Shown: positions 1 to 64,000 of the stretch, piece by piece
Layout of the letters: each line of letters starts with the position of its first letter
Position numbering within the stretch: the first letter of the stretch is position 1
NCBI GenBank assembly: GCA_964647725.1
Contig: CAZYJI010000001.1
Coordinates: 74,264-138,263 of the forward strand
Direction: 5' to 3'
DNA: 64,000 nucleotides
From: an uncultured Alphaproteobacteria bacterium
GTDB lineage: Bacteria; Pseudomonadota; Alphaproteobacteria; SHNJ01
The notes under the pieces: model-generated
Databases searched by the model: none
Told to the model about the DNA's origin: nothing
What the model saw: the letters and a program-made list of their open reading frames with translations, nothing else
Program-made: the position numbers and the translations under genes

Positions 1-1
1 G

Positions 2-1039
2 CAAGAAACGCGGTACAAAGATTTGCGCGAATCGCAGAAACAGGAATTTACCTCGACCGGCGGCTGGGTTGGGATTACCGATAAATATTGGCTGGCGGCA
101 TTGTCGCCATTGTCCGATCAAACGGTAAAAGCGCGCTTTGCGTACAGCAAAGTGAAATACGACGACCGGTACCAAGCCGATTACACTTTACCGGAACAAC
201 AAATTGCGCCTGGGCAAAGCGCCAGCGCGGTAAACCGGTTTTTCGCCGGCGCCAAAGAAGTCAAATTGCTGGATCAATATGAAAAAAATCTTGGTATTCC
301 AAGATTCGATATCGCGGTCGATTTTGGCTGGTTTTATTTCCTGACCAAGCCATTATTCCTATTATTGCATTTCCTTTATACGCTGCTGGGTAATTTTGGC
401 GTCGCGATTCTGGTTTTAACCGTCATCGTCAAGGGCGTGATGTTCCCGCTCGCGAACAAATCCTATCACACCATGAACAAGATGAAAGAATTGCAGCCGG
501 AATTGATTAAATTACGCGAACAATACCGCGAAGATCCGCTGCGCATGCAAAAAGAAATGGCGGCGTTTTATCAGAAGAATCAAATCAATCCGCTGGCCGG
601 ATGCTTGCCGATTTTCATTCAGATTCCGGTATTCTTTTCCTTATATAAGGTATTGTTCGTGTCGATTGAAATGCGGCATCAGCCGTTTTTCGGCTGGATT
701 CAAGATTTGTCCGCGCCGGATCCGACCACGATTTTCAATTTGTTCGGCCTGATCGATTGGGCACCGCCGGCTTATTTCCTGTTTATCCCACTGCATGTTG
801 GTGCGTGGCCGATCATCATGGGTTTTACCATGTGGTTGCAGCAAAAATTGAACCCAGCACCGATGGATAGCGCACAAAAGGTTATATTCGGCCTGTTCCC
901 GTATTTGTTTACCTTTATGTTGTCGAGCTTCCCGGCTGGTCTTGTGATTTACTGGTCATGGAGCAACTTGCTCGGAATTTTGCAACAATATGCCATCAAA
1001 CGGCACAAGATAGGCCCCGATGCCCACAAGCCCGTCTAA
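2..1039 (+). CDS. yidC: Membrane protein insertase YidC (5'-truncated at window edge)
   Basis: ORF 23..1039, open to the window start. Translation shows a multi-pass membrane C-terminal region typical of YidC/Oxa1 (FPLANKSYHTMNKMKELQPEL...QINPLAGCLPIFIQIPVFFSLY). EngB follows immediately, a conserved synteny. Confidence 0.9.
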   Translation, partial: QETRYKDLRESQKQEFTSTGGWVGITDKYWLAALSPLSDQTVKARFAYSKVKYDDRYQADYTLPEQQIAPGQSASAVNRFFAGAKEVKLLDQYEKNLGIPRFDIAVDFGWFYFLTKPLFLLLHFLYTLLGNFGVAILVLTVIVKGVMFPLANKSYHTMNKMKELQPELIKLREQYREDPLRMQKEMAAFYQKNQINPLAGCLPIFIQIPVFFSLYKVLFVSIEMRHQPFFGWIQDLSAPDPTTIFNLFGLIDWAPPAYFLFIPLHVGAWPIIMGFTMWLQQKLNPAPMDSAQKVIFGLFPYLFTFMLSSFPAGLVIYWSWSNLLGILQQYAIKRHKIGPDAHKPV

Positions 1040-1670
1040 ACCATTCACGGCGGCGGAATATAAAGGCGGCTTAACGCTTTTCTCCGCGCCGTGCAAATTT
1101 ATGCGCGGTGTTTCCAAAATCGAAGATTTACAGCAATTGCGCTGGCCGGAAATCGCTTTTGCTGGCCGGTCGAACGTCGGTAAATCGAGTTTGCTGAATG
1201 CGTTGGTGCGCAATAAAACCATGGCGCGGGTATCGAACACGCCGGGCCGCACCCAGGAATTGAATTTTTTCAGCCTGGGCGACCGGTTGATTTTGGTCGA
1301 TATGCCGGGATACGGATATGCCAAGGTGCCGGCGGATTCCCGCAAACACTGGGATAAATTTTTGCCGCAATATTTAACCGGCCGTGACCGGTTGCAATGC
1401 GTGTTCGTTTTAATAGATGCGCGTCACGGGATGAAAGAATCGGATGTCCAAATGATGCAATTGCTGGATCAAACCGAAACGCCGTTTCAATTGATTTTTA
1501 CCAAGCAAGACCAAGTAAAGCGCGAGGCTATTGCCCCATTGCAAGAATCAGCCGAAAGCGCGGCTGAGGATTTTTCGGCGATGATTTTGCCGCCAATGTT
1601 CGTCAGCAGCAAAGCCAAAACCGGAATCGACGATTTGCAAGCGCATATTTACCGGATGGTAAAGCCCTAA
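1020..1670 (+). CDS. engB: Ribosome biogenesis GTP-binding protein EngB/YihA
   Basis: G1 motif AFAGRSNVGKSSLLNAL with an N-terminal FSAPCKF region typical of alphaproteobacterial EngB. 20-nt overlap with the yidC end. Confidence 0.88.
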   Translation: MPTSPSKPFTAAEYKGGLTLFSAPCKFMRGVSKIEDLQQLRWPEIAFAGRSNVGKSSLLNALVRNKTMARVSNTPGRTQELNFFSLGDRLILVDMPGYGYAKVPADSRKHWDKFLPQYLTGRDRLQCVFVLIDARHGMKESDVQMMQLLDQTETPFQLIFTKQDQVKREAIAPLQESAESAAEDFSAMILPPMFVSSKAKTGIDDLQAHIYRMVKP

Positions 1671-2368
1671 TGCCTAAAAACAGGCCGATGCAGGCGATTC
1701 AAAACTGGATTTTCGATCTGGATGACACGCTGTATCCGCGCGAAAAAGGCCTGATGCAGCAGATCGATAAGCGTATGACGGCTTATGTATCCGAACATTT
1801 AAACCTCGATCCAGTTGCCGCGCGCAAATTGCAAAAAGATTTTTATCATCAGCATGGGACCACTTTGCGCGGCCTGATGATCGAATATAAAATTGATCCG
1901 CAGCATTTTTTGGATTATGTACACGATATCGATTACAGCGCGATTGGCCCGCACCCTGAATTGAAATCGGCGCTACAACGTCTACCAGGCCGGAAATTTG
2001 TGTACACGAATGGTTCGGTCCGTCATGGCCAAAAAGTGGCCATTGCCATGGGTATCGCCGATTCTTTCGAAGGATTTTTCGATATCGCCGCTGGCGGTTA
2101 TATCCCAAAACCGCAAACCGATTCTTATCAGGCGTTTTTGAAAAAACACGCCGTCGATCCGCAAACCGGACTGATTTTAGACGATTTGGTACGGAATTTG
2201 ATTCCCGCCGCCAAAATGGGCCTGACCACGGTGTTGGTTTCGCACGATCACAGCATTCCCGCCGGCGATCCGCATGTGGGCGACGATTATCGGGACTTTA
2301 TTCATCATCAAACCGATGATATGCTGCAATTCTTGCAAAATGCCGTTTTAACCTTGGACAAGAAATAA
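1670..2368 (+). CDS. HAD-superfamily hydrolase (pyrimidine 5'-nucleotidase-like)
   Basis: HAD motif I FDLDDTLY near the N-terminus and a late motif with a DD pair. ATGA overlap with engB and dapE. Confidence 0.75.
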   Translation: MPKNRPMQAIQNWIFDLDDTLYPREKGLMQQIDKRMTAYVSEHLNLDPVAARKLQKDFYHQHGTTLRGLMIEYKIDPQHFLDYVHDIDYSAIGPHPELKSALQRLPGRKFVYTNGSVRHGQKVAIAMGIADSFEGFFDIAAGGYIPKPQTDSYQAFLKKHAVDPQTGLILDDLVRNLIPAAKMGLTTVLVSHDHSIPAGDPHVGDDYRDFIHHQTDDMLQFLQNAVLTLDKK

Positions 2369-3555
2369 TGACCGATCCGATTCTTTTAACGCAAAAATTG
2401 GTACAACAAGCCAGCATCACCCCATCAAAGAATGATAATGCAGAAGAATTAAAGACGCGTACCGATGCGTTGAATGCGTGTTTGGATTTGCTGGAACAAC
2501 CGTTGAGAAAATTGGGATTTGAATGCCATCGTTTGGTTTTCGATCAATCCGGTTTCCCAACTATTCCAAATTTATATGCCGAGCGCGCCGGGAACGGTAA
2601 ACATTTGAATTTCACTGGCCATGTTGATGTGGTTCCACCCGGCGATGTATCGGCGTGGAAATTTAATCCATTCGGCGGTGAAATCGCGGATGGGTTTTTA
2701 TATGGCCGCGGCACATCGGATATGAAGGGCAATATCGCCTCGTTCATCGCCGCGCTTGAAAAATTTCTTCCCGCCAATCAGAATTCGGCGCGGATCAGTT
2801 TGATTATCACTGGCGACGAAGAATCTTATGCCGTCAATGGCGTTCCGAAAATCGTGCCTTGGCTGAAACAACGCGGCATTAAATTCGATTATTGTTTGGT
2901 TGGTGAGCCCAGCAGCCCGCACACGCTGGGCACCGAAATTAAAAATGGCCGGCGCGGTACCATGAATGCATCCTGCACCGTGCATGGCAAACAAGGCCAT
3001 ATCGCCTATCCCGAACGGTTCGACAATCCGGTCACGCGCATCGGCAGGTTTATCGCAGCGTGCAGCAGCCTGGATCTGGATAAAGGCAATGAATATTTTG
3101 CACCATCCAGGCTGGAGGTTAACATCCTCGATCTGCCCAACCGTACCACCAATGTCGTGCCGAACAAGGCCACATTCGGATTTAATGTGCGCTGGAATAG
3201 TGAATGGACCAAGGAAACTTTATCGGCGCATCTGCGCGGACTGTGCGATAAATATTTGGGCGCTGGCAAATACGATCTCGATATGGATTTTTCGGGCGGC
3301 GTTTATTTAACGCCCAAAGGCCCGTTTTTATCCGCGATCAGCGATGCAGTGCGCGAAGTTACCGGCAACACCCCCGATTGCACCACGGCAGGCGGCACGT
3401 CCGATGGGCGGTTTGTGGTTGATATCTGCCCTTATGTGGTCGAATGCGGCGTCACATCCGAAACCATTCATCAGGTGGATGAACGGGTGAAGGTTGAGGA
3501 TTTAAATAAATTGGCCAATATATACGAACTGATTTTGAAAAAAATCTTCGCTTAA
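2368..3555 (+). CDS. dapE: Succinyl-diaminopimelate desuccinylase (M20 peptidase)
   Basis: M20 family motifs: HVDVVPPGD, GRGTSDMKG, GDEE, and a C-terminal ETIHQVDERV. Confidence 0.88.
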   Translation: MTDPILLTQKLVQQASITPSKNDNAEELKTRTDALNACLDLLEQPLRKLGFECHRLVFDQSGFPTIPNLYAERAGNGKHLNFTGHVDVVPPGDVSAWKFNPFGGEIADGFLYGRGTSDMKGNIASFIAALEKFLPANQNSARISLIITGDEESYAVNGVPKIVPWLKQRGIKFDYCLVGEPSSPHTLGTEIKNGRRGTMNASCTVHGKQGHIAYPERFDNPVTRIGRFIAACSSLDLDKGNEYFAPSRLEVNILDLPNRTTNVVPNKATFGFNVRWNSEWTKETLSAHLRGLCDKYLGAGKYDLDMDFSGGVYLTPKGPFLSAISDAVREVTGNTPDCTTAGGTSDGRFVVDICPYVVECGVTSETIHQVDERVKVEDLNKLANIYELILKKIFA

Positions 3556-4289
3556 TACATCACTTTCAAAAAACATAATCCATCCGGCGGCGCGGTCGGG
3601 CCGCCTTTGGTGCGGTCTTTGGCGTCGCGGGCATTGATAAAATCGTCGATGCTCCATTTGCCGGTGCCGACCAACATTAAGGATCCTGTGATATTGCGTA
3701 CCATATGATGCAGAAACGATGGCGCGCGGATATACAGCATGATTTCATCGAAATTGCGCTGTAATTTGATTTCATGAATCGTTTTCACTGGCGATTTTGC
3801 CTGGCATTCCGAATCGCGGAAAGTTGTAAAATCGTATGTACCCACCAAGTTCTGCGCCGCTTGTTCCATGATGATATGATCTAGCGGCGATGCCACCAGC
3901 CAGCCACGGCCGCGATCGACAGTCAACGGCGCGCGGCGGTTGACGATACGGTAAATATAAGAACGTTCCTTGGCCGAAAAACGCGCATGAAAGCTCTCGT
4001 CCACTTTTTCCGCTGATAAAATGGCAATGGGATGGGGATGCAGATGAAAATTTAACGCTTCGGAAATTTTAAAAGAATCTAGATCGCGGGCACAATCGAA
4101 ATGCGCCACCTGGCCCAACGCATGTACGCCCGCATCGGTGCGTCCAGCGCCGGTAATGGTTACGCGCTCCTGGCAAAATTTGAAAATCGCTTCTTCGATG
4201 CAACCTTGAACCGATACGCCGTTATTCTGCCGTTGCCATCCGACAAACGGCGATCCGTCATATTCAATGGTCAATTTATAGCGGTTCAT
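3552..4289 (-). CDS. truA: tRNA pseudouridine(38-40) synthase TruA
   Basis: N-terminus MNRYKLTIEYDGSPFVGWQRQ and GAGRTDAGVHALGQVAHFD catalytic Asp motif. Confidence 0.9.
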   Translation of the reverse strand: MNRYKLTIEYDGSPFVGWQRQNNGVSVQGCIEEAIFKFCQERVTITGAGRTDAGVHALGQVAHFDCARDLDSFKISEALNFHLHPHPIAILSAEKVDESFHARFSAKERSYIYRIVNRRAPLTVDRGRGWLVASPLDHIIMEQAAQNLVGTYDFTTFRDSECQAKSPVKTIHEIKLQRNFDEIMLYIRAPSFLHHMVRNITGSLMLVGTGKWSIDDFINARDAKDRTKGGPTAPPDGLCFLKVMY

Positions 4290-5209
4290 TAGACTAACTC
4301 GGCCTTTGCCGGAATTTTAAATCCGCGCAAAAATTCTTGTCTGGTCATCGGTTGTTTGCCCGGGCGTTGCAGGATAAGGGGCAATAAAACGCCTTGTCCG
4401 GTTGCGATATTCAGATCATCATCCATCACCGCGCCAACCTTACCACTGCCCGTATTGACAATATCGGCGCTGAAGATTTTAATCCGCTCGCCGTTATATT
4501 CGAAATGCGCACCGGGAAATGGGGCCAATGCCCGAATTTGCCGTTCGATTTCTGCCGCGCTTTTGGTCCAATCGATTTTGGTGTCTTGTTTGGTTATTTT
4601 ATGCGCATAGGTCGCCAAAGATTCATTTTGCTTTTCGGCCTTCATCTGGCCGCCTGCAATTTTCGGCAAATATTCGACAATCATTTCCGCGCCCAATTTC
4701 GTCAATCTTTCGTGTAATTCGCCGAACACCATTTTATTGTCGATCGGAATGGATTTTTGAATGAATACCGGGCCGGTATCCAATCCTTTTTCCATTTGCA
4801 TTAAACCAATGCCTGTTTCGGTATCGCCTGCCCAAATCGCGCGTTGAATCGGCGCTGCGCCGCGCCAACGTGGCAATAACGATCCATGAATATTGATGCA
4901 GCCCATTTTGGGCGCATCCAAAACCGCTTGCGGCAATAATAATCCATAGGCCGCGACCACGGCGATATCCAAATTGAAATTCTTGAATTCGGCCTGTACA
5001 TCAGCTGATTTTAAATTTTCGGGATGCAGTACCGGAATATTTTTTGATTCGGCGTAAACATGCACTGGTGATTTTTGCAATTGCTGGCCGCGTCCTGCCG
5101 GGCGGGGCGGTTGGGTGTATACGATAACGGGCGTCATGCCCGCACCTATCAAAGCGGCCAAGGATTTTTGGGCAAATTCTGGCGTGCCCATGAAGGCGTA
5201 ACGGATCAT
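4289..5209 (-). CDS. fmt: Methionyl-tRNA formyltransferase
   Basis: N-terminus MIRYAFMGTPEFA and a formyltransferase core (NIHGSLLPRWRGAAPIQRAI). Adjacent to def, the conserved def-fmt arrangement. Confidence 0.9.
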   Translation of the reverse strand: MIRYAFMGTPEFAQKSLAALIGAGMTPVIVYTQPPRPAGRGQQLQKSPVHVYAESKNIPVLHPENLKSADVQAEFKNFNLDIAVVAAYGLLLPQAVLDAPKMGCINIHGSLLPRWRGAAPIQRAIWAGDTETGIGLMQMEKGLDTGPVFIQKSIPIDNKMVFGELHERLTKLGAEMIVEYLPKIAGGQMKAEKQNESLATYAHKITKQDTKIDWTKSAAEIERQIRALAPFPGAHFEYNGERIKIFSADIVNTGSGKVGAVMDDDLNIATGQGVLLPLILQRPGKQPMTRQEFLRGFKIPAKAELV

Positions 5210-5210
5210 G

Positions 5211-5780
5211 TTATAAATTATGCTTTGGATTAAATTCTGAATTTGGCGGGGATTCCGCCAGTTCGCGTTTCAGTTTGATCATTTTGCGCGTGATCATATC
5301 GCGTTTTAATTTCGATAAATAATCAACGAACAAAACACCGTTCAAATGGTCTAATTCATGTTGAATGCAAGTCGCGAGCAGCCCGCTCGCATCGATTTCC
5401 TGCGTTTTACCATTGATGCCGGTGTATCGCAATTTCACACTCGATGGCCTCTCGATTTCGGCGCTGATGCCGGGGATCGACAAACATCCTTCTTCGTAAA
5501 CACGCAGATCTTCGGACTTCCAGATAATTTCCGGATTGATCATTTTTAAGGGATCGGAAATCTTGCCGTCCTCAACGCCGCCGCGTTCACCCAGATCAAT
5601 GGTCACCAACCGTTCGCCCACGCCAATTTGTGGCGCGGCCAGGCCAATGCCCGGCGCGTGATGCATGGTTTCCAGCATGTTATCCAGTAACCGCTCGGTT
5701 TCCTTGGTGATTTTCCCGGCCGGTTTTGCAACCGCGCGCAAGATTGGATCGGGCATAATTAAGATTGGAAGTAAGGCCAT
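5211..5780 (-). CDS. def: Peptide deformylase
   Basis: PDF motifs GIGLAAPQIG, EGCLSIPG and QHELDHLNG. Confidence 0.9.
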   Translation of the reverse strand: MALLPILIMPDPILRAVAKPAGKITKETERLLDNMLETMHHAPGIGLAAPQIGVGERLVTIDLGERGGVEDGKISDPLKMINPEIIWKSEDLRVYEEGCLSIPGISAEIERPSSVKLRYTGINGKTQEIDASGLLATCIQHELDHLNGVLFVDYLSKLKRDMITRKMIKLKRELAESPPNSEFNPKHNL

Positions 5781-5842
5781 GGGTTATGATATAAGGGGAA
5801 ATCAAAACCCTGGCAACTGGATAGACAAAAGGCAGCGCACGG

Positions 5843-6859
5843 ATGATGACCAATCCCCTATTTTTGGCCCTTTTGGCGGCAATTGCTGCCCTGGTATTCG
5901 TGGCCTTACGCGGACGTAAGCCGGATACGGAAATCGCCGGAAAAATCAGTATTTTGGCCGAACAACAAGCCACCTTACAGCGCGTTTTATCCGAACAATT
6001 CCAAGGCCAAGAACGCAATATCAGTAAAAATCTGGATGACCGTTTAACGGATCTTAAAACCCGCATGGCGGTGTTCGACGCGGCGCAGGAGAAAATCACC
6101 CAATTATCGGCCCAGGTCGTCAGTTTACAAGATGTGTTATCGCATAATTATACGCGCGGCATGTTCGGTGAAGTGCAATTGCAAAATTTGCTGGAATCGG
6201 TGTTGCCATCCTCTGCCTTTACCATTCAACATATGATGCCGTCCGGCGCGCGAGTGGATTTTTTATTGCATATGCCATATCCGCCAGGGCCAATCGGGAT
6301 TGATGCCAAATTCCCGCTAGATGCATATCGCGCTATGAAAGATGCGGCGAATGACGATGAATTGAAACTCGCCCGCAAAAGTTTCACCCAAAGCATCAAA
6401 CGCAAAATCGACGATATTTCGCAAAAATATATTGTCACCGGGCACACCGCCGATTCCGCATTAATGTTCATCCCATCGGAATCGGTATTTGCGGAATTGC
6501 ACAGCAATTTCGAAGATCTCTTGGAATATTCCTATACGCAGCGCGTTTGGATCGTATCGCCCACCACCATGATGGCAACGCTCAATACATTGCGGGCCAT
6601 TATGCGCGATGTGAAAATGCGCGAACAAGCCGGATTGATCCAAAAAGAAGTCGCGGCGCTATTGGATGATGTCAGCCGCTTAAGCGACCGGATGACCAAA
6701 CTTTCCGGGCATTTCAGCCAAAGCGAAGAAGCTCTGCGCCAAATGGGCGTCAGCGTCGATAAAATTTCCCGGCGCGGCCATAAAATTGCGGATGTTGAAA
6801 CATCCGTGCCCGAAGGCGAAGAACCGCAATCCATCGCGGTTTTAAAAGTGGTTGAGTAA
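5843..6859 (+). CDS. rmuC: DNA recombination protein RmuC
   Basis: N-terminal TM segment followed by a long coiled-coil and a RmuC-like C-terminal nuclease-like domain. Size and architecture are typical. Confidence 0.75.
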   Translation: MMTNPLFLALLAAIAALVFVALRGRKPDTEIAGKISILAEQQATLQRVLSEQFQGQERNISKNLDDRLTDLKTRMAVFDAAQEKITQLSAQVVSLQDVLSHNYTRGMFGEVQLQNLLESVLPSSAFTIQHMMPSGARVDFLLHMPYPPGPIGIDAKFPLDAYRAMKDAANDDELKLARKSFTQSIKRKIDDISQKYIVTGHTADSALMFIPSESVFAELHSNFEDLLEYSYTQRVWIVSPTTMMATLNTLRAIMRDVKMREQAGLIQKEVAALLDDVSRLSDRMTKLSGHFSQSEEALRQMGVSVDKISRRGHKIADVETSVPEGEEPQSIAVLKVVE

Positions 6860-6925
6860 TAAACCCTTGGATTTGTACGGGTTTTGTGCTAATACGGAAA
6901 CGTTATTTAACGGGGGGATTGCGTT

Positions 6926-7888
6926 ATGGAAGCATTTATTTTTGTCCTAGTCTTTGTCGCGCTGATTATGGTTTTGGTTTATGCCAGCGTAAAACCGGTG
7001 CCGCAGGGCCGCCAATTCACCGTCGAACGATTCGGCCGGTATATCCGCACATTGGAACCAGGTTTAAATTTTATCGTGCCTTTCATTGATCGGATCGGCG
7101 CGCGCATCAGCATGATGGAAACCGTGCTCGATGTTCCCGAACAAGAAGTTATTACAAAGGACAACGCCATGGTCAAGGCCGACGGCGTGGTGTTTTTCCA
7201 AGTATTGGACGCCGCCAAGGCCGCATACGAAGTCAACGATCTGGCCAACGCGATTTTAAATTTGGTTATGACCAATATCCGCACCGTGATGGGTTCGATG
7301 GATTTGGACGAATTATTATCGCAACGCGACCGGATCAATGTGCAATTGATGCGCGTTGTGGACGAAGCGACCGCGCCATGGGGCGTGAAAATAACCCGCG
7401 TTGAAATTAAAGACATCTCGCCGCCGCGCGATTTGGTGGATGCGATGGCGCGGCAAATGAAAGCCGAACGCGATAAACGCGCTTCGATTTTGGATGCCGA
7501 AGGCCAACGCCAAGCCGATATTTTACGCGCCGAGGGCGAAAAACAATCTTCCATCCTTGCCGCAGAAGGCCGCAAAGAAGCGGCGTTTCGCGATGCCGAG
7601 GCGCGGGAACGCGCGGCCGATGCCGAAGCGCATGCGACCATGTCGGTGTCCGAGGCGATCAATCGCGGCTCGATCCATGCGGTCAATTATTTCGTCGCAC
7701 AAAAATATATCGAAGCGCTCGGCGTTATGGCCAGCGGCAACAACCAGAAAGTCATCTTCATGCCGCTCGAAGCTAGCGGCGTGATCGGTGCGCTGGGCGG
7801 TATTACCGAAATCGTCAAAAATTCCATGCAACAACAAGCCGCCAACCAAGACGGCAGCGTGAAAGAAAACTTGTTCAAGAGCGGATAA
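6926..7888 (+). CDS. SPFH/band-7 (stomatin-like, QmcA/paraslipin-type) membrane protein
   Basis: N-terminal TM, SPFH core ([15 protein letters not shown]...[23 protein letters not shown]) and an Ala/Glu-rich coiled-coil tail. Followed by an NfeD-like gene. Confidence 0.85.
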
Positions 7889-8320
7889 ATGATCGATCAA
7901 ATTCACTGGGGTTGGTTTACCCTTGGCGCTGTATTGATTATTACCGAGATTGTCTCGCCCACTTTCTTTTTCTTGTGGCCGGGCCTTGCCGCCATTTGTA
8001 TTGGTATTCTTACATTCTTTGCTCCCGATATGGGTTTTACCGCGCGCCTTGCCATTTTCGGCATTCTAACATTCGTGTTCGCGGTTTCTTGGAAAATGTA
8101 CGGCAAAAAAAATCCTACCAAAAGCGATGATCCAAATTTGAATGACCGCGCTGCGCAATTGATCGGTAAAACCGGCGTTGTGATCGAAGCGATCAAAAAC
8201 GGCAAGGGCAAGGTACGCGTCGGCGATGGCGCCTGGATCGCCGAAGGCCCGGACTGCCCGGAGCAGACAGTTGTCAAAATTGAAGGCGCCCAATCGACCA
8301 TTCTGCGCGTTCGTCCATAA
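7889..8320 (+). CDS. NfeD-like membrane protein (SPFH partner)
   Basis: Hydrophobic TM N-terminal half plus a C-terminal OB-like soluble domain. ATGA-coupled to the SPFH gene, the canonical stomatin/NfeD operon. Confidence 0.75.
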   Translation: MIDQIHWGWFTLGAVLIITEIVSPTFFFLWPGLAAICIGILTFFAPDMGFTARLAIFGILTFVFAVSWKMYGKKNPTKSDDPNLNDRAAQLIGKTGVVIEAIKNGKGKVRVGDGAWIAEGPDCPEQTVVKIEGAQSTILRVRP

Positions 8321-8449
8321 ATAATCATTTAAAATCAATAATTTGGTATATTTTGGACGCTGTACGATATCCCTTAAATTTCCTTATTTCCTTTTTAAAG
8401 AAACTTTGTATACTCTTTCGCATAAGCAATGAATAGGGGAGAGAGTAAC

Positions 8450-8983
8450 ATGTATGATGCATACGAAATGCGCAGCGTAGTTCTGCAAAGCGTCAAAGAG
8501 GCCGGAGGTTCTGGCATTATCGCAGACGATATAAATGTATTTTTTAAAAATCAGGGTGGCCAATGGATGGTTCAGCCCGTCTATATTCATCCTTATGGCA
8601 TTGAACCGGAGTCTGTGACTAATCCTGCGGTTATTGCGAACCTTAATTCCACATTACAAAAAAGAACCTTTATGCGGGTTGGTGTTGCCATGGCAGCGGT
8701 TCTGACAGTAGCGGCTTCGGTAGTCGCCTTTATGATGGAAGCAGAGTCGAGATCAACAACGTGGAACGACAGCACCTTCAAAGCGGGAGCGTTCCCTATG
8801 CCAAATTTCGATACTTTTAGAGTAGGTGGTTACGATCCTATGTCTGGACAATGGCAATCAGGGTCTATGTTTAGCGGCGGACTGAATTATCCTTGGCATA
8901 ATTCGGCTTCGTTCCCGGCTGTTCCAAACAGTACCGGCTTGCCCCCAGAATATCTTCTACCTGCTAGGGAAAACGCCCGTTAA
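8450..8983 (+). CDS. Hypothetical membrane protein with low-complexity aromatic/Gly/Ser-rich C-terminus (orphan)
   Basis: ORF 8429..8983. The internal ATG at 8450 is preceded by a GGGGAGAG RBS. One central TM helix (VGVAMAAVLTVAASVVAFMM). Codon usage is T/A-ending, unlike the neighbours. Confidence 0.5.
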   Translation: MYDAYEMRSVVLQSVKEAGGSGIIADDINVFFKNQGGQWMVQPVYIHPYGIEPESVTNPAVIANLNSTLQKRTFMRVGVAMAAVLTVAASVVAFMMEAESRSTTWNDSTFKAGAFPMPNFDTFRVGGYDPMSGQWQSGSMFSGGLNYPWHNSASFPAVPNSTGLPPEYLLPARENAR

Positions 8984-8994
8984 TTGGATTGGAT

Positions 8995-9588
8995 TTAAAA
9001 CGGCCGCCGGGCGGCAAGGGCGGTGGTTAACGTGCCTTCGTCCAGATAATCTAATTCTCCGCCCATCGGCACGCCGTAGGCCAGGCGCGAGATTTTGACA
9101 TCCAATCCTTGTAACCGGTCGGTTAAATAATGCGCGGTGGTTTGTCCGGCAACGGTGGCGTTGGTGGCTAAAATCACTTCGCGGATATTGCCGTGTTCCA
9201 CCCGCTCGACCAGTCGTTGAATATTCAAATCATCCGGGCCAATACCATCCAGCGCCGATAACACGCCGCCCAGAATATGATACAGGCCTTGGAACGCATG
9301 CGCGCGTTCGATTGCCCATAAATCCGCGACTTCTTCGACTACGCAAATCGCGCCTTGATCGCGGCGCTGATCCTGGCACAGGCTGCATGGATCGATCGTA
9401 TCGATATTGCCGCAAATCTTACATGATCCGATATGATCGTTGGCGTATTGCATCGCCTGCATCAAAGGCTGCAAAATAGTTTCGCGTTTTTTCAATAAAT
9501 GCAACGCCGCCCGCCTGGCCGAACGCGGGCCAAGCCCGGGCAGTTTGGCCATCAACGCGATCAATTTTTCAAGTTCGGCGGATTGCAT
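8995..9588 (-). CDS. recR: Recombination protein RecR
   Basis: N-terminal HhH ([17 protein letters not shown]), C4 zinc finger ([16 protein letters not shown]) and Toprim region ([13 protein letters not shown]). Confidence 0.92.
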
Positions 9589-9589
9589 A

Positions 9590-9910
9590 TTAGAACGGCA
9601 ATTTCATGCCTGGCGGCAGATTCAATCCGCCGGTGATTTTTCCCATTTCATCGGCCAGGTTTTTTTCAACCTTGGTTTTGGCGTCGGTATAGGCGGCGAC
9701 AACCAAATCCTCGATCATGCCGACATCGCCGGCGGTAACAAGGCTTGGATCGATTTTAATGCGGCGGCATTCCGCCTTGCCGTTCAAAGTTACTTGCACA
9801 ATGCCATTGCCGGATGCGCCTGTTGTTTCCACATCCGCCATCCGGGCTTGCAATTCCTGGATTTTATTTTGCACGGTCTGGGCTTGTTTAATCATTGCGG
9901 CGATGTTCAT
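9590..9910 (-). CDS. ybaB: Nucleoid-associated protein YbaB/EbfC
   Basis: The C-terminal 107 aa of ORF 9590..10150 ([21 protein letters not shown]...[12 protein letters not shown]) match the YbaB family. The ATG overlaps the dnaX stop (ATGA). Confidence 0.85.
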
Positions 9911-11649
9911 GACGATATGCTTTCTTCTTCGGCGGTTTCGGATTCCGGTGTAGCGGCAGTGTTTTGCGTTTCCGCGCGTTCGCGCACCGAAATTACTTTC
10001 GATCCTGGGAATTCCTTGATCACCGCTTGCACGGTTGGATGCTGTTCCACTTGCCGGACCAGATCTTGTTGTTTGGCTTGGTCTTGTTGCTGTAAACTTG
10101 GTGCGCCTTTGTCTTGCGATACCAGAATCATCCAGCGCTGGCCGGTCCATTCGGACAATAATTTGCCGACCTGTCCCACAAAATTCGGCTGGCGGACTTT
10201 TTCGCCGACGCGCAATTCGATCTTGCCCGGCGCGAAATTCACCAAATGGCTGTTATGATATAAATCGTGATACAAAATCATTTCGCGTTTTTCGGAAAAT
10301 AATTGCACCGCGTCGCGATACGAATGCAATTGTAAACTTGCTTCTGTGCCAATCGACGGAGCTAGGGCTAAATTCCGGTCGGTTGCAACGGCGCGTGTGG
10401 CAATTGGCGCCGATGTGATTGCGGCTGATGTATAAGATCCGCCACCGCCACTTGGATTCGATGGCGGGGTGTGTGTGGCTGGCGCGCTTGGCGCTGTTGC
10501 TGCGCCCGATTCCAGCAATTGCGAAACACTTGGAATATCGGCGGCATAACATAAACGGACCAATACCATTTCCAGCGCAATAGCCGGATTCGGCGCGGTT
10601 TGGATTTCGGAAATGCCCTTTAACAGCATTTGCCAGGCGCGGGTCAATGGCGCAATGCCGATTTGTTCGGCAATCGCGGCGCGTTTATTGCGCTCAGTAT
10701 CCGAAATCATCGCGCCATATTCGCCGGTCACTTTGGCGCGGGTAATGGCGTGGGTTGCGCGCAATAATTCTTGCGCGACCATCAACGCATCCGCGCCGGA
10801 ATTGTATAATTTTTGGCATAATGTCAATGCCTCGGCCGATTTCGCCGACAGTGCCAGATCGAGCAATTCATAAATCTCGCTATGATCGGCCAGCCCTAGC
10901 ATATCGCGCACTTGTTCGGCGGCGATTGCGCCCGATGCATGCGCCATCGCTTGATCCAGTAATGACAACCCATCGCGCACCGATCCATCGGCGGCCTGCG
11001 CCAATAACGCGGCTGCGCCATCATCCAATGTGCAGGATTCTTTTTGCGCGATATTTTGTAAATGTTTTGCCAAACCTTCGGCATCGAGGCGGCGCAGATC
11101 AAAACGCTGGCAACGCGATAAAACCGTAACGGGAACCTTGTTAATCTCGGTCGTTGCGAAAATGAATTTCACCGATTCCGGCGGTTCTTCCAATGTTTTT
11201 AACAACGCGTTGAACGCGTTTTTCGACAACATATGTACTTCGTCGATAATGTAAATTTTAAACCGGGCCGATGTGGGACGGTACCGTACACCATCGATAA
11301 TTTCGCGGATATCATCGACGCCGGTGCGCGATGCGGCGTCCATTTCCATCACATCCATATGCCGGTCATTGCCGATCGCAACGCAATTTTCGCAAACGCC
11401 GCAGGGCGAAATGCTTGGGCCTTTTTCGCAATTCAGCGCGCGGGCGATAATGCGGGCGGTGGTGGTTTTTCCGATCCCGCGCACACCGGTCAGGATAAAC
11501 GCATGCGCGATCCGGCCGGTTTGAATGGCGTTGGATAATGTTTTGACCAAAACATCCTGGCCGATCAGTTCATCGAAATTTTTCGGACGGTATTTGCGCG
11601 CCAGAACACGGTATTCTTTTTGATTTTCGATTTCTGGAAATAGACTCAT
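9907..11649 (-). CDS. dnaX: DNA polymerase III subunits gamma/tau
   Basis: N-terminus YRVLARKYRPKNFDELIGQD, Walker A GVRGIGKTTTARI, a Zn module CGVCENC and the conserved dnaX-ybaB-recR synteny. Confidence 0.92.
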   Translation of the reverse strand: MSLFPEIENQKEYRVLARKYRPKNFDELIGQDVLVKTLSNAIQTGRIAHAFILTGVRGIGKTTTARIIARALNCEKGPSISPCGVCENCVAIGNDRHMDVMEMDAASRTGVDDIREIIDGVRYRPTSARFKIYIIDEVHMLSKNAFNALLKTLEEPPESVKFIFATTEINKVPVTVLSRCQRFDLRRLDAEGLAKHLQNIAQKESCTLDDGAAALLAQAADGSVRDGLSLLDQAMAHASGAIAAEQVRDMLGLADHSEIYELLDLALSAKSAEALTLCQKLYNSGADALMVAQELLRATHAITRAKVTGEYGAMISDTERNKRAAIAEQIGIAPLTRAWQMLLKGISEIQTAPNPAIALEMVLVRLCYAADIPSVSQLLESGAATAPSAPATHTPPSNPSGGGGSYTSAAITSAPIATRAVATDRNLALAPSIGTEASLQLHSYRDAVQLFSEKREMILYHDLYHNSHLVNFAPGKIELRVGEKVRQPNFVGQVGKLLSEWTGQRWMILVSQDKGAPSLQQQDQAKQQDLVRQVEQHPTVQAVIKEFPGSKVISVRERAETQNTAATPESETAEEESISS

Positions 11650-11669
11650 TATACCCGGCCTTTAAGTGA

Positions 11670-11770
11670 AAGTGGAAAGCCGATCACGACAGGCTGAAAT
11701 TCGTTACGGTTGCTGCCTCTCGGCCCTGGCCGGGTTAGCGACACACGCCTCCGCAACCGACTTTCCGATT
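11670..11770 (-). ncRNA. ffs: Signal recognition particle RNA (4.5S/ffs), small bacterial type
   Basis: The minus strand reads ...CCGGCCAGGGCCGAGAGGCAGCAACCG..., matching the conserved SRP RNA domain IV motif (AGGnCCGnAAGGnAGCAnC). A terminal helix GGAAAG/CUUUCC lies at about 11762-11767 and 11674-11679. Position immediately upstream of dnaX is the usual bacterial location. Confidence 0.6.
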
Positions 11771-11879
11771 AAAGATATAGCATGATTTTTCGTCCTGTCA
11801 GCGCTTAATTTTACTTGAAAAACCGGGCTTTCCAGCAATTCAAGGGCTTAGGGAAATATAGAATCAAAATGGGGATAAA

Positions 11880-12617
11880 TTAGCGAATAATTTTCCGCGC
11901 CAGCTCTAAATCCTCCGGCGTGTCGATGGCGATGGGAACGCGGTTTACCAGCGCCACATCGATGCGCAATCCCAATTCCAGGGCGCGCAATTGTTCCAAT
12001 TTTTCGCGGATTTCCAGCGCGCTTGGCGGCGAGGCGATAAATTTTTCGAGTGCCTTGCGGCGATAGGCGTAAATGCCGATATGATGCCAATGATCTCCGT
12101 CCCCGTGCGGAATCAGGCTGCGCGAAAAATACAGCGCGCGGCCGCTGCGCGGCCCATATTGATGCATCGCGACTTTCACGACGTTCGGTTTTTCGGCCTC
12201 ATTCAAATTTGGAATTCGCGCGGCCGCCGTGGCGATATCAACCTTGGAATCTTGCATTAAATTTAAAATCGCCTGCAGGGTGCTTGGTTCGATATCCGGC
12301 AAATCGCCTTGTAGATTGATAATCACTTCATGCAAACCCTTGGGGTCTGTTTGTTGCAACGCCGCCCAAATCCGGTCCGATCCCGATGGCAAGCCAGGGT
12401 CGGTCAAAACCGCCTTGCCATTTGCCTTAGTAATTACGTCAACAATTGCCTGATCCCCGGCCGCCACCAAAACGGGGCCCAAATCGGCCGCCATGGCGCG
12501 TTCATATACATGCGTAATCATGGGCTTGCCGTTAATATCCGCCAATGGCTTGTTCGGCAAACGCGTGGCCGCCAGCCGGGTTGGAATAACGATAATCGGG
12601 TTTAAATTCGCAGTCAT
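11880..12617 (-). CDS. kdsB: 3-deoxy-manno-octulosonate cytidylyltransferase (CMP-KDO synthetase)
   Basis: IIVIPTRLAATRLPNKPLADINGKPMI N-terminal motif. The likely start is the internal Met (MTANLNP) of ORF 11880..12653. Confidence 0.85.
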   Translation of the reverse strand: MTANLNPIIVIPTRLAATRLPNKPLADINGKPMITHVYERAMAADLGPVLVAAGDQAIVDVITKANGKAVLTDPGLPSGSDRIWAALQQTDPKGLHEVIINLQGDLPDIEPSTLQAILNLMQDSKVDIATAAARIPNLNEAEKPNVVKVAMHQYGPRSGRALYFSRSLIPHGDGDHWHHIGIYAYRRKALEKFIASPPSALEIREKLEQLRALELGLRIDVALVNRVPIAIDTPEDLELARKIIR

Positions 12618-12779
12618 GAGGGGGAGTATAAGGAAATCCACGGCTCCGGTCAAAAAATCACAATTTTGTTCACAAAACCCTTTATTTATAATTCCTTTCT
12701 ACAGATCCATGGATTTCGCCGCGGAAATCCGCTATAAATCCCTTAAATTTTTTAAGGAAATAAGTCTAAAGAGTCTTTC

Positions 12780-13310
12780 ATGGAAAATAATAAAATCTTG
12801 GCCGCTATTTTATGCGCGGGCCTTCTATTTATGATCACCGGATTCGTTTCCGAAGGTTTGATGCATTCCGCCCCGTTAAAAGAAAATGCTTATAAAATTG
12901 AAGTCGCCGAAGAATCCAGCGGCAGCGGCGCCGAAGCGCCAAAAGAATTGCCGCCGATCGCGCCGTTATTGGCCGCTGCGACCGTTGCCGATGGCATCAA
13001 TGTTGCCAAAAAATGCGCCGCTTGCCACAGTTTTGAAAAAGGCGGCGCCAACAAAGTCGGCCCGAATTTGTGGGGCATTGTTAATGCAAAACACGCCCAT
13101 GCCGAAGGATTTGCCTATTCCGACGCGATCAAGAATCTGCCCGGCAATTGGGATTATGAAAGCCTGAATAAATTCCTGCATAAACCTATGAAATACGCGC
13201 CCGGAACAAAAATGAATTTTGCCGGACTGTCAGCGGAAAAGGACCGAGCCAATATGATTGCGTATTTGCGTTCATTGTCCGATAATCCGGCTCCGTTGCC
13301 TAAACCCTAA
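12780..13310 (+). CDS. Membrane-anchored class I cytochrome c (c2/CycM-like)
   Basis: N-terminal TM anchor, heme-binding CAACHSF, a distal Met region (MNFAGLSAEKDRANMIAYL) and a GPNLWGIV motif. Confidence 0.85.
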   Translation: MENNKILAAILCAGLLFMITGFVSEGLMHSAPLKENAYKIEVAEESSGSGAEAPKELPPIAPLLAAATVADGINVAKKCAACHSFEKGGANKVGPNLWGIVNAKHAHAEGFAYSDAIKNLPGNWDYESLNKFLHKPMKYAPGTKMNFAGLSAEKDRANMIAYLRSLSDNPAPLPKP

Positions 13311-13433
13311 CTAGGCCGTTGGCTTTTTGCAACTTTCTGCACATTCCGGTGCTCACGTACTTGAATGTACGTTGCGCTCCGGTTCTCGAAAATCACAAAA
13401 ATCCTTAGGCCTAGCGGGTTTAAGAAAGATTCT

Positions 13434-15374
13434 ATGAGGTATGCTATGCGTCGTTTACTTGCCATTATTATTACATTGTTAATCGCATATCCGTCGGTTG
13501 CCGCCGATTTTTATAAACCGGTTCATGCAATCGCCATGCAAGGCAAACCGAAATATCCGGCCGATTTTAAACAATTGGATTATGTCAATCCGGACGCGCC
13601 AAAAAACGGATTGGTGAAACTCGCCGCTGTCGGCACGTTCGATAATTTGAATCCGTTTATTTTAAAGGGCGTTGCGGCCACCGGCGCGGCGTTGTTGTTT
13701 GATTCATTATTGGAATCGTCTGCCGACGAAGCGTTTACCGAATATGGCTTGCTGGCCGAATCGATTGAAATGCCGGAAAACCGCGCCTGGGTAATTTTCA
13801 ATTTGCGGGTTGATGCAAAATTCAGCGACGGCACATCGGTAACCGCAGACGATGTGGCCTTTACATTCGAAACTTTGCGCACCAAGGGCAATCCGCTGTA
13901 CCGCGTTTATTACGCCAACGTCGCCAAGGCCGAAATTTTGGGTCCGCGCAAAATCAAATTCACCTTTGGCAAGGAAGTAAACCGCGAATTGCCGTTAATT
14001 TTGGGCCAGATGCAAATTATTTCCAAAGCCTATTATACCGCGCATAAATTCGAAGAAACCACGCTGACCGCGCCACTGGGCAGCGGCCCGTACAAGGTTG
14101 AATCGGTCGATCCCGGCCGGTCGATCACGTTTGCGCGCGATCCGAATTATTGGGGCAAGGATTTGCCGATCAATAAGGGCCGGTATAATTTTGAACGCAT
14201 CCGGTATGATTATTATCGCGATGGCCAAGTCGCGCTTGAGGCATTTAAAGCCGGCGAATATGATTTTCGCCAGGAAAACGTCGCCAAAGATTGGGCGACG
14301 GCTTATGATTTCCCGGCGCTGTCCTATGGCCTCGTAAAAAAAGAAGAAATCCGCCACGAAATCCCAACCGGGATGCAGGGTTTTGCGATGAATACGCGCC
14401 GCGCGATGTTTTCAAATCCCGAAGTGCGTCAGGCGCTGGCCTATGCATTCGATTTTGAATGGAGCAATAAGGCGCTGTTTTTCGGGTCTTATACGCGCAC
14501 CCGCAGTTATTTTTCAAATTCGGAATTGGCCTCGGTCGGATTGCCGTCGGCGGATGAACTGAAAGTTTTAGAAAAATACCGTGATGTATTGCCGGAAGAA
14601 GTTTTCACCAAAGAATACGTGCCACCCGTCAATGACGGCACCGGCAATATTCGGGGCAATTTGAAAATCGCACAAAAATTGCTGGCTGAGGCGGGATGGG
14701 AAATGAAAGACGGCATCTTGATGAAAGATGGCCAGAAATTCGAATTCGAAGTCATCAGCAACACGCCAATGTTCGAACGCATTTTATTACCGTTCAAAAA
14801 TAACCTGCAAAAACTGGGCATTACCGCGAATATTCGCACCATCGATTCCGCGCAATATCAAAAACGGATGGAAGATTTCGATTATGATATGACCGTGATC
14901 GTCATCGCCCAATCGTTGTCGCCGGGCAATGAGCAGCGCAATTATTGGTCATCCGCATCGGCCGATACGCGCGGCAGCGACAATTATATGGGCATTAAAA
15001 ATCCGGCTGTGGACGAACTCGTGGAAAAAATCATCGCCGCTACCACGCGCGAAGAATTGATCACTTATACCCGCGCGCTGGACCGGATTTTATTATGGGG
15101 CCATTATGTCATTCCAAACTGGCATATCCGCACCCACCGCGTGGCATATTGGGATCAATTTTCCGCGCCAACCGTGCGCGCCAAATACGCGCTTGGATTT
15201 TTGGATACATGGTGGATTGACGGGGAAAAACAAGCCAAGTTGCAGGCGCAAAAACAAAACCCCGGCAAAACATTGATGCCTGCCGAAGACGGTAAAAGCC
15301 GCAAAGGCGCCTGGCTTCTTTTGGCATTATTGGCACTGCTGGGATTGGCCTACTTATATAATAAACGGAAATAG
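13434..15374 (+). CDS. yejA: ABC transporter substrate-binding protein, family 5 (YejA-like, peptide/microcin C uptake)
   Basis: About 645 aa SBP_bac_5 protein with a signal peptide (MRYAMRRLLAIIITLLIAYPSVAA). First gene of a yejABEF-like four-gene operon. Start chosen at the internal ATG 13434 with an upstream purine-rich RBS. Confidence 0.8.
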   Translation: MRYAMRRLLAIIITLLIAYPSVAADFYKPVHAIAMQGKPKYPADFKQLDYVNPDAPKNGLVKLAAVGTFDNLNPFILKGVAATGAALLFDSLLESSADEAFTEYGLLAESIEMPENRAWVIFNLRVDAKFSDGTSVTADDVAFTFETLRTKGNPLYRVYYANVAKAEILGPRKIKFTFGKEVNRELPLILGQMQIISKAYYTAHKFEETTLTAPLGSGPYKVESVDPGRSITFARDPNYWGKDLPINKGRYNFERIRYDYYRDGQVALEAFKAGEYDFRQENVAKDWATAYDFPALSYGLVKKEEIRHEIPTGMQGFAMNTRRAMFSNPEVRQALAYAFDFEWSNKALFFGSYTRTRSYFSNSELASVGLPSADELKVLEKYRDVLPEEVFTKEYVPPVNDGTGNIRGNLKIAQKLLAEAGWEMKDGILMKDGQKFEFEVISNTPMFERILLPFKNNLQKLGITANIRTIDSAQYQKRMEDFDYDMTVIVIAQSLSPGNEQRNYWSSASADTRGSDNYMGIKNPAVDELVEKIIAATTREELITYTRALDRILLWGHYVIPNWHIRTHRVAYWDQFSAPTVRAKYALGFLDTWWIDGEKQAKLQAQKQNPGKTLMPAEDGKSRKGAWLLLALLALLGLAYLYNKRK

Positions 15375-15408
15375 TCGGCAAAGGATTGGCCGCATGGTAT
15401 AAAAGATC

Positions 15409-16512
15409 ATGCTGGCTTATATCATCCGCCGCCTGTTGCTGATCATCCCAACTTTGGTTGGGATTATGATCATCAATTTTGCCGTGATCCAGGCCGCGCC
15501 CGGCGGCCCGGTTGAACAATTGATCGCGCAATTGCAGGGCAAGAATATGGGCGCAACCGTCCGCATTTCCGGCGGGCAGGGCGAGACATTGAATCAACAT
15601 TCTGGCGGCGGGTCGACCAGCCAATCGGCTAAATATCGCGGCGCGCAGGGGCTCGATCCCGAATTGATCGCCGAAATTGAAAAAATGTACGGATTCGATA
15701 AACCGCCGTTGGAGCGGTTTTTGGATATGATGGCGAAATATGCCGTATTTGATTTCGGCGAAAGTTTTTTCCGCAATCAAAAAGTCACCGATCTGGTGAT
15801 CGATAAAATGCCAACCTCGATTACATTAGGTCTTTGGACCACATTATTAGTGTATTTAATATCCATTCCACTAGGTATTGCCAAGGCGACGCGCGCTGGC
15901 ACGCCGTTTGATACTTGGAGTAGTATCGTGGTGATTATCGGCTATGCGATTCCAAGTTTCTTATTCGCGATATTATTGGTGGTTTTATTTTCAGGGGGAA
16001 GTTTCTTTTCCCTCTTTCCGCTCCGAGGGCTAGTGTCCGAAAACTGGGCGGAAATGAATTGGTTCGATCAAATGTTGGACTACGCCTGGCATATTACCTT
16101 GCCGGTTGTGGCGATGGTGATTGGCGGTTTTGCCGGTCTTACCATGTTAACCAAAAATTCCTTTATCGAGGAAATCAATAAACAATATGTCATGACCGCG
16201 CGCGCCAAGGGATGCGGCGAGAACCGCGTGCTATACGGCCATGTGTTCCGTAATGCGATGTTAATTGTGGTTGCCGGTTTTCCAGCGGCGTTTATTTCGA
16301 TCCTATTTACCGGATCCTTGCTGATTGAAATTATTTTCTCTCTTGATGGACTCGGATTATTGGGATTCGAAGCTGCGATTAACCGCGATTATCCCGTCAT
16401 GTTCGGCACGCTGTATTTCTTTACGCTGCTTGGATTATTGATGAATATTCTGGGCGATGTATTATATACCGTCATCGATCCGCGTATCGATTTCGAGCGG
16501 AGGGCGATGTGA
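15409..16512 (+). CDS. yejB: ABC transporter permease (YejB-like)
   Basis: BPD_transp_1 permease with 6 TM segments and an EAA-like loop ([21 protein letters not shown]). Confidence 0.85.
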
Positions 16513-17543
16513 AACGCCTATCGCCCCTGACCAAACGCCGTTTGATCGGATTCCGCCGCAATAAATTAGGCTATTACAGTCTTTGGATATTCTTATTCTT
16601 GTTTGTTTTGTCGTTGTTTGCGGAATTTATTGCCAATGATAAGCCGTTGATTTTATCGTACAAAGATCAATTGCATTTTCCGGTCGTGCAAACCTATACC
16701 GATCAATATTTCGGCGGCGATTTTACGACAGAAGCCGATTACCGCGATCCCGCTTTGAAATCTTTGATCGAGGCCGATGGCGGATGGATGATCTGGCCGC
16801 CAATCCCGTTTCATTATGACACGGTGAATTACAATTTAACCGCGCCCGCGCCAACGCCGCCAAGTTTTGAAAACTGGCTTGGCACGGATGACCAAGCGCG
16901 CGATGTCATGGCGCGATTGATATATGGATTCCGCATTTCGGTGCTATTCGGCCTCACCTTGACGATCCTAAGCTCCATCGTCGGCGTTGCGGCCGGCGCG
17001 GTGCAAGGATATTTCGGCGGCAAAACCGATTTATTTTTCCAGCGCTTTATCGAAATTTGGGGCGGGTTGCCAGTGTTATATTTGCTGATTATTTTATCCA
17101 GCGTGGTGGTACCGAATTTCTGGTGGTTGCTGGGTTTAATGTTGTTATTTTCCTGGATGAATTTGGTCGGCGTGGTGCGCGCCGAATTTTATCGCACGCG
17201 CAATTTCGATTATGTCCGCGCGGCTAAGGCGCTGGGCGTATCGGATGGCACCATCATGCGGCGCCACATTTTACCAAACGCGATGGTTGCGACATTGACA
17301 TTCCTGCCATTCGTTTTGAATGCGTCAATTACCACCTTAACGTCGCTGGATTTTCTGGGTTTCGGTTTGCCGCCAGGATCGGCTTCGCTTGGCGAATTGC
17401 TGTCGCAAGGCAAAAACAATTTACAAGCGCCGTGGTTGGGTATGACCGGATTTTTGTCGCTGGCTGTTATCTTAACCTTGCTGATTTTTGTGGGCGAGGC
17501 CGTGCGTGATGCGTTTGACCCCCGTAAAATATGGGGTTCCTGA
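16509..17543 (+). CDS. yejE: ABC transporter permease (YejE-like)
   Basis: Permease with an N-terminal periplasmic extension and an EAA-like motif ([21 protein letters not shown]). Overlaps yejB by 4 nt. Confidence 0.85.
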
Positions 17544-19141
17544 TGGCAGAAAACCGGATCCTATCGATTGAAAATCTGCAATTGGAATTCACCCATGGCC
17601 GCAAATCCGTAAAGGTTTTAAAAGGCATCGATTTATACGTGAATCGCGGCGAAACCGTCGCCCTGGTTGGGGAAAGTGGATCGGGTAAATCGGTTTGCTC
17701 CTTGTCGGTTTTACAATTACTGCGCAGCGCGCAGTATCCGGCCGGAAAAATTATCTGGCAAGGGAATACGGATTTATTGCGCGCGCCGGAATCCGAGATG
17801 CAAAAAATTCGCGGCAACCGGATTTCGATGATTTTTCAGGAACCAATGACGGCCTTGAATCCGTTGCACACGGTCGGGCGGCAGATCGCGGAATCTATTT
17901 CCCTGCATCAATCTTTATCGCCGCAAAAACTCGTCGATCGTATAAAAGAGCTGCTGACTCTAACCGGTCTTACCGATACGGATCGTTTTATGGCGGCCTA
18001 TCCACATGAATTGTCCGGAGGGCAGCGGCAGCGGATTTTAATCGCCATGGCCCTGGCCAATAATCCTGATTTGTTGATTGCCGATGAACCCACCACCGCG
18101 CTGGATGTGACGGTGCAGGAACAGATTTTATCGTTGCTGCGCGAGTTACAGCAAAAACTGGGCATGGCGTTATTGCTGATCACCCATGATTTGAACATGG
18201 TCCGGCGCATGGCGTCGCGCGTGTATATTATGAAAAACGGCGAAGTGGCCGAAGGCGGCGAGGTCGATAAGATCTTTGCATCGCCACAACATCCTTACAC
18301 TAAATTATTGCTGAATTCGACGCCAAAGGGCGCGCCGATCCCGCGCGCGCAAAACGCGGATGAATTATTGCGCGCCGAAAATATGCGCGTTTGGTTTCCG
18401 ATTAAAAAAGGTGTATTTAAAGAGACGGTTGGCCATGTCAAAGCGGTCGATGGCATTAATTTTACGCTACGTTCTGGCCAAACGCTAGGCGTGGTTGGGG
18501 AAAGCGGATCGGGAAAAACCACGCTGGGACTTGCGATTTTACGGCTGATTAAATCGGATGGAAAAATCCTTTATATGGGTCAGGATTTACAGCAAAAAAA
18601 TTCCGCGCAATTGCGCCCGCTTCGTAAAAATATGCAAATCGTGTTTCAGGATCCTTTTGGCGCGTTAAGCCCGCGCATGACGGTCGGGCAAATTGTTGGC
18701 GAAGGTTTAACCGTGCATGGAACCGGTTTGAACGAGGCAGAGCGCGATCAAGTAATCGCCGATGCCCTGGTCCGGGTTGGAATTGCGCCAGAATCGGTCG
18801 ACCGGTATCCGCATGAATTTTCCGGCGGCCAGCGCCAGCGCATTTCGATTGCCCGCGCGCTGGTATTGAAACCGAAATTGGTAATTTTGGATGAACCCAC
18901 ATCGGCGCTGGATATGACCACGCAGGCGCAAATCGTCGATTTGCTGCGCGATCTGCAACGGGAAAACGCGCTGACCTATATATTGATCAGCCATGATTTG
19001 CGCGTGGTGAAGGCATTGTCGCACGATATTCTGGTCTTGCGCGGCGGCCTTGCCATAGAAGCAGGAACGGCCGATCAAGTTCTTGACCGGCCGCAAACAG
19101 AATATACCAAAGCGCTTATGAAAGCCGCGTTCGCAGCCTAG
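17543..19141 (+). CDS. yejF: ABC transporter ATP-binding protein with duplicated ATPase domains (YejF-like)
   Basis: Two Walker A sites ([16 protein letters not shown]) and two signature motifs ([16 protein letters not shown]). Start at ATG 17543, overlapping the yejE stop. Confidence 0.88.
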
Positions 19142-19515
19142 GCCGCTTCGCGAATGTGATAAGAATTTTTCGCAACTTGATCTTGCGCGGTTTTGATGAC
19201 TTCGGATAAACCGGTCAGATAATTCGTGCCTTCGGGCGTGCGTTGTACCAAAACGCTGCGTTTGTTGGTTTCATCGCGTTTGCGCCCGATTAAATCCAAT
19301 TCCGTCAACCGGTCCAACGCGCGGGTGATCGCAGGCTTGGTAATATTCAAATCAGCAGCAAGACCACGCACGGTATGCGGTGGCGGGGTGACATAAACAG
19401 TCAGCAAAACGGCCAATTGCCGCGCGGTTAAATCCGGGCTGTCTTTGCGGACGCCTTCGGATGTGATTAAACGCAATAAATCTAATGCTCCTGCATTATT
19501 CAAATTGGACTGCAT
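19138..19515 (-). CDS. MarR-family transcriptional regulator
   Basis: 125 aa with a winged HTH (LTARQLAVLLTVY...VRGLAADLNITKPAITRALDRLTELDLIGRKRDETNKRSVLVQRTPEG). Confidence 0.75.
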   Translation of the reverse strand: MQSNLNNAGALDLLRLITSEGVRKDSPDLTARQLAVLLTVYVTPPPHTVRGLAADLNITKPAITRALDRLTELDLIGRKRDETNKRSVLVQRTPEGTNYLTGLSEVIKTAQDQVAKNSYHIREAA

Positions 19516-19568
19516 AAATTTTTCCTTGGATTTTCTAAAAAGAGGTAAGTACTTGAAAAGTGGATCAA

Positions 19569-20984
19569 TTAACCATGTTTATAGCGCGCTTGCAATAAAG
19601 AAAACAATCCCCGGATTGTCATGGCTTCGCCGCCCTGTGGACGACCGGGCCGGTCATTTGCATTCCATGCATATAAATCCAAGTGAATCCACGATGTGCC
19701 GGGCAAAACGAACTCTTGCAAAAATAGCGCAGCGGTGATGCACCCCGCGAAAGATGAATTCGAAGAATTGTTAATGTCGGCGGTTTTGGAATCGAGCATA
19801 GTGCGATAATTTTTCCACAGCGGCATTGGCCACATCGGATCGTCATTATCGCGGCCAAACCGGATCGCATCGACCAATAACGCATCGTCATTACTGAATA
19901 GGGCCGGTAGTTCCGGGCCGAGCGCTACCCGCGCCGCGCCGGTTAGGGTTGAAAAATCAATCATCATATCGGGTTTTGCTTGCGATCCTTCCCACAAACA
20001 ATCCGCCATCACCAATCGTCCTTCGGCATCGGTATTGCCGATTTCAACGGTCATACCCTGGCGTGACTTGATGATATCGAGTGGGCGGAACGCGTTGCTG
20101 GCGATGCTGTTTTCAACCGCCGCGATCATCACGCGCAAATTCACCGGCAAATTCAATTGCATGATCATATGCGCGAGGCCCAGCGCATGGGCGGCCCCGC
20201 CCATATCTTTTTTCATGATCAGCATATTGGCGTCATTCTTAATATCCAATCCACCGGTATCGAAACAAACGCCCTTGCCGACCAGAACCAGTTTTTTATG
20301 CTTGGGATTTCCCCAAGTCAAATCGATCAGACGCGGTTCTTGCGGCGCGGCGCGGCCAACCGCGTGAATCAACGGATAATTTTGCGTTAGCAATTGATCG
20401 CCGACGGTGATTTTAATTTTCCCGCCATTTTGTCGCGCCATGTTGGTTGCAATCTGGCCCAAATTTTCCGGGCCCATATCCTCGGCCGGGGTGTTGACCA
20501 TATCGCGGATCAAATAAACCGCTTGTGATGTGGCGGATAGTTTATGCGCATCGATATTTTTCGGCGCGGCCAGGCTGGCGGGCGTTTTCCGCGCGCGTTT
20601 GTACCGCGTGAATTGATACGCGCCCATCGACCATCCTAGGCATAAATCGGATAATTGCGGACCGGTGAAATCATTTTGATTGGCGATGGCATAAGAACCT
20701 GGCGGCAGGCTTAATGGCAATCCCGCCATGGTCCAAACCGACAATTCGTCATACGTAACGATCGCGCCGGCAATATCACCGTTTGCGCCGGGCAATGTCG
20801 CGGCGGCAAGCCCGCCCGGCTGATAATTCAAATTCGCCAACCATTTTTGCGCGGTTTTATTTTGCCGTTTCAGCCAGGATTTATAATTGGCTTTGGATAC
20901 GACATGAATCGGTTTGGCCTTGGACGTTGCGGCAACGATCCCATTTGGTAAATGCGCGGCGGATTTTTTGGCTGGTTTTTGCAT
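19569..20984 (-). CDS. M17 leucyl aminopeptidase family protein
   Basis: M17 catalytic core (VGKGVCFDTGGLDIK, NTDAEGRLVMADCL) with an N-terminal extension. Confidence 0.85.
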   Translation of the reverse strand: MQKPAKKSAAHLPNGIVAATSKAKPIHVVSKANYKSWLKRQNKTAQKWLANLNYQPGGLAAATLPGANGDIAGAIVTYDELSVWTMAGLPLSLPPGSYAIANQNDFTGPQLSDLCLGWSMGAYQFTRYKRARKTPASLAAPKNIDAHKLSATSQAVYLIRDMVNTPAEDMGPENLGQIATNMARQNGGKIKITVGDQLLTQNYPLIHAVGRAAPQEPRLIDLTWGNPKHKKLVLVGKGVCFDTGGLDIKNDANMLIMKKDMGGAAHALGLAHMIMQLNLPVNLRVMIAAVENSIASNAFRPLDIIKSRQGMTVEIGNTDAEGRLVMADCLWEGSQAKPDMMIDFSTLTGAARVALGPELPALFSNDDALLVDAIRFGRDNDDPMWPMPLWKNYRTMLDSKTADINNSSNSSFAGCITAALFLQEFVLPGTSWIHLDLYAWNANDRPGRPQGGEAMTIRGLFSLLQARYKHG

Positions 20985-21190
20985 GAAAAATTCTTTTTCC
21001 GGTGGGGCGAGTAAAAACTATCTCTACTTTGCATAATTTTGGCAATCATTTCAAATGTTTGTGGCATATCCAAATTTTATATTCCGGAGGGATTGTTTTC
21101 GTCCCCATTCTTGCCTTGAAATTACCGAAATTTTCACCACATAATATATGTAATAAGTTATAAAATACTTACAAAACAAAGGAGCGGCAC

Positions 21191-21466
21191 ATGAGCAACC
21201 CTTTTGACGAATTAGAATTTTTAGACGACGATGACGATGTGGAATTGGAACCGCAGGAGCCCGTAACCCGCGTTACCGCGCCGCAAATCGATTTAGGGCG
21301 TTTGGGCGTTAATCGCATCGCTTATGTAAAACAAGCGGTTATTAACGGCGTGACCGGTTTTACCATCTATGCCGCCGACGGCACGCCCGTCGCCATGGCC
21401 GCCGACCGCATCATGGCCGATGCCGCCATTATGCAAAGTAACATGCATCAGGTTAGCGTGCATTAA
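21191..21466 (+). CDS. Small acidic conserved hypothetical protein (DUF1150-like)
   Basis: 91 aa with an acidic N-terminus (DELEFLDDDDDVELE) and a conserved C-terminal half (YVKQAVINGVTGFTIYAADGTPVAMAADR). Good RBS AAGGAG 8 nt upstream. Confidence 0.6.
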   Translation: MSNPFDELEFLDDDDDVELEPQEPVTRVTAPQIDLGRLGVNRIAYVKQAVINGVTGFTIYAADGTPVAMAADRIMADAAIMQSNMHQVSVH

Positions 21467-21484
21467 TTCAAAATTGGATGATTT

Positions 21485-21949
21485 CTAAGCGGCGGCGTTC
21501 ACGATTTTGGCGAATACCGATTGAATGCCCGCGCCGTTTTTTGCCTGGCGCAGTTCGGATTTCGCGGCTTCATCCTTGAACACTTTGGCGATTTGCGATA
21601 ACGCCTTTAAATGATCCGCGCCCGCCGATTCCGGCGCCAGCAAGGTGAAAATCAAATCGACCGGTTTTTCATCGACCGATTCGAAATCGACCGGCGTCGA
21701 TAAACGCACGAAAACGCCGTGAATTTTATTCAAGTTCGCAAAACGGCTGTGCGGGATCGCAACGCCGTCACCGGTGCCGGTTGTGCCCAAACGTTCGCGC
21801 TGTAACAAGGCGTCGAAAATTTCTTTTTCATGCAAACCGGATTTTTTCGCGCCATAAACGGCGATTTTTTCCAGCAACTCGCGTTTGGTGCTGGCTTCGA
21901 TATCGACCACAATCGAATCCGCCGATAAAATATTGGAAATATTCATCAC
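21485..21949 (-). CDS. ptsN: PTS IIA-like nitrogen regulatory protein PtsN (EIIA-Ntr)
   Basis: PTS_EIIA_2 fold with the phosphorylatable His motif GVAIPHSRF. Canonical position downstream of rpoN-hpf. Confidence 0.85.
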   Translation of the reverse strand: MMNISNILSADSIVVDIEASTKRELLEKIAVYGAKKSGLHEKEIFDALLQRERLGTTGTGDGVAIPHSRFANLNKIHGVFVRLSTPVDFESVDEKPVDLIFTLLAPESAGADHLKALSQIAKVFKDEAAKSELRQAKNGAGIQSVFAKIVNAAA

Positions 21950-21978
21950 TATACCTTTGTAAATTATGGGGCGCTTGT

Positions 21979-22590
21979 TTAGCTGGCCTTCGCAGCTGGT
22001 TTTTTGCTCGTCGCCGTATTGCTTGGGTCGATCCAGCCAATATTGCCGTCCGGACGACGGTAAATCACGTTCATGCCGCCGCCTAATTTGTTTTTAAACA
22101 CAATCGCTGGGTAACCCGATAAATCCATGCGCATCACCGCCTCGCTGACGGTCAAAGTTTCGATTTGTGTGGTCATTTCCGCGATCACCAGCGGCTGTTC
22201 CGGTGCTTCTTCGGACGATTTTTCGTGGCCAGCGCCCGCCAGAACGAATTTCTGCGCTTCGATCATTTCCGCCATTTCTTCGTGGGTCGGGGCGGAACGC
22301 GTGTCTTTCAATTTATTCTTATACCGGCGCAGGCGGCCATTGACGCGGCTTAATGCCATATCGAAGGCGATATAGGCATCATCCGCTTCGCCATGGCCCT
22401 GGACCATGATATTGCGGCCGACATGGACCTGAATGTCGGTTTGAAAACCGTGATTATGTTTGTCGAATACGATGTGTGATTCGATCGCGCGGCTGAAATA
22501 TTTTTCGGTCACTTCTTGCAATTTGGTGGTGGCATGATCGCGTAAGGATTCGCCCACATTCATATGGCGGCCGGTCACGGAAATTTTCAT
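21979..22590 (-). CDS. hpf: Ribosome hibernation promoting factor (long HPF)
   Basis: N-terminus MKISVTGRHMNVGESLRDH with a C-terminal dimerisation extension. Immediately downstream of rpoN. Confidence 0.88.
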   Translation of the reverse strand: MKISVTGRHMNVGESLRDHATTKLQEVTEKYFSRAIESHIVFDKHNHGFQTDIQVHVGRNIMVQGHGEADDAYIAFDMALSRVNGRLRRYKNKLKDTRSAPTHEEMAEMIEAQKFVLAGAGHEKSSEEAPEQPLVIAEMTTQIETLTVSEAVMRMDLSGYPAIVFKNKLGGGMNVIYRRPDGNIGWIDPSNTATSKKPAAKAS

Positions 22591-22733
22591 ATTTTAAAAA
22601 CCCTATATGGTTATCAGATTATTTTATTGCTCAGGGATTGTTGCCCCGGCGCTATGTTGCAGCGCTCTCTTGAAACCTAATGTCCCGGACCCCGTTCGTC
22701 AAGTCGAAACGCCCATATCTAAGTATTTGATTT

Positions 22734-24263
22734 TTATGCCTTTAATGCGGCGCGGCGTTTGCGGTCGGCACTGGATGGTATGTTCATTTGCTCGCGGTAT
22801 TTGGCGATGGTGCGTCTGGCCACATCGATGCCTTCGGCATGCAGTAATGCTACGATTTTATCGTCCGACAGAGGCTTTTGCGGCGGCTCCGCCTCGATCA
22901 GGGTTTTGATTTTATGCCGCACGCTTTCGGATGAATGGGCCATTTTGCCTTCGCCGCCGGAAACGCTGGCGCTGAAGAAATAACGCAATTCAAAAATGCC
23001 GCGCGGCGTTGCCATGTATTTGTTGGTCGTTACCCGGCTGATGGTCGATTCGTGCATACCGACCGTTTCGGCAATTTCGCGCCGGACCAGTGGGCGCAAA
23101 TATTCGACGCCGTAATTGAAAAATGCTTCCTGGTGGCGGACGATCTCGCTCGATACTTTTAAAATTGTTTGCGCGCGTTGGTGCATTGCCTTGACCAGCC
23201 AATTGGCGGCCTGGAATTTGTCGGACAGGTATTTTTTCTCTTCTTTGCTGCGTGCACCCTTTTTGACTTGCGTATAATAGCGGTTATTGATCAAAACGCG
23301 CGGCAAGGTTTCGGAATTCAATTCGACATGCCATCCGCCGCCTTTTTGCTGGCGCAAATAAATATCGGGGATCAGCGTGTGGGCTTCTTCACGTTTGAAA
23401 TTCTCGCCGGGTTTCGGATTCAATTCCTTGATTTCGGCGATCATGTCTTTTAAATCATCCCCCTCGCACCCGACCAATTTTTGCAGTTCGGCGATTTTGT
23501 GCGATCCCAATAAATCCAGATGCGCTAGGAATTTTTGCATCATCGGATCGAGGCGGTTTTTTTCCCGCAGTTGTAATGATAAACATTCCGCCAAATTGCG
23601 CGCAAACACGCCCGGCGGATCGAATTGTTGCAATCGTAACAGGGTGAATGTCACGCGTTCTACGGTGCATTCCAGTGTCTTTGCGACGCTGTCCAAGTCG
23701 CCACGGAAATATCCGGCATCGTCCAACATATCGACCAAATAGGCCGCAATAATCCTATCGCCTGCATCGTCCAGATCGACCGCGATTTGATCCAGCAAGT
23801 GATCGCGCAGACTGATTTCGTGCGCCAATTTATCTTGAAAACTATATTCATCGTCGGAAAAATTATGACTTCCCCCGCCGCCTTCCCAGGATGCAAGGTT
23901 GATGCCGCTAGTGTCATTGGCGGATTCGCCTTCCCAGTCATTTTCATAATTGCCACTGGATGCGGCTTCGGAATCGAAATTCTGATCGGCGCCGACTTCG
24001 GTTGTGGTGCCGGTTGGCGCGGGAATATCGCCGCCGCCGGACGACATCGGATTTTCGGCCAGCGCTTGTAAATTATTATCGTCGGTGATTTCGCCGCCAT
24101 CCGTGTCGGATTTTTCCAACAGCGGATTTTGTTCCAATTGCTGTTCGACAAATTCCATCAGTTCCAGATTATTCATCTGTAACATTTCGATCGCCTGCTG
24201 CAATTGCGGCGTGATCGTTTGGACTTGTTGTCCGCGGATGTCGAGACGTTGTTTTAATGTCAT
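22734..24263 (-). CDS. rpoN: RNA polymerase sigma-54 factor
   Basis: N-terminal Gln/Leu-rich region I, a core-binding domain, a C-terminal HTH and the RpoN box (ARRTIAKYRE). Confidence 0.92.
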   Translation of the reverse strand: MTLKQRLDIRGQQVQTITPQLQQAIEMLQMNNLELMEFVEQQLEQNPLLEKSDTDGGEITDDNNLQALAENPMSSGGGDIPAPTGTTTEVGADQNFDSEAASSGNYENDWEGESANDTSGINLASWEGGGGSHNFSDDEYSFQDKLAHEISLRDHLLDQIAVDLDDAGDRIIAAYLVDMLDDAGYFRGDLDSVAKTLECTVERVTFTLLRLQQFDPPGVFARNLAECLSLQLREKNRLDPMMQKFLAHLDLLGSHKIAELQKLVGCEGDDLKDMIAEIKELNPKPGENFKREEAHTLIPDIYLRQQKGGGWHVELNSETLPRVLINNRYYTQVKKGARSKEEKKYLSDKFQAANWLVKAMHQRAQTILKVSSEIVRHQEAFFNYGVEYLRPLVRREIAETVGMHESTISRVTTNKYMATPRGIFELRYFFSASVSGGEGKMAHSSESVRHKIKTLIEAEPPQKPLSDDKIVALLHAEGIDVARRTIAKYREQMNIPSSADRKRRAALKA

Positions 24264-24288
24264 TCTACAGTGGCCTTGTGGCCACTAA

Positions 24289-25077
24289 TTATAGGCTGAA
24301 CCGGTCGCCCAGGTAAACGCGGCGCACGTTCTGATCGTTGACAATTTCATCGGGCGTGCCTTCCATCAACACGCTGCCCGTGTGGATGATATAGGCCCGG
24401 TCCACAATATCCAGTGTTTCCCGCACATTGTGGTCGGTAATCAGCACGCCAAGGCCGCGTTTCTTCAAATGCAGGATCAATTCACGGATATCATGCACCG
24501 CGATTGGATCGATCCCGGCCAATGGTTCATCGAGCAAGATAAAGGATGGTTTGCTGGCTAGCGCGCGGGCGATTTCGGTGCGGCGGCGTTCCCCGCCCGA
24601 TAAGGCCATAGCCGGCGAGCGGCGAATATGTTGAATCGAAAATTCGGATAACAAGCTTTCCAGCATTTGTTCGCGCACTTCGACATCGGGCTCGGAAATT
24701 TCCAAGATCGAGCGGATATTATCTTCGACCGAAAGGCCGCGGAAAATCGATGATTCTTGCGGCAAATAACTGATGCCTTTGCGCGCGCGGCGGTACATCG
24801 GCAGGAATGTAATATCTTCGCCATTAAGGCGGATATGGCCGGAATCGGGTTTAATCAGGCCAGAGATAATATAAAAACAAGTGGTTTTACCCGCGCCGTT
24901 AGGGCCGAGCAAGCCGACAATCTCGCCATGCTTCAATTGAATTTTGATGTTGCGCAAAACCTGGCGGCCTTTATACGCTTTGGACAAATTGTCCATTTCC
25001 AGACCTTGGCTGCTGGAAACCAAACGCGGCGAAGCATCGTTTTTTTTCTGTGCTTTATGGTTTTTATTTTTGCTCAT
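24289..25077 (-). CDS. lptB: LPS export ABC transporter ATP-binding protein LptB
   Basis: Walker A GPNGAGKTT, signature LSGGERRR and Walker B ILLDEP. Sits in the lptC-lptA-lptB-rpoN synteny. The N-terminal extension is typical of alphaproteobacteria, so the start is uncertain. Confidence 0.88.
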   Translation of the reverse strand: MSKNKNHKAQKKNDASPRLVSSSQGLEMDNLSKAYKGRQVLRNIKIQLKHGEIVGLLGPNGAGKTTCFYIISGLIKPDSGHIRLNGEDITFLPMYRRARKGISYLPQESSIFRGLSVEDNIRSILEISEPDVEVREQMLESLLSEFSIQHIRRSPAMALSGGERRRTEIARALASKPSFILLDEPLAGIDPIAVHDIRELILHLKKRGLGVLITDHNVRETLDIVDRAYIIHTGSVLMEGTPDEIVNDQNVRRVYLGDRFSL

Positions 25078-25088
25078 GCTCGTATGGT

Positions 25089-25931
25089 TTAAAAAGTCCC
25101 GGCTTTTTTGGCGCGGTCCGGCATCACCAATGCCCGCACCCGTTTCATTCCTTGGCCGCCATCTTTGTTGCCTAATAACCGGCTGACCCCGGTTTTGGTA
25201 TTCATTTCCGCGTATTCGCCCTGCAATTGGTTCGGGCCTTGGGTTAATTTAACATTGCCTTTCAAGGTTGCAAGCCCTTGTTGCATGTCATAGGTCGCAT
25301 TGTCGGAACTGGCCAAATTGCCATCCGATTGCACTTTGACGTTACCGACCGCATCGATGCGGTGAATGCTTAGTTTATCGGCCGCGCCGCCAGCGTTGAA
25401 ATGCGCCGAAATCGCATCAGCGGCCAGGCGGTTTTTGCCTTGCTCCACAATCGCGCCGCCGCGCGCTACGGCCAGATTTTTATTTTGCCAGAATTCGATC
25501 CGTTCATGCGCGGTCAATTTCGCGGTTGGCGATAATAATTGCATCGATTTTCCGGTCATCACAAACGCGCCTTGGTCCAAATCGTAATAGGCTTCGTCGG
25601 CCAAAACTTTATTTTGTCCAACGGTGATGTGAACGCTGCCGGATGCTTCCAGTTTGTATAATTCAAAACCTTCGCTGCCTTCGCCGCCGCGATAATAACC
25701 GCGCAATTCATCGGCGGTTACATTCATATCGCCGCTGCTGGCGCGCGCATTACCGCGCGCGATATAGACGTTTTCTTTTTTGTGCCATTCCAGGCCATTA
25801 TCGGCTTCGATCTGAATCGGGCTTTTTTGACCTGGCGAAATAAACCCCAGCCCTTGCGCCGGTTGCGCGTGCGCCGCGCCAAAAGACAGCGTCATCAAGC
25901 CAGCGAGCAGAAAGAGAGCGAATTTATTCAT
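25089..25931 (-). CDS. lptA: LPS transport periplasmic protein LptA (OstA-like)
   Basis: Signal peptide plus an OstA-like beta-jellyroll with repeating motifs. Lies between lptC and lptB. Confidence 0.8.
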   Translation of the reverse strand: MNKFALFLLAGLMTLSFGAAHAQPAQGLGFISPGQKSPIQIEADNGLEWHKKENVYIARGNARASSGDMNVTADELRGYYRGGEGSEGFELYKLEASGSVHITVGQNKVLADEAYYDLDQGAFVMTGKSMQLLSPTAKLTAHERIEFWQNKNLAVARGGAIVEQGKNRLAADAISAHFNAGGAADKLSIHRIDAVGNVKVQSDGNLASSDNATYDMQQGLATLKGNVKLTQGPNQLQGEYAEMNTKTGVSRLLGNKDGGQGMKRVRALVMPDRAKKAGTF

Positions 25932-26656
25932 GAAGTCTTGGTGGTTGGTTTCTTCTTGCCCTTAGGTAGCAAATTTAACTTCACTTTGCCATGTAAAATG
26001 ACCTGATTGCCGTCATCTTTGGCTTCAAATCCGGCGGCCGTGAAAGATCCTTGCGGGCTTTTACCGGTAATCGCACGATCGCTCCACAAAATGCCTTGCG
26101 CAAAATCGGCATAGGCGGCATCGGTTTTAATTTCATATCCGCTAGTGGTGCGGATCATGATATCACCTTGCGTTGATAAACCATGCCGGTTGCGCCAATA
26201 GGTGGAACGGTTGGCGGAAACGAAAATCGTGGTGGCGTTTTCCGATTTAATATCGATTTGCAGATTTTTTAAATTGATCGCGTTGGCATTTTCCGGCGAT
26301 GGCGCGGCGGCGGCGGCGCGAATCGTATAGGATAATCCATTGTTGGTGGTGCCAGTGTAACGCGGGCCGACGATCAAGGATGCTTGCGGCGCTTCTTCCA
26401 TCACATTTTCCGCGCTAAGGCGAAACCGATTTTCATTTTCAATCAAATTCGGCCACACGGTGATCGCCAGTAAAATTGCAACCGCCAGCGCGGGCAAAAC
26501 GATTTTGAGCCAATACACGATTTCCGAATAATTATTGCCGCCCATCAAAACTTGCACGCGCGGCGTGTAATCGAACCGTTTTTTCTGGTTGGGTTGTTTG
26601 ACTGCGGTTTTTTGTTTGACGGGGCGGGCCATTACATCACCCCGGCACGCAGACAA
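25928..26656 (-). CDS. lptC: LPS export system protein LptC
   Basis: Single N-terminal TM anchor (LPALAVAILLAITVW) plus a periplasmic domain. Overlaps lptA by 4 nt and is downstream of kdsD. Confidence 0.7.
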   Translation of the reverse strand: MSACRGDVMARPVKQKTAVKQPNQKKRFDYTPRVQVLMGGNNYSEIVYWLKIVLPALAVAILLAITVWPNLIENENRFRLSAENVMEEAPQASLIVGPRYTGTTNNGLSYTIRAAAAAPSPENANAINLKNLQIDIKSENATTIFVSANRSTYWRNRHGLSTQGDIMIRTTSGYEIKTDAAYADFAQGILWSDRAITGKSPQGSFTAAGFEAKDDGNQVILHGKVKLNLLPKGKKKPTTKTS

Positions 26657-27642
26657 TCGTGAATATGGATAATGCCTTGCAATTCATCGTCATCGATCAC
26701 GAACAAGGTGGTAATCGATTTTTGATTCATAATGCCTAATGCTTCCGCTGCCAATGATTTGGATGAAATAGTGCGCGGATTTGGCGTCATTACTTCGGCG
26801 GCGGGCAGGTTTAGGAAATTATCGCTCATATGGCGACGCATATCGCCATCGGTAATTACACCCAGCAATTTACCGCGTTTATCGATAACGCCGGCACAGC
26901 CGAATTTTTTGGAACTGATGGTAATCAAAACGCTGCTCATCAAATCGTCCGGTTTCACCAATGGCAATTCGGCGCCGGTATGCATTAATTTTTCGACTTT
27001 CATCAAACGTTGGCCCAACTTGCCGCCAGGATGAATTTCGCGGAATTTTTCGGATGAAAATCCTTTTTGTTCCAGCAAACAAACGGCGAGCGCATCGCCT
27101 AATGCTAAACTCATCGTGGTCGATGTAGTTGGCGCGAGTCCCATCGGGCACGCTTCGGGCGCATCGGGCAATTGCAAAACGACATTGGCCGCGCTGCCTA
27201 AACTGCTGTCGGAATTTTTGGTAATGGCGATTACGGGAATCGCGAATCGTTTGGCATAGGCGATAATATCGCCCAGCTCCGGCGCTTCGCCGGAATTGGA
27301 AATGGCGATCACCGCATCGTCGGACGTAATCATGCCAAGATCGCCGTGACTCGCTTCGCCAGGATGCACATATTGCGACGGTGTTCCGGTCGATGCTAGG
27401 GTCGCGGCCAATTTGCGCGCCACATGGCCGGATTTGCCGATGCCGGTCACAATCACCCGGCCTTTGGTTTTCAGTAATAATTCGATCGCTTGGGTGAAAC
27501 TGCCGCTAAGATTGCCTTGCAAAGCCTGCAATCCCGCGATTTCGGTTTCCAGCACCGCATGCGCGCGCGATAAAACAGATCCGCTCGCGGCATCGTTCGC
27601 GACAATCAATTTCAAAGATTGGGTTGTTGATTTCTGGCCCAT
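26632..27642 (-). CDS. kdsD: Arabinose-5-phosphate isomerase (KpsF/KdsD; SIS + tandem CBS domains)
   Basis: SIS domain motifs (GRVIVTGIGKSGHVARKLAATLASTGT) and C-terminal CBS pairs. Heads the lptCAB operon. Confidence 0.88.
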   Translation of the reverse strand: MGQKSTTQSLKLIVANDAASGSVLSRAHAVLETEIAGLQALQGNLSGSFTQAIELLLKTKGRVIVTGIGKSGHVARKLAATLASTGTPSQYVHPGEASHGDLGMITSDDAVIAISNSGEAPELGDIIAYAKRFAIPVIAITKNSDSSLGSAANVVLQLPDAPEACPMGLAPTTSTTMSLALGDALAVCLLEQKGFSSEKFREIHPGGKLGQRLMKVEKLMHTGAELPLVKPDDLMSSVLITISSKKFGCAGVIDKRGKLLGVITDGDMRRHMSDNFLNLPAAEVMTPNPRTISSKSLAAEALGIMNQKSITTLFVIDDDELQGIIHIHDCLRAGVM

Positions 27643-28088
27643 AATTACCTGCGATATGTCTTATATAATATCTGCTGATTGCGGTTTAAATCCGGTTGTT
27701 CCCTAAGCTATTGAAATATATGTATATTATTAATAGCTTTGTCCTAAATTTCAGACAGGGGTGGATTATGCCTGAAACCAGCTAAAAGGTCAAGAAACTG
27801 CGCTTTTTTGGATAAACTGATAGATGAATTGTCTTTTATGTATATTATTTGTAGTAGTATATTGTTATGAAATTACATATAAATAAATGTTATTATTTAT
27901 AAATTACTATATATTGAATATTTAATATAAAATTTTATACAATTAGTGCGTAAAATTATATGATTTTGATAAAATCGTTTAATTTCTTATGATTATACTA
28001 AAACATATCCTAAGAGGTAACGTTTAATGATATACTTCAATAATATGTGAGAATCACTAATTCACAAAACAGGCCCAGGGGAAGAGAT

Positions 28089-29744
28089 ATGGCTAGTTCA
28101 ATTTCCAGCAGCAACCAAGTTCCGGTCAATGTTTTATCGGTCGATCTCAAGGCCGCGTTGGCGCAAGGTAAATTGGGCAATTTAAAATCCGCAACTACTA
28201 CTGGTCCAAAATTGGATACGCGTGCCTTGTTACGCCTTTCCAGTAAAATGCGGGAACCGTCCCCGGTATTGGTTCAATCTCAGAATGATAGCCCCGCACC
28301 GCTTATCCCTGATACATCATCTGCAACTGTCGATGCCTATATAGCTGCGCATCGTTATGGTTTTGGCATGGGTCCGCGGGATTTAGCAGCGATTCGTTCC
28401 GCTGGCGGCGCACGGCCATGGCTGCGCGCGCAATTCGAAGGCGCTCCTGATTTTGGACAAAATTACAATACGCATGGCGACAATATCCGTCTTTATTATA
28501 CCGCGCTATGGAACGGCTCGTTCCCAGAGCGCGAACGGTTGATGCGCGAATTATTAAATAATGTCTATATGGGACAGGCGGTGCGTTATTTCCGCGAAGC
28601 GGTAAACACCACAAAGCCGACCTTGTTCAGCTGGAACATGTTCTTGATGAATAATTTTAGCATTTCCTTTCGCACCGACCGCGAAGAAGATTTGTTGATC
28701 GGCGGCCAATTCGGCGCGTATTTCAAAACGATTTTGGATAATTCGCGCGGTAAAATGAAAGATTTATTGTACGCCATCACCTTAAGCCCCGCGATGATGG
28801 AATTTTTGAATACGCAGATTAATAGCGCTGGCGCGGTGAATCAAAATTATGCCAGGGAGATTTTGGAATTACATACCATGGGTGTGAATGGCGGTTATAC
28901 CCAAGAAGACATCAATGCTCTGGCGCGGCTATTCGCCGGATTTCGGTATATTGCGCGCTTATCGTCCGGTTACGATCATGCTGGTGAAGTTACCGTCAGC
29001 GGCGGCAATGTGGATTTGAATGAAATTTATATTCCGGTGTTGAATTTGCGCTTACCAGCGATTGGTGCCGCTTGGCAAGCCTATGACCGGATGCGTCGCG
29101 TGCTGGACGCTATCGCCATTCATCCCAGCACCGCGGATCACTTCTGCACGGCGATGGTGCGGTACTTCTTCATGGATGACATGAATCTACCAATGGCTGT
29201 GCAAATGAAGAACGATCTAAAAACCGTTTATTTAAATACCCAAGGCGATTTGAAACAAGTGGCCTTGGCCATGTTCAATCATCCTAATGCTTTAACGCGC
29301 TTGGTGCGCTCCCCAATGAAACGCCCCGATGAAATCATGATGGCTTTCTTGCGGGTCAGCGGCTTGATCGCTCCTGCCGCTGGTGCCGCAGGCGATTTGG
29401 GCGACAATTTTATCCGTGATATCGTGCGTTACGATTTGCCGGCGATGAATTGCCCGTTCTGGCAAGCTGCCGACGTGCAAGGTTTCCCGGTAACCACCGA
29501 TTTCTGGTTAGGCCGCTCGCCAGAGAATATGCTTAGCATCATTGACCGTATAGGCGGTAAAATTGCATTGATTATGGGACAAAGATCGGCTGCGGATTTA
29601 TTCCACCAGTCTATTGGTCCGATCGCCCGCACCAGCAGGATGACATTGACCAAAAATTTGATGAATAATCTTACATCCAACCCCACATTGGCGGTGATGG
29701 GCACGTTTTGCTCGGCGGAATTCATGACCAAGGGGATTGCCTAA
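28089..29744 (+). CDS. DUF1800-family protein
   Basis: About 550 aa protein upstream of and translationally coupled to a DUF1501/Tat-signal protein, the characteristic DUF1800-DUF1501 pair. Start chosen at ATG 28089 behind a GGGGAAGAG RBS. T/A-ending codon bias differs from the flanking genes. Confidence 0.6.
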   Translation: MASSISSSNQVPVNVLSVDLKAALAQGKLGNLKSATTTGPKLDTRALLRLSSKMREPSPVLVQSQNDSPAPLIPDTSSATVDAYIAAHRYGFGMGPRDLAAIRSAGGARPWLRAQFEGAPDFGQNYNTHGDNIRLYYTALWNGSFPERERLMRELLNNVYMGQAVRYFREAVNTTKPTLFSWNMFLMNNFSISFRTDREEDLLIGGQFGAYFKTILDNSRGKMKDLLYAITLSPAMMEFLNTQINSAGAVNQNYAREILELHTMGVNGGYTQEDINALARLFAGFRYIARLSSGYDHAGEVTVSGGNVDLNEIYIPVLNLRLPAIGAAWQAYDRMRRVLDAIAIHPSTADHFCTAMVRYFFMDDMNLPMAVQMKNDLKTVYLNTQGDLKQVALAMFNHPNALTRLVRSPMKRPDEIMMAFLRVSGLIAPAAGAAGDLGDNFIRDIVRYDLPAMNCPFWQAADVQGFPVTTDFWLGRSPENMLSIIDRIGGKIALIMGQRSAADLFHQSIGPIARTSRMTLTKNLMNNLTSNPTLAVMGTFCSAEFMTKGIA

Positions 29745-31033
29745 TGACAAACAACAACATGAATAGACGCTCTTTCGTGAAATTGGGTGGCGGTTGTCTT
29801 GGTATGGCGGCGGTGGCCGGAACGCCAGGATTGTCTTTTGCCACTGGCGATGCGGCTAGCGATAAGAAATTGATCGTGCTGTTTGCCGGCGGCGGATGGG
29901 ACGGATTGCATGTCGTTCCACCGGTCGGCCGCAATGAATATCACAGTTTGCGCGGCGCCTATGCGCTGGACCGTCCGCAAGCAAACACACCGCGTTCGGC
30001 GATCGCATTGGACAGCGTATATGGTTTGAATCCCGGACTTTCCAGTTTATTGCCATTATTCCAGTCTGGCGAAATGACCATTTTCCATGGTGTCGAACCG
30101 TTTGAACCATCACGTAACAATTTGTCGCACTTTGAAATGACTGCCGAAATTTTTACAGGTGGTATCGGCAGCCAACGTAATCTGCCTGGATTCTTAAACC
30201 GTCTCGAGGGTGAGTTGGGCGCTTTGCCGAATCCCGGCGGCGTTGCCGTAACCGGCAGCAATGCCGTGCCGCAAATTTTACAAGGATCAAACAGCAGCGC
30301 GGCCTGGGTTCCGCCCACCGCTACGCCGACTCAAAACGATATTTTAAATATGATCAGCGCGAATTTCAGCCGCGCCACTTGGTTCGGCGATGCGGTGCGC
30401 CGCGCCGTTCAAACCCGCAACGCGTTTAACCCGGTCGCGCATAGTTTGAACGATACATCGCAATTCAACAGTTTTTACGGCGGCTTGCCAACCCAGGCGC
30501 AATTACTGGCTCATATTATGAGCCTGGATGATAACGTGGCCCCGGCGGTCGGATATATTCAAGCCCCGTGGTTCGACACGCACGGTACCGGCAGCCCAGA
30601 AAATTATCATTCTTATATCTTGGGCCGTTTGCAACAAGTCGCTCTAAGCATTCAGGCAATCCGGCAAACTTTCATGGCCGCCAACAAATGGAACAAAGTG
30701 GTAATCGCGGTGATATCCGAATTCGGCCGCAGCCTTTCCCCGAACGGCAGCGGCGGCACGGATCATGGTCATGCCACCAATATGATGCTGATTACCGGCA
30801 ACCCGTTGCTGCAAAACTATGCCATCGCCAGCGCGATCGGCGGCGTTAATGTGCCCAGCGACAATCAACGGCGCGTTTTAACCAATGGCCAGTTGGATCT
30901 GGTCAATCCCGGCATTAACGGCAGTTTGCGTGGATCGTTAAAACTATTCAATATTTTGCGGCCCTATATCGGCGCGCATTATGGTTTGGATGCAGCGGCG
31001 ATGAACAGGGTTTTGCCGTCCCCGAACGCGTAA
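29744..31033 (+). CDS. DUF1501-family protein with twin-arginine (Tat) signal peptide (sulfatase/phosphatase-like fold)
   Basis: Tat motif NRRSFVKLGGGCLGMAAVAG near the N-terminus and a conserved GGTDHGHAT motif near the C-terminus. The start overlaps the DUF1800 stop (TAATG). Confidence 0.65.
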   Translation: MTNNNMNRRSFVKLGGGCLGMAAVAGTPGLSFATGDAASDKKLIVLFAGGGWDGLHVVPPVGRNEYHSLRGAYALDRPQANTPRSAIALDSVYGLNPGLSSLLPLFQSGEMTIFHGVEPFEPSRNNLSHFEMTAEIFTGGIGSQRNLPGFLNRLEGELGALPNPGGVAVTGSNAVPQILQGSNSSAAWVPPTATPTQNDILNMISANFSRATWFGDAVRRAVQTRNAFNPVAHSLNDTSQFNSFYGGLPTQAQLLAHIMSLDDNVAPAVGYIQAPWFDTHGTGSPENYHSYILGRLQQVALSIQAIRQTFMAANKWNKVVIAVISEFGRSLSPNGSGGTDHGHATNMMLITGNPLLQNYAIASAIGGVNVPSDNQRRVLTNGQLDLVNPGINGSLRGSLKLFNILRPYIGAHYGLDAAAMNRVLPSPNA

Positions 31034-31034
31034 A

Positions 31035-31667
31035 TTAAACCCGGTCGCTGGAATGATGGGCGAAAAGGGCGTTGGTGTTGATGCCTTGCGCCTCGATCAA
31101 GCCGTTATTGACAACCGTATCGAACGCGAGTTCCGCTGCATGGATTAATCCATCGCGTTTCAATAATTCGGTCAGGCGGTCCATCAAATCATGCAAATGC
31201 AACACGTCGGTGACGGCGTATTTCAATTGCGCCTCGGTCAGTTTTTTCGCGCCCCAATCGGATTTTTGTTTTTCTTTGTTCACTTCGATACCCAAAATAT
31301 CTTTGCAGATATCGTTCAATCCATGGCTGTCGGTAAAACGCCGCGCCAGTTTACTGGCGATTTTGGTATCGAAAATCGGGCCCGTTTCCGCGCCAACATA
31401 ATATTTTAAATAGGCGATGTCGGTTTGCCCGAAATGAAAAATTTTCAGCGTCTTTTTGTCTTGCAGCAATTTTTTCAAATTCGCCGCCGCGTATTTATCC
31501 GCCGTGAATTGCACCAAATGTGCCTTGCCCTTGCGGTCGCGCAATTGCACGAGGCACAACCGGTCGCGGCCGACTTTCAATCCCATCATTTCACAATCGA
31601 CGGCCACAGGGCCTTTGAATTTGACGGTGGATGGCAGGTCGTTTTGGTGCAGGGTGTAATTGGTCAT
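31035..31667 (-). CDS. Short RNase D-like 3'-5' exonuclease (DEDDy family)
   Basis: Exo motif I VAVDCEMMGL, LVQL, and motif III with a Tyr (YAVTDVLHLHDL). Internal start (MTNYTL) of ORF 31035..31703. Confidence 0.75.
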   Translation of the reverse strand: MTNYTLHQNDLPSTVKFKGPVAVDCEMMGLKVGRDRLCLVQLRDRKGKAHLVQFTADKYAAANLKKLLQDKKTLKIFHFGQTDIAYLKYYVGAETGPIFDTKIASKLARRFTDSHGLNDICKDILGIEVNKEKQKSDWGAKKLTEAQLKYAVTDVLHLHDLMDRLTELLKRDGLIHAAELAFDTVVNNGLIEAQGINTNALFAHHSSDRV

Positions 31668-31717
31668 GTGCGCAATGTACGCGATTTTATTGCTCCCACG
31701 CAAGCGGGAATCGGTAT

Positions 31718-31987
31718 TTAGCGCGCAGAACGAGCAGCTTTCCGCCGGGCCAATTCTTCGCGGATAATAGTACTGCCGCTTTCTATGTCGCCATATTCAC
31801 TTGCATCAATTTCCGGATCGGTCGGCGGCGCAACCCGCAAAGTCGCCATCCAAAATCCATTGACGGCCAAACGGCATATTAGGCCGAAACTGCTGCATGC
31901 TTGCACAGTTTCCCGCGCTTGACCCATTTTGTTAGGATCATGCACGACCAAGGATCGTAAAGGTCCAATTCCCATTTTATTCTCCAA
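31718..31987 (-). CDS. Hypothetical protein (89 aa)
   Basis: ORF only. Co-directional with and upstream of the RNase D-like gene. No recognisable motif. Confidence 0.3.
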   Translation of the reverse strand: MENKMGIGPLRSLVVHDPNKMGQARETVQACSSFGLICRLAVNGFWMATLRVAPPTDPEIDASEYGDIESGSTIIREELARRKAARSAR

Positions 31988-32030
31988 CAGTTTTTTTGCG
32001 CCACGCGCGGGCGGGCCTTGCCGTCTTATT

Positions 32031-32051
32031 TGGTGCCGGAAGAGGACTCGA
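32031..32051. repeat. attL-like direct repeat (copy of tRNA-Leu 3' end, 1 indel)
   Basis: Sequence tggtgccggaagaggactcga matches 46718-46740 apart from one missing C. Confidence 0.75.
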
Positions 32052-32324
32052 TTAAGGCGTCTAAACTATTGATATTTATCATGATAATAGTATGATAAAT
32101 ATATAGTACCCCCACCGATACCCCCAGTAACATTAGCTGCCAGTATGGCACCAAGTTCTGGCAAGGCAGTAAACATCATGGGGTTTTGAAAGTCAATTTG
32201 TATCGGCCTTTTTTATTTTATCACCCCACCCCCGTGGCAGGAGGGGGGCGGGCAAAATCACTTTCCTGCCACCGATCTACAAAGCATCCCGCGAGGATTT
32301 TTAAAATTTTAAAATTGGCCTGCG

Positions 32325-32750
32325 ATGGAACAGATGACCGACTTCCCCTACCGTAGATTCGTTCAAATACCGATGCAACTGGTCATGTGCCACGACATGC
32401 ACGGCTCGGCCATGAAAACTTACGGTGCTCTATGCCTATTCGCGAATAAGAAGAACATATGCTGGCCCTCCATCCACACCCTCGCCCGCATCACAGGACT
32501 TTCTAAACGGCAAATAGCACGGCATTTGAAGGCGCTGGAGAAGAAGGAACTCATCATTATAAAACGGCGAGGTAAAAGCAGAGGCAAGCGCGGCGCAACC
32601 AGTGTCTATAAACTGGCTTTTGATTTTCGTGGCTCTTCCTTCATTTGGCAGCAAATTATGGCGGGCAGGCGACATGTATGGCAGGGAGAACCAAAAACAA
32701 ATCGGAAGACATGCGAATCTGAAGAAGGTTTGGGGGTCGTACACCTCTAA
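32325..32750 (+). CDS. Winged-helix HTH_36-like protein (island replication/regulatory protein)
   Basis: Motif ICWPSIHTLARITGLSKRQIARHLKALEKKELIIIKRRGK, the HTH_36 pattern common in integrative elements. Confidence 0.6.
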   Translation: MEQMTDFPYRRFVQIPMQLVMCHDMHGSAMKTYGALCLFANKKNICWPSIHTLARITGLSKRQIARHLKALEKKELIIIKRRGKSRGKRGATSVYKLAFDFRGSSFIWQQIMAGRRHVWQGEPKTNRKTCESEEGLGVVHL

Positions 32751-32893
32751 ATCATTGATTTACCTTGCAACCGTCGCGCGGGGATGAGTGCGCAGATATA
32801 ACAGCCTGTATTTGCCATTTTGTTGCTGTGTCCGCTCTGTACTCTTCCCATGCTCCTCCCATTCTTTCTTAGAAGTTAAGGGGCACAAGTAAA

Positions 32894-33160
32894 TTATTTT
32901 TTCTCAGTCAACGCTAGCAGTTCTTCCAGTTTTTCGGGATAGTCCAGGCCGAGAAAGTGTAGATAATCTAGAAACTCGAGCGCATCCATTCTGCGCTCGA
33001 ATCGCTCTATCTTTGACAATTGCCATTGGCCCAGGCCGGTCTGTTCGGCGATATCATTTTGCTTGATTCCCTGTTTTTTGCGCTCTTCCACCAGCCAATT
33101 GAGCAGGCGGCGGTAGCGCTTATCGTAAATCGTTGCAATCCTTGATTTTGTCTTGGCCAT
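32894..33160 (-). CDS. XRE-family HTH transcriptional regulator (island repressor candidate)
   Basis: HTH region LVEERKKQGIKQNDIAEQTGLGQWQLSKIERFER. Start taken at the internal Met (MAKTKS). Divergent from the lipoprotein operon. Confidence 0.65.
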   Translation of the reverse strand: MAKTKSRIATIYDKRYRRLLNWLVEERKKQGIKQNDIAEQTGLGQWQLSKIERFERRMDALEFLDYLHFLGLDYPEKLEELLALTEKK

Positions 33161-33232
33161 ACCCCTAGGGTTGCATGCCATTATAGCATATGCCAAAATA
33201 GCCAATATTTCACATAAATACGGGGTTAAATT

Positions 33233-33844
33233 ATGATTAGAGCAATAACTTTGGCGGCTATCTTATTATTAAGCGGATGCGTAACCACGCAGCGTTACGC
33301 GCAAAACTACACAACTATTGGCGAAGATCAGCAGGTTTGTGAACAGATTAATAAAGGTTTTCCGGAAATGGTGGATTGCCTCAATGAAAAAGTGACCCTT
33401 AAAGCCACGCAGCGAGGGCCGGATGTTGACTTGCAGCTGGCATATGTCACTAGGGCGCGCGCACTAGCGCAGAAAGTGCGCGACGGAAAGATTAGTGATA
33501 GCACCGCGCGCAAAACATTGGCCAAAGAGAAAGTTATCTTAGACGATCGCCTGGCCGAACGGCAAAATCAATATTATGAATCGCAACGACAAAAAGCGGC
33601 TGCGCCGGTACCAACCAACACTGACAATTTAGCTATTTTAAACTGCATTCAGGCCGCCAATTTAATTCCAAGATCGGGCGTAGGAGGTCCGGCTGCCGCT
33701 ATTGCTTCGTGCCACGAGAATCCTTATCGAGCAGAAGATAGATTTCAGCGGGAAAAAGAAGATATGGATCGCCGAAATCGAAAAATGATATGCAAGCCAG
33801 ATTACGCCGGTAAAGCTTTAGAATGTAGTGAGGAACCATTTTAG
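33233..33844 (+). CDS. Hypothetical Cys-rich lipoprotein
   Basis: Lipobox LLLSGC at residues 12-17 and several paired cysteines in the mature part. First gene of a three-gene + strand module. Confidence 0.55.
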   Translation: MIRAITLAAILLLSGCVTTQRYAQNYTTIGEDQQVCEQINKGFPEMVDCLNEKVTLKATQRGPDVDLQLAYVTRARALAQKVRDGKISDSTARKTLAKEKVILDDRLAERQNQYYESQRQKAAAPVPTNTDNLAILNCIQAANLIPRSGVGGPAAAIASCHENPYRAEDRFQREKEDMDRRNRKMICKPDYAGKALECSEEPF

Positions 33845-33846
33845 CC

Positions 33847-34089
33847 ATGACACGGAATCTAGTTTATGTTCCCGCCTCTTGTTACGATAAGAAAATATCT
33901 GAAAATTTAAAGTTAGCCCTTCTAAATTTGGCAAACCTTAAGCCTGAAGACTTGAAGCGCTTTACTTTCGTGGAAAGAATGATTCTTATCGACGAAGCCT
34001 TCTATGCCCTTAAGAAAGGAGTCTATAATAGGCTCGATGTTCTATCAGATGAAACAAACCAAAAATATGGTGCTCACGCCATTAAATAA
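33847..34089 (+). CDS. Hypothetical protein (80 aa)
   Basis: ORF 3 nt downstream of the lipoprotein gene. No recognisable motif. Confidence 0.4.
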   Translation: MTRNLVYVPASCYDKKISENLKLALLNLANLKPEDLKRFTFVERMILIDEAFYALKKGVYNRLDVLSDETNQKYGAHAIK

Positions 34090-34188
34090 CGTCTTGGATC
34101 AAGCCAACCCTGAACTCCAGAAATGCAATAGTAATGGCGATCTAAAACCATTTCCCTTATACTATTTGAAAATGTGCTTAGGTGAGCA

Positions 34189-35520
34189 ATGGAAACAAAG
34201 AATTCTTCCGCGCATTCTCAATGCCCTTTAGCCGCTGTTGATAAGCGGCTTGAAGATGCCCATCGGCTTTGGCACCAAGCAGAACAATCTTATTTTGATC
34301 CTGAAGCTTTTCGGTTGGCAGCTCAGAACACCATACAGACTCTGCGCACCGTTTCTTTCGTTCTGCAAAATCATAAGCGGACAATACCAGACTTCGATCA
34401 ATGGTATGGCTCGCAACAAGAAAAGATGCGTGCCAATCCGTTACTGCGCTGGATAGTGGAAGCTCGCAATAAAATTGAGAAACAAGGCGATCTTGAATCG
34501 CATAGCTTAGTTCGAGTGGAAACCATCGCCTCATATCTCGATAATGGCCCAAGCATTGAAATTCCCTTTGATCTTTTTTCTCCTTCCACTCCAGCTCTCC
34601 TTCGGGAAAGCATCCCCAAAACTCCATTAGGCGATTACATAGTTAAATATGGGTCTTTGCGCATACAACGGCGGTGGGTTGAAAACAGCTTGCCCGATTA
34701 CGAACTCCTTGACGCATTGGCCATCGCTTATGGTCATATGTCCGAACTAGTTCATGACGCTCATCGTCAAATGAGCCTACCGCCGCCTAGCGTTATTAAC
34801 TGTGACGGCACTAAGGAGTTTACGTCACCCATGTTAAAGGGGAGGATGCCGTGCATGATAGGCCATCATGATCCGCGCTCTCTTATTATTTCACTAAAAG
34901 ACGGTAAAATTTTAGAATTTGAACGCAGAGGAATGATTTCTGATACGAAGATCGCGGAAATCGCTTCTGAACGTTATGAGATTGGTCCCGATAATTTCAA
35001 AAAGAATGTAGCTAACATAGAAGAACTAGCAGCAATGTATTTTCAAATTGCTCGTACGCTATTTCTAAAAGATGGTTATCACATAGATACGCTATTGTTT
35101 ATACGCGACATTAAAGTAATTAGTATGTGCGAAATTAGGATGGATAACTCACGACAGAACTATCATATTATGCGCAAAATGGCGGATGAAGCTACTCGTA
35201 TCGGAGCTGACGCCGCCATAAGAATAAATGAGATATGGGCGGCTCCCGCCAATGAATTGAGCCAGTATCAACGACCAGCTGAATATGTAGGTCGCAAGGA
35301 AGGACTCGCCTTATTTTTGGTAGGGAAAACAGGGCATCCTATTCATTTTTACGCTGACATAACAAGAAAAGAAGGTAAGGCAAGTCTCGGAGATACAGTT
35401 ATTCATCACGGTGGCGCCCCTTTCATTTTTGCACCTTTTTATCAAGCATGGGGACGTACAATACCTACAGAGTGGGAGACTCTTGAGGAAACGATGGAGG
35501 GGCTTAATAAGCAATCGTAA
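34189..35520 (+). CDS. Hypothetical protein (443 aa), uncharacterized island cargo
   Basis: Long ORF with no motif I can recognise. Cytoplasmic, with no TM or signal peptide. Confidence 0.55.
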   Translation: METKNSSAHSQCPLAAVDKRLEDAHRLWHQAEQSYFDPEAFRLAAQNTIQTLRTVSFVLQNHKRTIPDFDQWYGSQQEKMRANPLLRWIVEARNKIEKQGDLESHSLVRVETIASYLDNGPSIEIPFDLFSPSTPALLRESIPKTPLGDYIVKYGSLRIQRRWVENSLPDYELLDALAIAYGHMSELVHDAHRQMSLPPPSVINCDGTKEFTSPMLKGRMPCMIGHHDPRSLIISLKDGKILEFERRGMISDTKIAEIASERYEIGPDNFKKNVANIEELAAMYFQIARTLFLKDGYHIDTLLFIRDIKVISMCEIRMDNSRQNYHIMRKMADEATRIGADAAIRINEIWAAPANELSQYQRPAEYVGRKEGLALFLVGKTGHPIHFYADITRKEGKASLGDTVIHHGGAPFIFAPFYQAWGRTIPTEWETLEETMEGLNKQS

Positions 35521-35530
35521 TAAATTAATT

Positions 35531-35995
35531 TTAGGCCGCTTGCGCCGCTTCAATTTCAGCGAGATCCATTGCGAAATCAAAAACTATCTGGATTGGTTCC
35601 GCTTCCACATGCGCATCGTTGTAGCTGTCCACATCAGTTTTAAGTTGACGACAGTCTCCCACTATCGCTTGCCGTCTTTGCTGAAATGATATTTGCATAT
35701 GGTGTCTGGGAGCTGTGCGAATATCATCCCAAAGCACCATTTGTTCATCACCTTTGCGCGTAGAAGCAGGATGCAAGAGCCTTACACGACGCCCTTTTTT
35801 ATCCGTGATATATTCTTCACGCATAGCTGAAGCTACATCTTCCGCGCATTTGCTTATTGCGGCAGAAGCTGGAAGCTCCCAACGACCAGTGCGAATAGCC
35901 CAGGCCGCAATTGTTTTTGCAGCAGCAGGCCAAGGCTCACCCGAGCCTCTGTAGTCCTCAACAATTTTCTGCATTTGTTTAGTATATGTTGCCAT
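35531..35995 (-). CDS. Hypothetical protein (154 aa), downstream of higA-peptidase fusion
   Basis: ORF 10 nt after the HigA-like gene on the same strand. No motif recognised. Confidence 0.4.
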   Translation of the reverse strand: MATYTKQMQKIVEDYRGSGEPWPAAAKTIAAWAIRTGRWELPASAAISKCAEDVASAMREEYITDKKGRRVRLLHPASTRKGDEQMVLWDDIRTAPRHHMQISFQQRRQAIVGDCRQLKTDVDSYNDAHVEAEPIQIVFDFAMDLAEIEAAQAA

Positions 35996-36005
35996 AAGTG
36001 CTCTC

Positions 36006-37142
36006 CTATATGTTTATTGGTCCTGTGTGGCCATATCCGTCGGTAAGTGCGGACTGAATTATAATATGCCGTACTTTTAATTGATGCCTTCTGAATAAAT
36101 CCCATCGTTCCGTGCGCCTTTGTAACTGGCCAGCTACTATGCCTGGATGACGCTTAATTAGGCGCGCAAATCCAATCAAATTCTTTTCTGAATACATTGG
36201 ATCAAGACGAGCTATGAAATGCTTTATTTCTTTTTCCGGAACACAAAAATTACTAGCCGCTTGATTAGCTGCTTTTTCACAATCATTTGTATTGGAAGCA
36301 GGCTCATTTGCTTCAAACTCATCCACCATAATAGAATCTTTGCCATCCCCTCTAAGTACATGCTCAATCTCATGCCGAAGGGTAAACCAAAACCTATCTA
36401 TATAGTCTCCTTTAAGAGAGAGACCTATTACGGGAGAGTGTGCGTTCAGCCAGAAACACACCCCATCAATCTTTGATCCAGGAATAGGTTCTACTATTAC
36501 AAATCGTACCCCACATTCAGATAAAATCCCAGGAATGTGGCGCGCTTCTTCTGGCTCCGTCATTAGTAATTCAAGATTAACTAAAGCAGAACGCAATTTC
36601 TGTTCATTATATTTAGGAATTTGTAACGCAGTTGCCAAATGTTTTACACGAAAAATCCATGCGAGCTGTGCTGAGGAAAGATTCTCACTATAATTTCTCC
36701 GCGCGGCATGGGATAATTTCGGCATGTCATCTAAGGATGTAATACCAAAGAAATCAAGAACCCTAGTTTCTATTACTTCAAAGTTTTTTGAAGACTCAAT
36801 CCAGCCGCGCTTTATCATTTCTCGAACTGGAAATTTTTCACGAAGTTGGGCTTCTTTCCTAATTCTTTCAGGAACAGGATCGACGCGCGATAGTTGATAT
36901 GCAGATTCAAGATTGAGCCAAAATTCCGCACTAGTGCCAAATGCAGCAGCGATCGCTTGGGCTGTCTCCGGAGTGATGCCGCGCTTACCACTTATAATTT
37001 CGCTAATTAAGCGTGGCGGACGACCGATAATTTCGGCAAATTCTCCCTGATTCCAACCGCGCGCTTCTAGCTCGTCATGAAGATATTCTCCTGGTGGAAA
37101 TATCTCTGCTGGTTTTCTTTGTTTCATGGGTCTGTCTCTCAT
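36006..37142 (-). CDS. higA: HigA-like XRE HTH antitoxin fused to ImmA/IrrE-type (COG2856) zinc metallopeptidase domain
   Basis: N-terminus PGEYLHDELEARGWNQGEFAEIIGRPPRLISEIISGKRGITPETAQAIAAAFGTSAEFWLNLESAY matches the HigA family. The C-terminal domain carries an HEIEH zinc-binding motif. Confidence 0.7.
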   Translation of the reverse strand: MRDRPMKQRKPAEIFPPGEYLHDELEARGWNQGEFAEIIGRPPRLISEIISGKRGITPETAQAIAAAFGTSAEFWLNLESAYQLSRVDPVPERIRKEAQLREKFPVREMIKRGWIESSKNFEVIETRVLDFFGITSLDDMPKLSHAARRNYSENLSSAQLAWIFRVKHLATALQIPKYNEQKLRSALVNLELLMTEPEEARHIPGILSECGVRFVIVEPIPGSKIDGVCFWLNAHSPVIGLSLKGDYIDRFWFTLRHEIEHVLRGDGKDSIMVDEFEANEPASNTNDCEKAANQAASNFCVPEKEIKHFIARLDPMYSEKNLIGFARLIKRHPGIVAGQLQRRTERWDLFRRHQLKVRHIIIQSALTDGYGHTGPINI

Positions 37143-37147
37143 AATAA

Positions 37148-37477
37148 TCAGTGATAATCTGTAATTTCTATAACTCTAATCGTTTTCATCAGGGCGGTTT
37201 CATGCACTTCAATAATCAGCCGCCATTGATCATTTATCCTCAACGAATATTGATGCTTACGATCACCTTGCAATTTTTTAAAACGGAGGCCCCTTAATTG
37301 ATGCAAATCCTTTTCATCAGCAACGGCTCGAATAGCCTGCATGACTTTTCGGAACCCTTTGACTATCGGCTGGGAGAAGCCAGCCGTAAATTTCGGATCG
37401 GTTTCTAGTCGATCTAAATCAGCATCATCAAATTCAACTTCCATTTTCTTTATACCCTGTTTTTTTGGAATTGTCAA
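37148..37477 (-). CDS. higB: HigB-like RelE/ParE-superfamily toxin (plasmid maintenance system killer protein)
   Basis: C-terminal region GDRKHQYSLRINDQWRLIIEVHETALMKTIRVIEITDYH, typical of HigB. It sits upstream of its antitoxin with a 5-nt gap, the reversed TA order that is the HigBA hallmark. Confidence 0.7.
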   Translation of the reverse strand: MTIPKKQGIKKMEVEFDDADLDRLETDPKFTAGFSQPIVKGFRKVMQAIRAVADEKDLHQLRGLRFKKLQGDRKHQYSLRINDQWRLIIEVHETALMKTIRVIEITDYH

Positions 37478-37591
37478 GTACGAAATTACACATAATGTAA
37501 AAATGATATATTGTAAATAAAAATATAATCCATATATAACAATATGTTAATCATGTATTACTGCATAGAGGGGGCAAAAAAGTGGTGAGCT

Positions 37592-38701
37592 TTAAGCTTT
37601 TGGACTTGCCACAATGGTTTTATCGTAGCCAGGGAATTTCTGCTTTAATCTTTCGACTGTCGCCCGCCATTTAGGTTTTGTAGGCTTACACACAGTGTTT
37701 TGATTACCAAAAAAACCTATTTCCTTAATTGCTTTTTCCAAAGACACGGCTTGAATCCATTCGATAGGCACGAAATATTCGCAGCGCTCAGGATCGTCCA
37801 AATATTCACGATGATAGCTGGCTCGTTTTACAACATCTAGCACTGGCATTTTGCCCTGGGAGGTGTCTACTTGGAATGTTGCGGCGGGCTGGACTCGGCC
37901 AATAGCGCGACCGACCCCAACATATCCAGAGCCGGGTATATTCACCCAAACACGGTCGCCGGGGTTAAGCAGTTGTAGGGTTTTGCTATACCATCTACCG
38001 CCCCCGCCACAAATGAATCCATATTGTACAGCATCCGCCCAAGACCGCACCTCACTTTCACCGAACGATGAATAAAATTCACCGTTCCAAGGTTCGCTTT
38101 GGTTATCCGGTGCAGTGGCGGCGCTAATTTGAGTTTGGGCCGGGTCTAACAACCAGGCGCGGCTTAGCAATTGATCGTCACCATAATTAAAAACCTGAAA
38201 GCAAACTACATTGATTGGAATATCGCGCTCGCTAAGATAGGCAATTATGCGTTCACTGCTTTCATCTATAGCCGAAGCAACCACAATAATTTGGTGGCTT
38301 TCGTTTAAAGATTCTTCATCCAATTCCTGGTTAAAACGCTTGTGGAAATCTTCCGCAAGATTGCCGCCTTTAGTAAACCGACTATAAATAGCATTGATAT
38401 TCTCGGGTTTTAATTTAGAAACCCAGCTTGCATAGTCAATCGCCTGCGCAACAACTTCGCGCGGGGTGCGGTCTCTCTTTAATTCTATCAATATCAGCAC
38501 GCCATCCGGCGCAATTGCCAATAAATCGATTCGCCCACCATAACCGGTGTCTTCTTGCCGACCAATAAACATCCAATTTTCGTCTAATATCCTAGGATCA
38601 GCAAGAATCATGTCTTCCAGCAATCTTTCGCTGGGCAGAATCGCCTCGATCAATGGCTGGGGTTGTTGACCAACTTTCCAAATGGCATGACGAATGGGCA
38701 T
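37592..38701 (-). CDS. NucS-like PD-(D/E)xK nuclease domain fused to PUA/EVE-like domain (candidate modification-reading nuclease)
   Basis: N-terminal half GGRIDLLAIAPDGVLILIELKRD is the NucS/RecB-type D...ExK core. C-terminal half GDRVWVNIPGSGYVGVGRAIGRV...YFVPIEWIQAVSLEKAI resembles the EVE/PUA-like fold. Lies 5 nt downstream of the MmeI-like gene. Confidence 0.5.
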   Translation of the reverse strand: MPIRHAIWKVGQQPQPLIEAILPSERLLEDMILADPRILDENWMFIGRQEDTGYGGRIDLLAIAPDGVLILIELKRDRTPREVVAQAIDYASWVSKLKPENINAIYSRFTKGGNLAEDFHKRFNQELDEESLNESHQIIVVASAIDESSERIIAYLSERDIPINVVCFQVFNYGDDQLLSRAWLLDPAQTQISAATAPDNQSEPWNGEFYSSFGESEVRSWADAVQYGFICGGGGRWYSKTLQLLNPGDRVWVNIPGSGYVGVGRAIGRVQPAATFQVDTSQGKMPVLDVVKRASYHREYLDDPERCEYFVPIEWIQAVSLEKAIKEIGFFGNQNTVCKPTKPKWRATVERLKQKFPGYDKTIVASPKA

Positions 38702-38706
38702 GAGTT

Positions 38707-41700
38707 TTAGCCCGCTGCTTCTGGCAAGAAACTAATTTTATCTATTTCTTGCATAGTTTTTGCGGTTTCGGCTAGCGCCACAATTATGCGCTGCCAATGA
38801 CGAATGTCTTCAATAGTCAATTTTCGGTCTTTTCGGTCTTTCAGCCATTTTTGTGCAGGCTGATAACCGCCAATATAAAAATCCCAGGCTTCTTGTGGCA
38901 CATTGCCAAAGTATTGAGAGTCATTAATCCATACTTTGCCTTTTTCAAAACGTTGTTTTTTAACTTCATGCAGCCCATCAACCGGATATGTGGTAATTTG
39001 AGTATCCAATCTTGGACTTTCCATTAAATGCAACTCACGCAAATAAGCGCCTTTCTCTGCTAATCCATGAAAAATCTTAGTGTTCGTTGGGTAAGGAATA
39101 TAAGGAAAGTCTGACTTCAAAAACTCAGCATAGCGCTTACGATAGGTGGGGCTGTGGAGTACTGCATAGACATAATCAAACAAAGCCTCTGGCGTGGTGT
39201 CAGGAACTGTTTTCTTGATTTGGCCGAAGATTTTAGGATCGAGATTGGGTCTTCTTTGTTCTTTGCTTTGAAGCCCTTCCCCATAAAGCCAAAGGGGATA
39301 ATATAAACAAATACCTTTATTGCTGATGAAGGTACGGTTATCAATTAGTTCTCTACTAACAAAGCTATAACAATAATCCGGCACATTGTAGGCATAGTGT
39401 CTCATACTCAACAAACCGAGATTCTCTCCCGCACAAAAGTGGCGCATGACTTCTGGTCTAGGCATACATAGGAAACCACGAGATTGCCCCGTGTAATAAG
39501 TCCAGCGCGTATCGAAAGGTCGATAGCTAATAGCTCTGATATTATCAGGATTTAAGCCAGTATTCTTCAAATCATTCTGCGCCCACTCCACCCGCCAATC
39601 TCGCACATCCTTACCCAAATTGTATTCTTGGCGCGCATCTTCTATTGGCAGCATGCTAAAATTTTGAATGGTACGGATAAGATCATCGCGCTTTTCATGA
39701 ATAGTCAATTCATCCCGCGCCGTAACGATACCAACGGAATTGATGGGGAACAAAACATTCAAGGCAAAGCCTTTGTGATATTCAGCGCCTGATTTGTTAT
39801 CTTGGGGAATAAAAAAATAAAACGGCGCACGTAGAACCAGTTGTTTAAATGGCAGTTTGTTAATGCTGCCTATTTGTAGTGCATCATATTTGTTTTCGCG
39901 GCTGCCCCATAAATCGGCATGAAAAACCCTAGCTAGTTGCTTTTGTGTTTTTCCAGTTGGTTTGGCCTTAACCGCGATAATTATTGCTACTCCTTGTTGA
40001 ATATCAAACACATTCTTATCAGGCTTGCCATCAGGGGATGTTTCTTTTTGCTTTGCATTACCGTGTAAATCCAGAACATAGATATCATCAAAAGTGTTCA
40101 GTAAATGCCAGCGCATACCACGAAAAGTAGGATTATTTAGATATCCATGATTGGTTATATAAGCCAAAATTCCTTCCGCATTTTTTTGTATATAATGCTC
40201 TCCGAGACGTATGAATTTTACATAATCATCATTTAGCCATTTGGAGTTTCTTTCTTTAAGCTTGCCCCCGCTAGGCTCCTGTTTATATGCATTCATCAAG
40301 CCCATAATCCAATCACCCTTATTGGCACTTTCGCCACTATAGGGAGGGTTGCCGATAGCCACCATAATAGGCATATCTTTTTTGATGCGGCTGGCTTCGT
40401 TAGCTTCCCGGGATAGCCAGTTGGCAAACAAGGTATCAACATCAGGGTGGTACTCTTCAAGACTGTTCGTTAGATAAACACTTAAGCGCGGAGGATTATT
40501 GGCGTTAGATGGCTTGTAACCGGTTTCCTGTAGCAATAGATCTAGCTTCATATGACACATAGCATAAGAAGCCATTAACAATTCAAACCCGTGCATGCGC
40601 GGCAACAAATCGCGCTCAATATAGCTGCTCCATAAACCCTCTTGTCCTTGGAATTTTTTATAAATTTGTTTAATGATTTCGGCTAGGAAAGTGCCGGTGC
40701 CTGTGGCTACGTCCAGAAGCTGAACTTTATGTACTTCACGCACTTCCATTTTGCGACCAGTTTTAGTTCGTTGATCTTTTTCTTGTGATTCTATTTCAAT
40801 ACTAACTTTACTGGTATCAGCCAGCCCGTCTTTAAGATTAAAATGTTTTTTCAACACATCATCAACGGCACGAACAATAAAATTCACTACTGGTTCCGGC
40901 GTGTACCATACCCCCCGCGCCTTACGGAGGGACTTATCGTATTCCGCGAGAAAAGTTTCATAAAAATGAAGGATGGGGTCGTTCTGTCCCGTGGCTGTCC
41001 CGAAATCATGCAGGATAGATGGAAGATCGGTATAGCGATACACCTCGCACAGTGCGTCGATAATCCAAATAACGCGATCATCTAATTCAGGGCCGGCTAT
41101 ATAATGAAATAATTGTCTTAGAAATGGATTGCTTTTAGGGATTAAGGTCAAGGCCTCTGCGCGGGAAAAATCATGTAAGCTTTTATCATGTAAACGTGCA
41201 GTAAATAAACCATAAGTGATCGTTTGGGCATAGACATCTGCAAATTGTTTCGCATCCATGTCATGAACTAGTACTTTCTGAAATGCCGTTAATTGATCAT
41301 GTAGGGAGGTGTTCTCATTGCTTTCCAAAAGAGCTTTATGAAATACATCACGCATTAGGCGCGCTTTACGCGCCATCATCTCGGCCAATTTTTTAGCCGA
41401 TTTAATCGTTTGGCCTTGGAAAGCAGCAAAATCAATCAAGTGGTCTTTGAGACGATTATAATTTTCAGGTATCGAATTAATTTTCCCAGACGGGCCTATT
41501 TCGCCTATCCGGATCGTTTCAACTTTTTTGCCGTGCAAGAAAAATCGAAATTCAAGATAGTCCGTTAGAATCAAATTATCTAAGCTATCAAAATAACGCT
41601 TTAGTTGATCGTCTTTCTCGGCTTTATCTAGATTGATCCCTATATCTTTAGCCTCGATATAACCAACATCAATTTTACGTCGGGTCAAAATAAAATCAGG

Positions 41701-41856
41701 CGCGCCGCATTCGATACGTTTAGGATCATTTGTCGCCATAACATCCGGCATAATAGCTTCGACAAGGATTTGTAATGCTGGACGGTAAGCATGCTCCCCC
41801 GCTATGCCGGAAGCGTGGCGCTTTTTAAGATCGTCAACATATATATTGAAGGGCAT
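38707..41856 (-). CDS. MmeI-family type IIL (type IIG) restriction-modification enzyme, single-chain endonuclease + N6-adenine MTase + TRD
   Basis: 1049 aa. N-terminal PD-ExK motif (APDFILTRRKIDVGYIEAKDIGINLDKA...YF) parallels the MmeI D70/E80/K82 region. MTase motif I is LLDVATGTGTFL and motif IV is NPPYSG. The long C-terminal region is consistent with a TRD. Confidence 0.72.
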   Translation of the reverse strand: MPFNIYVDDLKKRHASGIAGEHAYRPALQILVEAIMPDVMATNDPKRIECGAPDFILTRRKIDVGYIEAKDIGINLDKAEKDDQLKRYFDSLDNLILTDYLEFRFFLHGKKVETIRIGEIGPSGKINSIPENYNRLKDHLIDFAAFQGQTIKSAKKLAEMMARKARLMRDVFHKALLESNENTSLHDQLTAFQKVLVHDMDAKQFADVYAQTITYGLFTARLHDKSLHDFSRAEALTLIPKSNPFLRQLFHYIAGPELDDRVIWIIDALCEVYRYTDLPSILHDFGTATGQNDPILHFYETFLAEYDKSLRKARGVWYTPEPVVNFIVRAVDDVLKKHFNLKDGLADTSKVSIEIESQEKDQRTKTGRKMEVREVHKVQLLDVATGTGTFLAEIIKQIYKKFQGQEGLWSSYIERDLLPRMHGFELLMASYAMCHMKLDLLLQETGYKPSNANNPPRLSVYLTNSLEEYHPDVDTLFANWLSREANEASRIKKDMPIMVAIGNPPYSGESANKGDWIMGLMNAYKQEPSGGKLKERNSKWLNDDYVKFIRLGEHYIQKNAEGILAYITNHGYLNNPTFRGMRWHLLNTFDDIYVLDLHGNAKQKETSPDGKPDKNVFDIQQGVAIIIAVKAKPTGKTQKQLARVFHADLWGSRENKYDALQIGSINKLPFKQLVLRAPFYFFIPQDNKSGAEYHKGFALNVLFPINSVGIVTARDELTIHEKRDDLIRTIQNFSMLPIEDARQEYNLGKDVRDWRVEWAQNDLKNTGLNPDNIRAISYRPFDTRWTYYTGQSRGFLCMPRPEVMRHFCAGENLGLLSMRHYAYNVPDYCYSFVSRELIDNRTFISNKGICLYYPLWLYGEGLQSKEQRRPNLDPKIFGQIKKTVPDTTPEALFDYVYAVLHSPTYRKRYAEFLKSDFPYIPYPTNTKIFHGLAEKGAYLRELHLMESPRLDTQITTYPVDGLHEVKKQRFEKGKVWINDSQYFGNVPQEAWDFYIGGYQPAQKWLKDRKDRKLTIEDIRHWQRIIVALAETAKTMQEIDKISFLPEAAG

Positions 41857-42022
41857 TATATCTGTGCCATGAGGTTATAATTTGTCAGAAACAATAATAC
41901 TCACGACAATTAATCGCAACAATAATTAACGTAATATTGGCTTCAATAATGTAATTAAGCTTCTGCCTGAAGATCATTACGTTCATTGCTCGGTGGGCAC
42001 AATTTCTATTGCCGATAGATAG

Positions 42023-44128
42023 TTAATTCTTTTCTTTCTGGGCTTCGCTTTCTGCAACTGAACGTTTTTGTTCCCCACAAAACTCACGAATGGCAGCGCG
42101 TTCTTCATATTCGTATAATGATCCATTGCTGGATTTAGCCGCCACAGCGCCACATGCAAGGTTCTCAAAGCTTTCTTGTGTTGCGGGGGCAGTCATTTGA
42201 GATTTATTGGGGACAGTTTCCGCCACGTCCCATTCGTCAGAAAGCGTAGGTTGTGGCGTTGTGGCGGCTGGAGCCTGCCCTCCCTCTAAATAACGCGCAA
42301 AAGCATCTGAGAATTGTGAAATCTCATATCCTTTAGGAGTGTTATAACTATCCAGTCTGACGGTCTTACTTTTAATCCCAAATGGCTTTAATATCATAGC
42401 TACATGGTTCGGGGTTATTGGCTTGTCACGCTTCCAACTCACCCATGGGCGTTCTTCATCTCTGCATAGAAAATCAATCAGAGAGACGGTTGAAATTTTA
42501 TCTCCCAGAACTTCAAAAGCAGCCTTGATGTCCCGAAGCATTTCTGTACCTACACTGGTGACATCTGGCCCTTCTTTTGACAAAGCAATAGCCGCATCAA
42601 AAGCTTTCTTTTGCCACCGGCTTCCTGCCAGAAACGCAATTGCAAGTAAAGGTTCCCAATTATCCGCACCACGGTCTGATAAACTATCTGGTAAAACCGG
42701 TTTGAGTGATGAAAGTGCCTGAATACTATCATCCGCCAGCCTTTTTAGTTGCGATCTAAACTTCTCAAATGAATCTTGGTTTACATCGCGTAATTTCTGC
42801 ACTTTTTCCGATTTTAATTTGCGGCGTAACTCAATGATAATTGACCGGTCACGTAGCGTATCATAAAGATCCCCGATTAAAGCAATAACCTTTGCTCCCC
42901 AAGTACTGAATTTTTTGGGTTCATGCTCATCCCCGACTGAACGAATGACAAAAGCAGTGGTGCGCGTATGCCCAGAATTAATAATGCCACGCAATTCATC
43001 TTTGCCTGCCAGAAAAGTATCAGCTTCGTCTATTAAAAGAGTAGGTTTACATAATTCAATTGTGCGAAACATTGCTGCGGGAGTTATATTAGCGGCAGGA
43101 AGCGGCTTGTTTACTAACCCATTAATTGCGGAAATTAAAGAAGTTTTTCCACACCTTTTTTCTGGGGAGCAGATAGCCAAAATTGGCGCAGTATGAAAAG
43201 CATCAATTACCCAAGTAAACAACACCCATAAAGTTACCGCAGTTTTGCTGTGTTTTGAAAGTATAACAAGAGAATCTATTATTGTAGCTATCTCATCAAA
43301 TAGCGCTGCGGCATCAACAGGTTCTGGCCATGGCTCTATTTCGGGAAAATCAAAGCCGCCTCTATTATGCTGACTTTGGGGAAATATGCGTTGCTCTTTG
43401 ACTTCTTGATCTAAGACAGATCTTCGTATTCCCAAACTAGCAGCATGTCGTGTTCTGACCCGGTCATATTCGATAGGTGATAAAGCGGCCAACTGACGTA
43501 CAATATTGGCTAGATTAATTTCTTCATTGTTAGCAAGTGTCGATATTAAGGGCGCATTTTCAACCCAATCCAAAAGATTTTTTTCCTGAAACTCAAATGG
43601 AAGTAAGTCAGCTAAGTCCCATTTCGGAGGCAAGCCTTCAGGCAACTGAACGATTCTAATTGATTTAGCCCCAATTGTGGCAAGTTGGTTGACTATAATT
43701 GAAGCATATTTTTTCCCTGCTTCATCGTTATCGGGCCAAACGACGGTGTCTCGCCCAGCTAAAGTTGACCAGTCAGTTTTATGCGCAGCTTGAGAGCCGA
43801 AGCTACTTGTTACAATAACACAGTGAGGAAAAAATCTTCTGGCTGCTTCTGCCGCTTTCTCACCTTCCACAATAATTACTAGCGCATCGTGTTTTTCAAT
43901 AATTTCAAGCAGATTATACAGCGGGCGCAATTCTGGAGCTTTAATTATCCAACGGCCATCTAGGAATGACCATGGCCTAAATTCTTTCTCTTCTTTGCCG
44001 CTAGTATTAACCTTGTTATAGCGCGTCACTACAAACGATAACTCGCCTCTTGCATCAAAATATTCCCATGCGCCAGCAAACTCTCCAATTTTAGGCTGCT
44101 GAAGCAGCTTTGAATAATCTTTTGTCAT
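42023..44128 (-). CDS. TOPRIM primase / P-loop NTPase (P4-alpha-like, DUF3987-type) replication protein
   Basis: TOPRIM acidic motifs (IIVEGEKAAEAA, VVWPDNDEAG) in the N-terminal 150 aa. Walker A (PEKRCGKTSLISAI) and Walker B-like LLIDEADTF in the central domain. Confidence 0.7.
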   Translation of the reverse strand: MTKDYSKLLQQPKIGEFAGAWEYFDARGELSFVVTRYNKVNTSGKEEKEFRPWSFLDGRWIIKAPELRPLYNLLEIIEKHDALVIIVEGEKAAEAARRFFPHCVIVTSSFGSQAAHKTDWSTLAGRDTVVWPDNDEAGKKYASIIVNQLATIGAKSIRIVQLPEGLPPKWDLADLLPFEFQEKNLLDWVENAPLISTLANNEEINLANIVRQLAALSPIEYDRVRTRHAASLGIRRSVLDQEVKEQRIFPQSQHNRGGFDFPEIEPWPEPVDAAALFDEIATIIDSLVILSKHSKTAVTLWVLFTWVIDAFHTAPILAICSPEKRCGKTSLISAINGLVNKPLPAANITPAAMFRTIELCKPTLLIDEADTFLAGKDELRGIINSGHTRTTAFVIRSVGDEHEPKKFSTWGAKVIALIGDLYDTLRDRSIIIELRRKLKSEKVQKLRDVNQDSFEKFRSQLKRLADDSIQALSSLKPVLPDSLSDRGADNWEPLLAIAFLAGSRWQKKAFDAAIALSKEGPDVTSVGTEMLRDIKAAFEVLGDKISTVSLIDFLCRDEERPWVSWKRDKPITPNHVAMILKPFGIKSKTVRLDSYNTPKGYEISQFSDAFARYLEGGQAPAATTPQPTLSDEWDVAETVPNKSQMTAPATQESFENLACGAVAAKSSNGSLYEYEERAAIREFCGEQKRSVAESEAQKEKN

Positions 44129-44355
44129 TTTCTTGCTCCCGGGTCGTTAATTAAGCCCAGTTTCTGTAAGGATATTTTTACTTCAACTTGCGAACAACCA
44201 GCAAAACAATGCCAAAGCAGTTTCCCATTTTTTTCCGCGATAGACAAAGAAGGGGATCTATCATTATGAGCGGGGCAACAAGCTTTGCCACGCTTGCCAT
44301 CCCATTGGCCTTTTAGTTTAAGAGTTACTTCTTCTGCGCTATATTTTTTACACAT
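44125..44355 (-). CDS. CHC2-type zinc-finger protein (primase zinc-binding domain, separate ORF)
   Basis: Motif CPAHNDRSPSLSI...WHCFAGC matches the DnaG-type CHC2 zinc ribbon. The stop overlaps the TOPRIM gene start (ATGA). Confidence 0.6.
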   Translation of the reverse strand: MCKKYSAEEVTLKLKGQWDGKRGKACCPAHNDRSPSLSIAEKNGKLLWHCFAGCSQVEVKISLQKLGLINDPGARK

Positions 44356-44401
44356 GATAATCCTTCATGTCGCTGTGCACTGCAACGCTATCGGCATTTC
44401 T

Positions 44402-44620
44402 TTATTGATTGCTGACAGCAACAGAATTTAGGAATTTCTGGATATCAGATACGCGCCACGCAGTAATGCGTTCGCTTAGCTTGACAGGTTTTGGGTATCG
44501 GCCGGTTTTTATGCCTTCCCAGAAGGTCGATTTGCTAACCGGTATAAGCTTTAAAACGTCCGGCAGCCTTAAATAGCCGTCATTATCAAGGGTATTATTG
44601 GTTTTCATAGGTTGCTCCAT
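44402..44620 (-). CDS. alpA: AlpA-family phage regulatory protein / excisionase-like DNA-binding protein
   Basis: Motif YLRLPDVLKLIPVSKSTFWEGIKTGRYPKPVKLSERITAWRVSDIQKFL matches the AlpA/prophage CP4-57 regulatory family. Confidence 0.75.
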   Translation of the reverse strand: MEQPMKTNNTLDNDGYLRLPDVLKLIPVSKSTFWEGIKTGRYPKPVKLSERITAWRVSDIQKFLNSVAVSNQ

Positions 44621-44703
44621 CCAGTTGAATCTGGTTGGATTCTATGAGAGCCGTGATAGGCCCTGGGCGAATTCGCCTAAATAAAAAGCGAATTCGCCTT
44701 TTA

Positions 44704-45345
44704 TTATTCTTTGGATTCTTCTGCTATATACTCCACTGACGCATCAGCATGTTTTCTTATAGTTCCATCATCCATGGAAAACCCACAGGCTTGAATACGG
44801 TTACTTATTTTCCCTACAGCCTCTCTGCTCGGATAACCATAATGGCTTTTCAAAATACAGCCCAAAATTTTCATAAGCGATTTATTTTCTTTAGCCAAAG
44901 AGGCTTGATTTACGATTTTTTGTAATTGCTCTTTAAGCTTTTCATTCTCTTCCATTAAAACATTGCATTGGGCTTTGTAATCTACAGCGGATAATTTCTT
45001 CTTTTCATATGCGGCCATCAATGCTTTCGGAGGCGCGATGCCCCTCTGTATTAGCCAGTCAACAAATTTTATGGCTGAAACAAGCCCTATTTGCTCCTTG
45101 AAAATATTATCTCCAGACCTTTCCATAACCCTCAAGAGTTTTTGTGAGTAACTAGGAAGCTGGCTAGGATAATTAATCACCTTAGTGCCATAAGGATTTA
45201 GATTTATATTATCTTCATCTGGATTATGCCCATATGCCAATAACGCTGCTTCGGAAAGACTCCAATAATCCGAGGCCATCCAATCTTCGTAATTTATGTT
45301 ATGATGAAAAGTATCCAATACTTTAGTTTCGTCAAATTTAGGCAT
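44704..45345 (-). CDS. Hypothetical coiled-coil protein (213 aa)
   Basis: ORF between alpA and int with a central coiled-coil (QCNVLMEENEKLKEQLQKIVNQ). Confidence 0.45.
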   Translation of the reverse strand: MPKFDETKVLDTFHHNINYEDWMASDYWSLSEAALLAYGHNPDEDNINLNPYGTKVINYPSQLPSYSQKLLRVMERSGDNIFKEQIGLVSAIKFVDWLIQRGIAPPKALMAAYEKKKLSAVDYKAQCNVLMEENEKLKEQLQKIVNQASLAKENKSLMKILGCILKSHYGYPSREAVGKISNRIQACGFSMDDGTIRKHADASVEYIAEESKE

Positions 45346-45346
45346 T

Positions 45347-46570
45347 TTATGAGACCCTTTTTCTATTCTTAAATGCTACTACGCGGCCAGTATCAGCAAT
45401 AACCGAATCAACATAATCCGCCCATTGCTGCATCATCTTCTTCCGCTCTGGCAAATATTCAGCGCGGTTATACGCGGCGCGGACACTATTGCGCTCTTTA
45501 TGCGCTAGCTGCCGCTCTATTACATCCGGTTTAAAGCCAAGTTCATTCAATGTGGTAGAAGCAAGCGCGCGGAATCCATGGCCCACCAGCTTTCCTTTAT
45601 AGCCCATCCTTTGCAGCACTTGATTAATTGCGTTTTCGCTTATCATTGGATTTTTTCGCCGTTGGTAAGATGGAAGCAGCAGCTCAGAGCGTCCCGTTAA
45701 TTTTCTCAATTGTTGCAAGAGTTTTATGACTTGTTTGGAAAGCGGTACGATGTGCTCTCTGCGCATTTTTGTGGCATGAGCTGGCATAATCCAGACATTG
45801 TCTTTGAAATCAAAATCCGTCCATTTAGCGTGGCGCAGTTCGCCCTGCCGAACAAATGTAAAAAGCAGAATTTTAATAGCCAGCCGGATTTCTTCTGCCG
45901 TGCCTACAGTTTCCAGCTTGTGCCAGAGTTGAGGGATTTCTTTCGCATTGATGGTTGGATAATGACTCGCCTTATGAGCTTTAAGCGCTCCCCGCAAGTC
46001 AGCCGCAGGATTATATTCGGTGCGACCGGTTGCGGTAGCATATCGAAAAATAACCGAACAGGTCTGCAACACACGATGCGATAACTCTGTTGCATCCCGT
46101 TTTTCTACCTTCCGTATAACGTCCAGTAATTCGACAGGTTTAATGTTTTTGACCGGCACATGGCCAAGAAAGGGAAATATATTGGCTTCTAAGCGCCTCA
46201 AAATCTTGGCGCTATGCGCTTTTGTCCATTGGACTTGATTGGCTGCATGCCACTCCAAGGCAATAGCTTTAAAGCTATTATTGGCGTCAAATTGCGCCAT
46301 ACGCTTATCTTCGCGCCGTTTTAGGCTTGGATCAATTCCATTAGCTAGCTGTTTCCGCACTTCCAGGCGCTTTTCCCGCGCTTCGGATAGGCTAACTTCG
46401 GGATAGGCCCCAAAGGTCAAAAGCTTCTCTTTACGATGGTAGCGGTACTTAAAGCGCCAGATTTTCGAGCCTTTAGGGGTCACATAGAGAAATAACCCTT
46501 CTCCATCCGCAATCTTTTGGGGTTTGGCTGTCGGCTTGACATTACGAATTTTGGTGTCGGTGAGGGCCAT
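45347..46570 (-). CDS. int: P4-type tyrosine integrase (DUF4102 N-terminal + phage_integrase catalytic domain)
   Basis: N-terminus LTDTKIRNVKPTAKPQKIADGEGLFLYVTPKGSKIWRFKYRYHRKEKLLTFGAYPEVSLSEAREKR is the DUF4102 arm-binding domain. The C-terminus has the R...HxxR...Y catalytic pattern (HGFRALASTT...RAAYNRAEY). Confidence 0.88.
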   Translation of the reverse strand: MALTDTKIRNVKPTAKPQKIADGEGLFLYVTPKGSKIWRFKYRYHRKEKLLTFGAYPEVSLSEAREKRLEVRKQLANGIDPSLKRREDKRMAQFDANNSFKAIALEWHAANQVQWTKAHSAKILRRLEANIFPFLGHVPVKNIKPVELLDVIRKVEKRDATELSHRVLQTCSVIFRYATATGRTEYNPAADLRGALKAHKASHYPTINAKEIPQLWHKLETVGTAEEIRLAIKILLFTFVRQGELRHAKWTDFDFKDNVWIMPAHATKMRREHIVPLSKQVIKLLQQLRKLTGRSELLLPSYQRRKNPMISENAINQVLQRMGYKGKLVGHGFRALASTTLNELGFKPDVIERQLAHKERNSVRAAYNRAEYLPERKKMMQQWADYVDSVIADTGRVVAFKNRKRVS

Positions 46571-46717
46571 AAGGATATCCGTTTATACCCCCAACGATAC
46601 CCCCAAATGTGCCGGATGTCAACCGACCCCCTCGGACATCAGCGGACGTAAAAACCTTATTTTATCTATGTTAAAATGATTCTGTCGGATGTCATCGGAC
46701 ATCCTCGGAGGGAGTAA

Positions 46718-46804
46718 TGGTGCCCGGAAGAGGACTCGAACCTCCAAGATGTTACTCACTGGTACCTGAAACCAGCGCGTCTACCAATTCCGCCATCCGG
46801 GCGC
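46718..46804 (-). tRNA. tRNA-Leu (anticodon CAG)
   Basis: Minus-strand read: GCGCCCGGAUGGCGGAAUUGGUAGACGCGCUGGUUUCAGGUACCAGUGAGUAACAUCUUGGAGGUUCGAGUCCUCUUCCGGGCACCA. It has a 7-bp acceptor stem, an anticodon loop UUCAGGU (CAG), a long variable arm, GGUUCGAGUCC in the T-loop and an encoded CCA. Confidence 0.85.
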
Positions 46805-46871
46805 GGCCTGGAAAGTCAGCGATTTTGGCCGATAAGTCAATAGGAATATGGATTATCACGGCGGACAGAAG

Positions 46872-47912
46872 TTAAAATTCCCGTCCCTCATTGCGCCGAT
46901 GCCGGGGGATTACTGGACGAATCGGTGCAGGCGGCCTGGATGCCGCTTCGTGCTGCACCGATCTTCCGGTGTTTTGATGCGCGGTTGATTTGGAAGGTTT
47001 CAGGGCGGGTTCCTTAAAACGGTCCAATGGCTCCATCGATGATCTTTGGCCAATCATCGCTTTTATTTGATCGGGAATCTCGGCCTTTTTCTCGCCTTTT
47101 TCCTCTCTTTTATAAATAGCATATATACCAGCCACAGCCAGGCTGGACCCTGCAACCACCGATCCAATTAACGTGACAGCCAAAGAAGATACCTTGATCA
47201 TCTCGGCCGATATCGCAAATATAGGTGAGGCTCCAATAATGGCGCCGATTCCCGCCACGCCCATCATCAGCAAGCCGGATAATAATTGCGATCGATTGGC
47301 TTTTGCTTGTCTCTTCAGTTCTTTAACAGTACCGATCTGCAATCTTAGCACTTGTTGCGCTTCGGATCTGTCGGCCGGTTTTATCGATGCAATCAATTTC
47401 GGCGAAACCGATTTGTTCAGGGCGCTGCACATATTGCTGGCTTGTTCATTCATATCGGCGCCGGTCGATATCGGAATACCTGTTCGGAAAAGCGCTTCTG
47501 CTAAAACACCATCCGGATTCATTGTATAATAATGGGCGTCGTGCCGTTCGTGAAAGGCGTTCAGGAACGCTGTTTCCGCACGGTTGGCCGCGCGCAATAA
47601 TTGCTTGGGATTTGCGGTCGATAATTGCTCGAGCGGAACGCCGGCGATTTTTTCCGGCACATAGCCACCATAGGCGGCTACCATTTTCAGCAAAGGGATC
47701 AATTTTTTCGGATGGGCCTTTCCCACCAAACCATAGCTTCCGTAATAATGCCTCGAAGCTTCTTCTTGCGCCTGCATGATTTGCTGTAATAAAAGAATTT
47801 CAGCCGGCAGGATTAAACTTAAATTCGGTTCATAGGGCTTATCTTCCTCTACTTTGGGTTTTGCCGCGGAAGAGCTAGCCGCCGCGCGTAAAGCGAAGAT
47901 CTGAATAACCAT
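46872..47912 (-). CDS. Hypothetical membrane protein (346 aa)
   Basis: ORF with a Gly/Ala-rich hydrophobic C-terminal region (GVAGIGAIIGASPIFAISAEMIKVSSLAVTLIGSVVAGSSLAVAGIYAIY). No recognisable catalytic motif. Confidence 0.45.
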   Translation of the reverse strand: MVIQIFALRAAASSSAAKPKVEEDKPYEPNLSLILPAEILLLQQIMQAQEEASRHYYGSYGLVGKAHPKKLIPLLKMVAAYGGYVPEKIAGVPLEQLSTANPKQLLRAANRAETAFLNAFHERHDAHYYTMNPDGVLAEALFRTGIPISTGADMNEQASNMCSALNKSVSPKLIASIKPADRSEAQQVLRLQIGTVKELKRQAKANRSQLLSGLLMMGVAGIGAIIGASPIFAISAEMIKVSSLAVTLIGSVVAGSSLAVAGIYAIYKREEKGEKKAEIPDQIKAMIGQRSSMEPLDRFKEPALKPSKSTAHQNTGRSVQHEAASRPPAPIRPVIPRHRRNEGREF

Positions 47913-48046
47913 CGTACCCTATCTTATTTTGTAATTTTATTCTAAAAGGATACAGTATTATAATGGTTTTGTCAATGATTTAGCGCTTGCTTTTATGGTT
48001 TATACGAAATAAAGCATATTATATTCAATGATTTAAGGAAATACCC

Positions 48047-49006
48047 ATGTCTTTGTCTCATTCGCGCGTGCTTGTTTTTGGCGGCTCCGGTTTTATCGGC
48101 CGTTATGTGGTGAAACGTTTGGCGGCGCTGGGCGCAACGGTGGGCGTGCCGACCCGCAATATCGAAAAGGCGAAATTTTTGCGGCCCTTTGGCGATGTCG
48201 GGCAAATCACGCCGATTCCTTGTCAGATGAGCAGCGATGCATCGCTGCGCGCGGTGATGCAAAATGCCGATGCTGTTATCAATCTGACCGGCATTTTATT
48301 TGAAAGCGGAAAAAACAAATTCGATTTGGTGCATCATAAAACCCCGGCGCGCATTGCCGCGATTGCGCGCGAATGCGGCGTGAAATCTTTGGTGCATATA
48401 TCGGCAATCGGCGCCGATGCAAATTCCAATTCCGCATACGCGCGCAGCAAGGCCAAGGGCGAGACCGCGATTTTACGCGAATTTCCAAACGCGGTGATTT
48501 TGCGCCCCAGCATCGTGTTCGGTCCTGAAGATAATTTTTTCAATATGTTTGCAGGCATCGCGCAGATATTCCATATCCTGCCATTGATCGGCGGCGGGCA
48601 AACCAAATTTCAACCCGTCTATGTCGCCGATGTGGCGGATGCAGTGATTGCGGCCTTATCCAACGATCAGGCGCGCGGGAAAATTTATGAATTGGGCGGC
48701 CCGAAAATTTACAGCTTCACGGAATTAATGCGCATTATGTTGCAACAGACCGGACAAAAAGCCTGTTTGATTTCCGTGCCGTTCTGGTGGGCCAAGGTCA
48801 AGGCGGCGTTTTTGCAATTAATGCCGAAACCGTTGTTGACGATCGATCAGGTGCGCATGCTGGAAAAAGACAATATCGTTGGCGCTTCGGTTTTGAAATT
48901 GAAGGATCTGGGTGTTACGCCGACGGCGCTTGACGTCATTTTGCCGTCTTACCTGGATCGGTATAAAATCGGCGGACGGATGGGTAATACCGATCAAGCC
49001 GCCTAA
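48047..49006 (+). CDS. NAD(P)-binding SDR-family protein (complex I NDUFA9-like / NmrA-like epimerase-dehydratase family)
   Basis: N-terminal Rossmann motif VLVFGGSGFIGRYVVKRL, about 320 aa. Confidence 0.75.
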   Translation: MSLSHSRVLVFGGSGFIGRYVVKRLAALGATVGVPTRNIEKAKFLRPFGDVGQITPIPCQMSSDASLRAVMQNADAVINLTGILFESGKNKFDLVHHKTPARIAAIARECGVKSLVHISAIGADANSNSAYARSKAKGETAILREFPNAVILRPSIVFGPEDNFFNMFAGIAQIFHILPLIGGGQTKFQPVYVADVADAVIAALSNDQARGKIYELGGPKIYSFTELMRIMLQQTGQKACLISVPFWWAKVKAAFLQLMPKPLLTIDQVRMLEKDNIVGASVLKLKDLGVTPTALDVILPSYLDRYKIGGRMGNTDQAA

Positions 49007-49010
49007 AAAA

Positions 49011-49808
49011 TTAAACAAACCAGATTAAAATCGCTGCACCCAGCGCGATGCGGTAAATCACGAATATTTTTAACGACGCGTGCTGTAGCAGCCGCATCAT
49101 AAACGCGATCGCAGCAAAGCCGAACAAGAACGACAATCCGATACCCATCGCGAGTTCATTCACCGGAACCGGTGCGGTCGATTCCATAAAATCTTTTCCC
49201 GCAAGCAATGCAGCGCCGCCGATGGTCGGGATTGCCAGCAACATCGAAAACCGCGCTGCTTCGGGCCGGTTGATGCCCAAGAATCTGGCGGTGGTAATGG
49301 TGATGCCGGAACGGCTGACGCCTGGAATGATTGCAATTGCTTGCGCTAAACCGATTAACAAAACATTGCGCCAATTTAAATGTTCCAATTGCTTGACCAT
49401 CGAACTGTACCGGTCGGCAATCCACATCAATACGGCGAATACAATTAAATTGATCGCGATAAAATGCGGCGAACGCAAACCGTCCGGATAGAAATGCTTG
49501 TAAATAAGGCCGAATATAATTGCCGGAATGGTTGCGATGATCAAATAAACCGCCAGGCGAATGCCCAGATTGGTTTGGCGCGTCATGAACCAATCGATGC
49601 TGTCGCCGATAATCATCGCGACATCTTTGCGGAAATAGCACAATACCGCCAGCAGCGTGCCAAAATGCACGGCGATGTCGAAATGCAGGCCTTGGTCCGT
49701 CCAGCCGGTAAAAAACGGCACCAGAATCAAATGCCCCGAACTGCTGACGGGTAAAAATTCGGTCAGGCCTTGCACGGCGGCAAGAATAAGGATCTGTAAA
49801 AAAGTCAT
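49011..49808 (-). CDS. uppP: Undecaprenyl-diphosphatase UppP/BacA
   Basis: N-terminus MTFLQILILAAVQGLTEFLPVSSSGHLIL and eight TM segments. Confidence 0.9.
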   Translation of the reverse strand: MTFLQILILAAVQGLTEFLPVSSSGHLILVPFFTGWTDQGLHFDIAVHFGTLLAVLCYFRKDVAMIIGDSIDWFMTRQTNLGIRLAVYLIIATIPAIIFGLIYKHFYPDGLRSPHFIAINLIVFAVLMWIADRYSSMVKQLEHLNWRNVLLIGLAQAIAIIPGVSRSGITITTARFLGINRPEAARFSMLLAIPTIGGAALLAGKDFMESTAPVPVNELAMGIGLSFLFGFAAIAFMMRLLQHASLKIFVIYRIALGAAILIWFV

Positions 49809-49944
49809 GCGGCAAACCTATCGCGGAAAATATTGGGCGTAAAGCGGTAATCTCAGTTTCGTATAATCATCAACAATAAACAATATTGTGGCGGAAATAT
49901 TTTTCTCTCTATACGATCGTACGTTTCCTCTATACCCTAGGCAA

Positions 49945-50613
49945 ATGCGCACTTTATACCATATTTGGTTGTCCCCGTTTTGCCGTAAGGTCCGTTTTTA
50001 CATGGCGGAAAAATCCTTGCCGTTCGAATTGAAGGTCGAGAAAATTTGGGAACGCCGCGCCGAATTTTTTACCCTCAATCCCGCTGGCGAAGTTCCGGTG
50101 CTGGTCGATCAAGACGGCAAGGCGATTGTCGACGCCAATGCGATTTGCGAATATCTTGAGGAAACTTATACCAGCCCGAATTTGATGGGCCACGATGCGC
50201 ATGCGCGCGCGGAAACCCGCCGTTTGATTGCGTGGTTCGATGGAAAATTCAACCGCGAGGTCAGCGCGTATCTGGTCGATGAAAAAATGATGAAGCGTTT
50301 TGTGGGATTGGGCGAGCCGAACTCGCACGCAATCCGCGCCGGCAAGGCGAATATCGGGCATCATCTCGACTATATTTCTTATCTGATCGAGCGGCGCAAC
50401 TGGCTTTCGGGCGATCAATTTTCGCTGGCCGATATCGCGGCGGCAGCGCATTTATCCTGCATCGATTATCTGGGCGATGTGCCGTGGGACAATCATCCCG
50501 TCGCCAAGCAATGGTATATGCGGATCAAATCGCGCCCGGCGTTTCGCGGGCTTTTAGCCGATCATATTCCTGGCGTGCCGCCGCCTAAACACTACGCGCA
50601 GTTGGATTTTTAA
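49945..50613 (+). CDS. Glutathione S-transferase family protein
   Basis: Thioredoxin-like N-terminal domain (LYHIWLSPFCRKVRFYMAEKSLPFEL...GEVPVL) plus a helical C-terminal domain. Internal Met start of ORF 49888..50613. Confidence 0.75.
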   Translation: MRTLYHIWLSPFCRKVRFYMAEKSLPFELKVEKIWERRAEFFTLNPAGEVPVLVDQDGKAIVDANAICEYLEETYTSPNLMGHDAHARAETRRLIAWFDGKFNREVSAYLVDEKMMKRFVGLGEPNSHAIRAGKANIGHHLDYISYLIERRNWLSGDQFSLADIAAAAHLSCIDYLGDVPWDNHPVAKQWYMRIKSRPAFRGLLADHIPGVPPPKHYAQLDF

Positions 50614-50643
50614 AAATGTTCCATGCGGAACATTTGGGTACGC

Positions 50644-51495
50644 TTACTTTGTTATTAGCTCTTCCACAGCGCCAATAATCATTTGAATATCCTGCGGCCG
50701 GCTTAAACGGTGATCGCCGTCTTTGACCAAATGCAATTGCACATTTTTGCTTTCGACTTTTTCCAAAATCCGGCGCGAGAGTTCACACGGCACATCCACA
50801 TCATTCATGCCGTGAATCAAACGGATCGGGCAGATGATCGGCAATGTTTCTCGCGTCAGCAACAAATGCTTGCGGCCATCCTCGATCAATTGCTTAGTAA
50901 ACGGCGTCGGTTGGTCGTCATATTGCGGCGGCTCGTAAAACACGCCGTCTTTCAATAATTTTTCACGGGCGCCCTCGCTGATACAATTCCAAATCAATTC
51001 TTCGGTGAAATCAGGCGCGCTGGCGATGCCAACCAATCCGGCCACGCGTTCCGGGCGCAGCAAGGCGAGATGCAAAATAATCCATCCTCCCATGCTGGAT
51101 CCAACCAGAATTTGCGGCCCCGTGGTGTGGTGATCCAAAATATATAAAGCGTCTTTGACCCACTGGCCGATCGTGCCGTCAATAAATTTTCCATCCGATC
51201 GCCCATGGCCGCTGTAATCGAATCGCGTCAATCCATGCCCGGTTCTGTGCGCCCATTCGGCCAGCGCAGTCGCCTTGCTGCCATTCATGTCGGACCGGAA
51301 ACCGGTTAAAAATAAAACGCCTGGCGATGCTTGTTTATCGGTCGCCGCCGCCGTGGTTTGATAGGCCAGCCGATGCGGCTTGGCCGGGGCGTAAAGAACG
51401 TTTTGATTCAAGGGCGTTTTCAGCTGAAAATTGGGGTTATTCATCACTATTTCCAAGGTTTTCGGGGCGCATTGGTCGATATGCTTATACCGCAA
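50644..51495 (-). CDS. Alpha/beta-fold hydrolase
   Basis: Nucleophile elbow GSSMGG and a HG-containing N-terminal motif (VLFLTGFRSD). Confidence 0.7.
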   Translation of the reverse strand: MRYKHIDQCAPKTLEIVMNNPNFQLKTPLNQNVLYAPAKPHRLAYQTTAAATDKQASPGVLFLTGFRSDMNGSKATALAEWAHRTGHGLTRFDYSGHGRSDGKFIDGTIGQWVKDALYILDHHTTGPQILVGSSMGGWIILHLALLRPERVAGLVGIASAPDFTEELIWNCISEGAREKLLKDGVFYEPPQYDDQPTPFTKQLIEDGRKHLLLTRETLPIICPIRLIHGMNDVDVPCELSRRILEKVESKNVQLHLVKDGDHRLSRPQDIQMIIGAVEELITK

Positions 51496-51525
51496 AATTA
51501 CGTTTTATGCTATGAATTGGCAATT

Positions 51526-52698
51526 ATGAATTTAGTCGTTTCGCAAAAATCGCCCACTATTTTGCAAATCCTGCCCGCGCTGATCAGCGGTGGGGTGGAA
51601 CGTGGCACGGTCGATATGACCGCGTATCTGGTGCAACAGGGATGGAATGCAATCGTAGTATCTTCCGGCGGGCCGATGGCGCGCGAAGTCGAAAGCAAGG
51701 GCGGCACGCACATTACCTTGTCGGCGGATTCCAAAAATCCTTTGCAAATTTTATGGAACGCGCGGGTGTTATCGAAAATCATCCGCGATCATAATGTCGA
51801 TATTATTCATGCCCGTTCGCGTGCCCCGGCGTGGAGTGCGTTTCGGGCCGCGCGCAAAACCGGTATTCCATTCGTAACGTCTTTTCACGGCACCTATAAT
51901 TTTACCGGAAAAATCAAACGCTGGTATAACGGTATTATGACGCGCGGCGCGCGCATTATCGCGGTGTCGCATTTTATCGAATCGCATATCGTTGCAAATT
52001 ACGGCATCGATCCTGCGAAAATCGATGTGGTTCCGCGCGGCATCGATTTGGTGCGGTTTGATCCCGTCCGCGTGCATCGCGACCGGGTGATTAAACTCGC
52101 CAGCGAATGGAATATTCCCGATGACAAGCCTATTATTATGCTCCCCGGCCGTATCAGCCGCTGGAAAGGTCAGCGCGAATTGTTATTGGCGTTATCGAAA
52201 TTGCCGCATAAAAATTTCTACTGCGTGATGATCGGATCGGATCACGGCCATGAATCATACCGCCAGGAAATTGAACGTCTGGTCGGCGAATTGGGCCTTG
52301 AAGGTTCGGTCAAATGGGCCGGCGAATGCAAGGACATGCCAGCCGCGTATTTGTTGGCCGATGTGGTTGTGTCCGCCAGCCAGGAACCGGAAGCATTTGG
52401 CCGCGTTGTGGTCGAGGCGCAAGCGATGGGCCGCCCGGTAATCGCAACCAACCATGGCGGATCGGCTGAAACCATTATCGATGGCGAAACCGGATTATTA
52501 TATCCAGTCGACGATATCGATGCGTTATCGCAAATGATCGGCAAAGTATTGACGTTGAATGCCCAGGCGCGCGAAAGACTCGCGGAAATGCAAATCGCGC
52601 ATGCGCGCGCGCATTACAGCCGTGAGCAAATGTGCGAAGGCGAATTCGCCGTATACCAAAAAGTTTTAAATCAGAAATCCGTTTCACAAGCAGCATAG
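51526..52698 (+). CDS. Glycosyltransferase family 4/GT-B (group 1) protein
   Basis: GT-B fold with a C-terminal EX7E-like region (EAFGRVVVEAQAMGRPVIATNHGGSAETI). Start taken at the internal ATG 51526 (MNLVVSQKSPTILQIL). Confidence 0.8.
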   Translation: MNLVVSQKSPTILQILPALISGGVERGTVDMTAYLVQQGWNAIVVSSGGPMAREVESKGGTHITLSADSKNPLQILWNARVLSKIIRDHNVDIIHARSRAPAWSAFRAARKTGIPFVTSFHGTYNFTGKIKRWYNGIMTRGARIIAVSHFIESHIVANYGIDPAKIDVVPRGIDLVRFDPVRVHRDRVIKLASEWNIPDDKPIIMLPGRISRWKGQRELLLALSKLPHKNFYCVMIGSDHGHESYRQEIERLVGELGLEGSVKWAGECKDMPAAYLLADVVVSASQEPEAFGRVVVEAQAMGRPVIATNHGGSAETIIDGETGLLYPVDDIDALSQMIGKVLTLNAQARERLAEMQIAHARAHYSREQMCEGEFAVYQKVLNQKSVSQAA

Positions 52699-52707
52699 AG
52701 GTTTATC

Positions 52708-53589
52708 ATGCGCAATCATCTTCTTACCCTCGCAATTGCCGTTGTTATGTGTTGGTTGTTGGTCCAAGCAACCTTGCCCAAGATCAATGAAATTCTGCCC
52801 GCGCATGTGGTGAAAGAAACCGCGTTTGACCGCGTTATGCGTACGAAAACATTGCGATGTGCCTATATCGTTTATCCACCCGAAACAATCATGGATCCCA
52901 ATACCAAGAAATTATCCGGAACCGTAGTAGATAATACCGAAGAGGTTGGTCGCCAACTGGGTTGGAAAATTGAGTGGGTCCAAGAAGTCGGTTTTACCGA
53001 CATGTTTACCGGAGTGCATTCGGGATTATATGATGCTCTTTGCGCAGGATTGTATGAAAATCCAGCGCGAGCAAAAGAAGCCTTATTCAGTATACCGGTC
53101 AATTATGGCGTTACCTATGCCTATACGCGCGCCGGTGAAGTGCGTTTTGATTCTGACAGAAAAGCAATCAATAATGAGGCGGTAAAAATCGCGGTGGTAG
53201 ACGGAGAAATCAGTCAATTTCTTGCCGCTGAACTTTTTCCCAAGGCGCAGGTTTTTTCGTTACCTAATTTAAGCGATATATCGCAGGTAATGGAATCTGT
53301 TGCAACCGGCAAGGCTGATGTAGCTTTTTTGCAGAAGAAACCGGCTGATTTTTATATTCGCAATAATTCTGATAAAATAAAAATCATTGGCGGCGGACCG
53401 GTGAGGGCCTTTCCGGCGCCGCTGTTAGCGGTTAATAAAAATGAAACCCAATTAAAGGAAACTATCGATGCCGCATTACGCACCATGCATCTAAATGGTT
53501 TCGTGGAAACGACATTAAGAAAATACGATGCAGATTTGGAATCTTATTTCTTGGTCGCCAAACCTTATCAAGCGCCAGAAACAAAATAG
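52708..53589 (+). CDS. SBP_bac_3-type solute-binding domain protein with N-terminal membrane anchor (orphan, paralog 1)
   Basis: SBP_bac_3 motifs (TLRCAY..PP, DPNT..LSG, tandem lobes). N-terminal TM/signal MRNHLLTLAIAVVMCWLLV. No cognate permease or ATPase nearby. Confidence 0.65.
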   Translation: MRNHLLTLAIAVVMCWLLVQATLPKINEILPAHVVKETAFDRVMRTKTLRCAYIVYPPETIMDPNTKKLSGTVVDNTEEVGRQLGWKIEWVQEVGFTDMFTGVHSGLYDALCAGLYENPARAKEALFSIPVNYGVTYAYTRAGEVRFDSDRKAINNEAVKIAVVDGEISQFLAAELFPKAQVFSLPNLSDISQVMESVATGKADVAFLQKKPADFYIRNNSDKIKIIGGGPVRAFPAPLLAVNKNETQLKETIDAALRTMHLNGFVETTLRKYDADLESYFLVAKPYQAPETK

Positions 53590-53600
53590 GAAAAAATAAC

Positions 53601-54485
53601 ATGATGAAACCGCATTTATTGACGCTCGCCTTGGCGGTGATTATCGCCTGGCTGATGATGCAATCTTATCAAAGCGTTACCAAACGCCACACTGGCGCGG
53701 AAATTGGCGGCGCGTATGAACGGGTGATCAAAACCGGCACGTTGCGTTGCGCCTATAGTTTGTGGGAACCGGCGGTGATGCGCGACCCCAATACTGGCGA
53801 GATGTCCGGCGTGATTTACGATTTCATGCAAGAAGTCGGTAAGGCGTTGAATGTAAAGGTGGAATATAGTTTGGAAGTGCCATGGGATTCCGTTCCGACC
53901 GCGCTGAAAACCGGCAAGGCCGATGCGCATTGCGCCGGTATTTGGGCCACCGCCGTGCGCGGCCGGGTGATGACGTTCAGTAATCCTTTGTTTTTCTCGC
54001 CCGTTGTGGCGTTTGCCCGCGCCGATGATGGGCGGTTCAATTTCAATTCCGAACGCATCAATCAAGCCGATGTAACGGTTGCGATTTCGGATGACGATAT
54101 TACCACCGAAATTTATACGCGCGATTTCCCGAACGCGAAAAAATTCGAATTGCCGTTATTCTCCCCGCCCGAAGAATTATTTTTGGCGCTGGCCACCAAA
54201 AAGGCCGATGTAACGATCAACAATCCGGCCCGCTTGCAAACTTTTAATAAAAATAATCCGGATCAAGTCAAAGTAATTCCCGATTACGCGCCATTGCGGA
54301 TTTTTCCAAACGTGATCGCGGTCGATATTCGCGAGGCGCAATTGCAGTCGATGTTGAACACCGCGATTGACCAAACATTGAACAGCAACGTGATGCAAAA
54401 AATCGCCGCCAAATATAAGGCCAAAGGATTCGATATGAGTTTTATGGTCGCCGCCAACCCTGCCTATTCATGGGAGGGGCATTGA
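53601..54485 (+). CDS. SBP_bac_3-type solute-binding domain protein with N-terminal membrane anchor (orphan, paralog 2)
   Basis: Paralog of the upstream gene (MMKPHLLTLALAVIIAWLMM; TLRCAYSLWEP; DPNTGEMSG). Tandem duplication. Confidence 0.65.
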   Translation: MMKPHLLTLALAVIIAWLMMQSYQSVTKRHTGAEIGGAYERVIKTGTLRCAYSLWEPAVMRDPNTGEMSGVIYDFMQEVGKALNVKVEYSLEVPWDSVPTALKTGKADAHCAGIWATAVRGRVMTFSNPLFFSPVVAFARADDGRFNFNSERINQADVTVAISDDDITTEIYTRDFPNAKKFELPLFSPPEELFLALATKKADVTINNPARLQTFNKNNPDQVKVIPDYAPLRIFPNVIAVDIREAQLQSMLNTAIDQTLNSNVMQKIAAKYKAKGFDMSFMVAANPAYSWEGH

Positions 54486-55474
54486 GCAATATCCTAGTTA
54501 TCAAACATTCCGCCCTTGGCGATTTTGTCCTCGCCACTGGGCCGATGAAGGCGATCCGCGCACATTATCCGGACGCGCATATCACCTTGCTGACCACCAA
54601 AACATTTGCGGGGTGGGGGCGGGATTGCGGCTGGTTTAACGATGTAATCGTCGATTCGCGCGCACCGATTTCCAAATTCAATCAATGGCTGGATTTACGC
54701 GCCGATGTACGCGGACGCAAATTCGATATGGTTTATGATTTACAAACTTCCAACCGCACCAATTTATATTTTTATTTCTGGCAACCGCATAAAATGAAAT
54801 GGAATGGCGCGGCGAAATTGGCATCGCATCCGCACACCAATCCCAATCGTGCCGAAATGCACACCACCGACCGTCACCGCGAACAATTGGCATTATCGGG
54901 CATTACCGATGTGCCTGCGCCCAATTTGGATTGGATGCGCGCCGATATTTCGAAATTCAATTTGAACAAACATTATGTGTTGTTGGTTCCAGGTGGTTCG
55001 GCACACCGTCCGCAAAAACGCTGGCCGGTCGAACATTATATAAAGACGGCGGAATTTATTAACGCCGGTGGGGCCATACCGGTATTACTGGGCGCTACCG
55101 CCGATTTGGATGTAGTAGAACCGATTGCCGCCGCTTGTCCATATGCCGTGAACCTTTTGAATAAAACCAATTTTGCTGAAATCGTCGAATTGGGCCGGCA
55201 TGCGGCGGCGGCGATTGGCAACGATACCGGACCTATGCATATGGTTGCCCCGACCGGTTGCCCATCGATTGTGCTGTTTTCCCATGATTCCGATCCGGCA
55301 CGCTGCGCCCCAAAAGGGCCGGGAACAGGCCAAAATGTTACAATTTTGCGCGAATATCACTTGAAAGACTTGCATCCAGGCGCAGTTCTTGCCATTCTAG
55401 GCCCCTTATTAACAAATAATCTGAGGCACAATGGCGCCCCTAGCGCAATCGCAAGCAGCGCAGCAAACGCGTAG
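54470..55474 (+). CDS. Glycosyltransferase family 9 (LPS heptosyltransferase-like)
   Basis: N-terminus [35 protein letters not shown] and a C-terminal [11 protein letters not shown] motif are typical of RfaC/RfaF-family heptosyltransferases. Confidence 0.8.
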
Positions 55475-55475
55475 T

Positions 55476-57407
55476 ATGATCAAAATTACTTTACCCGACG
55501 GCAATGTTCGGGAATATCCTGCGGCAACCACCGGTTTCGATATCGCCAGTTCTATATCCAAATCGCTCGCGAAAAACGCGGTGACGATCAAGGTAAATGG
55601 CGAAATGTGGGATTTGTCCCGCGCCATTGAACAAGACGCAAAAATCAATATCATCACCCGCGATTCCGAAGAAGCATTGGGCGTGATCCGCCACGATTGC
55701 GCGCACATCATGGCCGAAGCGGTGCAAGAATTATTCCCGGAAACCCAGGTCACGATCGGCCCGAATATTGAAAATGGTTTCTTTTACGATTTCTTCCGCG
55801 AAAAACCGTTTACCACCGAAGATTTGGCGGTAATCGAAAAACGCATGAAAGAAATCGTCGCGCGTGATGAACAAATCGCCCGCGAAGTTTGGGACCGCAA
55901 CGAAGCGATTAAATTTTTTGAATCCAAGGGCGAGAAATTCAAGGCGGAAATTATCCGCGATTTGCCGGAAACCGAAACCATTACCTGTTATCGCCAGGGC
56001 AAGTTTATCGATCTTTGCCGCGGACCGCATATGTCGTCGACATCCAAAACCGGCACCGCGTTTAAATTGATGAAGGTCGCGGGCGCATATTGGCGCGGCG
56101 ATCACCGCAACGCGCAATTACAGCGTATTTACGCAACCGCGTGGGCGGATCAGAAACAACTGGATGCGTATTTGCACCAATTGGCCGAAGCCGAACGCCG
56201 TGATCACCGCCGCATCGGCAAGGAAATGCAATTATTCCATCTGCAAGAAGAAGCGGTGGGGAGCATTTTCTGGCATCCAAAGGGCTGGACCTTTTACCGT
56301 ATTCTGGAAAATTATATCCGCGACCGGATCACACCGGCCGGTTATGTCGAAGTCAACACGCCGACCCTTGTCGATCGTTCGTTATGGGAAGCATCCGGCC
56401 ACTGGGAAAAATTCCGCGAAAATATGTTCACGATCAATGTCGAAGATGAAAAAGTTCTCGCGTTGAAACCGATGAACTGCCCATGCCATGTGCAAATTTT
56501 CAAACAAGGCATTAAATCTTATCGCGATCTGCCGTTACGCATGGCGGAATTCGGATCTTGTCACCGCAACGAATCGTCTGGTTCGATGCACGGCATTATG
56601 CGCATCCGCGCCTTTAAACAGGATGACGCGCATATTTTCTGTACGCCCGATCAAATTATTTCTGAATCTCAGGCATTTTGTTCGTTATTGCTCGATGTTT
56701 ACAAAGATTTCGGTTTCAACGATGTGCGCGTAAAATTTTCGGATCGCCCGGAAAAACGCGCGGGATCCGATGCGATTTGGGACCGCGCCGAAGCCGCGCT
56801 TAAATCCGCGGTCGAAGCAGCCGGATTGCCTTATACATTGAACCCCGGCGAAGGCGCGTTTTACGGCCCGAAACTGGAATTCGTATTGCGCGACGCGATT
56901 GGCCGCGATTGGCAATGCGGTACATTGCAGGTGGATTTCGTTCTTCCCGAACGCCTCGATGCCGAATATGTCGGCGAAGACGGGCAAAAACACCGCCCCG
57001 TAATGTTGCACCGCGCGATTTTGGGATCGCTAGAACGATTTATCGGTATTTTGATCGAACAATATGCGGGACGCTTGCCATTATGGCTGGCGCCCACGCA
57101 AATCGTGATTGCAACCATCGTATCCGATGCCGATCATTTTGCCGAAGAAATCGAAAGCAAATTGTTCAAAATGGGTCTGCGCGCGGAATCGGATTTACGC
57201 AACGAATCGATCAATTACAAAGTGCGCGAACATTCCTTGGCCAAAGTGCCGATGATGATGGTTTTGGGCAAACGCGAAGCGGCGGAACGCAAAGTGACGC
57301 TGCGCTATTTGGGCAGCGACGGCCAGGATAAGCAAGAAACGCTGGATCTGGATCAGGCGCTGGATAAATTGAAATTGCTTGCAACCCCGCCGCATTTAAA
57401 ATCATGA
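55476..57407 (+). CDS. thrS: Threonyl-tRNA synthetase
   Basis: TGS N-terminal domain ([24 protein letters not shown]), a class II core (motif 2 [27 protein letters not shown], motif 3 [16 protein letters not shown]) and an anticodon-binding C-terminus. Confidence 0.92.
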
Positions 57408-57658
57408 TTACTTTTGGACACGGTATTATTTCCGCTGTTCGCGCTGGCGAAAGCGTTTTTATTAACCACTAATGGAGACTGACGATCAATAAACCACCTT
57501 TTCAAAACCGCCCTTATCGCCCCGCCGGAACCGGCGGCGGCCCGCGCCCACCTGGATCCGGATTTTCCGGTCCGCGCCCATCCGGCCCACGTCCACAACG
57601 ACCAAACCGCGATGAAGAAGGCAGCCGCGAACGCGAAGGCAAGGATGACGGTTATCGT

Positions 57659-58156
57659 ATCAATGGCCGCATTCGCGCCGCTGAAGTGCGCTTGATTGGC
57701 CCGGATGCCGAGATGCTGGGCGTTGTGCCAACGCGCGATGCGCTGGTCAAAGCGCAGGAATTTGGTTTGGATCTGGTTGAAATTTCGCCGAACGCCGCAC
57801 CGCCCGTGTGCAAAATCATGGATTTCGGCAAATTCAAATACGAAGAACAGAAAAAGAAAAAAGAAGCCAAGAAAAAACAAAAAGTGATCGAGATCAAGGA
57901 AATGAAACTGCGTCCGCAGATTTCACAGCATGATCTGGAAATCAAAATCAAGCACATGCGCGAATTTTTAGAAGAAGGCGATAAAGTAAAGGTTTCGATG
58001 CGCCTTCGCGGACGTGAAGCGGCGGCGAATGCAAAATTGGCCCAAGCCGTATTCGCGCAAATTCAAACCGATCTCGCCGGCGTCGGCAAGGCCGAATCCG
58101 AACCAAGATCGGAAATGGGCGGCATGATCGTGATGATGGTCGTTCCGGAAAAATAA
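57659..58156 (+). CDS. infC: Translation initiation factor IF-3 (non-AUG start; exact start uncertain)
   Basis: ORF track 57686(GTG)..58156. The conserved IF-3 N-terminal residues GYRINGRIRAAEV are encoded in-frame upstream of the GTG, with no in-frame ATG back to the stop at 57491. The GTG at 57686 (the ORF-track start) remains a candidate, and ATC 57659 / ATT 57671 are alternative upstream candidates. The IF3 core is VRLIGPDAEMLGVVPTRDALVKAQEFGLDLVEISPNAAPPVCKIMDFGKFKYE. Confidence 0.75.
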   Translation: MNGRIRAAEVRLIGPDAEMLGVVPTRDALVKAQEFGLDLVEISPNAAPPVCKIMDFGKFKYEEQKKKKEAKKKQKVIEIKEMKLRPQISQHDLEIKIKHMREFLEEGDKVKVSMRLRGREAAANAKLAQAVFAQIQTDLAGVGKAESEPRSEMGGMIVMMVVPEK

Positions 58157-58175
58157 GACTTATCGCGTATAAAAT

Positions 58176-58904
58176 TTAGGCGCGGCGATCCGGTTCGTCG
58201 CGACCACGGCTGATGATTGCTCGTTGCACCATATGATCCGATATTCTTAATGATGGGCGCATTTGATGGTGCCCAGGTCTTGATGGTGCCGGTGGCGGGC
58301 TTTGCCGTTTTTCATAAGAATCGGTTATGGTCAGTCTTTTTCCATTGGTTTCCGCGGAAGTCAAATCGGAACGAACCCGCTTAACGCGGCTATGAGTGAC
58401 TTGCGCGGCCTTGGCTGACGATAAACGCACCAATTCCGATAATTCGGCGGCGTTGGCATCCAGAATATTTTGCGAATCCAATAACGTTTGCAAATCCGCG
58501 CGAAGGCCCTGGAATTTTGGCTCGCTTAAATGTTCGCGAAACTCCGCTTTTGTCCTAATCTCCATGATACTATCTGCAGACGTGGGCGCGGCATGTGCGA
58601 TTTGTAAAGAATCATCCGGGTCGTACGATTCATCGGCGTAATAACCTTGCGAGGAATGGTCTTTGGTAAAATAATCCCTGGCGACTTCCCAGGCTTTTTG
58701 ATTGAAATCCAGCCGCTCTTTTTCAATAAGGCCAAATTGAATCTTACCGTTATGGTCGATGAAAATGATTTGGGCATCCGGGTCCTCGGCATGCTCATGG
58801 GCCAGCAACCAGCCGCAAATATTTTTGGAACGGTTCCACCGTATAACCGGCTTGAACCCCAAATCGTCCAATGTCGTTGCTTGCTGTATGGCTTCTTGCG
58901 CCAT
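58176..58904 (-). CDS. Hypothetical protein (242 aa)
   Basis: ORF on the opposite strand between infC and rpmI. No recognisable motif. Confidence 0.45.
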   Translation of the reverse strand: MAQEAIQQATTLDDLGFKPVIRWNRSKNICGWLLAHEHAEDPDAQIIFIDHNGKIQFGLIEKERLDFNQKAWEVARDYFTKDHSSQGYYADESYDPDDSLQIAHAAPTSADSIMEIRTKAEFREHLSEPKFQGLRADLQTLLDSQNILDANAAELSELVRLSSAKAAQVTHSRVKRVRSDLTSAETNGKRLTITDSYEKRQSPPPAPSRPGHHQMRPSLRISDHMVQRAIISRGRDEPDRRA

Positions 58905-59121
58905 TAATCGTACCCTTCTTTTTCTAATACCCTATTGATATGTAATGATATTTTCCCCATTAATATTATATATTTTTCTTTATTAGATATATAAATTAAT
59001 CATAAAGATATATCAAGTGATTTTAAGCAGAGAATCACAGCATACCGGGGTCAAAAACCGAAATGGGGTAAAATGAGATTTAGAAGACTAAATCTTTTTT
59101 ATAATATTGATATGTAAGGAT

Positions 59122-60057
59122 TTAATTGGATCGCGCGACTTGTTGAGAGCGCGATATTTGATCAAAAACTTTGCGGCTATGACCGGTAACCAGCTTGCCT
59201 GGCGTTTTGATGGGTTCGATATCGGCGGAAAGCAGCATGGCATTAACGGCGGTATTGCAATCCTGTAATCCAACTTGATAGGGAATTTGCTGCGCCGTAA
59301 TAACCCCTGCAGTTTTTTCCATACTGATCCATTTTACCAGGGCATCGCGCCCCTGGGCCAACACGATGCAATGTGATTTATGCATCCAGTCTTGCATTTG
59401 ATATGGCACCCAAGTCCCGTTCTGAAAATATCCGGCCGTCGGGCCGGGCGTTAATTGTTTTTTGGCAACCCGGATAGAGCCGAAATCATAAGCGGTATAA
59501 TCGATGTTTACGCTGCTGGCCAACAAGCTGCCGATGAAATGCAGCGTATCTGCCCCATCCGGGGAATTGTCGGAAATCGGATTCAGCATTTCATAATAAA
59601 AAGCCCGTGGCGCCGCGTCATTCAATGGCTTGCAATCATAACGCATGACCAAAAACGAATGCTGATAATTCAAGGCATAACTGCCTAAACTATCCATCCA
59701 CCAGGATATTTTTGGATTATTTTTGCGAAATTCGGCATCAAAAACATCGCTGATATTGATCGATCTTAATTCCAGCCGGCATCCGCTGACATCGATATCA
59801 TATTCTTTGGCGCGCACAATGGGATCGCCTGCGGGCGGAATGGCATAACCGGAATTGGGCAGGGCCAGTTTTTGCAATCCCGCCGCCTTATTTTCAAAAT
59901 AATTTCGGGTCCAAAATCCGGCGATCACCAAGCCCAATAACCCGGCCCATCTTGTATACCGCACTGAACGCCGCAACCACCCATTCCGGCGCAATAGGTG
60001 TTTGGTTCGGGGCCAAGCCCACTTTACAGCTTCTGTAAGCCTGTTTTTAAGCCGCAT
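59122..60057 (-). CDS. Hypothetical protein with N-terminal membrane anchor (311 aa)
   Basis: Arg-rich N-terminus then a TM segment (WAGLLGLVIAGFW) and a soluble domain. No motif recognised. Confidence 0.45.
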   Translation of the reverse strand: MRLKNRLTEAVKWAWPRTKHLLRRNGWLRRSVRYTRWAGLLGLVIAGFWTRNYFENKAAGLQKLALPNSGYAIPPAGDPIVRAKEYDIDVSGCRLELRSINISDVFDAEFRKNNPKISWWMDSLGSYALNYQHSFLVMRYDCKPLNDAAPRAFYYEMLNPISDNSPDGADTLHFIGSLLASSVNIDYTAYDFGSIRVAKKQLTPGPTAGYFQNGTWVPYQMQDWMHKSHCIVLAQGRDALVKWISMEKTAGVITAQQIPYQVGLQDCNTAVNAMLLSADIEPIKTPGKLVTGHSRKVFDQISRSQQVARSN

Positions 60058-60102
60058 AAGTGAAAATTAGCATAATTTTCCTTTTAGGCGAATAGATCAT
60101 TC

Positions 60103-60131
60103 TTGTCATTTTGGCACTTATCCTGTATAAA
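60103..60131 (+). promoter_or_regulatory. Putative sigma-70-type promoter for rpmI-rplT
   Basis: TTGTCA (60103-60108), a 17-bp spacer, then TATAAA (60126-60131), about 100 bp upstream of rpmI. A hairpin CGGTGC-cccgt-GCACCG lies just before the RBS (about 60196-60212). Confidence 0.3.
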
Positions 60132-60232
60132 ACCCGCTTTCCGCGCCGCAGAGCAGATGGGCTGCCCGGCCGGAAAATGAGTTAATTAAGGCAGGTCGGT
60201 GCCCCGTGCACCGCTAAAACAAGGAGATAGAA

Positions 60233-60442
60233 ATGCCCAAATTAAAGACCAAGAGTGGTCTGAAGCGCCGTTTTCGCGTATCAGCCAATGGAAAAGTCAA
60301 AACCGCCCAAGCAGGCAAACGTCACGGCATGCGCAAACGTTCGCGCCGGATGAAACGCAATGCACGCGGTACGGAAGTATTGAAAACTCCAGGCGTAAAG
60401 GTGTTCTTGCGTATGGCGCCTTACATCAAACATTTGCAATAG
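60233..60442 (+). CDS. rpmI: 50S ribosomal protein L35
   Basis: Start [32 protein letters not shown], and RBS AAGGAG upstream. Confidence 0.9.
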
Positions 60443-60467
60443 CAATCGGAATTAAAGGAGATTTCAT

Positions 60468-60824
60468 ATGACACGTTCTTTGCCAAAAGTCGCATCGCGT
60501 ATGCGCCGCAAAAAAGTTTTAAAACGCGCCAAAGGTTATTATGGCCGTAAGAAAAATACTATCAAAGCCGCACGCCAACAGGTCGAAAAATCCGGCCAGT
60601 ACGCGTATAACGACCGCCGTTTGAAAAAACGCGATTTCCGCGCCGTGTGGATCGCTCGTATCAATGCCGGTTGCCGCGAATTGGGTTTCACCTATGGCCG
60701 TTTGATCGATGGATTGAAAAAATCCGGCGTCGAGGTTAACCGCAAAATGCTGGCCGAAATGGCCGTGCATAATCCGGCGGCGTTTAAATCGGTTGTGGAA
60801 CAGGCTAAAACCGCTTCTAAATAA
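60468..60824 (+). CDS. rplT: 50S ribosomal protein L20
   Basis: Start [30 protein letters not shown], and RBS AAAGGAG upstream. Confidence 0.92.
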
Positions 60825-60846
60825 ATTCGTCCGGTAACGGAAATTA

Positions 60847-60889
60847 GGGCGGGGATAGGCAAAAACCTAACCCCGCCCTTGTTCATTTT
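60847..60889 (+). terminator. Rho-independent terminator after rplT
   Basis: Stem GGGCGGGG (60847-60854) and CCCCGCCC (60871-60878) with a 16-nt loop, followed by the T-rich tract TTGTTCATTTT. Confidence 0.7.
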
Positions 60890-60911
60890 AATGTCCTCGG
60901 TATAATGCTTT

Positions 60912-61991
60912 ATGTCTAATTATTCTTCTCTGAAAAACGAATTGGTTGCCGCGATCAACAATGCCGCTGATTTGGCGCAATTGGAATCTATCCGCGTTGC
61001 CGAGCTTGGCAAAAAAGGCCGATTGGCCGAAGCCATGTCCGGGCTTGGCAAAATGTCGCCCGATGAACGTAAGACTGTTGGTGCCGAATTAAACGTCATT
61101 AAGCAAGAAATCAATGAGACTTTTGCCGCGCGTAAATCAACTTTGGAACAAGGCGCATTGGCGCAAAAACTAGCATCCGAAAAAATCGATATTACCTTGC
61201 CGCCGCCGCCAGAACAATCCGGGCGCATTCATCCGATCAGCCAAGTAATAGAAGAAATCACTGCAATTTTCGCGGCGCAAGGTTTTACCGTCGCGCAAGG
61301 CCCGGATATTGAAACCGATTTCAATAATTTCACCGGGCTGAATATTCCGGAATCCCATCCCGCACGGCAAATGCAAGACACGTTTTATTTGAACGCCAAG
61401 GACGAGACAGGCAAGCCGCTATTGCTGCGCACCCATACCTCGACCTTGCAGATTCGTACTATGACCACGCAAAAACCGCCCTTGCGCATTATCTCGCCGG
61501 GTCGGACATTTCGCTGTGATTCGGATTTGACCCATACGCCGATGTTTCATCAAACCGACGGATTTGTGGTGGATGAGAAAACCAATTTCGGCCATTTAAA
61601 AGGCTGTTTGACCGATTTCGTGCGCGCGTTTTTTGAAATGCCGGATGTGCCGGTACGGTTCCGTCCATCTTTCTTTCCGTTCGTCGAACCGGGCGCGGAA
61701 ATGGATATTGGCTGCTCGCGCAAAGATGGCGGATTAAAAATTGGTGCCGGCGAAGGTTGGCTAGAGATTCTGGGATGCGGCATGATTCACCCGAACGTCT
61801 TGCGCAATTGCGGCATCGATCCGGATAAATATCAAGGTTTTGCGTTTGGTATGGGCGTGGATCGCCTCGCGATGTTGAAATATGGCATTCCGGATTTACG
61901 CACTTTCTTCGAAGGCGATGCGCGCTGGTTGAAACATTATGGATTCTCGGCCAATGATGTGCCGACCCAGGCTGGGGGAGTAAGCCGATGA
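60912..61991 (+). CDS. pheS: Phenylalanyl-tRNA synthetase alpha subunit
   Basis: Class II motifs (FRCDSDLTHTPMFHQTDGF; GMGVDRLAMLKYGIPDLR). Confidence 0.92.
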   Translation: MSNYSSLKNELVAAINNAADLAQLESIRVAELGKKGRLAEAMSGLGKMSPDERKTVGAELNVIKQEINETFAARKSTLEQGALAQKLASEKIDITLPPPPEQSGRIHPISQVIEEITAIFAAQGFTVAQGPDIETDFNNFTGLNIPESHPARQMQDTFYLNAKDETGKPLLLRTHTSTLQIRTMTTQKPPLRIISPGRTFRCDSDLTHTPMFHQTDGFVVDEKTNFGHLKGCLTDFVRAFFEMPDVPVRFRPSFFPFVEPGAEMDIGCSRKDGGLKIGAGEGWLEILGCGMIHPNVLRNCGIDPDKYQGFAFGMGVDRLAMLKYGIPDLRTFFEGDARWLKHYGFSANDVPTQAGGVSR

Positions 61992-64000
61992 AAATCACTC
62001 TGTCCTGGCTAAAGGAATATTTGGATACCACCGCCGATTTAAAAGCCATTACCGACAAATTGACGTCAATCGGTCTTGAGGTTGAAAGCGTGATCGATCA
62101 TGGTGCCGCCTTGGCGCCGTTTGTGATTGCGTATGTAGAGTCCGCGCAGCCCCATCCCAATGCCGACCGGTTGAAAGTTTGCAAGGTCAATGATAACAAC
62201 CAAACTTATCAAATCGTTTGCGGCGCGCCGAACGCGCGCGCTGGCATCAAAGCGGTATTGTCGCTGCCCGGCATGGTGATTCCATCCACGGGAGAGCCTT
62301 TGAAAAAAGGCAATATTCGCGGCGTTGAATCGCAAGGCATGTTGTGTGCGGTGGATGAATTGGGTCTTGGGCCGGAGACGACTGGAATTATCGAGCTTCC
62401 CGAAGACGCGCCGGTTGGAAAACCATATGCTAAAACCTATGGCCTAGATGATGCGGTCATTGAAATCAAATTGACGCCGAACCGCGCCGATTGCGCCGGC
62501 ATTTACGGTATCGCCCGTGATCTGGCGGCGGCGGGACTTGGCACATTAAAGCCGTTTAATGTTCCAAAAATCGCCGGCAAAGGCAAATCGCCAATCAATG
62601 TGAAATTGGATACGCCAGATTGTCCGATGTTTGTGTACCGTTATATCAAGGGCGTTAAAAACGGACCTTCGCCCAAATGGTTGCAGAAAAAATTGACCGA
62701 TATTGGCTTGCGGCCGATTTCCGCGCTGGTCGATGTCACCAATTATTTCACCATGGCCTATGGCCGCCCGATGCACGTATTCGATGCTGACCGGATCAAA
62801 GGCGATATGCATGTTTACAGTTCCAAGGGCGGCGAAAAATTCGAAGCCTTGAATCACAAAGAATACACGCTGCCCGCCGATTTGATCGCAATCAAGGATG
62901 ATGCCGGCATGATTGCGCTTGCCGGCGTGATGGGCGGAACATCTTCAGGTTCGGATGAAAATACCAAAAACGTATTGCTCGAAGTCGCACTGTGGAATCC
63001 AATCAAAATCGCTATGGCCGGACGCGCGTTGGATATCCAAAGCGATGCGCGTTATCGCCTGGAACGCGGCGTTGATCCGACATTTGCGATTCCCGCAACC
63101 GACATGGCCAGTCAAATGATTTTGGATTTGTGCGGCGGCGAGCCTGGCGAATTGATGGTATCGGGCAAAGAACCGCAAGCACAAAAAACGGTGGATTTCC
63201 GCTTGGCGCGCGCCAAAACTTTGGGCGGATTCGATATTGCCGAAGGTCAGGCCAAAAATATTTTAACGCGGCTTGGATTTACGGTTTCCGGAAGCGGCGA
63301 GTCCTGGAAAGTAACGCCGCCGCCATGGCGCGTCGATATTGACGGCGAAGCCGATTTGGTCGAAGAATTATTGCGTTTCACCGGCCTTGATGCCGTGCCG
63401 GCCGTGTCCTTGCCAATCGCCAACTTGGCGCTGGGTCAAGCGATGACGCCGATGCAAAAACGGGCCAGCGCAGCAAAACGTTTGCTGGCCTCGCGCGGGC
63501 TTTTGGAATTGGTGTCGTTTTCTTTCGTCTCGCGCGCGCAGGCGGAATTGTTCGGCGGCGGGCAAGCGGAATTGCAATTGCTGAATCCGATTTCGGCCGA
63601 TCTCGATCAAATGCGGCCCAGCGTTTTGCCTTGCTTGATGCAGGCGGTGAAATTGAACGCCGACCGTTCGATGCCGGATTTGGCTTTATTCGAAGTCGGT
63701 CCTTGTTACAAAGGCGTCAAAGAAGATCAGCAATCGATTATGGCCGGATTGGTACGTAGCGGTTCGATCGGTCGCCATTGGCAAGATAAAGACCGCGCCG
63801 TCAATGCGTTCGATGTGAAGGCCGATGTTATAGCCTTATTATCGGATTTGGGCGTCGATGCGGCAAAGGCGCAAATTACCGAGGGTGAGCCCGTCTGGTA
63901 TCATCCGGGTCAATCTGGCACCATCAAATTTGGGCCAAACGTCCTGGCGCAGTTCGGCGTACTACATCCAAAAATTTTGGCGCATTACGATATCAAGGTT
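61988..64000 (+). CDS. pheT: Phenylalanyl-tRNA synthetase beta subunit (3'-truncated at window edge)
   Basis: N-terminus MKITLSWLKEYLDTTADLKAITDKLTSIGLEVESV. The ATG overlaps the pheS stop (ATGA). The ORF runs to the window end. Confidence 0.9.
   Translation, partial: MKITLSWLKEYLDTTADLKAITDKLTSIGLEVESVIDHGAALAPFVIAYVESAQPHPNADRLKVCKVNDNNQTYQIVCGAPNARAGIKAVLSLPGMVIPSTGEPLKKGNIRGVESQGMLCAVDELGLGPETTGIIELPEDAPVGKPYAKTYGLDDAVIEIKLTPNRADCAGIYGIARDLAAAGLGTLKPFNVPKIAGKGKSPINVKLDTPDCPMFVYRYIKGVKNGPSPKWLQKKLTDIGLRPISALVDVTNYFTMAYGRPMHVFDADRIKGDMHVYSSKGGEKFEALNHKEYTLPADLIAIKDDAGMIALAGVMGGTSSGSDENTKNVLLEVALWNPIKIAMAGRALDIQSDARYRLERGVDPTFAIPATDMASQMILDLCGGEPGELMVSGKEPQAQKTVDFRLARAKTLGGFDIAEGQAKNILTRLGFTVSGSGESWKVTPPPWRVDIDGEADLVEELLRFTGLDAVPAVSLPIANLALGQAMTPMQKRASAAKRLLASRGLLELVSFSFVSRAQAELFGGGQAELQLLNPISADLDQMRPSVLPCLMQAVKLNADRSMPDLALFEVGPCYKGVKEDQQSIMAGLVRSGSIGRHWQDKDRAVNAFDVKADVIALLSDLGVDAAKAQITEGEPVWYHPGQSGTIKFGPNVLAQFGVLHPKILAHYDIKV

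Follow-up and report, generated by a model that had tools for sequence, protein, structure and literature searches.

What kind of element occupies the tRNA-Leu(CAG) gene of this uncultured alphaproteobacterium, and how might it move? The window (the whole 64-kb stretch of DNA analysed here) contains a 14,687-bp block in this gene. We show that this is an island, integrated site-specifically and polymorphic in its presence or absence, and a real yet fairly ordinary kind of element. Judged by its sequence, it carries its own predicted genes for integration, excision and replication, together with several putative anti-phage systems. The reading we favour, at slightly better than even chances, is that of a site-specific integrative island with a P4-type integrase, AlpA, DUF3631-based replication and a defence hotspot, transferred in helper particles that it does not remodel.

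Boundaries and empty sites

One tRNA-Leu(CAG) gene was detected with ARAGORN and Rfam (Table 1), and its 3′-terminal 22 nt, TGGTGCCCGGAAGAGGACTCGA on the + strand, constitute the attR core. A first-pass annotation had described a 21-bp repeat bracketing the island. The repeat is indeed found at both ends, in copies of 22 nt and 21 nt that differ by a 1-nt indel, and the right-hand copy ends at 46739, one base before the island end then given (46740). By our own estimate, about 0.03 exact 16-nt matches would be expected by chance in 15 kb. The match is placed exactly at the 3′ end of the tRNA. The missing base could lower excision; the sister island described below has a perfect 22-bp copy at attL.

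Inside each core lies a pair of TACCCCCA motifs, candidate arm-type sites for the integrase. The two pairs share the same orientation and account for all four copies in the window, where 0.93 would be expected; the attL pair is kept in the sister island. In their pairing, they resemble the tandem 12-bp arm repeats that flank the core of P4 attP on both sides. The inverted repeat ATATTTATCAT / ATGATAAATAT, of which the core ATTTATCAT/ATGATAAAT is likewise retained in the sister island, is possibly a protein-binding site.

Six conspecific metagenome contigs from several samples (L009, L010, L012, L013, L014 and L016), with flanks 99–100% identical to those of the window, join the left flank straight to an intact tRNA gene, providing the exact empty site for which a search in relatives had been suggested. 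In L014, the flank match (99.96% identity) and the tRNA match (100%) have exactly the 22 bp of the core in common. L011, an independent contig assembled from a different sample, runs through the same attL junction into a related island with other cargo; it is 96.7% identical to the window as far as position 32845, diverges beyond, and has a cation-efflux-like gene instead of defence genes. That near-identical genomes differ precisely in having or lacking the island argues for recent movement. As had been noted, the island is also AT-richer than its surroundings (GC 43.2% versus 49.7% in the rest of the window; mean GC3 0.40 versus 0.57).

Table 1. Features of the island and its target gene, in window coordinates
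Feature	Position	Strand	Basis
attL core, 21-bp copy of tRNA 3′ end, one C missing (CC vs CCC)	32031..32051		sequence and repeat analysis
Perfect 11-bp inverted repeat, just inside attL	32072..32102		direct sequence reading
Pair of TACCCCCA motifs (12 bp apart), candidate arm-type sites for the integrase, 56 bp inside attL	32107..32126	+	repeat family D9, 95% identical
HTH_36 / RepC-N-like winged-helix protein, 141 aa, adjoins attL	32325..32750	+	Pfam HTH_36 7.7e-15, RP-C; PHROG replication-initiator N-terminal regions
XRE-family HTH regulator, divergent from lipoprotein / 80-aa / Ea47 operon	32894..33205	-	Pfam HTH_3, HTH_19
Predicted lipoprotein, 203 aa	33233..33844	+	signal peptide with lipobox LLLSGC; weak phrog_6067 match
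80-aa ORF between lipoprotein gene and Ea47 homologue	33847..34089	+	no family matches
Ea47 homologue (phage lambda), 443 aa	34189..35520	+	
154-aa protein, triad gene 3	35531..35995	-	conserved neighbourhood
HigA-type HTH fused to M78 (ImmA/IrrE) peptidase, 378 aa, triad gene 2	36006..37142	-	Pfam HTH_3, Peptidase_M78; TIGR02607 HigA; PADLOC PD-Lambda-2_B 1.7e-46
HigB-like RelE-fold toxin gene, triad gene 1	37148..37477	-	Pfam HigB-like_toxin 2.1e-9
PDC-S11 protein, 369 aa, NucS-like PD-ExK nuclease with tentative C-terminal YTH/EVE-like domain	37592..38701	-	PADLOC PDC-S11 6.6e-157; NucS_C
Single-chain type IIG/IIL R-M enzyme, 1049 aa	38707..41856	-	PADLOC REase_MTase_IIG 1088 bits; Pfam Type_ISP_C 5.8e-86, N6_Mtase, Eco57I
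Toprim primase fused to DUF3631 (RepAM-type) P-loop module, 701 aa, replication protein	42023..44128	-	Pfam DUF3631 7e-40, Toprim; PHROG DNA primase/helicase
CHC2 zinc-finger ORF (primase zinc-binding domain), 76 aa	44125..44355	-	Pfam Zn_ribbon_DnaG
AlpA-family excisionase/activator, 72 aa	44402..44620	-	Pfam Phage_AlpA 4.1e-9; PHROG excisionase and transcriptional regulator
Pair of GGCGAATTCGC palindromes (21 bp apart), 83-bp gap 5′ of alpA	44666..44698		inverted-repeat analysis (I3)
213-aa int-contiguous gene	44704..45345	-	ATG 1 nt after int stop codon
P4-type tyrosine integrase, 407 aa	45347..46570	-	Pfam Arm-DNA-bind_3, Phage_int_M, Phage_integrase
Pair of TACCCCCA motifs (12 bp apart), candidate arm-type sites for the integrase, 113 bp inside attR	46586..46605	+	motif search
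attR core, 22 bp, tRNA 3′ end including CCA	46718..46739		direct sequence; repeat D16; overlap of both matches in empty-site contigs
tRNA-Leu(CAG), integration target, intact post-integration	46718..46802	-	ARAGORN; Rfam tRNA, 53 bits

Integration, excision and replication genes

The integrase had been called P4-type on the strength of DUF4102, now named Arm-DNA-bind_3, and its 42% identity to P4 Int over 406 aa (E 1e-107) agrees with this. The AlpA assignment is likewise borne out, by the Pfam and PHROG matches and by similarity to P4 ORF88 (Vis; E 1.6e-9). The 213-aa gene contiguous with int, absent from the first-pass list, encodes a protein with no matches in Pfam, PHROGs, NCBIfam or PADLOC. 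It occupies the position of the PICMI iolg/icg gene, and PICMI iolg is required for excision (PMC10803314); an ORF likewise begins close to the int stop (-4 to +18 nt) in 9 of 22 related islands. Of the two GGCGAATTCGC palindromes, the first forms a terminator-like hairpin with a T-run after the 213-aa gene. The pair, which alone falls short of statistical significance, is a candidate operator.

In the 701-aa primase, the family-invariant motifs are all in place (Toprim E88-G-E90 and D133-x-D135, Walker A GKT, Walker B DEAD), as are C27, H30, C50 and C54 of the zinc-finger ORF, which overlaps the primase gene by 4 nt (ATGA). A separate zinc-finger ORF lies upstream of the primase in 10 relatives as well. 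This arrangement had been described as a P4-like split primase. Both parts exist, the CHC2 ORF and the Toprim/P-loop protein, but the likeness is one of function only, since BLASTP finds no similarity between the 701-aa protein and P4 alpha.

Among the best 80 DUF3631 relatives in GTDB genomes, an integrase homologue lies 2–4 kb upstream on the same strand in 45, alpA is present in 20, and a tRNA or tmRNA is directly upstream in at least 24. Exact att repeats were located for four relatives, with sizes of 6.8–15.7 kb; minimal relatives of 6.8–7.9 kb share this backbone and lack phage genes. Five IMG/VR contigs of 8–12 kb with DUF3631 relatives bear terminal direct repeats of 88–127 bp, which suggests circular or concatemeric molecules. 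In two of these (L102 and L120), genes for an integrase and a major head protein are present as well; L097 has int-alpA-pri alone. Among 5.8 billion proteins, no other exceeds 44% identity to the island primase, and the relatives bearing head genes are therefore distant.

A variable defence cargo

The hotspot is the region from the primase gene to the distal att end, and none of its cargo genes is conserved in relatives. In 24 related islands, ORFs 3′ of the primase matched 310 PADLOC models, including PtuA, SoFic and type I R-M, versus 10 generic models for host-side ORFs beyond the tRNA (E<=1e-10; the tally counts redundant PADLOC models, not genes). The stacked defence cargo claimed for the present island is recovered by PADLOC, which matches REase_MTase_IIG, PDC-S11 and PD-Lambda-2_B in the distal part.

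The R-M enzyme combines a PD-ExK nuclease, a gamma-class N6-adenine methyltransferase and a target-recognition domain, with the motifs PD...EAK, VATGTGTF and NPPY. Of its earlier assignment to MmeI-family type IIL enzymes, the type (IIG/IIL) stands on PADLOC and Pfam, but the family does not: neither the MmeI Pfam models nor the MmeI structure is matched, and the complete enzyme is nearest DrdV and type ISP, with PDB matches to DrdV (7lo5), LlaBIII and LlaGI. The PDC-S11 protein retains catalytic residues D59...E73-x-K75 and is predicted to be a modification-dependent nuclease; PDC-S11 is listed as a candidate defence gene only. It had been read as a NucS::EVE-like fusion. NucS_C supports the first part; the second has a single source, a Foldseek search with a low-confidence model (pLDDT 46.7) whose top 26 matches are YTH/EVE structures, and we assign this C-terminal fold tentatively.

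Both members of the reported HigB/HigA-peptidase pair are present, but they form a conserved triad with a 154-aa third gene that had been missed. In 62 of 66 related loci, a HigB homologue immediately precedes the peptidase gene, and in 63 of 68 a homologue of the 154-aa protein (identity ≤76%) directly follows it. The 154-aa protein has no match in Pfam, PADLOC or PDB sequences. The gene layout is like that of PD-lambda-2, although only one of the three PD-lambda-2 models is matched; we propose that the triad is a PD-lambda-2-like module of abortive-infection type.

Near attL, the XRE gene is divergent from three ORFs, as had been observed, but one of these supposedly unknown genes is the lambda Ea47 homologue. 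The 203-aa protein is predicted to be a lipoprotein from its sequence motif, and the 80-aa ORF is without family matches and shows no homology to the ORF of equal length that precedes the Azospirillum Ea47 homologue. The HTH_36 gene, overlooked in the first-pass list, is common to the island and its L011 sister.

Modes of transfer and likeness to known elements

Gene families suggest the following life cycle. The P4-type integrase would bind the core and the paired TACCCCCA arm sites; excision would be switched on by AlpA, possibly with the 213-aa protein; and the circular form would be replicated by the zinc-finger and Toprim/DUF3631 primase-initiator. It is very likely that the island is still capable of excision and replication. 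The type IIG/IIL enzyme would cut unmodified foreign DNA, and the NucS-like nuclease with its tentative modified-base-reader fold, encoded directly downstream, would cut modified DNA. The XRE regulator would control the module of lipoprotein and Ea47 homologue. Transfer from cell to cell would most likely proceed in helper-phage particles without capsid remodelling, as for PICMI and marine VEIMEs. Helper-phage transfer is the least certain step; the island itself encodes nothing for transfer, packaging or capsids.

It is also possible, with a likelihood of roughly one in three, that the island integrates, excises and replicates yet is no phage satellite, and moves rarely by vesicles, transformation or conjugative mobilisation, or passes by vertical descent. 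If so, the TA-like triad and the R-M enzyme would be addiction modules. R-M and TA modules stabilise islands, which fits this account, as does the cation-efflux-like gene that L011 bears in place of defence genes. So does the lack of packaging or hijacking genes: in line with the earlier claim that no capsid-redirecting genes are present, PHROG and P4 comparisons found no terS, capsid-morphogenesis or psu/sid/delta genes among the island ORFs. Further, the one paper found on DUF3631 (PMC3218068) assigns it, as the RepAM replication initiator, to actinomycete integrative conjugative elements rather than to satellites, and tycheposons, which follow the same tRNA, integrase, excisionase and primase logic, show enrichment in vesicles and in capsids alike (bioRxiv 10.1101/2020.12.28.424599). 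However, the island has no relaxase, coupling protein, FtsK/Tra or recognisable oriT, AlpA-driven int/primase elements without other mobility genes are experimentally proven satellites (PICMI, PMC10803314), and head genes do occur on the distant DUF3631 elements.

A decayed prophage remnant, or a static island without remaining mobility, is improbable. The 1-nt deletion in the attL core and the Ea47 homologue would suit it, but the backbone ORFs are all full length with intact catalytic motifs, no structural, lysis or other phage genes or gene fragments are found in the island, and both the presence/absence pattern and the phage-gene-free minimal relatives speak against it. A true P4-like satellite, remodelling the capsid of a P2-like helper, is very improbable, despite the homology of integrase and AlpA to their P4 counterparts. 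P4 also integrates in a tRNA-Leu gene, a target that the island shares. Membership of the P4-like family is nevertheless refuted at the sequence level: BLASTP and tblastn found no homologue of psu, sid, delta, epsilon, cI or alpha, core components number two of seven (three counting the analogous primase), and P4-like elements are almost restricted to Enterobacterales (PMC10085698), whereas the host here is an alphaproteobacterium. Least credible of all is that assembly or binning created the island artificially, by fusing a foreign contig with the chromosome at the repeated tRNA sequence: the source is a metagenome-assembled genome and the right-flank short-read contigs all break within the tRNA, but a chimeric join would yield neither another, incomplete copy of the tRNA at the opposite end nor matching paired arm motifs inside both ends, and L011, an independent contig from a different sample, crosses the same attL junction into a related island.

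Returning to transfer in unremodelled helper particles, we infer that the island is a satellite. The int-alpA-pri trio earlier named as a satellite backbone is present at the tRNA-proximal end, but by the respective membership tests the island does not qualify as a P4-like satellite, a PICI of type A or B, or a PICMI. The authors of SatelliteFinder term int, alpA and primase alone a 'Type C PICI' and do not accept such elements as satellites (PMC10085698); with only these genes, satellite status is therefore unproven. In PICMIs, which are smaller (about 6 kb versus 14.7 kb), the set int, iolg, alpA and prim is enough, with defence genes located between prim and the far att (PMC10803314). It is this layout that the island, with its int, int-adjacent gene, alpA, primase, cargo hotspot and distal att, matches most nearly.

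Occupancy of the tRNA-Leu(CAG) site

The first-pass annotation had read this region as a tRNA-integrated, P4-like island carrying defence genes, and that reading was essentially right: the island and its defence cargo are real. As it had stated, direct copies of the tRNA-Leu 3′ end bracket the island, the left one at 32031-32051; the right copy ends at 46739, not at 46740, and the copies (22 versus 21 nt) differ by a 1-nt indel. Between the two cores the island measures 14,687 bp. Its AT-rich composition and T/A-ending codons are likewise confirmed, with a GC content of 43.2% versus 49.7% in the remaining window and a mean GC3 of 0.40 versus 0.57 in 15 flanking genes. A second, smaller GC dip (0.40–0.43) is found at window positions 27000-28500, at a gap of about 400 bp between KpsF-like and DUF1800 genes; no mobile-element genes were seen there. 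The window also encodes a bacterial small SRP RNA (Rfam RF00169, 46.5 bits; 11671-11766, minus strand), which is unrelated to the island.

The first reading had suggested looking in relatives for an empty tRNA-Leu site, and such sites were found. Exact-protein look-up of two flanking host genes led to short-read metagenome contigs from several samples (the left-flank exonuclease was looked up from its ATG start, the listed TTG start being wrong). In six contigs (L009, L010, L012, L013, L014 and L016), an intact tRNA is joined straight to the left flank. The flank of L014 is 99.96% identical to the window and its tRNA part 100% identical; the 22-bp core is exactly what the two matches have in common. 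Precise empty sites exist in the same species. The same host flank also occurs in contig L011, recovered from another sample, where it runs into a perfect 22-bp attL and on into the HTH_36 gene (96.7% overall identity). L011 departs from the island at window position 32845, into a gene for a cation-diffusion-facilitator-like (cation-efflux-like) membrane protein (L011:1-463) that stands in place of the XRE/Ea47 module. L011 represents a sister island in this site with different cargo; related islands therefore swap cargo at this tRNA site, and that cargo is not always defence. The empty-site and sister-island contigs were obtained from SRR27901409, SRR27901410, SRR12398185, SRR28520271, SRR28520276, SRR33541897 and SRR35571890. 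On the right flank, all eight metagenome contigs end inside tRNA-Leu, within 3 nt of each other (window 46772-46774), as expected if the assembly graph branches at a polymorphic site or if the tRNA sequence is repeated in the genome. The host is an uncultured alphaproteobacterium, whose RpoN and HPF share 90% clusters with proteins of Alphaproteobacteria MAGs. A single tRNA site with filled, empty and alternative-occupant states in near-identical populations makes a clean natural test case.

A megablast search with the island against E. coli genomes, plasmids and phages matched only the tRNA and a 57-bp R-M fragment, and every island protein is a singleton in its 90% cluster. Neither the primase nor the integrase was on record by exact-protein look-up, so a second copy of the island was not found. 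An Rfam scan of the island returned nothing besides the tRNA, and a search of the island for iterons or tandem arrays that might mark a replication origin found none. Promoter-like sites are no commoner than in shuffled sequence, and terminator-like sites are somewhat above it (24 versus 15.3, sd 3.9). Four copies of the octamer TACCCCCA are present in the 64-kb window (0.93 expected). All four fall in two same-orientation pairs (12 bp apart), one pair 56 bp in from attL and the other 113 bp in from attR. In P4, the attP core is flanked on each side by tandem 12-bp arm repeats; by analogy, the pairs at both island ends can be read as candidate arm-type sites for the arm-binding domain of the integrase.

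Backbone and cargo genes

Features of the island and of its two ends, in window coordinates
Feature	Coordinates	Strand	Remarks
attL core	32031-32051		21-nt copy of tRNA 3′ end, one C of CCC run missing
HTH_36 / RepC-N-like winged-helix protein	32325-32750		adjoins attL; also in sister island L011
XRE gene	32894-33205		faces three plus-strand ORFs
203-aa predicted lipoprotein		plus	lipobox LLLSGC
80-aa ORF		plus	in XRE module
443-aa lambda Ea47 homologue		plus	PF26900 (precomputed); phrog_19262, 3e-43
Triad	37477-35531		HigB, HTH + M78 peptidase, 154-aa protein
PDC-S11 protein	37592-38701		begins 5 nt downstream of R-M gene
R-M enzyme	38707-41856		1049 aa, single chain
701-aa replication protein		minus	Toprim + DUF3631 P-loop module
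76-aa CHC2 zinc-finger ORF		minus	C27, H30, C50, C54; ATGA overlap with next gene
AlpA		minus	Pfam Phage_AlpA; homologue of P4 Vis/ORF88, E 1.6e-9
Two GGCGAATTCGC palindromes, 21 bp apart	44666-44698		in 83-bp gap between 213-aa gene and alpA
213-aa ORF, no assigned function		minus	ATG 1 nt past int stop codon
Integrase	45347-46570	minus	Arm-DNA-bind_3, Phage_int_M, catalytic domain
attR core	46718-46739		tRNA-Leu 3′-terminal 22 nt, TGGTGCCCGGAAGAGGACTCGA on plus strand
tRNA-Leu(CAG)	46718-46802	minus	sole tRNA gene in window

The backbone reads outward from the tRNA and lies wholly on the minus strand. Its integrase and P4 Int share 42% identity over 406 aa (E 1e-107). The GGCGAATTCGC palindromes could be a candidate operator controlling alpA; GGCGAATTCGC is also found once elsewhere in the window (52639), which makes the statistics weak. 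The primase is split, as first described, into the 76-aa zinc-finger ORF and the 701-aa replication protein. In the latter, Pfam recognizes DUF3631 and Toprim and nothing else; the Toprim motifs (E88-G-E90, D133-x-D135) and the DUF3631 Walker A (GKT) and Walker B (DEAD) motifs do not vary among 25 aligned family members. It is nearly certain that the island is a mobile integrative, self-replicating element.

Among the cargo, the R-M enzyme had been assigned to the MmeI family of type IIL enzymes. The type holds and the family does not, since no MmeI Pfam model is matched; nor was MmeI returned by a PDB sequence search. We call it a predicted type IIG/IIL enzyme, DrdV-like. It matches PADLOC REase_MTase_IIG at 1088 bits, and the Pfam matches at E ≤ 0.01 are Type_ISP_C (5.8e-86), N6_Mtase and Eco57I alone. 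In the PDB search, the methyltransferase and recognition region matched DrdV, LlaBIII and LlaGI (E 6e-35 to 2e-35). With PD...EAK (D54, E68, K70) at the N-terminus and VATGTGTF and NPPY in the methyltransferase, one chain combines a PD-ExK nuclease, motifs I and IV of a gamma-class N6-adenine methyltransferase and a recognition domain, resembling the type IIL enzyme DrdV (1029 aa) in size and single-chain layout. Pfam finds no helicase domain, hence no helicase-like ATPase motor, and the enzyme is therefore not type ISP, unlike LlaGI and LlaBIII.

The neighboring 369-aa product, S11, matches PDC-S11, a PADLOC candidate single-gene system, at 6.6e-157 (residues 1-357 on model positions 1-355 of 358). 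It had been described as a fusion of a NucS nuclease with an EVE-like domain. The NucS-like PD-ExK core is evident (D59...E73-x-K75); the EVE-like part is plausible and not secure. The C-terminal domain has no Pfam EVE match. When an AF2 model of S11 was compared with the PDB by Foldseek, the top 26 matches were all YTH/EVE domains (E 6e-4 to 0.2), including YTHDF2, PH1033, THYN1 and 2eve; the model is poor (mean pLDDT 46.7), and the result is thus only a lead. Type IV restriction systems usually combine a nuclease with a reader of modified bases, and S11 beside the R-M enzyme would cover phages that escape by DNA modification. S11 stands alone in two other genomes, so its adjacency to the R-M gene here reflects stacking rather than a fixed system. 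It has more than 5,000 homologues; the 120 listed matches (including P0244-P0362) are 68–74% identical and span Chloroflexota, Acidobacteriota, Planctomycetota, Nitrospirota and Proteobacteria. Such conservation across distant phyla is unusually strong for a presumed defence gene.

The HigB/HigA-peptidase pair of the first-pass annotation is present and incomplete: a conserved third gene, for a 154-aa protein, belongs with it. We surveyed 80 metagenome loci with relatives of the peptidase protein (45–68% identical). Of the 66 loci that extend far enough upstream, 62 have HigB immediately before the peptidase gene, and 63 of 68 have a homologue of the 154-aa protein immediately after it. This gene order is shared with PD-lambda-2 (Vassallo et al. 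2022, PMC9519451), made up of a HigB-like protein A, an HTH-peptidase B and a third protein, C. B is toxic alone and is neutralised by A, and C, which is "related to a P4 phage antitoxin", is required for defence (PMC9519451). The HTH + M78 peptidase matches PADLOC PD-Lambda-2_B (1.7e-46, model positions 61-396 of 402) as well as TIGR02607 HigA. Unlike this protein, the other two have no match to their PD-lambda-2 models. HigB matches Pfam HigB-like_toxin (2.1e-9) and does not match PD-lambda-2 A in PADLOC even at E ≤ 10; the 154-aa protein has no match in PADLOC (E ≤ 10, including PD-lambda-2 C), Pfam or PDB sequences, and its family profile likewise matches no PDB sequence. As a model match was found for B alone, we call the triad PD-lambda-2-like, with a different third component. 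On these profile searches, the 154-aa protein represents a different, undescribed family. The triad, kept in about 93% of the 80 loci sampled, is a conserved three-gene unit with a new third component, one that extends the PD-lambda-2 type of system.

At the attL end, a divergent XRE gene faces three genes that had all been listed as unknown; the layout is as described, and one of the three is a homologue of lambda Ea47 (33% identity over 344 aa by BLASTP, E 2e-47). In lambda, ea47 is flanked by the tail-fibre genes on one side and by ea31/ea59/int on the other, and our literature search found no function described for it. Among isolated phages Ea47 is found only in lambda-like records, and a pattern scan of IMG/VR found no relatives. 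Azospirillum oryzae (L133:1-7377) has an Ea47 homologue within a few kb of a prophage tape-measure gene, an accessory-gene position that resembles that of ea47 in lambda. A comparison of Ea47 homologues elsewhere showed no conservation of their neighbors and hence gave no evidence for a system made up of the lipoprotein, the 80-aa ORF and Ea47. The presence of an Ea47 homologue among defence genes does provide a lead for lambda Ea47.

The DUF3631-primase island family

Homologues of the replication protein number more than 1,877, with 44% identity in the best non-self match, and a scan of species-representative genomes confirmed at least 490 DUF3631-primase loci. Among the best 80 of these at least 490 loci, an integrase homologue lies 2–4 kb upstream on the same strand in 45, alpA is present in 20 and a separate zinc-finger ORF in 10, and in at least 24 a tRNA or tmRNA gene immediately precedes int. 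The targets include Ser, Glu, Phe, Arg, Leu, Tyr, Cys, Ala and SeC tRNAs as well as tmRNA. Exact att repeats, searched within the flanks, were found in 4 of 24 relatives and delimit islands of 6.8, 7.9, 9.2 and 15.7 kb. The 6.8-kb island (L039) holds little beyond genes for an integrase, an excisionase, a Toprim protein and a DUF3631 protein, plus a 264-aa ORF that overlaps int. An ORF of 154–324 aa begins -4 to +18 nt from the int stop in 9 of 22 relatives; the int-adjacent ORFs of relatives are almost all mutually unrelated.

Recurrence of the island's own cargo genes was looked for in relatives, and none was found. We also compared ORFs of at least 150 aa on either side of the backbone in 24 related loci with PADLOC (E ≤ 1e-10). 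Downstream of the primase 310 models were matched, versus 10 generic ones upstream of the tRNA, where 310 counts models rather than genes and is inflated by redundant R-M models. The contrast between the two sides is clear, and the downstream matches include Septu PtuA (8e-271), SoFic, PDC-M48B and type I R-M subunits.

Relatives of the DUF3631 protein in IMG/VR are distant (35–48% identity). Five of the contigs that carry them, 8–12 kb in length, have terminal direct repeats of 88–127 bp, which suggests circular or concatemeric molecules and forms a further, indirect link to satellites; one of the five has a terminase large subunit match. Two of the five, L102 (11.1 kb; 3861-5189) and L120 (8.2 kb; 4325-5674), each encode an integrase, a DUF3631 protein and a major head protein; they resemble satellites that share this replication module and encode a capsid. 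Locus L097 has int-alpA-pri only.

The DUF3631/RepAM module marks a very widespread and under-described set of tRNA/tmRNA-targeting int-alpA-primase elements. The published satellite models considered here (P4-like, PICI, PICMI) do not accept such an element or put it in the rejected "Type C". It is possible, and we put this forward tentatively, that islands with int, an int-adjacent gene, AlpA, in some cases a zinc finger, and DUF3631 form a very large, cross-phylum family of minimalist satellites with many tRNA/tmRNA sites and a defence hotspot beyond the primase, and that the present island carries two undescribed immune modules. If so, the published SatelliteFinder models considered here would not capture the family as accepted satellites. 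The immune modules would be the PD-lambda-2-like triad, with its new third component, and the Ea47-family protein, with a HEPN-like domain; an immune role for the latter family would be the first functional lead for a lambda gene without an assigned function. Defence-loaded islands and phage satellites are well known, and the general picture is therefore unsurprising. Three by-products stand out as most useful: the triad and its conservation, the defence context of the Ea47 homologue, and how large the little-described DUF3631-primase island family is.

Relation to satellites and other integrative elements

Phage P4 integrates at the 3′ end of a tRNA-Leu gene. The island shares this target with P4, along with a homologous integrase and AlpA/Vis and candidate paired arm-type repeats, and to this extent the description of its core as P4-like was apt. 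The primase does not fit that description: P4 alpha shows no similarity to the island by BLASTP or tblastn (best E 6.3), and the Toprim + DUF3631 protein is a functional analogue. Cargo lies between psu and int in P4, whereas in the island it lies beyond the primase. No significant match to psu, sid, delta, epsilon (Ash) or cI was found by BLASTP or tblastn; together with the PHROG scan, this agrees with the first reading that psu/sid/delta-like capsid-redirecting genes are absent. The P4-like test has seven core components and the PICI test five (PMC10085698). Of the former, the island has the integrase and the AlpA-type regulator; only these two are homologous to P4, and membership among P4-like elements is rejected. 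P4-like elements carry a defence hotspot, according to work cited in PMC10803314.

Of the PICI components, the island has the integrase, an AlpA/Stl-type regulator and a primase-replicase. PICI types A and B need a capsid-morphogenesis gene and a small terminase subunit, and the island is without both: there was no PHROG or Pfam match to terS or to head or packaging genes, in a PHROG scan that covered 10 island proteins, including all ORFs without other assignment, and that remote structural homologues could escape. By predicted gene content the island would fall in PICI "Type C" (integrase, AlpA-type regulator and primase-replicase), which the authors of SatelliteFinder do not accept as satellites (PMC10085698), and not in types A or B.

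By inference, the island most likely spreads as a satellite in the manner of PICMIs or VEIMEs. The main rival is that it is a non-satellite integrative element, moving by other routes or rarely. In actinomycete integrative conjugative elements such as pMEA300, replication is initiated by RepAM, a DUF3631 protein; the single paper that a full-text literature search found to name the domain concerns these elements (PMC3218068). Elements of the pMEA300 type share with the island this Pfam replication family and a tyrosine integrase. However, they belong to the Actinomycetales and carry an FtsK/SpoIIIE-type transfer gene, whereas the island is without a transfer gene.

Satellite spread is the preferred reading, and marine VEIMEs and cargo-carrying tycheposons, which are environmental integrative elements, resemble the island in being small and in having a tyrosine integrase, an excisionase or AlpA and a primase/helicase (PMC9618062; bioRxiv 10.1101/2020.12.28.424599). 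Often inserted in tRNA genes, they have no capsid genes, and their cargo includes R-M or abortive-infection genes. Tycheposons have a distinct integrase clade, whereas the island's integrase is P4-type. VEIMEs are defined by concatemers inside virions (PMC9618062).

[quoted passage not shown] In these, int, an int-overlapping or contiguous gene, alpA and prim suffice for phage-induced excision and replication; there are no capsid genes, packaging is as concatemers, and defence genes lie between prim and the distal att (PMC10803314). Mobilisation of PICMIs by a virulent helper phage has been demonstrated, whereas for the island it is a proposal. The two hallmarks of PICMIs differ here: they integrate next to fis and have a DUF3987/DUF5906 primase, whereas the island sits in tRNA-Leu(CAG) and has a CHC2 zinc finger with Toprim and DUF3631; it is also larger (14.7 kb) and comes from an alphaproteobacterium. 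In judging PICMI the best match, we rely on shared organization. Both have the order int, int-adjacent gene, alpA, primase, cargo or defence genes and distal att. Capsid-remodelling and packaging genes are absent from PICMIs, and none were found in the island. Finally, the int-adjacent genes of PICMIs, like those of the island's relatives, fall into many unrelated families.

Follow-up and report, generated by a model that had tools for sequence, protein, structure and literature searches.

The integrase of phage lambda is heterobivalent: its N-terminal domain reads arm-type sites (P1, P2, P'1-P'3) located about 50-130 bp to either side of the core, and IHF bends the DNA. Phage P4 (Pierson & Kahn 1987; GenBank X51522) provides the closest described parallel to the locus presented here. 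The P4 record labels its 12-bp tandems 'attP arm sequence repeat'; in the L077 numbering of X51522, a tandem at 441-464 is followed by the core at 518-537, a second tandem at 650-673 and an inverted single copy at 689-700, which abuts the ATG at 701. The sequences of the two P4 tandems are GTGGGGGCACAA AAGGGGGCATAT and TGGGGGCATAAT TGGGGGCATCTT. P4 Int and the IntI protein of PAI I-536 are autorepressors (PMC7286903). In KplE1/CPS-53, arm site P'1 overlaps the -10 element of PintS, and Int and the excision factor repress int (Panis 2010, PMC2951348); the same authors predict autorepression for most tRNA-adjacent integrases. For ICEMlSymR7A, PMC11963761 describes a 283-bp attP with five P (arm-type) motifs of consensus TGKTGGTATC (Verdonk 2019, cited therein), all five of which are required for integration by IntS, and states that IntS represses its own promoter.

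The DNA analysed here is a stretch of 64,000 nucleotides, which we refer to as the window. It contains an island at approximately 32031-46739 that is inserted in a tRNA-Leu(CAG) gene and has a G+C content of 43%, compared with about 50% in the flanks. ARAGORN found one tRNA, the tRNA-Leu(CAG) itself, at 46718-46802 on the minus strand. The repeated core, CCGGAAGAGGACTCGA, occurs at 32036-32051 and again at 46724-46739. The features that define the island as an integrative element are as follows.

32031-32051, minus strand: far-end copy of the att core, being what is left of the tRNA 3' end with one G missing; the exact 16-nt repeat is at 32036-32051.
44402-44620, minus strand: small DNA-binding protein of the AlpA family (PF05930, E 4e-9).
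45347-46570, minus strand: tyrosine integrase of the P4 family, 407 amino acids, with an Arm-DNA-bind_3 (DUF4102) domain at residues 3-87.
46718-46739, minus strand: att core on the tRNA side, formed by the 3' 22 nt of tRNA-Leu(CAG), with the exact 16-nt repeat at 46724-46739.

The integrase gene adjoins the tRNA gene on the same strand. Three domains were recognised in its product: PF13356 (Arm-DNA-bind_3, formerly DUF4102; E 5.8e-29), PF22022 (Phage_int_M) and PF00589 (Phage_integrase). The N-terminal domain matches the solved DUF4102 domains of PDB entries 3ju0 and 3jtz, and the protein shares 42% sequence identity with P4 Int. The adjacent integrase has the N-terminal DUF4102 domain that the initial annotation had invoked as the reader of arm-type sites. 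A Foldseek search with a single-sequence AlphaFold model of integrase residues 1-95 (pLDDT 64) gave no meaningful matches; of this model, the secondary-structure layout alone was used, and loosely.

A related island on a metagenome contig (L001) encodes an integrase that is 87% identical to that of the window and has an AlpA-family gene in the equivalent position. The AlpA-family protein is likely to be the recombination directionality factor of the island or a regulator of int. The other island genes, all on the integrase strand, encode a CHC2 zinc-finger protein, a Toprim/DUF3631 primase, a Type ISP restriction-modification enzyme, a NucS-like nuclease and an HTH/M78 pair. Defence cargo occupies positions 36006-41856 and consists of the restriction-modification enzyme (Type ISP/IIG), the NucS-like nuclease and the pair of HTH protein and M78 peptidase. 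At 4985-9304 of L001 there is instead an HTH/M78 pair together with a patatin/DncV-like CBASS system. Because the cargo of the two islands differs, the same integration module carries swapped defence cargo.

The 20-mers TACCCCCACCGATACCCCCA at 32107-32126 and TACCCCCAACGATACCCCCA at 46586-46605, both read on the plus strand, lie just inside the two ends of the island. They are alike at 19 of 20 bases, the sole difference being C/A at position 9. Each consists of two units arranged head-to-tail with a period of 12 bp. A direct reading of the sequence therefore agrees exactly with the initial annotation, which had reported a pair of 20-bp repeats in the same orientation at these positions, each with an internal tandem. 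On the strand of the integrase, the candidate sites read as follows.

32107-32126, minus strand: far-arm pair of candidate arm-type sites, TGGGGGTATCGG-TGGGGGTA, period 12.
46571-46580, minus strand: a third, inverted arm site, decayed, abutting the int ATG; it reads GGATATCCTT, compared with GGATACCCC in L001 and TGCCCCCA in P4.
46586-46605, minus strand: int-proximal pair of candidate arm-type sites, TGGGGGTATCGT-TGGGGGTA.

The repeats are restricted to the island ends. Allowing up to three mismatches, TACCCCCAMCGATACCCCCA has two matches in the 64 kb, which are the two 20-mers themselves, and the number expected from 100 shuffles is 0.00. The window has four copies of the octamer TACCCCCA, each of them a half-site of one of the two tandems. 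Variants of TACCCCCA with one mismatch are not enriched in the 64-kb window (21 seen, 30 expected). The distance from the end of the left att copy (32051) to the left tandem is 55 nt, and that from the right tandem to the tRNA 3' end (46718) is 112 nt, or 118 nt to the exact 16-nt repeat; spacings of about 55 and 115 bp had been proposed. The int-proximal pair is located 16 nt upstream of the int ATG.

Read in attP order, the window thus has a tandem, 55 nt, the core, 112 nt, a second tandem, 16 nt and the int ATG. The P4 annotation gives a tandem, 53-56 nt, the core, 112 nt and a tandem. Measured from the end of the GGGGGCA unit to the core sequence GAGTCC, the far spacing in P4 is 56 nt, and the equivalent distance in the window is 57 nt; in both, the proximal tandem is 112 nt away from the tRNA end. 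The core is flanked in direct orientation and the spacing lies within about 1 nt of the P4 attP annotation, which bears out the arm-type geometry that had been suggested for the repeats.

The arms contain further elements in addition to the tandems.

32062-32074, minus strand: far-arm sequence, 10 nt away from the core copy, that matches the IHF consensus; TATCAATAGTTTA fits WATCAANNNNTTR perfectly, as a consensus match only.
46594-46622, minus strand: best sigma70-like match for an int promoter, with TTGACA at 46622-46617, a 17-nt spacer and TATCGT at 46599-46594.
46613-46700, minus strand: five RTCCG repeats in the same orientation, at 46696-46700, 46686-46690, 46643-46647, 46633-46637 and 46613-46617.

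The predicted int promoter agrees with the consensus at 10 of 12 positions, again as a consensus match only, and its -10 hexamer is inside the first arm site. A TTGACATCC box is found just upstream of this site and recurs in most homologous loci. The RTCCG copies of the window are confined to the int-proximal arm, where they are partly paired 10 nt apart. In 57 loci, the RTCCG count per proximal arm is 3.32 on the int strand, compared with 0.12 on the opposite strand and 0.38 for random DNA; this repeat class is absent from far-arm spacers. RTCCG-type repeats are also present in P4. They are likely candidate sites for an excision factor (RDF) of the AlpA/Vis type. P4 also has, at the equivalent relative place, the sequence TATCATTAACTTA, which deviates from the IHF consensus at one position. 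A second sigma70-like sequence, TTGATA-16-TATGAT, is located at 32069-32096 on the plus strand; it faces into the island, with 10 nt between its end and the far tandem. Integrase bound at the far tandem might gate this inward promoter, and the match could equally have arisen by chance in AT-rich DNA.

P4 resembles the window in having the same three integrase domains, a tRNA-Leu 3' end as target, direct tandems of 12-bp period on both sides of the core, a -35-like TTGA(C/A)ATCC box upstream of the proximal pair (TTGAAATCC in P4), RTCCR repeats in the proximal arm and an IHF-like site in the far arm. Because the spacings, the RTCCR repeats, the box and the IHF-like site all correspond, the window carries a P4-type attP with a nearly nucleotide-for-nucleotide layout. 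The two loci differ in that the P4 unit is GGGGGCA and its integrase has Arg at position 50, whereas the window has GGGGGTA and Leu; the inverted site at the ATG is intact in P4 but decayed in the window; and P4 carries P4 genes where the window has a defence island (Type ISP restriction-modification and others). Taking these comparisons together with those described below, we put the probability that the two tandems serve as the P and P' arm-type sites in an attachment site of the P4 type at about 0.88.

The likeness to other systems is less close. The ICEMlSymR7A consensus TGKTGGTATC is one base off the TGGGGGTATC of the window, and in both cases the integrase gene is beside a tRNA gene; ICEMlSymR7A differs in being a 502-kb conjugative element with five sites and an excision factor encoded far from int, whereas four intact units are visible in the window. 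KplE1/CPS-53 has its int promoter embedded in an att arm, with P'1 over the -10 element, like the predicted promoter of the window, but its arm motif contains TAAA, its sites are arranged in another way and its excision factor, TorI, belongs to another family. Lambda Int works on the same principle, with an N-domain family and a site sequence that are unrelated to those of the window; transcription of lambda int does not start within its own att arm, unlike that from the predicted promoter of the window.

The int-proximal arm of L001 is nearly identical to that of the window and has the same tandem 16 nt before the ATG; this comparison covers the proximal arm, as the contig stops before the far arm. 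A scan of species-representative genomes yielded 75 further loci from many phyla, with integrases of 32-49% identity. Nearly all of them share one upstream layout: the 3' end of a tRNA or tmRNA gene, which precedes int by about 160-200 nt, is followed by RTCCR repeats, then by the TTGACATCC box, and then by an 8-9-mer particular to the locus, present as two or three direct copies at a period of 10-13 nt. An inverted copy usually abuts the ATG. The units vary with the locus and include GGGGGTA(A/T), GGGGGCA, GGGGTCAC, GACGGTA, GTTGGTA, CCGGGTA and others. Among the 71 loci whose upstream sequence was long enough for the scan, 58% had a tandem pair upstream of int (at least 9 of 10 positions matching), compared with 4.3% of 1370 random windows.

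Far arms were searched unit by unit with the 8-mer of each island, which had been curated by hand before any protein alignment; ungapped searches with the whole proximal tandem missed many of them. Downstream of int, the island's own 8-mer forms a forward tandem in 17 of 66 loci, with a period of exactly 12 in 16 of these, and a reverse tandem in one; shuffled units gave 8 matches in 660 trials. Proximal arms have periods of 10-13 and far arms of 12. In 15 of the 17 far tandems, a copy of the tRNA 3' end (7-22 nt) follows 54-62 nt further on in constant register, and the far tandem of L060 precedes a copy of that island's non-tRNA att sequence, bringing the total in register to 16 of 17. Two candidates were dropped: a tandem match in L034, which looks spurious, and a spurious 20-nt 'att' match in L043. 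Within an island, the two arms always share a unit, and the units differ between islands. Arm-type sites are expected to vary in concert in this way while keeping a set distance to the crossover region. The covariation also answers the question of whether the motif flanks related islands: the same or a co-varying motif is found at equivalent places in the homologues.

Five islands from Micavibrio-like and other Alphaproteobacteria (L060, L061, L064, L065 and L076) have integrases of 32-36% identity and CCGGGTA units. No tRNA was found upstream of int in these five, and a AACGTCTAAACCG-like sequence is repeated at both ends of the islands in this clade. This arrangement suggests that the clade integrates at a site other than a tRNA gene while keeping the arm layout.

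Exact copies of the motif lie mostly at attachment sites. Exact TGGGGGTAnnnnTGGGGGTA has 7 matches in 76 loci (about 1.2 Mb), all of them at proximal or far arms. The exact 20-mer TGGGGGTATCGNTGGGGGTA was found on 17 IMG/VR contigs and at least 120 metagenome contigs. Among the matches listed, 137 could be assessed; 57 of these precede a P4-family int (32-57% identical) by 14-73 nt, 30 precede one of two common tRNA 3' ends by about 55-62 nt, 15 precede a recurrent GGAGGGATTATCCG sequence, and 2 are intact attP-like loci (L083 and L094), in which int comes after a pair of tandems 222 nt apart. Thus, at least 104 of the 137 assessable matches listed are in att contexts, the other 33 having no assigned att context. 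Public far-arm matches were sorted by explicit patterns; an ARAGORN reference of 87 tRNA ends caught few of them. In L083 (5356-5597) and L094 (3336-3577), both of which are viral contigs, the two tandems are directly upstream of int, and from this arrangement we take both to be un-recombined attP, as expected of packaged or circular forms. The GGAGGGATTATCCG sequence is hairpin-like and lies about 65-75 nt after the tandem, with no recognisable tRNA end (L079, L081, L085-L089, L091-L093, L120, L134, L169 and L202); it may be a different, non-tRNA attachment target for this class of arm sites.

With the unit of each locus fixed first, the integrase N-domains were aligned afterwards. The residue aligned to Leu50 of the window integrase (motif KEK-L-L) is Arg where the sites contain GGCA and Leu, Ile, Val or Met where they contain GGTA. 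This rule holds for 57 of 57 intact integrases, which was reached in 0 of 10000 permutations, and for 61 of 65 loci when damaged genes are included. On a tree of the C-terminal domain, the residue class has switched about eight times. At the position aligned to Lys41, integrases with GACGGTA sites have Asp (5 loci) and those with GTTGGTA sites have Ala (4 loci). P4, which was outside the set from which the rule was derived, has GGGGGCA sites and Arg (KEDRLAFG), as predicted. A near-minimal pair comes from Oxalobacter, where L052 has KENI with GGGGGTAA and L058 has KENR with GGGGCAAA. It would be chemically sensible for Arg to contact the G of a C:G pair and for an aliphatic side chain to contact the methyl group of thymine.

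In the attP form, all sites and the coding region of the N-domain share a stretch of about 500 bp and can be passed on together; moreover, most Arg-class N-domains are each other's nearest relatives. Because of this linkage and kinship, the truly independent switches are few, the clear ones being L058/L052, L002 and P4, and the covariation of residue and base is partly confounded. We therefore see even odds for the general proposal that a single rigid attP blueprint (12-bp tandem, about 55 nt, core, about 112 nt, tandem on the int promoter) is common to P4-family integrases of many phyla, combined with a code in the N-domain beta-sheet, in which Arg at residue 50 specifies GGCA and Leu, Ile or Val specifies GGTA, and Asp at residue 41 specifies GAC-GGTA and Ala GTT-GGTA. 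Literature searches found no paper stating such a residue-to-base code, which does not by itself prove novelty.

Several other explanations of the tandems have to be weighed. They could bind another island protein, such as the AlpA-like excision factor or a repressor. Both the window and L001 have an AlpA-family gene, the proximal tandem lies on the predicted int promoter, and excision factors are known to bind repeated sites in att arms and to regulate int in KplE1, P4 and ICEMlSymR7A. However, excision-factor sites are normally found in one arm only and the tandems are in both; the RTCCR class, which is restricted to one arm, is the better candidate for this role. The motif also tracks a residue in the integrase N-domain, with P4 correctly predicted, and such repeats are assigned to Int by the P4 record and by the ICEMlSymR7A work. 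We consider recognition by another protein unlikely. A purely regulatory function, with the tandems serving as promoter or leader elements or as an operator and having no architectural role in recombination, would fit the overlap of the proximal pair with the -10 element of the best int promoter match, as well as the promoter-like TTGATA-16-TATGAT that faces into the island just upstream of the far pair. It is more improbable still, as the far pair is found 54-62 nt from the crossover region across phyla whatever gene comes next, the tandem geometry agrees with that of P4 attP, and ICEMlSymR7A needs all five P sites for integration.

That the tandems reflect chance similarity or a generic interspersed (REP-like) repeat deserves mention, because octamers with runs of G and C are of low complexity and the counts given above cover the 64-kb window rather than the whole source genome. 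The chance expectation for TACCCCCAMCGATACCCCCA is nevertheless 0, with no other copies in the window; all 7 exact matches in about 1.2 Mb of homologous loci are at att arms, as are, in att contexts generally, at least 104 of the 137 public matches assessed among those listed. A REP/BIME-like repeat is effectively refuted by the presence of two sites in 64 kb and by the location of matches elsewhere at att arms. The objection that the motif might be a generic repeat, which had been raised together with the initial proposal, therefore carries little weight: there are no further copies in the 64 kb, and the matches in other loci and public contigs are mostly at att arms. Equally negligible is a function as replication-origin iterons for the Toprim/DUF3631 primase, comparable to the P4 ori/crr repeats. 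The island does encode a P4-alpha-like primase module, and P4 has short ori repeats, but the type-1 ori repeats of P4 are of a different sequence class and are annotated apart from the arm repeats. Origin iterons cluster near or within replication genes; the tandems are found solely at the two island ends, in register with the core, and they co-vary with the integrase and not with the primase, which differs between the window and L001.

If the tandems are arm-type sites, as we favour, recombination of the island can be pictured as follows. Excision would join the ends to give, in order, the far tandem, a 55-nt AT-rich spacer with the IHF-like site, a core of 16-22 nt, 112 nt, the proximal tandem, 16 nt and the ATG. 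The Arm-DNA-bind_3 N-domain would bind each TGGGGGTA unit, the same protomers would bind and cut the core through their C-terminal domains, and the bridging of arm and core over bent DNA would assemble an intasome that integrates into tRNA-Leu. For excision, the intasome would act together with an excision factor, probably the AlpA-like protein. We infer the physical binding, the role of IHF and the role of the excision factor from homology and sequence comparison. Integrase on the proximal pair would also repress int: because this pair covers the predicted -10 region and the 5' leader, its occupancy should repress transcription. By analogy with the autorepressing integrases described above, we lean towards negative autoregulation of int.

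The recombination hardware of the island looks largely intact in sequence. Signs of decay are seen at two places, the third inverted site at the ATG and the far tRNA remnant (32031-32037), which reads CCGGCACCA compared with CCGGGCACCA in the tRNA and has lost one G. As both the third site and the far att remnant are affected, the element may be partly disabled, and the decayed site and the 1-nt deletion hint that it is ageing.

The tandems are a known kind of site in a textbook arrangement, and no new mechanism is involved; there is some novelty, confined to the apparent residue-to-base code and to the rigidity of the blueprint across phyla. For the island described here, they fix both boundaries independently of the tRNA repeat, as the initial annotation had argued, and they identify the element as a P4-type integrative island with defence cargo. 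For P4-family islands in general, the distal end is marked precisely by a far tandem of the island's own motif that precedes a tRNA remnant by 54-62 nt, and this marker works even with a core repeat of only 7-10 nt. The motif class is perhaps predictable from one or two integrase residues, which would be useful in island annotation. If the code is true, arm sites, the far ends of islands and cross-talk between integrases would be predictable from protein sequence alone, and single substitutions could reprogram specificity.

Follow-up and report, generated by a model that had tools for sequence, protein, structure and literature searches.

In the window, by which we mean the whole 64,000-nucleotide stretch of alphaproteobacterial DNA that was analysed, the minus strand carries three co-directional open reading frames (ORFs), here called genes A, B and C. 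They form an intact three-gene operon of the toxin-antitoxin type, related to the anti-phage system PD-lambda-2 of Escherichia coli, and the operon is real: each gene has hundreds to thousands of homologues and synteny of the three extends over dozens of unrelated genomes, which puts them far beyond chance. All three ORFs of the layout that the first-pass annotation described at 35531-37477 were recovered on the minus strand, and its gaps of 5 nt (A/B) and 10 nt (B/C) are right for the longest ORFs; the start codons that it gave to A and B are both probably set too far upstream. For A, the most likely start is the ATG at 37444, giving 98 amino acids (aa), because homologues are mostly about 93 to 99 aa long, and for B it is the ATG at 37127, giving 373 aa, because the identical protein P0271 is recorded as 373 aa and the homologue consensus MxxRxPAE aligns to window residues 6-13. 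Residues of B are numbered throughout on the 378-aa form. The features are as follows.

37522..37550, minus strand: candidate sigma-70-type promoter, TTAACA-17-TATATT, upstream of the operon (consensus scan, 10/12 matches; weak)
37148..37444, minus strand: gene A, HigB/GraT-family RelE-fold toxin, 98 aa (longest ORF, from TTG 37477, 109 aa)
36006..37127, minus strand: gene B, fusion of a HigA-type HTH with an M78 (ImmA/IrrE) zinc peptidase, 373 aa (longest ORF, from 37142, 378 aa)
36879..37106, minus strand: HigA-like HTH domain of B, residues 13-88
36681..36722, minus strand: low-pLDDT loop joining the helical linker of B to its peptidase, motif F-x-H-A-A-R-R, about residues 141-154
36189..36500, minus strand: M78 peptidase core of B, residues 215-318, with H257-E258-x-x-H261 (36360..36374) and E289 (36276..36278)
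36009..36116, minus strand: C-terminal extension of B, residues 343-378, with D368 and G369 invariant
35531..35995, minus strand: gene C, 154-aa protein of an uncharacterised family, obligate partner of B

Gene C has a ribosome-binding site, GGAGAG, 5 nt upstream of its ATG. The promoter is weak evidence, since promoter-like sites in the region upstream of A are no commoner than in shuffled sequence. An operator was also sought upstream of A, and no inverted repeats with a seed of at least 6 were found.

The first-pass call of A as a HigB-type toxin is borne out by matches to Pfam HigB-like_toxin (PF05015, E 2.1e-9) and to GraT (6f8s_B, E 2.3e-7), the latter alignment including the C-terminal DYH. 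Among 53 homologues this D-Y-H is kept in 48-50 and R32, R62 and R75 are invariant; conservation of the DYH and of the arginines in about 50 of the 53 argues for A being an active RNase. In B, the same annotation had placed a HigA HTH and an M78 peptidase with an HExxH motif in one protein, and both domains were found: residues 16-87 match TIGR02607 HigA (E 1.7e-14), Pfam HTH_3 is matched as well, and residues 215-318 match Peptidase_M78 (E 2.9e-8). The HEIEH motif lies at residues 257-261, and H257, E258, H261 and the downstream zinc ligand E289 are kept across phyla, in a peptidase fold that resembles CapP. The locus is thus like type II HigBA/GraTA modules in that an upstream HigB-family RelE-fold toxin with conserved catalytic residues, ending in DYH, is followed by a HigA-type XRE HTH protein. 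It departs from them in its second and third genes: canonical HigA is about 100 aa long, lacks an enzyme domain and has no third gene beside it, whereas B has 373 aa and a peptidase, with a third gene in synteny. B is also like ImmR/ImmA of ICEBs1, DdrO/IrrE of Deinococcus and CapH/CapP of CBASS, which combine an XRE HTH with a COG2856/M78 peptidase bearing HExxH and a downstream Glu, and in which the peptidase cuts its XRE partner on signal. PADLOC gave weak matches to capP and capH. Unlike these pairs, B is one fused chain with an N-terminal HTH, it comes with a HigB toxin and with a small protein dedicated to it, and a downstream regulon is not evident.

Two further regions of B stand out. 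The loop ahead of the peptidase has a pLDDT below 50 at residues 146-151, yet it is conserved: in close homologues H145 and R149 do not vary and A146-R148 hardly do, and F-x-H-A-A-R-R is the majority consensus across phyla, which makes it a candidate self-cleavage or pseudo-substrate site. The C-terminal extension, for its part, appears to occur only in B proteins with a downstream gene C. Every plasmid homologue whose alignment reaches at least residue 371 is accompanied by C or by a remnant of it, whereas in the two-gene forms examined (Acaryochloris, Rhodococcus) the alignment ends at about residue 341.

By its conservation, C is a real protein, with 1258 homologues at E<=1e-3, and its family is large, counting more than 1000 clusters at 50% identity across many phyla. 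Its core is arginine-rich, and R72, W89 and R108 are invariant in 82 sequences. No Pfam or PADLOC match was found for C, alone or across the 82 family members. No fold relatives are known among solved and viral structures; a Foldseek search against BFVD gave one marginal match (A0A220NS53, E 5e-3, TM 0.43). We considered whether C is a P4 Beta_protein and rejected this, as it matches neither PF14350 nor PD-Lambda-2_C and has 154 aa against a Beta_protein alignment over residues 5-358. A SecB-type chaperone was likewise rejected, SecB matches being absent by both sequence and fold. This sets the locus apart from the TAC systems (HigBAC, CmdTAC), in which a SecB-like chaperone controls the antitoxin as the third protein and some members are phage-triggered: the three-gene HigB-type module is shared, but C is not SecB-like and B carries a peptidase domain instead of a chaperone-addiction tail. 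C ends in Ala-Ala in 34 of 56 loci, after a tail of variable length (...ELALAA in Betaproteobacteria). Because this terminus resembles ssrA, C is probably short-lived in Proteobacteria; outside them the Ala-Ala tail is missing.

The guess that the 154-aa ORF is part of the unit is strongly supported by synteny. Among 61 loci testable for all three genes, A-B-C is contiguous and co-directional in 53, from Alpha- and Betaproteobacteria, Planctomycetota, Chloroflexota, Gemmatimonadota, Patescibacteria, Verrucomicrobiota and others, and identity to the window proteins declines in parallel for A, B and C. The B-C linkage is obligate, B-C being the invariant core of the cassette. Since the flanking genes are not conserved between loci, the unit is exactly A, B and C; the neighbouring genes for a 443-aa protein, PDC-S11 and a Type IIG enzyme were rejected as conserved neighbours, being unlinked to the cassette elsewhere. 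An apparent lack of higB in Bosea loci was also dismissed, the gene having been missed by stored gene calls and recovered by fresh ORF calling.

Although the first-pass annotation took the arrangement to be unexplored, the architecture is already known. RelE genes with Xre-COG2856 fusions were noted in 2009 by Makarova, Wolf and Koonin, and operons of RelE or PIN with such fusions were predicted to be three-component toxin-antitoxin systems (PMC2701414); our locus has the same pair of toxin and fused Xre-peptidase genes, whereas a conserved third gene of the C family is not described there. Validation as defence came in 2022 with PD-lambda-2 of E. coli ECOR42 (Vassallo et al.), an operon of a HigB-like gene, an HTH-peptidase gene and a third gene that provides abortive-infection defence against lambda-vir in E. 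coli (PMC9519451). Like PD-lambda-2, the cassette consists of three co-directional genes, which follow the order of that system, is headed by a RelE-fold HigB-like gene and is carried on mobile DNA, and its B is homologous over nearly the full length: it matches PADLOC PD-Lambda-2_B (PDLC03982) at E 1.7e-46 and 157 bits, residues 18-361 aligning to profile positions 61-396 of 402. This model also matches two-gene and B-C forms and therefore marks a wider fusion family. The other two components differ. In the HHpred table of the PD-lambda-2 paper, PD-lambda-2A is PF09907 HigB_toxin and PD-lambda-2C is PF14350 Beta_protein, over residues 5-358 (PMC9519451), whereas our A belongs to PF05015, with no PADLOC match to PD-Lambda-2_A even at E<=10, and our C, at 154 aa, is unrelated to Beta_protein. 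Under PADLOC's rules the A-B-C locus would not count as PD-lambda-2, and because A and C are not detectably homologous to PD-lambda-2A and PD-lambda-2C, phenotypes are not directly transferable. The differing third gene is the distinctive feature of the cassette; neither this difference nor the transposon context was noticed in the first-pass annotation. A search of the accessible literature found no account of the A-B-C triad, nor of the PD-lambda-2 mechanism after 2022.

Taken together, we propose, with a confidence that falls a little short of even, that A-B-C is a mobile three-gene module of the PD-lambda-2 type, derived from a toxin-antitoxin system and working as follows. A would be a ribosome-dependent mRNA endonuclease of the HigB/GraT type, and the N-terminal HigA domain of B would bind and neutralise it and repress the operon. 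By analogy with ImmA/ImmR, IrrE/DdrO and CapP/CapH, the C-terminal M78 zinc peptidase of B may be a built-in switch, whose state C, as the obligate partner of B, would set as a sensor or an inhibitor. Whatever sets the module off (candidates are an infecting phage, a shut-off of translation and the loss of the element) would alter C; the peptidase would then cut B, plausibly in the disordered, conserved F-x-H-A-A-R-R loop; and the freed HigB would halt translation, leading to abortive infection or post-segregational killing. This model is favoured by the full-length homology of B to PD-lambda-2B, by the co-occurrence of the B extension with C, by the neighbouring defence genes, and by the copies described below in a phage and on plasmids next to restriction and Abi genes. 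Counting against it are the missing operator palindrome, the lack of the Ala-Ala tail outside Proteobacteria, several homologous loci that sit amid ordinary metabolic genes, outside defence islands, and the polarity measured in E. coli.

There, the HTH-peptidase protein of PD-lambda-2 is toxic alone and the HigB-like protein rescues it, and the third gene is needed for defence and not for neutralisation (PMC9519451). The phage-triggered abortive-infection switch suggested by the first-pass annotation thus agrees with the PD-lambda-2 experiments, but its labels of HigB as toxin and HigA-peptidase as antitoxin cannot be assumed. The same polarity might hold here, with B as a growth-inhibiting effector acting by proteolysis of a host target or by DNA binding, A as its inhibitor and C as a sensor that licenses B in infection. 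The invariant peptidase active site of B would suit such a role, as would B-C pairs without A, which exist in Deinococcota and in some other loci. Eight loci were found to have B-C without A and indicate that HigB is dispensable for some members, which is also awkward for our main model. If B were toxic alone, however, these A-less loci would need another neutraliser; moreover, A comes from another HigB family than PD-lambda-2A, and its RNase-type DYH and invariant arginines are under strong purifying selection, which is unexpected for a mere inhibitor. On balance, we consider reversed polarity unlikely.

The cassette is mobile, and its carriers bear on two further readings. In related loci, transposons of the IS1 and IS1595 families carry it as a passenger, with target duplications of 8 bp. 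Twelve complete IS1-family units of 2.9-4.6 kb combine a transposase with terminal inverted repeats (GGTAGTG..TCAGTTTGAA), and nine of them are flanked by perfect 8-bp target duplications; one genome holds several copies of an IS1595-family element that carries the B-C form. On plasmids, further copies neighbour restriction and Abi genes; the cassette also occurs in an integrative island and in Achromobacter phage CF418P1, and a scan of viral contigs with a shallower C alignment yielded 3 viral contigs only. In view of its carriage by insertion sequences, plasmids and an island, and of a putatively labile component whose ssrA-like tail would suit killing by decay, the cassette could serve pure addiction, stabilising its insertion sequence, island, plasmid or prophage by post-segregational killing with no role in phage defence. 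We regard this as quite unlikely, given that the homologous architecture of PD-lambda-2 gave phage defence (PMC9519451), that decay-based addiction needs no dedicated signal-responsive peptidase, and that the window copy, which lies in a low-GC tRNA-Leu island, has genes for restriction (a Type IIG enzyme) and candidate defence (PDC-S11) as its neighbours. Alternatively, B may act as an element switch of the ImmR/ImmA kind, for which the control of ICEBs1 is a precedent (cited in PMC2701414): its HTH would repress a divergent transposase promoter or island genes until stress led the peptidase to destroy the repressor and the element was mobilised, HigB being an add-on. An IS1-family transposase does stand divergently upstream of A in 17 loci, and the intergenic region of about 105-112 nt (three loci measured) could let one operator control both. 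But most loci have no adjacent transposase, the window among them, where we also found no such terminal inverted repeat at up to 3 mismatches; the transposase of the IS1595 unit is co-directional with B-C, not divergent; and the HTH is specifically of the HigA type, the partner of HigB toxins, all of which make this reading very improbable.

Equally hard to credit is that C is a new kind of toxin, with B as its antitoxin and regulator and A as an additional toxin that shares this antitoxin but is optional: the invariant B-C core, the conserved arginine-rich core of C, its lack of known fold relatives and the linkage of Xre-COG2856 fusions to differing toxins (PMC2701414) would fit, but C lacks a recognisable catalytic motif, its position downstream of the putative antitoxin and its likely degradation tag better fit a labile regulator, and the third gene of PD-lambda-2 is an accessory factor, not a toxin (PMC9519451).

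Returning to the module that we propose, its wider meaning lies in the third gene and in the carriers. We speculate, while holding it doubtful, that the C proteins are sensors or regulators of a new class, novel also in fold, and gate an antitoxin that carries a peptidase, that the third position of these operons takes interchangeable trigger modules (Beta_protein in PD-lambda-2 of E. coli, the C family in our locus, nothing in two-gene forms), and that two insertion-sequence families captured the cassette as self-protecting defence or addiction cargo. The C family has no entry in Pfam, NCBIfam, PADLOC or PHROGs, so that today's defence-system finders would pass these loci over. The rescue of the HTH-peptidase by a HigB-like protein in E. 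coli PD-lambda-2 is an odd result, and the A-B-C variant, with its B-C-only and A-B-only relatives, offers a comparative series that bears on the identity of the sensing and the killing partner and on the substrate of the peptidase. Finally, the clean 8-bp target duplications show that complete cassettes move by transposition as IS1-family passengers, and these units are a tangible example of how a toxin-antitoxin or defence operon spreads within simple insertion sequences.

Three head-to-tail ORFs on the minus strand of the window had been read in the first-pass annotation as a HigB toxin, a HigA antitoxin fused to an ImmA/IrrE-type peptidase and a 154-aa ORF that might belong with them. This reading is largely right, the first two identities being confirmed by PF05015, TIGR02607, Peptidase_M78 and HEIEH matches, but the architecture was already known: RelE and PIN toxins adjoining Xre-COG2856 fusions led to the prediction of a three-component system (Makarova et al. 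2009, PMC2701414), and the anti-phage system PD-lambda-2 of E. coli ECOR42 has a HigB-like first protein, a second in which a HigA HTH is fused to a peptidase, and a third described as "related to a P4 phage antitoxin" (Vassallo et al. 2022, PMC9519451). The window genes are as follows.

37148..37477 (longest ORF), minus strand: A, HigB/GraT-type toxin (Pfam HigB-like_toxin PF05015, E 2.1e-9)
36006..37142, minus strand: B, HigA HTH fused to an M78 (ImmA/IrrE) peptidase (HigA equivalog TIGR02607, score above cut-off)
35531..35995, minus strand: C, third gene, without family match

Based on homologue lengths and alignments, A likely starts at the ATG at 37444 (98 aa) and B at the ATG at 37127, giving 373 aa, the recorded length of the identical database protein P0271; residue numbers of B below are those of the 378-aa longest ORF. 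A aligned with the Pseudomonas putida toxin GraT (6f8s_B, 2.3e-7), including its C-terminal D-Y-H. Of 53 homologues, 48-50 keep the terminal DYH and all keep R32, R62 and R75, which argues for A being an active RNase. B matches HTH_3 and Peptidase_M78 in Pfam, the latter over residues 215-318, with HEIEH at 257-261; its AlphaFold2 model has a mean pLDDT of 86.9, with low-confidence stretches at residues 1-11, 146-151 and 278-283. H257, H261 and E289 never vary, and E258 hardly does, in 46 B proteins drawn from many phyla. We take these residues to be the zinc site (HExxH...E) known from IrrE-type enzymes, and therefore the peptidase is probably active.

A C-anchored scan of one genome per species yielded 71 loci spanning Alpha- and Betaproteobacteria, Planctomycetota, Chloroflexota, Gemmatimonadota, Acidobacteriota, Patescibacteria, Verrucomicrobiota, Deinococcota and others. 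The ORFs that we called in these loci were then queried with window A, B and C. A-B-C was complete in 51 loci; two held A-B and a C cut off by the contig end, seven had too little upstream sequence for testing A, eight held B-C with room for A but without it, and three held only fragments of C. All three genes are thus present in 53 of the 61 testable loci (including the two with C off the contig end), bearing out both the suspected membership of the 154-aa ORF and the three-gene arrangement looked for in homologue neighbourhoods. Two of the eight loci lacking A have a transposase-like ORF in its place, five come from Deinococcota, and one has no evident cause. Identity to the window declines in parallel (A 37-70%, B 35-68%, C 32-83%), and we found no conserved flanking genes beside the triad in other genomes. 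Judged by gene order, the unit is exactly A, B and C, with B-C as its core. A Bosea sp. locus (L001) that had seemed to be a B-C pair without higB proved an annotation artefact: in the 3441-3869 region the stored calls miss a higB-like gene at 3588-3869 (plus strand), which our own ORF calls recover, and give an antisense ORF of 141 aa instead.

The B-C linkage extends to the end of B. Plasmid B homologues from Paraburkholderia, Methylocapsa and Mesorhizobium align to window residue 371 or beyond, and all three have C downstream; that of Thauera also aligns to at least 371 and is followed by a decayed C remnant (tblastn 7.5e-7). In the two-gene forms of Acaryochloris and Rhodococcus, which are without C, the alignment ends at about residue 341. 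Because this tail co-occurs with C, the last ~35 residues of B, among which D368 and G369 are invariant (46 sequences), are a candidate interface with C. On the Thauera sp. K11 plasmid pTX1 (L081 3648-5163), beyond the A-B pair and the C remnant, which corresponds to residues 96-149, comes a gene whose 419-aa product matches PDC-S54 (7.6e-162), a candidate defence family.

C itself, whose ATG has a GGAGAG ribosome-binding site a short way upstream, gave zero matches to Pfam, NCBIfam, PADLOC and PHROGs and none to PDB sequences in profile searches. A 90%-clustered database yielded 1258 homologues at E<=1e-3, all labelled "hypothetical" or unnamed, and an exhaustive search placed the family in 1183 clusters at 50% identity, nearly all of stand-alone proteins of about 150-200 aa. 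No Pfam family was matched consistently by 82 members, among which R72, W89 and R108 are invariant. The AlphaFold2 model from the 82-sequence alignment (mean pLDDT 95.7) comprises three N-terminal helices (residues 4-59), a four-stranded beta-meander (62-91), a long helix (97-128) and an acidic C-terminal helix (142-153); among viral models, Foldseek returned a single marginal match. Ala-Ala forms the final two residues in 34 of 56 loci (in the window, encoded at 35534-35539), after a tail of varying length; proteobacterial C proteins end this way at any tail length, whereas outside Proteobacteria, as in Planctomycetes and Deinococcota, the tails are acidic and without Ala-Ala. In four betaproteobacterial loci the terminus is ...ELALAA, which resembles the part of the ssrA tag that ClpX recognises and suggests that C may be unstable.

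Window B matches the PADLOC profile PD-Lambda-2_B over almost its full length (1.7e-46), with far lower scores against other HTH-peptidase models (RmrA, capP); neither the PD-Lambda-2_A nor the PD-Lambda-2_C profile is hit by window A or C, even with the cut-off relaxed to E<=10. The PD-lambda-2 A was assigned by HHpred to PF09907 HigB_toxin and its C to PF14350 Beta_protein, with residues 5-358 aligned (PMC9519451), whereas window A belongs to PF05015. We rejected C as a Beta_protein on the Pfam and PD-Lambda-2_C results. PD-Lambda-2_B also matches B of two-gene A-B loci, of B-C loci and of a phage, and by these profile matches B therefore marks a wider HigA-peptidase fusion family with a variable third position: absent on the Acaryochloris and Rhodococcus plasmids, the window-type C family, or Beta_protein in E. 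coli. On this profile evidence, the window locus is therefore a variant of the PD-lambda-2 kind that lies outside the current definition of its members.

Some of the related loci lie in mobile elements. In 17, a divergent 295-aa IS1-family transposase lies upstream of A (measured in three of them, the gap is about 105-112 nt), and inverted repeats GGTAGTGGGTCAGTTTGAA... enclose the transposase and A-B-C in units of 2.9-4.6 kb, among them L085 4271-7770, L086 4241-7766, L008 3115-6939, L021 3015-7013 and L051 3594-6811. Perfect 8-bp target-site duplications flank nine of the 12 complete units; the triad therefore transposes, as these footprints indicate, as passenger cargo of IS1-family elements. 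A Trueperaceae genome carries three copies of a B-C segment, two of them (L066 and L068, both 2891-7307; the third is L067 4752-6508) inside a 4.4-kb IS1595-family element that lacks A and has its own inverted repeats GGAATCAACGGTTACAGGCT, with an 8-bp duplication TTCGAGAA at one copy. A triad also lies next to Type I restriction and Abi genes on a Paraburkholderia plasmid, and another beside the lysis genes of the cultured Achromobacter phage CF418P1 (OQ817832.1; L080 1882-3809), encoding proteins of 95, 371 and 161 aa, of which the second, annotated "antitoxin", matches PD-Lambda-2_B (4.2e-49). Viral contigs rarely carry it (three loci found).

The window copy has neither IS1-type inverted repeats nor a transposase. 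It lies in a 14.7-kb integrative island (32036-46739; GC 41-46% vs 49-51% outside) with a perfect 16-nt direct repeat, CCGGAAGAGGACTCGA, at its two boundaries (32036-32051 and 46724-46739), the second copy lying within tRNA-Leu(CAG) (46718..46802). Its other genes include the following.

45347..46570: tyrosine integrase
42023-44128, minus strand: 701-aa DUF3631/Toprim protein adjoining the integrase (DUF3631 7e-40, weak Toprim match)
38707-41856, minus strand: Type IIG restriction-modification enzyme, 1049 aa (PADLOC REase_MTase_IIG, 1088 bits; Pfam Type_ISP_C)
37592-38701, minus strand: PDC-S11 candidate defence protein, 369 aa (6.6e-157; NucS-like nuclease region)
34189-35520, plus strand: 443-aa protein (phrog_19262, an unknown-function phage family, 3e-43; no Pfam match)

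The 701-aa protein may be a primase-like island replication protein, as in P4-like satellites. The Type IIG and PDC-S11 genes are immediately upstream of the operon and show no linkage to the triad in other genomes; the 443-aa gene, convergent with C (stop codons 10 nt apart), was not found beside it elsewhere.

What we observe is the set of parts, the conservation of their active sites, the linkage of B to C and the mobility; on this we tentatively build a possible five-step mechanism, the rest of which is drawn from ImmA/ImmR, IrrE/DdrO, CapP/CapH and PD-lambda-2. The HigA domain of B would hold HigB; the fused peptidase would act as the switch, under the control of C; a trigger would lead to cleavage of B, for which the conserved, disordered F-x-H-A-A-R-R loop between linker and peptidase is a candidate site; and the freed HigB would stop translation. 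PD-lambda-2 acts by abortive infection and required C for defence against lambda-vir, and its B is toxic by itself and rescued by A (PMC9519451); our literature search found no later mechanistic work. That polarity, carried over to the window, is the main rival, and we consider it unlikely. Other rivals are a purely addictive role serving the carrier element and, at the loci with a divergent transposase, ImmR/ImmA-like control over it. Lastly, C could be a toxin of a new kind.

Release of HigB from a C-controlled fusion stays our preferred, if tentative, reading. What is new in this variant is its HigB subfamily, distinct from that of PD-lambda-2, together with a third-gene family that is large and uncharacterised and has no solved-structure relative, and, in related loci, the carriage of the triad inside insertion sequences.

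Follow-up and report, generated by a model that had tools for sequence, protein, structure and literature searches.

In the window (the whole stretch of DNA analyzed, 64,000 nucleotides), the ORF read revealed a large open reading frame (ORF) of 1049 amino acids and a small ORF of 369 amino acids on the minus strand, lying on an integrative island with the following features.

38707..41856, minus strand: single-chain Type IIL/IIG restriction-modification (R-M) enzyme, DrdV-like, 1049 aa (PADLOC, Pfam, and PDB matches)
38702..38706, minus strand: intergenic spacer of 5 nt (TAA AACTC ATG), read directly from the sequence
37592..38701, minus strand: PDC-S11 family protein, 369 aa, NucS-like nuclease plus predicted EVE/YTH-like reader (PADLOC; AlphaFold model)
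42023..44128, minus strand: Toprim/DUF3631 primase-like replication protein (DUF3631, 7.1e-40; Toprim, 4.5e-4, under the Pfam cutoff)
45347..46570, minus strand: tyrosine integrase (Pfam Phage_integrase, Arm-DNA-bind_3, and Phage_int_M)
46718..46802, minus strand: tRNA-Leu(CAG), integration site of the island (ARAGORN)
32036..32051, no strand assigned: distal att repeat CCGGAAGAGGACTCGA, an exact 16-bp repeat identical to 46724-46739 in the tRNA-Leu 3' end

This gene structure, which is directly established, matched the original prediction exactly in coordinates, shared strand, and spacing; the strand, which the prediction did not name, is the minus strand for both genes. The peptides quoted there (PDF, GYIEAKD, VATGTGTFL, NPPY, GGRIDLLAIAPDGVLILIELKRD, GDRVWVNIPGSGYVGVGRAIGRV, and FVPIEWIQAVSLEK) were also present, except that "DLDKA" reads NLDKA. 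Scanning of the junction revealed no terminator-like site between the large and small genes, and we infer from the 5-nt gap and the absence of a terminator that the two genes are probably co-transcribed. Neither is a chance ORF, because the large protein scored 1088 bits against PADLOC REase_MTase_IIG (PDLC03610) and matched Pfam Type_ISP_C (5.8e-86), the small protein matched PADLOC PDC-S11 (PDLC04916; E value of 6.6e-157), and the motifs are conserved. The att repeats bound an island of approximately 14.7 kb with a GC content of 43.2% versus 49.7% in the rest of the window, and the pair is cargo of this 14.7-kb integrative island at tRNA-Leu. The primase-like gene lies directly upstream of the large gene.

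The large gene and its relatives

The large protein comprises the following parts.

41647..41706, minus strand: PD..ExK nuclease motif (A52-P-D54-F ... Y66-I-E68-A-K70-D71; conservation among homologs)
39907..40989, minus strand: gamma-class N6-adenine methyltransferase (MTase) region, approximately aa 290-650 (Pfam N6_Mtase and Eco57I; alignment to the LlaBIII and DrdV MTases)
[quoted passage not shown]

The nuclease residues D54, E68, and K70 were kept in 74 to 75 of 77 homologs, and the nuclease and MTase motifs, including MTase motif I (DVATGTGTF, 382-390) and motif IV (NPPY, 503-506), in at least 74 of the 77. Plasmid homologs were full-length with approximately 50% identity, and PGAP labels homologs of the protein "type ISP restriction/modification enzyme." These domains and conserved motifs bear out the prediction that nuclease, MTase, and TRD are combined in one self-contained enzyme and that it falls functionally into the MmeI-like (Type IIL/IIG) class, the traits of which are a single chain, m6A methylation of one strand, and cleavage at a distance (10.1101/2021.01.06.425610). 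The proposed membership in the MmeI family itself, however, did not hold: Pfam reported Type_ISP_C, N6_Mtase, and Eco57I and no further family at an E value of ≤0.01, and MmeI was absent from the PDB sequence matches at the same threshold. Thus, MmeI, the Type IIL/IIG prototype, has class and architecture in common with the large protein, whereas membership by sequence was undetectable.

Judging from sequence relationships, the large protein groups with DrdV and the Type-ISP-like MTase/TRD lineage, apart from MmeI. Its best PDB sequence matches were LlaBIII (2.1e-35), DrdV (6.4e-35), and LlaGI (4.3e-32). DrdV (Type IIL; PDB 7lo5) is similar in size (1029 versus 1049 aa) and shares the order of N-terminal nuclease, connector, gamma-MTase, and TRD; the phmmer match (6.4e-35) extends across residues 378-943, whereas the N-terminal nuclease and connector are scarcely alignable by sequence. 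The same domain order, and kinship of the MTase/TRD to Type ISP enzymes, were described for DrdV (10.1101/2021.01.06.425610). The Type ISP enzymes LlaBIII and LlaGI have the MTase and Type_ISP_C TRD in common with the large protein, but they are longer (1406-1578 versus 1049 aa) and possess a RecA-like translocase, their defining part, which the large protein lacks. No helicase-family Pfam match was found in it, and the LlaBIII alignment spans only the MTase-TRD part (LlaBIII residues 844-1525).

The small gene and its predicted reader domain

Two domains make up the small protein.

38129..38701, minus strand: N-terminal PD-(D/E)xK nuclease domain, aa 1-191, NucS C-domain-like (catalytic D59, E73, K75, Q86, and Y90)
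37622..38092, minus strand: predicted C-terminal PUA-like EVE/YTH-type domain, aa 204-360 (beta-alpha-beta-alpha-4beta topology; invariant W205, W221, and W315)

The protein matches the PDC-S11 ("phage defence candidate, single gene 11") HMM end to end (residues 1-357 on profile positions 1-355 of 358). PDC families were nominated by their embedding in Type I R-M, BREX, and DISARM ("guilt-by-embedding"; Payne et al., 10.1101/2024.01.29.577857), and 9 of 10 Pseudomonas aeruginosa strains carrying PDC-S11 were phage resistant, a correlative observation (PMC10855318). The five NucS catalytic residues are present, as anticipated, and are invariant across 126 family members; family membership and intact catalytic motifs are, as in the large protein, direct observations.

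As for the C-terminal half, the fold search of the AlphaFold model (pLDDT of 86.4) agrees with the PUA-like EVE/YTH-type assignment originally made, whereas the sequence profiles were silent: the Pfam EVE, YTH, ASCH, and SRA models gave no match to this half in the profile search. The fold matches include m6A-binding YTH domains and VcaM4I (whole-model searches, aligned ranges not reported). The EVE/YTH-type PUA fold predicted for PDC-S11 is added here to an accessible literature that holds no description of its domains or mechanism. Fusions of the C-domain with HEPN_Swt1, a NOV_C nuclease, and a protein kinase also occur, and in this it acts like a mobile sensor module. Among the fold matches, VcaM4I is the closest architectural analogue, as one of the Type IV enzymes that join a PUA-superfamily (EVE/SRA/YTH/ASCH) domain to a nuclease; it has a C-terminal HNH domain, whereas PDC-S11 has an N-terminal NucS-type PD-(D/E)xK domain and, set against such enzymes, a reader too divergent for the Pfam models. 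On this modeled architecture, the PDC-S11 member here is predicted to be a modification-dependent, Type IV-like restriction endonuclease.

Linkage of PDC-S11 to R-M operons

The original prediction had taken the pair for a possibly undescribed two-gene module, in which a reader/nuclease is coupled to an m6A writer, and had looked to steady linkage of the 369-aa homologs to MmeI-like genes. The pairing proved unconserved from either side: none of the 80 PDC-S11 loci had a full-length relative of the large IIG enzyme (one had a partial match), and PDC-S11 was downstream of IIG at none of the 63 IIG loci with enough downstream sequence and at none of four plasmid loci. In the nearest IIG relative (68% identity), the gene 35 nt downstream encodes a DUF1883-TIR protein (PDC-S66, 1.3e-69). 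What stands of the proposed coupling is a broader link of PDC-S11 to m6A R-M operons. Type I hsd genes lay within 10 kb at 38 of the 80 loci, which independently reproduces the nomination of Payne et al. by embedding in modification-based defense, and approximately 30 loci had the order hsdR-hsdM-hsdS-S11 with gaps of mostly 11-38 nt. The partner HsdM proteins belong to at least seven distinct lineages, and HsdM and PDC-S11 co-diverged in 23 of the approximately 30 loci with this order (r = 0.48). Other partners were an M-S fusion (P0004), present on 17 contigs, and a context of the SNF2/Eco57I kind; one Escherichia coli example, also on an island of this type, follows a truncated hsdS gene, and homologs also occur on plasmids. 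At the other 42 loci, hsd genes were absent within 10 kb, and the neighbors include MutS, IcmF, and an amylase. By these directly observed linkage statistics, PDC-S11 is tied strongly and repeatedly to m6A R-M operons in general, at their 3' end. The tandem here is one case of this known habit and no new two-gene system, and both genes belong, by sequence, to catalogued families.

Type IV enzymes adjoin R-M genes in the hsd-mrr-mcrBC region of E. coli K-12. Published cases also include EVE/DCD proteins that accompany Type I R-M (PMC7641849), and GmrSD/BrxU and the PDC candidates lodged within Type I R-M, BREX, and DISARM (10.1101/2024.01.29.577857), so that the arrangement of a modified-base reader or Type IV enzyme in or beside m6A R-M is not, as had been supposed, without description. 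These loci place a modification-dependent nuclease beside a modification-based system, as is predicted for the pair here, so that modified and unmodified invaders would both be covered; the differences lie in the nuclease family and in the partner, here a Type IIL enzyme.

As a counterpoint to autonomy of the two genes, the short gaps behind the specificity gene (approximately 30 loci) and the co-divergence also fit a coupled accessory subunit, and YTH-type domains read m6A, the mark written by the neighboring enzyme. In a true two-component system, the PDC-S11 reader would sense the m6A, hemimethylated, or unmethylated state at its neighbor's sites, and the nuclease would assist, police, or extend restriction. 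The same strand, 5-nt gap, and terminator-free junction of the pair are consistent with this, as are the position of PDC-S11 directly behind the specificity-determining gene, the range of partners (at least seven Type I lineages, M-S fusions, and the IIL enzyme here), the co-divergence within the main lineage, and the YTH domains among the matches of the modeled fold. Nevertheless, we consider it unlikely: 42 of the 80 homologs lack any R-M gene within 10 kb; no IIG relative has PDC-S11 downstream, the nearest having a TIR gene there; the partner R-M kinds are non-homologous, so a conserved protein-protein interface is unlikely; and a general m6A reader beside an m6A writer would attack host DNA. 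Besides, same-strand embedding of unrelated defense genes is usual without coupling (96.7% of cases, coupling not implied; Payne et al., 10.1101/2024.01.29.577857).

Interpretation of the tandem

It is improbable that modified RNA, or else a small modified nucleotide, is what the reader recognizes in place of DNA, with the nuclease as an abortive-infection effector. In other proteins, this C-terminal domain is joined to a Swt1-like HEPN RNase or to a protein kinase, the best-studied YTH domains bind m6A RNA, and RNA is the predicted target of CoCoNuT systems that contain EVE domains (PMC11090510), but NucS-type PD-(D/E)xK domains act on DNA as endonucleases, the restriction enzyme VcaM4I also has DNA as its substrate, and the PDC-S11 family is linked to DNA-modification systems. 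Quite improbable, in turn, is a PrrC-like guard, in which PDC-S11 would be silent while R-M works and be freed as a suicide or backup nuclease upon phage anti-restriction (Ocr- or Stp-like). PDC-S11 is embedded in R-M operons, as PrrC is in EcoprrI, treated as a precedent of such embedding (10.1101/2024.01.29.577857), and holds a tight operon-tail position; however, half of the family is solo, and a base-reader domain is a hallmark of direct nucleic-acid sensing, not of protein guarding. That the small gene encodes a housekeeping DNA-repair nuclease, a NucS/EndoMS-like mismatch endonuclease adjoining the R-M gene by chance, is highly improbable: the NucS catalytic residues are kept and the annotations of homologs read "endonuclease NucS" or "MmcB family DNA repair protein," but the NCBIfam NucS equivalog scored 31 bits against a cutoff of 216, the match is limited to the catalytic half of NucS (chain residues 122-207 of 251), the Pfam search reported no NucS N-terminal domain match in the small protein, the gene belongs here to a mobile island of low GC content and is found elsewhere on plasmids and within R-M operons, and its distribution is patchy, with approximately 70% identity between distant phyla, which points to horizontal transfer.

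We therefore favor, as the probable explanation, two autonomous, complementary defense genes in tandem, probably co-transcribed and carried as cargo of the tRNA-Leu island. Their autonomy is supported by the 42 hsd-less PDC-S11 loci, the lack of IIG pairings (0/80, 0/63, and 0/4), and the TIR substitute. Enzymatic activities, modification dependence, and the identity of the modification are what we infer here. The IIG enzyme would recognize an asymmetric site through the C-terminal TRD of its one polypeptide and mark self DNA by methylating one adenine (gamma-class, NPPY), and its N-terminal PD..ExK domain would cleave foreign DNA that lacks this methylation, at a fixed distance, once several enzyme-bound sites meet. 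The predicted EVE/YTH-type PUA domain of PDC-S11 would flip and cage a modified base absent from the host genome, with cleavage by the NucS-like PD-(D/E)xK domain after base capture. Unmodified phage DNA would thus be covered by the IIG enzyme, and modified or hypermodified DNA evading R-M by PDC-S11. Such a tandem would reflect the general tendency of PDC-S11 toward the 3' end of m6A R-M operons and not an obligate partnership, and this placement may provide co-regulation and co-transfer.

The gene pair and its restriction-modification enzyme

Both genes of the original prediction are real open reading frames in the window and lie on the minus strand:

38707..41856, minus strand: single-chain restriction-modification (R-M) enzyme of 1049 aa (the IIG enzyme)
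37592..38701, minus strand: PDC-S11 protein of 369 aa

The peptide strings originally quoted for the two proteins were all recovered, except that "DLDKA" actually reads NLDKA. The junction between the genes (...GGC TAA AACTC ATG...) leaves a gap of 5 nt, and no terminator-like hairpin was found between them, so that it is plausible from the sequence that the two genes share one transcript. Their GC contents differ modestly (46.2% versus 41.5%), a difference that does not settle whether they were acquired separately.

We characterized the IIG enzyme using Pfam and phmmer searches against PDB, in which matches were taken at E ≤ 0.01. The only Pfam matches were Type_ISP_C (5.8e-86, residues 702-1036), N6_Mtase, and Eco57I, with no MmeI-specific profile among them, and the PADLOC model REase_MTase_IIG scored 1088 bits. 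The top solved relatives in PDB were LlaBIII (2.1e-35), DrdV (6.4e-35), and LlaGI (4.3e-32); MmeI was absent from the PDB matches, and the first 360 residues gave no PDB sequence match apart from the start of the methyltransferase (MTase). In an alignment of homologs, the nuclease residues P53-D54 and E68-x-K70, as well as MTase motif I (D382-x-A-T-G-T-G-T-F390) and motif IV (N503-P-P-Y506), were kept in at least 74 of the 77 sequences, and all of them are intact in the IIG enzyme. One chain thus holds an N-terminal PD..ExK nuclease (53-70), a gamma-class N6A MTase (382-390 and 503-506), and a TRD (702-1036), and no helicase/ATPase domain was matched in Pfam.

This architecture is that of a Type IIL enzyme as described for DrdV, whose MTase and TRD share their origin with those of LlaGI and LlaBIII (10.1101/2021.01.06.425610). 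Indeed, residues 378-943 of the IIG enzyme align to residues 335-896 of DrdV, and the two proteins are alike in domain order and in length (1049 versus 1029 aa). [quoted passage not shown] Given the DrdV-type architecture and the kinship with LlaGI and LlaBIII, we therefore regard the protein as a single-chain Type IIL/IIG enzyme of the DrdV/Type-ISP-TRD lineage. The assignment to the MmeI family made beforehand holds for the working mode, which is that of a single-chain Type IIL/IIG enzyme like MmeI, but not for the sequence lineage.

Homologs of the IIG enzyme include Borrelia lp25/lp56-type plasmid enzymes at 34-36% identity. The plasmid homologs of ~1,050 aa (hits H31-H55) are labeled "type ISP restriction/modification enzyme" by PGAP, which reflects the common TRD and not the mechanism; because the translocase that defines Type ISP is absent from these homologs, the name is misleading.

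Nuclease half and reader-like half of PDC-S11

The 369-aa protein matched the PADLOC profile PDLC04916 of PDC-S11 along almost its whole length (E 6.6e-157, 520 bits, residues 1-357 on positions 1-355 of 358), and the second PDC-S11 profile, PDLC04915, at 2.3e-82. At E ≤ 1e-3 the family counts 4,386 cluster representatives; it is large, well conserved, and horizontally mobile.

The N-terminal half can be aligned with the NucS catalytic domain (PDB 2vld, E 5.6e-5). Residues D59, E73, K75, Q86, and Y90 face identical residues in NucS and are invariant in 126 family members, so that the D..ExK..Q..Y PD-(D/E)xK constellation of the NucS/EndoMS C-terminal domain is present, and the NucS-type core attributed to this protein was correctly recognized. 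The match is confined to the catalytic half of the NucS chain (residues 122-207 of 251), the N-terminal DNA-binding/dimerization domain of NucS was not found when sought in PDC-S11, and Pfam NucS_C reached 22.2 bits on the whole protein, under its cut-off of 24. With 31.2 bits against a cut-off of 216 for the NCBIfam equivalog, PDC-S11 is ruled out as a NucS orthologue. The "END nucleases," also considered as relatives, are a different family (PLD plus an inactive EndoIII).

The C-terminal half was silent in sequence comparisons: a Pfam search of the isolated C-terminal 168 residues at E ≤ 10 gave no EVE, YTH, ASCH, SRA, or other relevant match, and no PUA-like chain was found in PDB with a profile built from the 126 family sequences. 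We therefore turn to structure prediction for this half. With a shallow alignment (46 homologs, all ~70% identical), AlphaFold gave a pLDDT of 47; after the alignment had been deepened by two homolog searches seeded with relatives of 31% and 38% identity from two divergent subfamilies, the pLDDT was 86.4, and the model showed two domains joined by a disordered linker (192-203). Foldseek with this model retrieved PUA-like families of the EVE/YTH type with probabilities of 0.9-0.99. A PUA-like beta-barrel of beta-alpha-beta-alpha-4beta topology is seen in the model, in which residues 208-286 run through beta, alpha, beta, alpha, and four betas, the signature order of EVE (PMC7641849). Since the fold searches give no aligned ranges, we infer from target sizes, topology, and the separate nuclease hits that the fold matches belong to the C-terminal domain. 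The PUA/EVE-like character proposed for this half is thus borne out at the level of the model, which predicts an EVE/YTH-type fold for this hitherto undetected half of PDC-S11. The 126-member alignment shows three invariant tryptophans, W205, W221, and W315, which are candidate cage residues of the putative reader domain, and a conservation of 90% or more at Y238, F276, and F331.

Besides, the C-terminal domain was also found fused to a Swt1-like HEPN RNase, a NOV_C (PD-(D/E)xK-type) nuclease, and a Ser/Thr kinase (proteins P0473, P0436, and P0434, metagenomic gene calls in which fusion artefacts are possible). Such recombination with varied effectors is the behavior expected of a mobile sensor module, and this undescribed PUA-like domain may, judging from these gene calls, anchor a wider set of sensor-effector defence proteins.

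Genomic neighborhoods and the tRNA-Leu island

The PDC-S11 survey covered 80 species-level loci in Chloroflexota, Acidobacteriota, Planctomycetota, and many Proteobacteria, with homologs of 60-72% identity. None of these loci encodes a full-length relative of the IIG enzyme (a partial C-terminal match occurs at one), and the other neighbor genes of the window were likewise found at none. From the opposite side, no PDC-S11 gene was found downstream of IIG relatives at 63 metagenomic loci where the sequence runs on for 1.2 kb or more, nor as a neighbor at 4 loci of plasmid IIG homologs. The neighborhood survey was thus negative from both sides for the conserved two-gene module that had been proposed, and the claim of novelty attached to it is unsupported: genes of known kinds form a somewhat unusual pair, whose occurrence in the window is an ordinary stacking of defence-island genes. 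In the relative closest to the IIG enzyme (68% identity; surveyed locus L093, SWBZ01001028.1), a gene 35 nt downstream, at 8203-8985, encodes a DUF1883-TIR protein that matches PADLOC PDC-S66 (1.3e-69) and ThsB-like models and sits where PDC-S11 sits in the window. As a TIR gene in one case and PDC-S11 in the other stands behind the IIG gene, the position 3' of this gene holds variable cargo and seems to be a slot for changing single defence genes in the IIG lineage.

At 2 of 80 IIG loci (L123, 77-1111; L148, ~3860-4420), a distant DUF91/PDC-S11-like gene lies directly upstream, not downstream, and the one at L123 matched PADLOC PDC-S11 at 1.2e-20 in the nuclease half only. It may be that NucS-like nucleases have now and then paired independently with the IIG lineage.

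Type I hsd genes lay within 10 kb at 38 of the 80 loci, and at ~30 of the 80 the order was hsdR-hsdM-hsdS-S11 on one strand, usually with PDC-S11 11-38 nt after hsdS. In ~40% of the species sampled, PDC-S11 is the last gene of m6A R-M operons. That this linkage goes back to one inherited event is true in part: 23 of the 30 fully linked loci have one HsdM lineage in common, in which HsdM has diverged about as much as PDC-S11 (median identity 61% versus 65%, r = 0.48), but at least 6 further loci carry unrelated Type I lineages. The remaining 42 of the 80 loci had no R-M neighbor, and the genes found there include MutS, IcmF, and amylase. Among the closest relatives of the window PDC-S11, one lies 15 nt behind an M-S fusion gene (17 contigs), another is beside genes for an SNF2 helicase and a very large Eco57I-type methylase, and a third is in a TIR/AAA island. 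In an E. coli example, PDC-S11 stands behind an hsdS truncated by IS1, and the tRNA-Arg island that carries it also has genes for an integrase and a TOPRIM primase; blastn of E. coli genomes with the window PDC-S11 gene hit 5 genomes, and with a Klebsiella-type homolog none. PDC-S11 has a strong and repeated affinity for the 3' end of several kinds of m6A R-M operons.

Two further contexts were observed on plasmids. On pDrdI of Deinococcus wulumuqiensis NEB 479 (L082), genes for a protein of >2,400 aa and for an SNF2-related helicase precede, on the same strand, a homolog of 41% identity (8001-9107), which is closely followed by Type I M and S genes. A similar arrangement occurs at L089, where PDC-S11 is followed by SNF2 and then by a very large Eco57I-type methylase; this SNF2 neighborhood could be another setting that recurs, in addition to Type I operons. 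On the Klebsiella IncF plasmid pE16KP0218-1 (L081, 6710-10201), PDC-S11 is flanked by a lipase-family gene and by a separate gene annotated "PD-(D/E)XK nuclease family protein." This enterobacterial/Providencia plasmid subfamily (~31% identity) has no R-M neighbor, and its context is kept on many conjugative plasmids, including 20 Providencia records.

In the window, the IIG enzyme and PDC-S11 are carried by an island of ~14.7 kb at tRNA-Leu(CAG), 32036-46802. It is bounded by a 16-bp direct repeat, CCGGAAGAGGACTCGA, at 32036-32051 and, in tRNA-Leu, at 46724-46739 (~22 bp with one indel), and its GC content is 43.2%, versus 49.7% for the rest of the window. The other genes of note are as follows:

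Further genes of the tRNA-Leu(CAG) island
45347-46570: integrase
42023-44128: Toprim/DUF3631 primase
37148-37477, minus strand: HigB-like toxin; no PADLOC match
36006-37142, minus strand: 378-aa protein with HTH_3 and Peptidase_M78; PADLOC PD-Lambda-2_B (1.7e-46) and a TIGR HigA model
35531-35995, minus strand: unannotated 154-aa ORF after a 10-nt gap; no PADLOC match
34189-35520, plus strand: 443-aa ORF; no Pfam, NCBIfam, or PADLOC match

The organization of integrase and primase recalls that of P4-like satellite elements. Directly downstream of PDC-S11 is a seeming three-gene HigB/HigA-M78 cassette (35531-37477, minus strand), which may be a PD-Lambda-2-like variant. The 443-aa ORF is possibly a further uncharacterized cargo gene.

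Proposed roles of the two proteins

The PDC families owe their definition to "guilt-by-embedding": they were nominated from genes lodged within Type I R-M, BREX, and DISARM systems and were untested candidates there (Payne et al., 10.1101/2024.01.29.577857). For such embedding, the same authors considered passive explanations (genomic sink, co-transfer, and co-regulation) as well as functional ones (backup and complementary targeting of modified DNA); the string "PDC-S11" is absent from their supplementary tables. EVE and EVE-like DCD domains have been tied to hsd operons and found fused to PD-(D/E)xK nucleases (Bell et al., PMC7641849), and a sensor-plus-nuclease scheme is known for modification-dependent enzymes with sensors of the PUA superfamily (PMC12191111). 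The accessible literature yielded no function for PDC-S11. A 2026 preprint ("H-NS silences antiviral immunity...") names PDC-S11 six times and NucS four times and also contains the terms "EVE domain," "glucosylated," "modification-dependent," and "type IV restriction," which hints, as a lead only, that PDC-S11 has recently been treated elsewhere as a Type IV-like enzyme.

Most likely, the pair provides two restriction functions that complement each other, work autonomously, and are expressed from a common transcript. The Type IIL enzyme would methylate one adenine per asymmetric site and cut unmethylated invaders, and the EVE/YTH-like domain of PDC-S11 would recognize a modified base absent from host DNA, which the NucS-like domain would then cut. 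The identity of the parts of both proteins is secure; what we infer beyond it is the modification dependence of PDC-S11, the modification concerned, and its independence from the R-M enzyme.

Alternatively, PDC-S11 might be more than a Type IV enzyme along for the ride: an accessory dedicated to m6A R-M systems, with a YTH/EVE-like domain that senses whether adenines in the sites of its partner, or close to them, are methylated. It might then permit cleavage or widen it, or penalize the loss or inhibition of the methylase. Such a role would explain why, in at least 8 m6A R-M lineages that are unrelated to each other (of Type I, with M-S fusions, and of Type IIL), PDC-S11 stands directly behind the specificity gene, although we consider this role improbable.

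The reader fold, the recombination of the domain (with HEPN, NOV_C nuclease, and kinase), and the position at operon ends together give what was a bare candidate name a testable mechanism: PDC-S11 is proposed to be a modification-dependent restriction enzyme complementary to R-M. If this is confirmed, PDC-S11 could provide a new reader/nuclease pair for mapping DNA modifications and could help to account for which hosts are open to phages with modified genomes.
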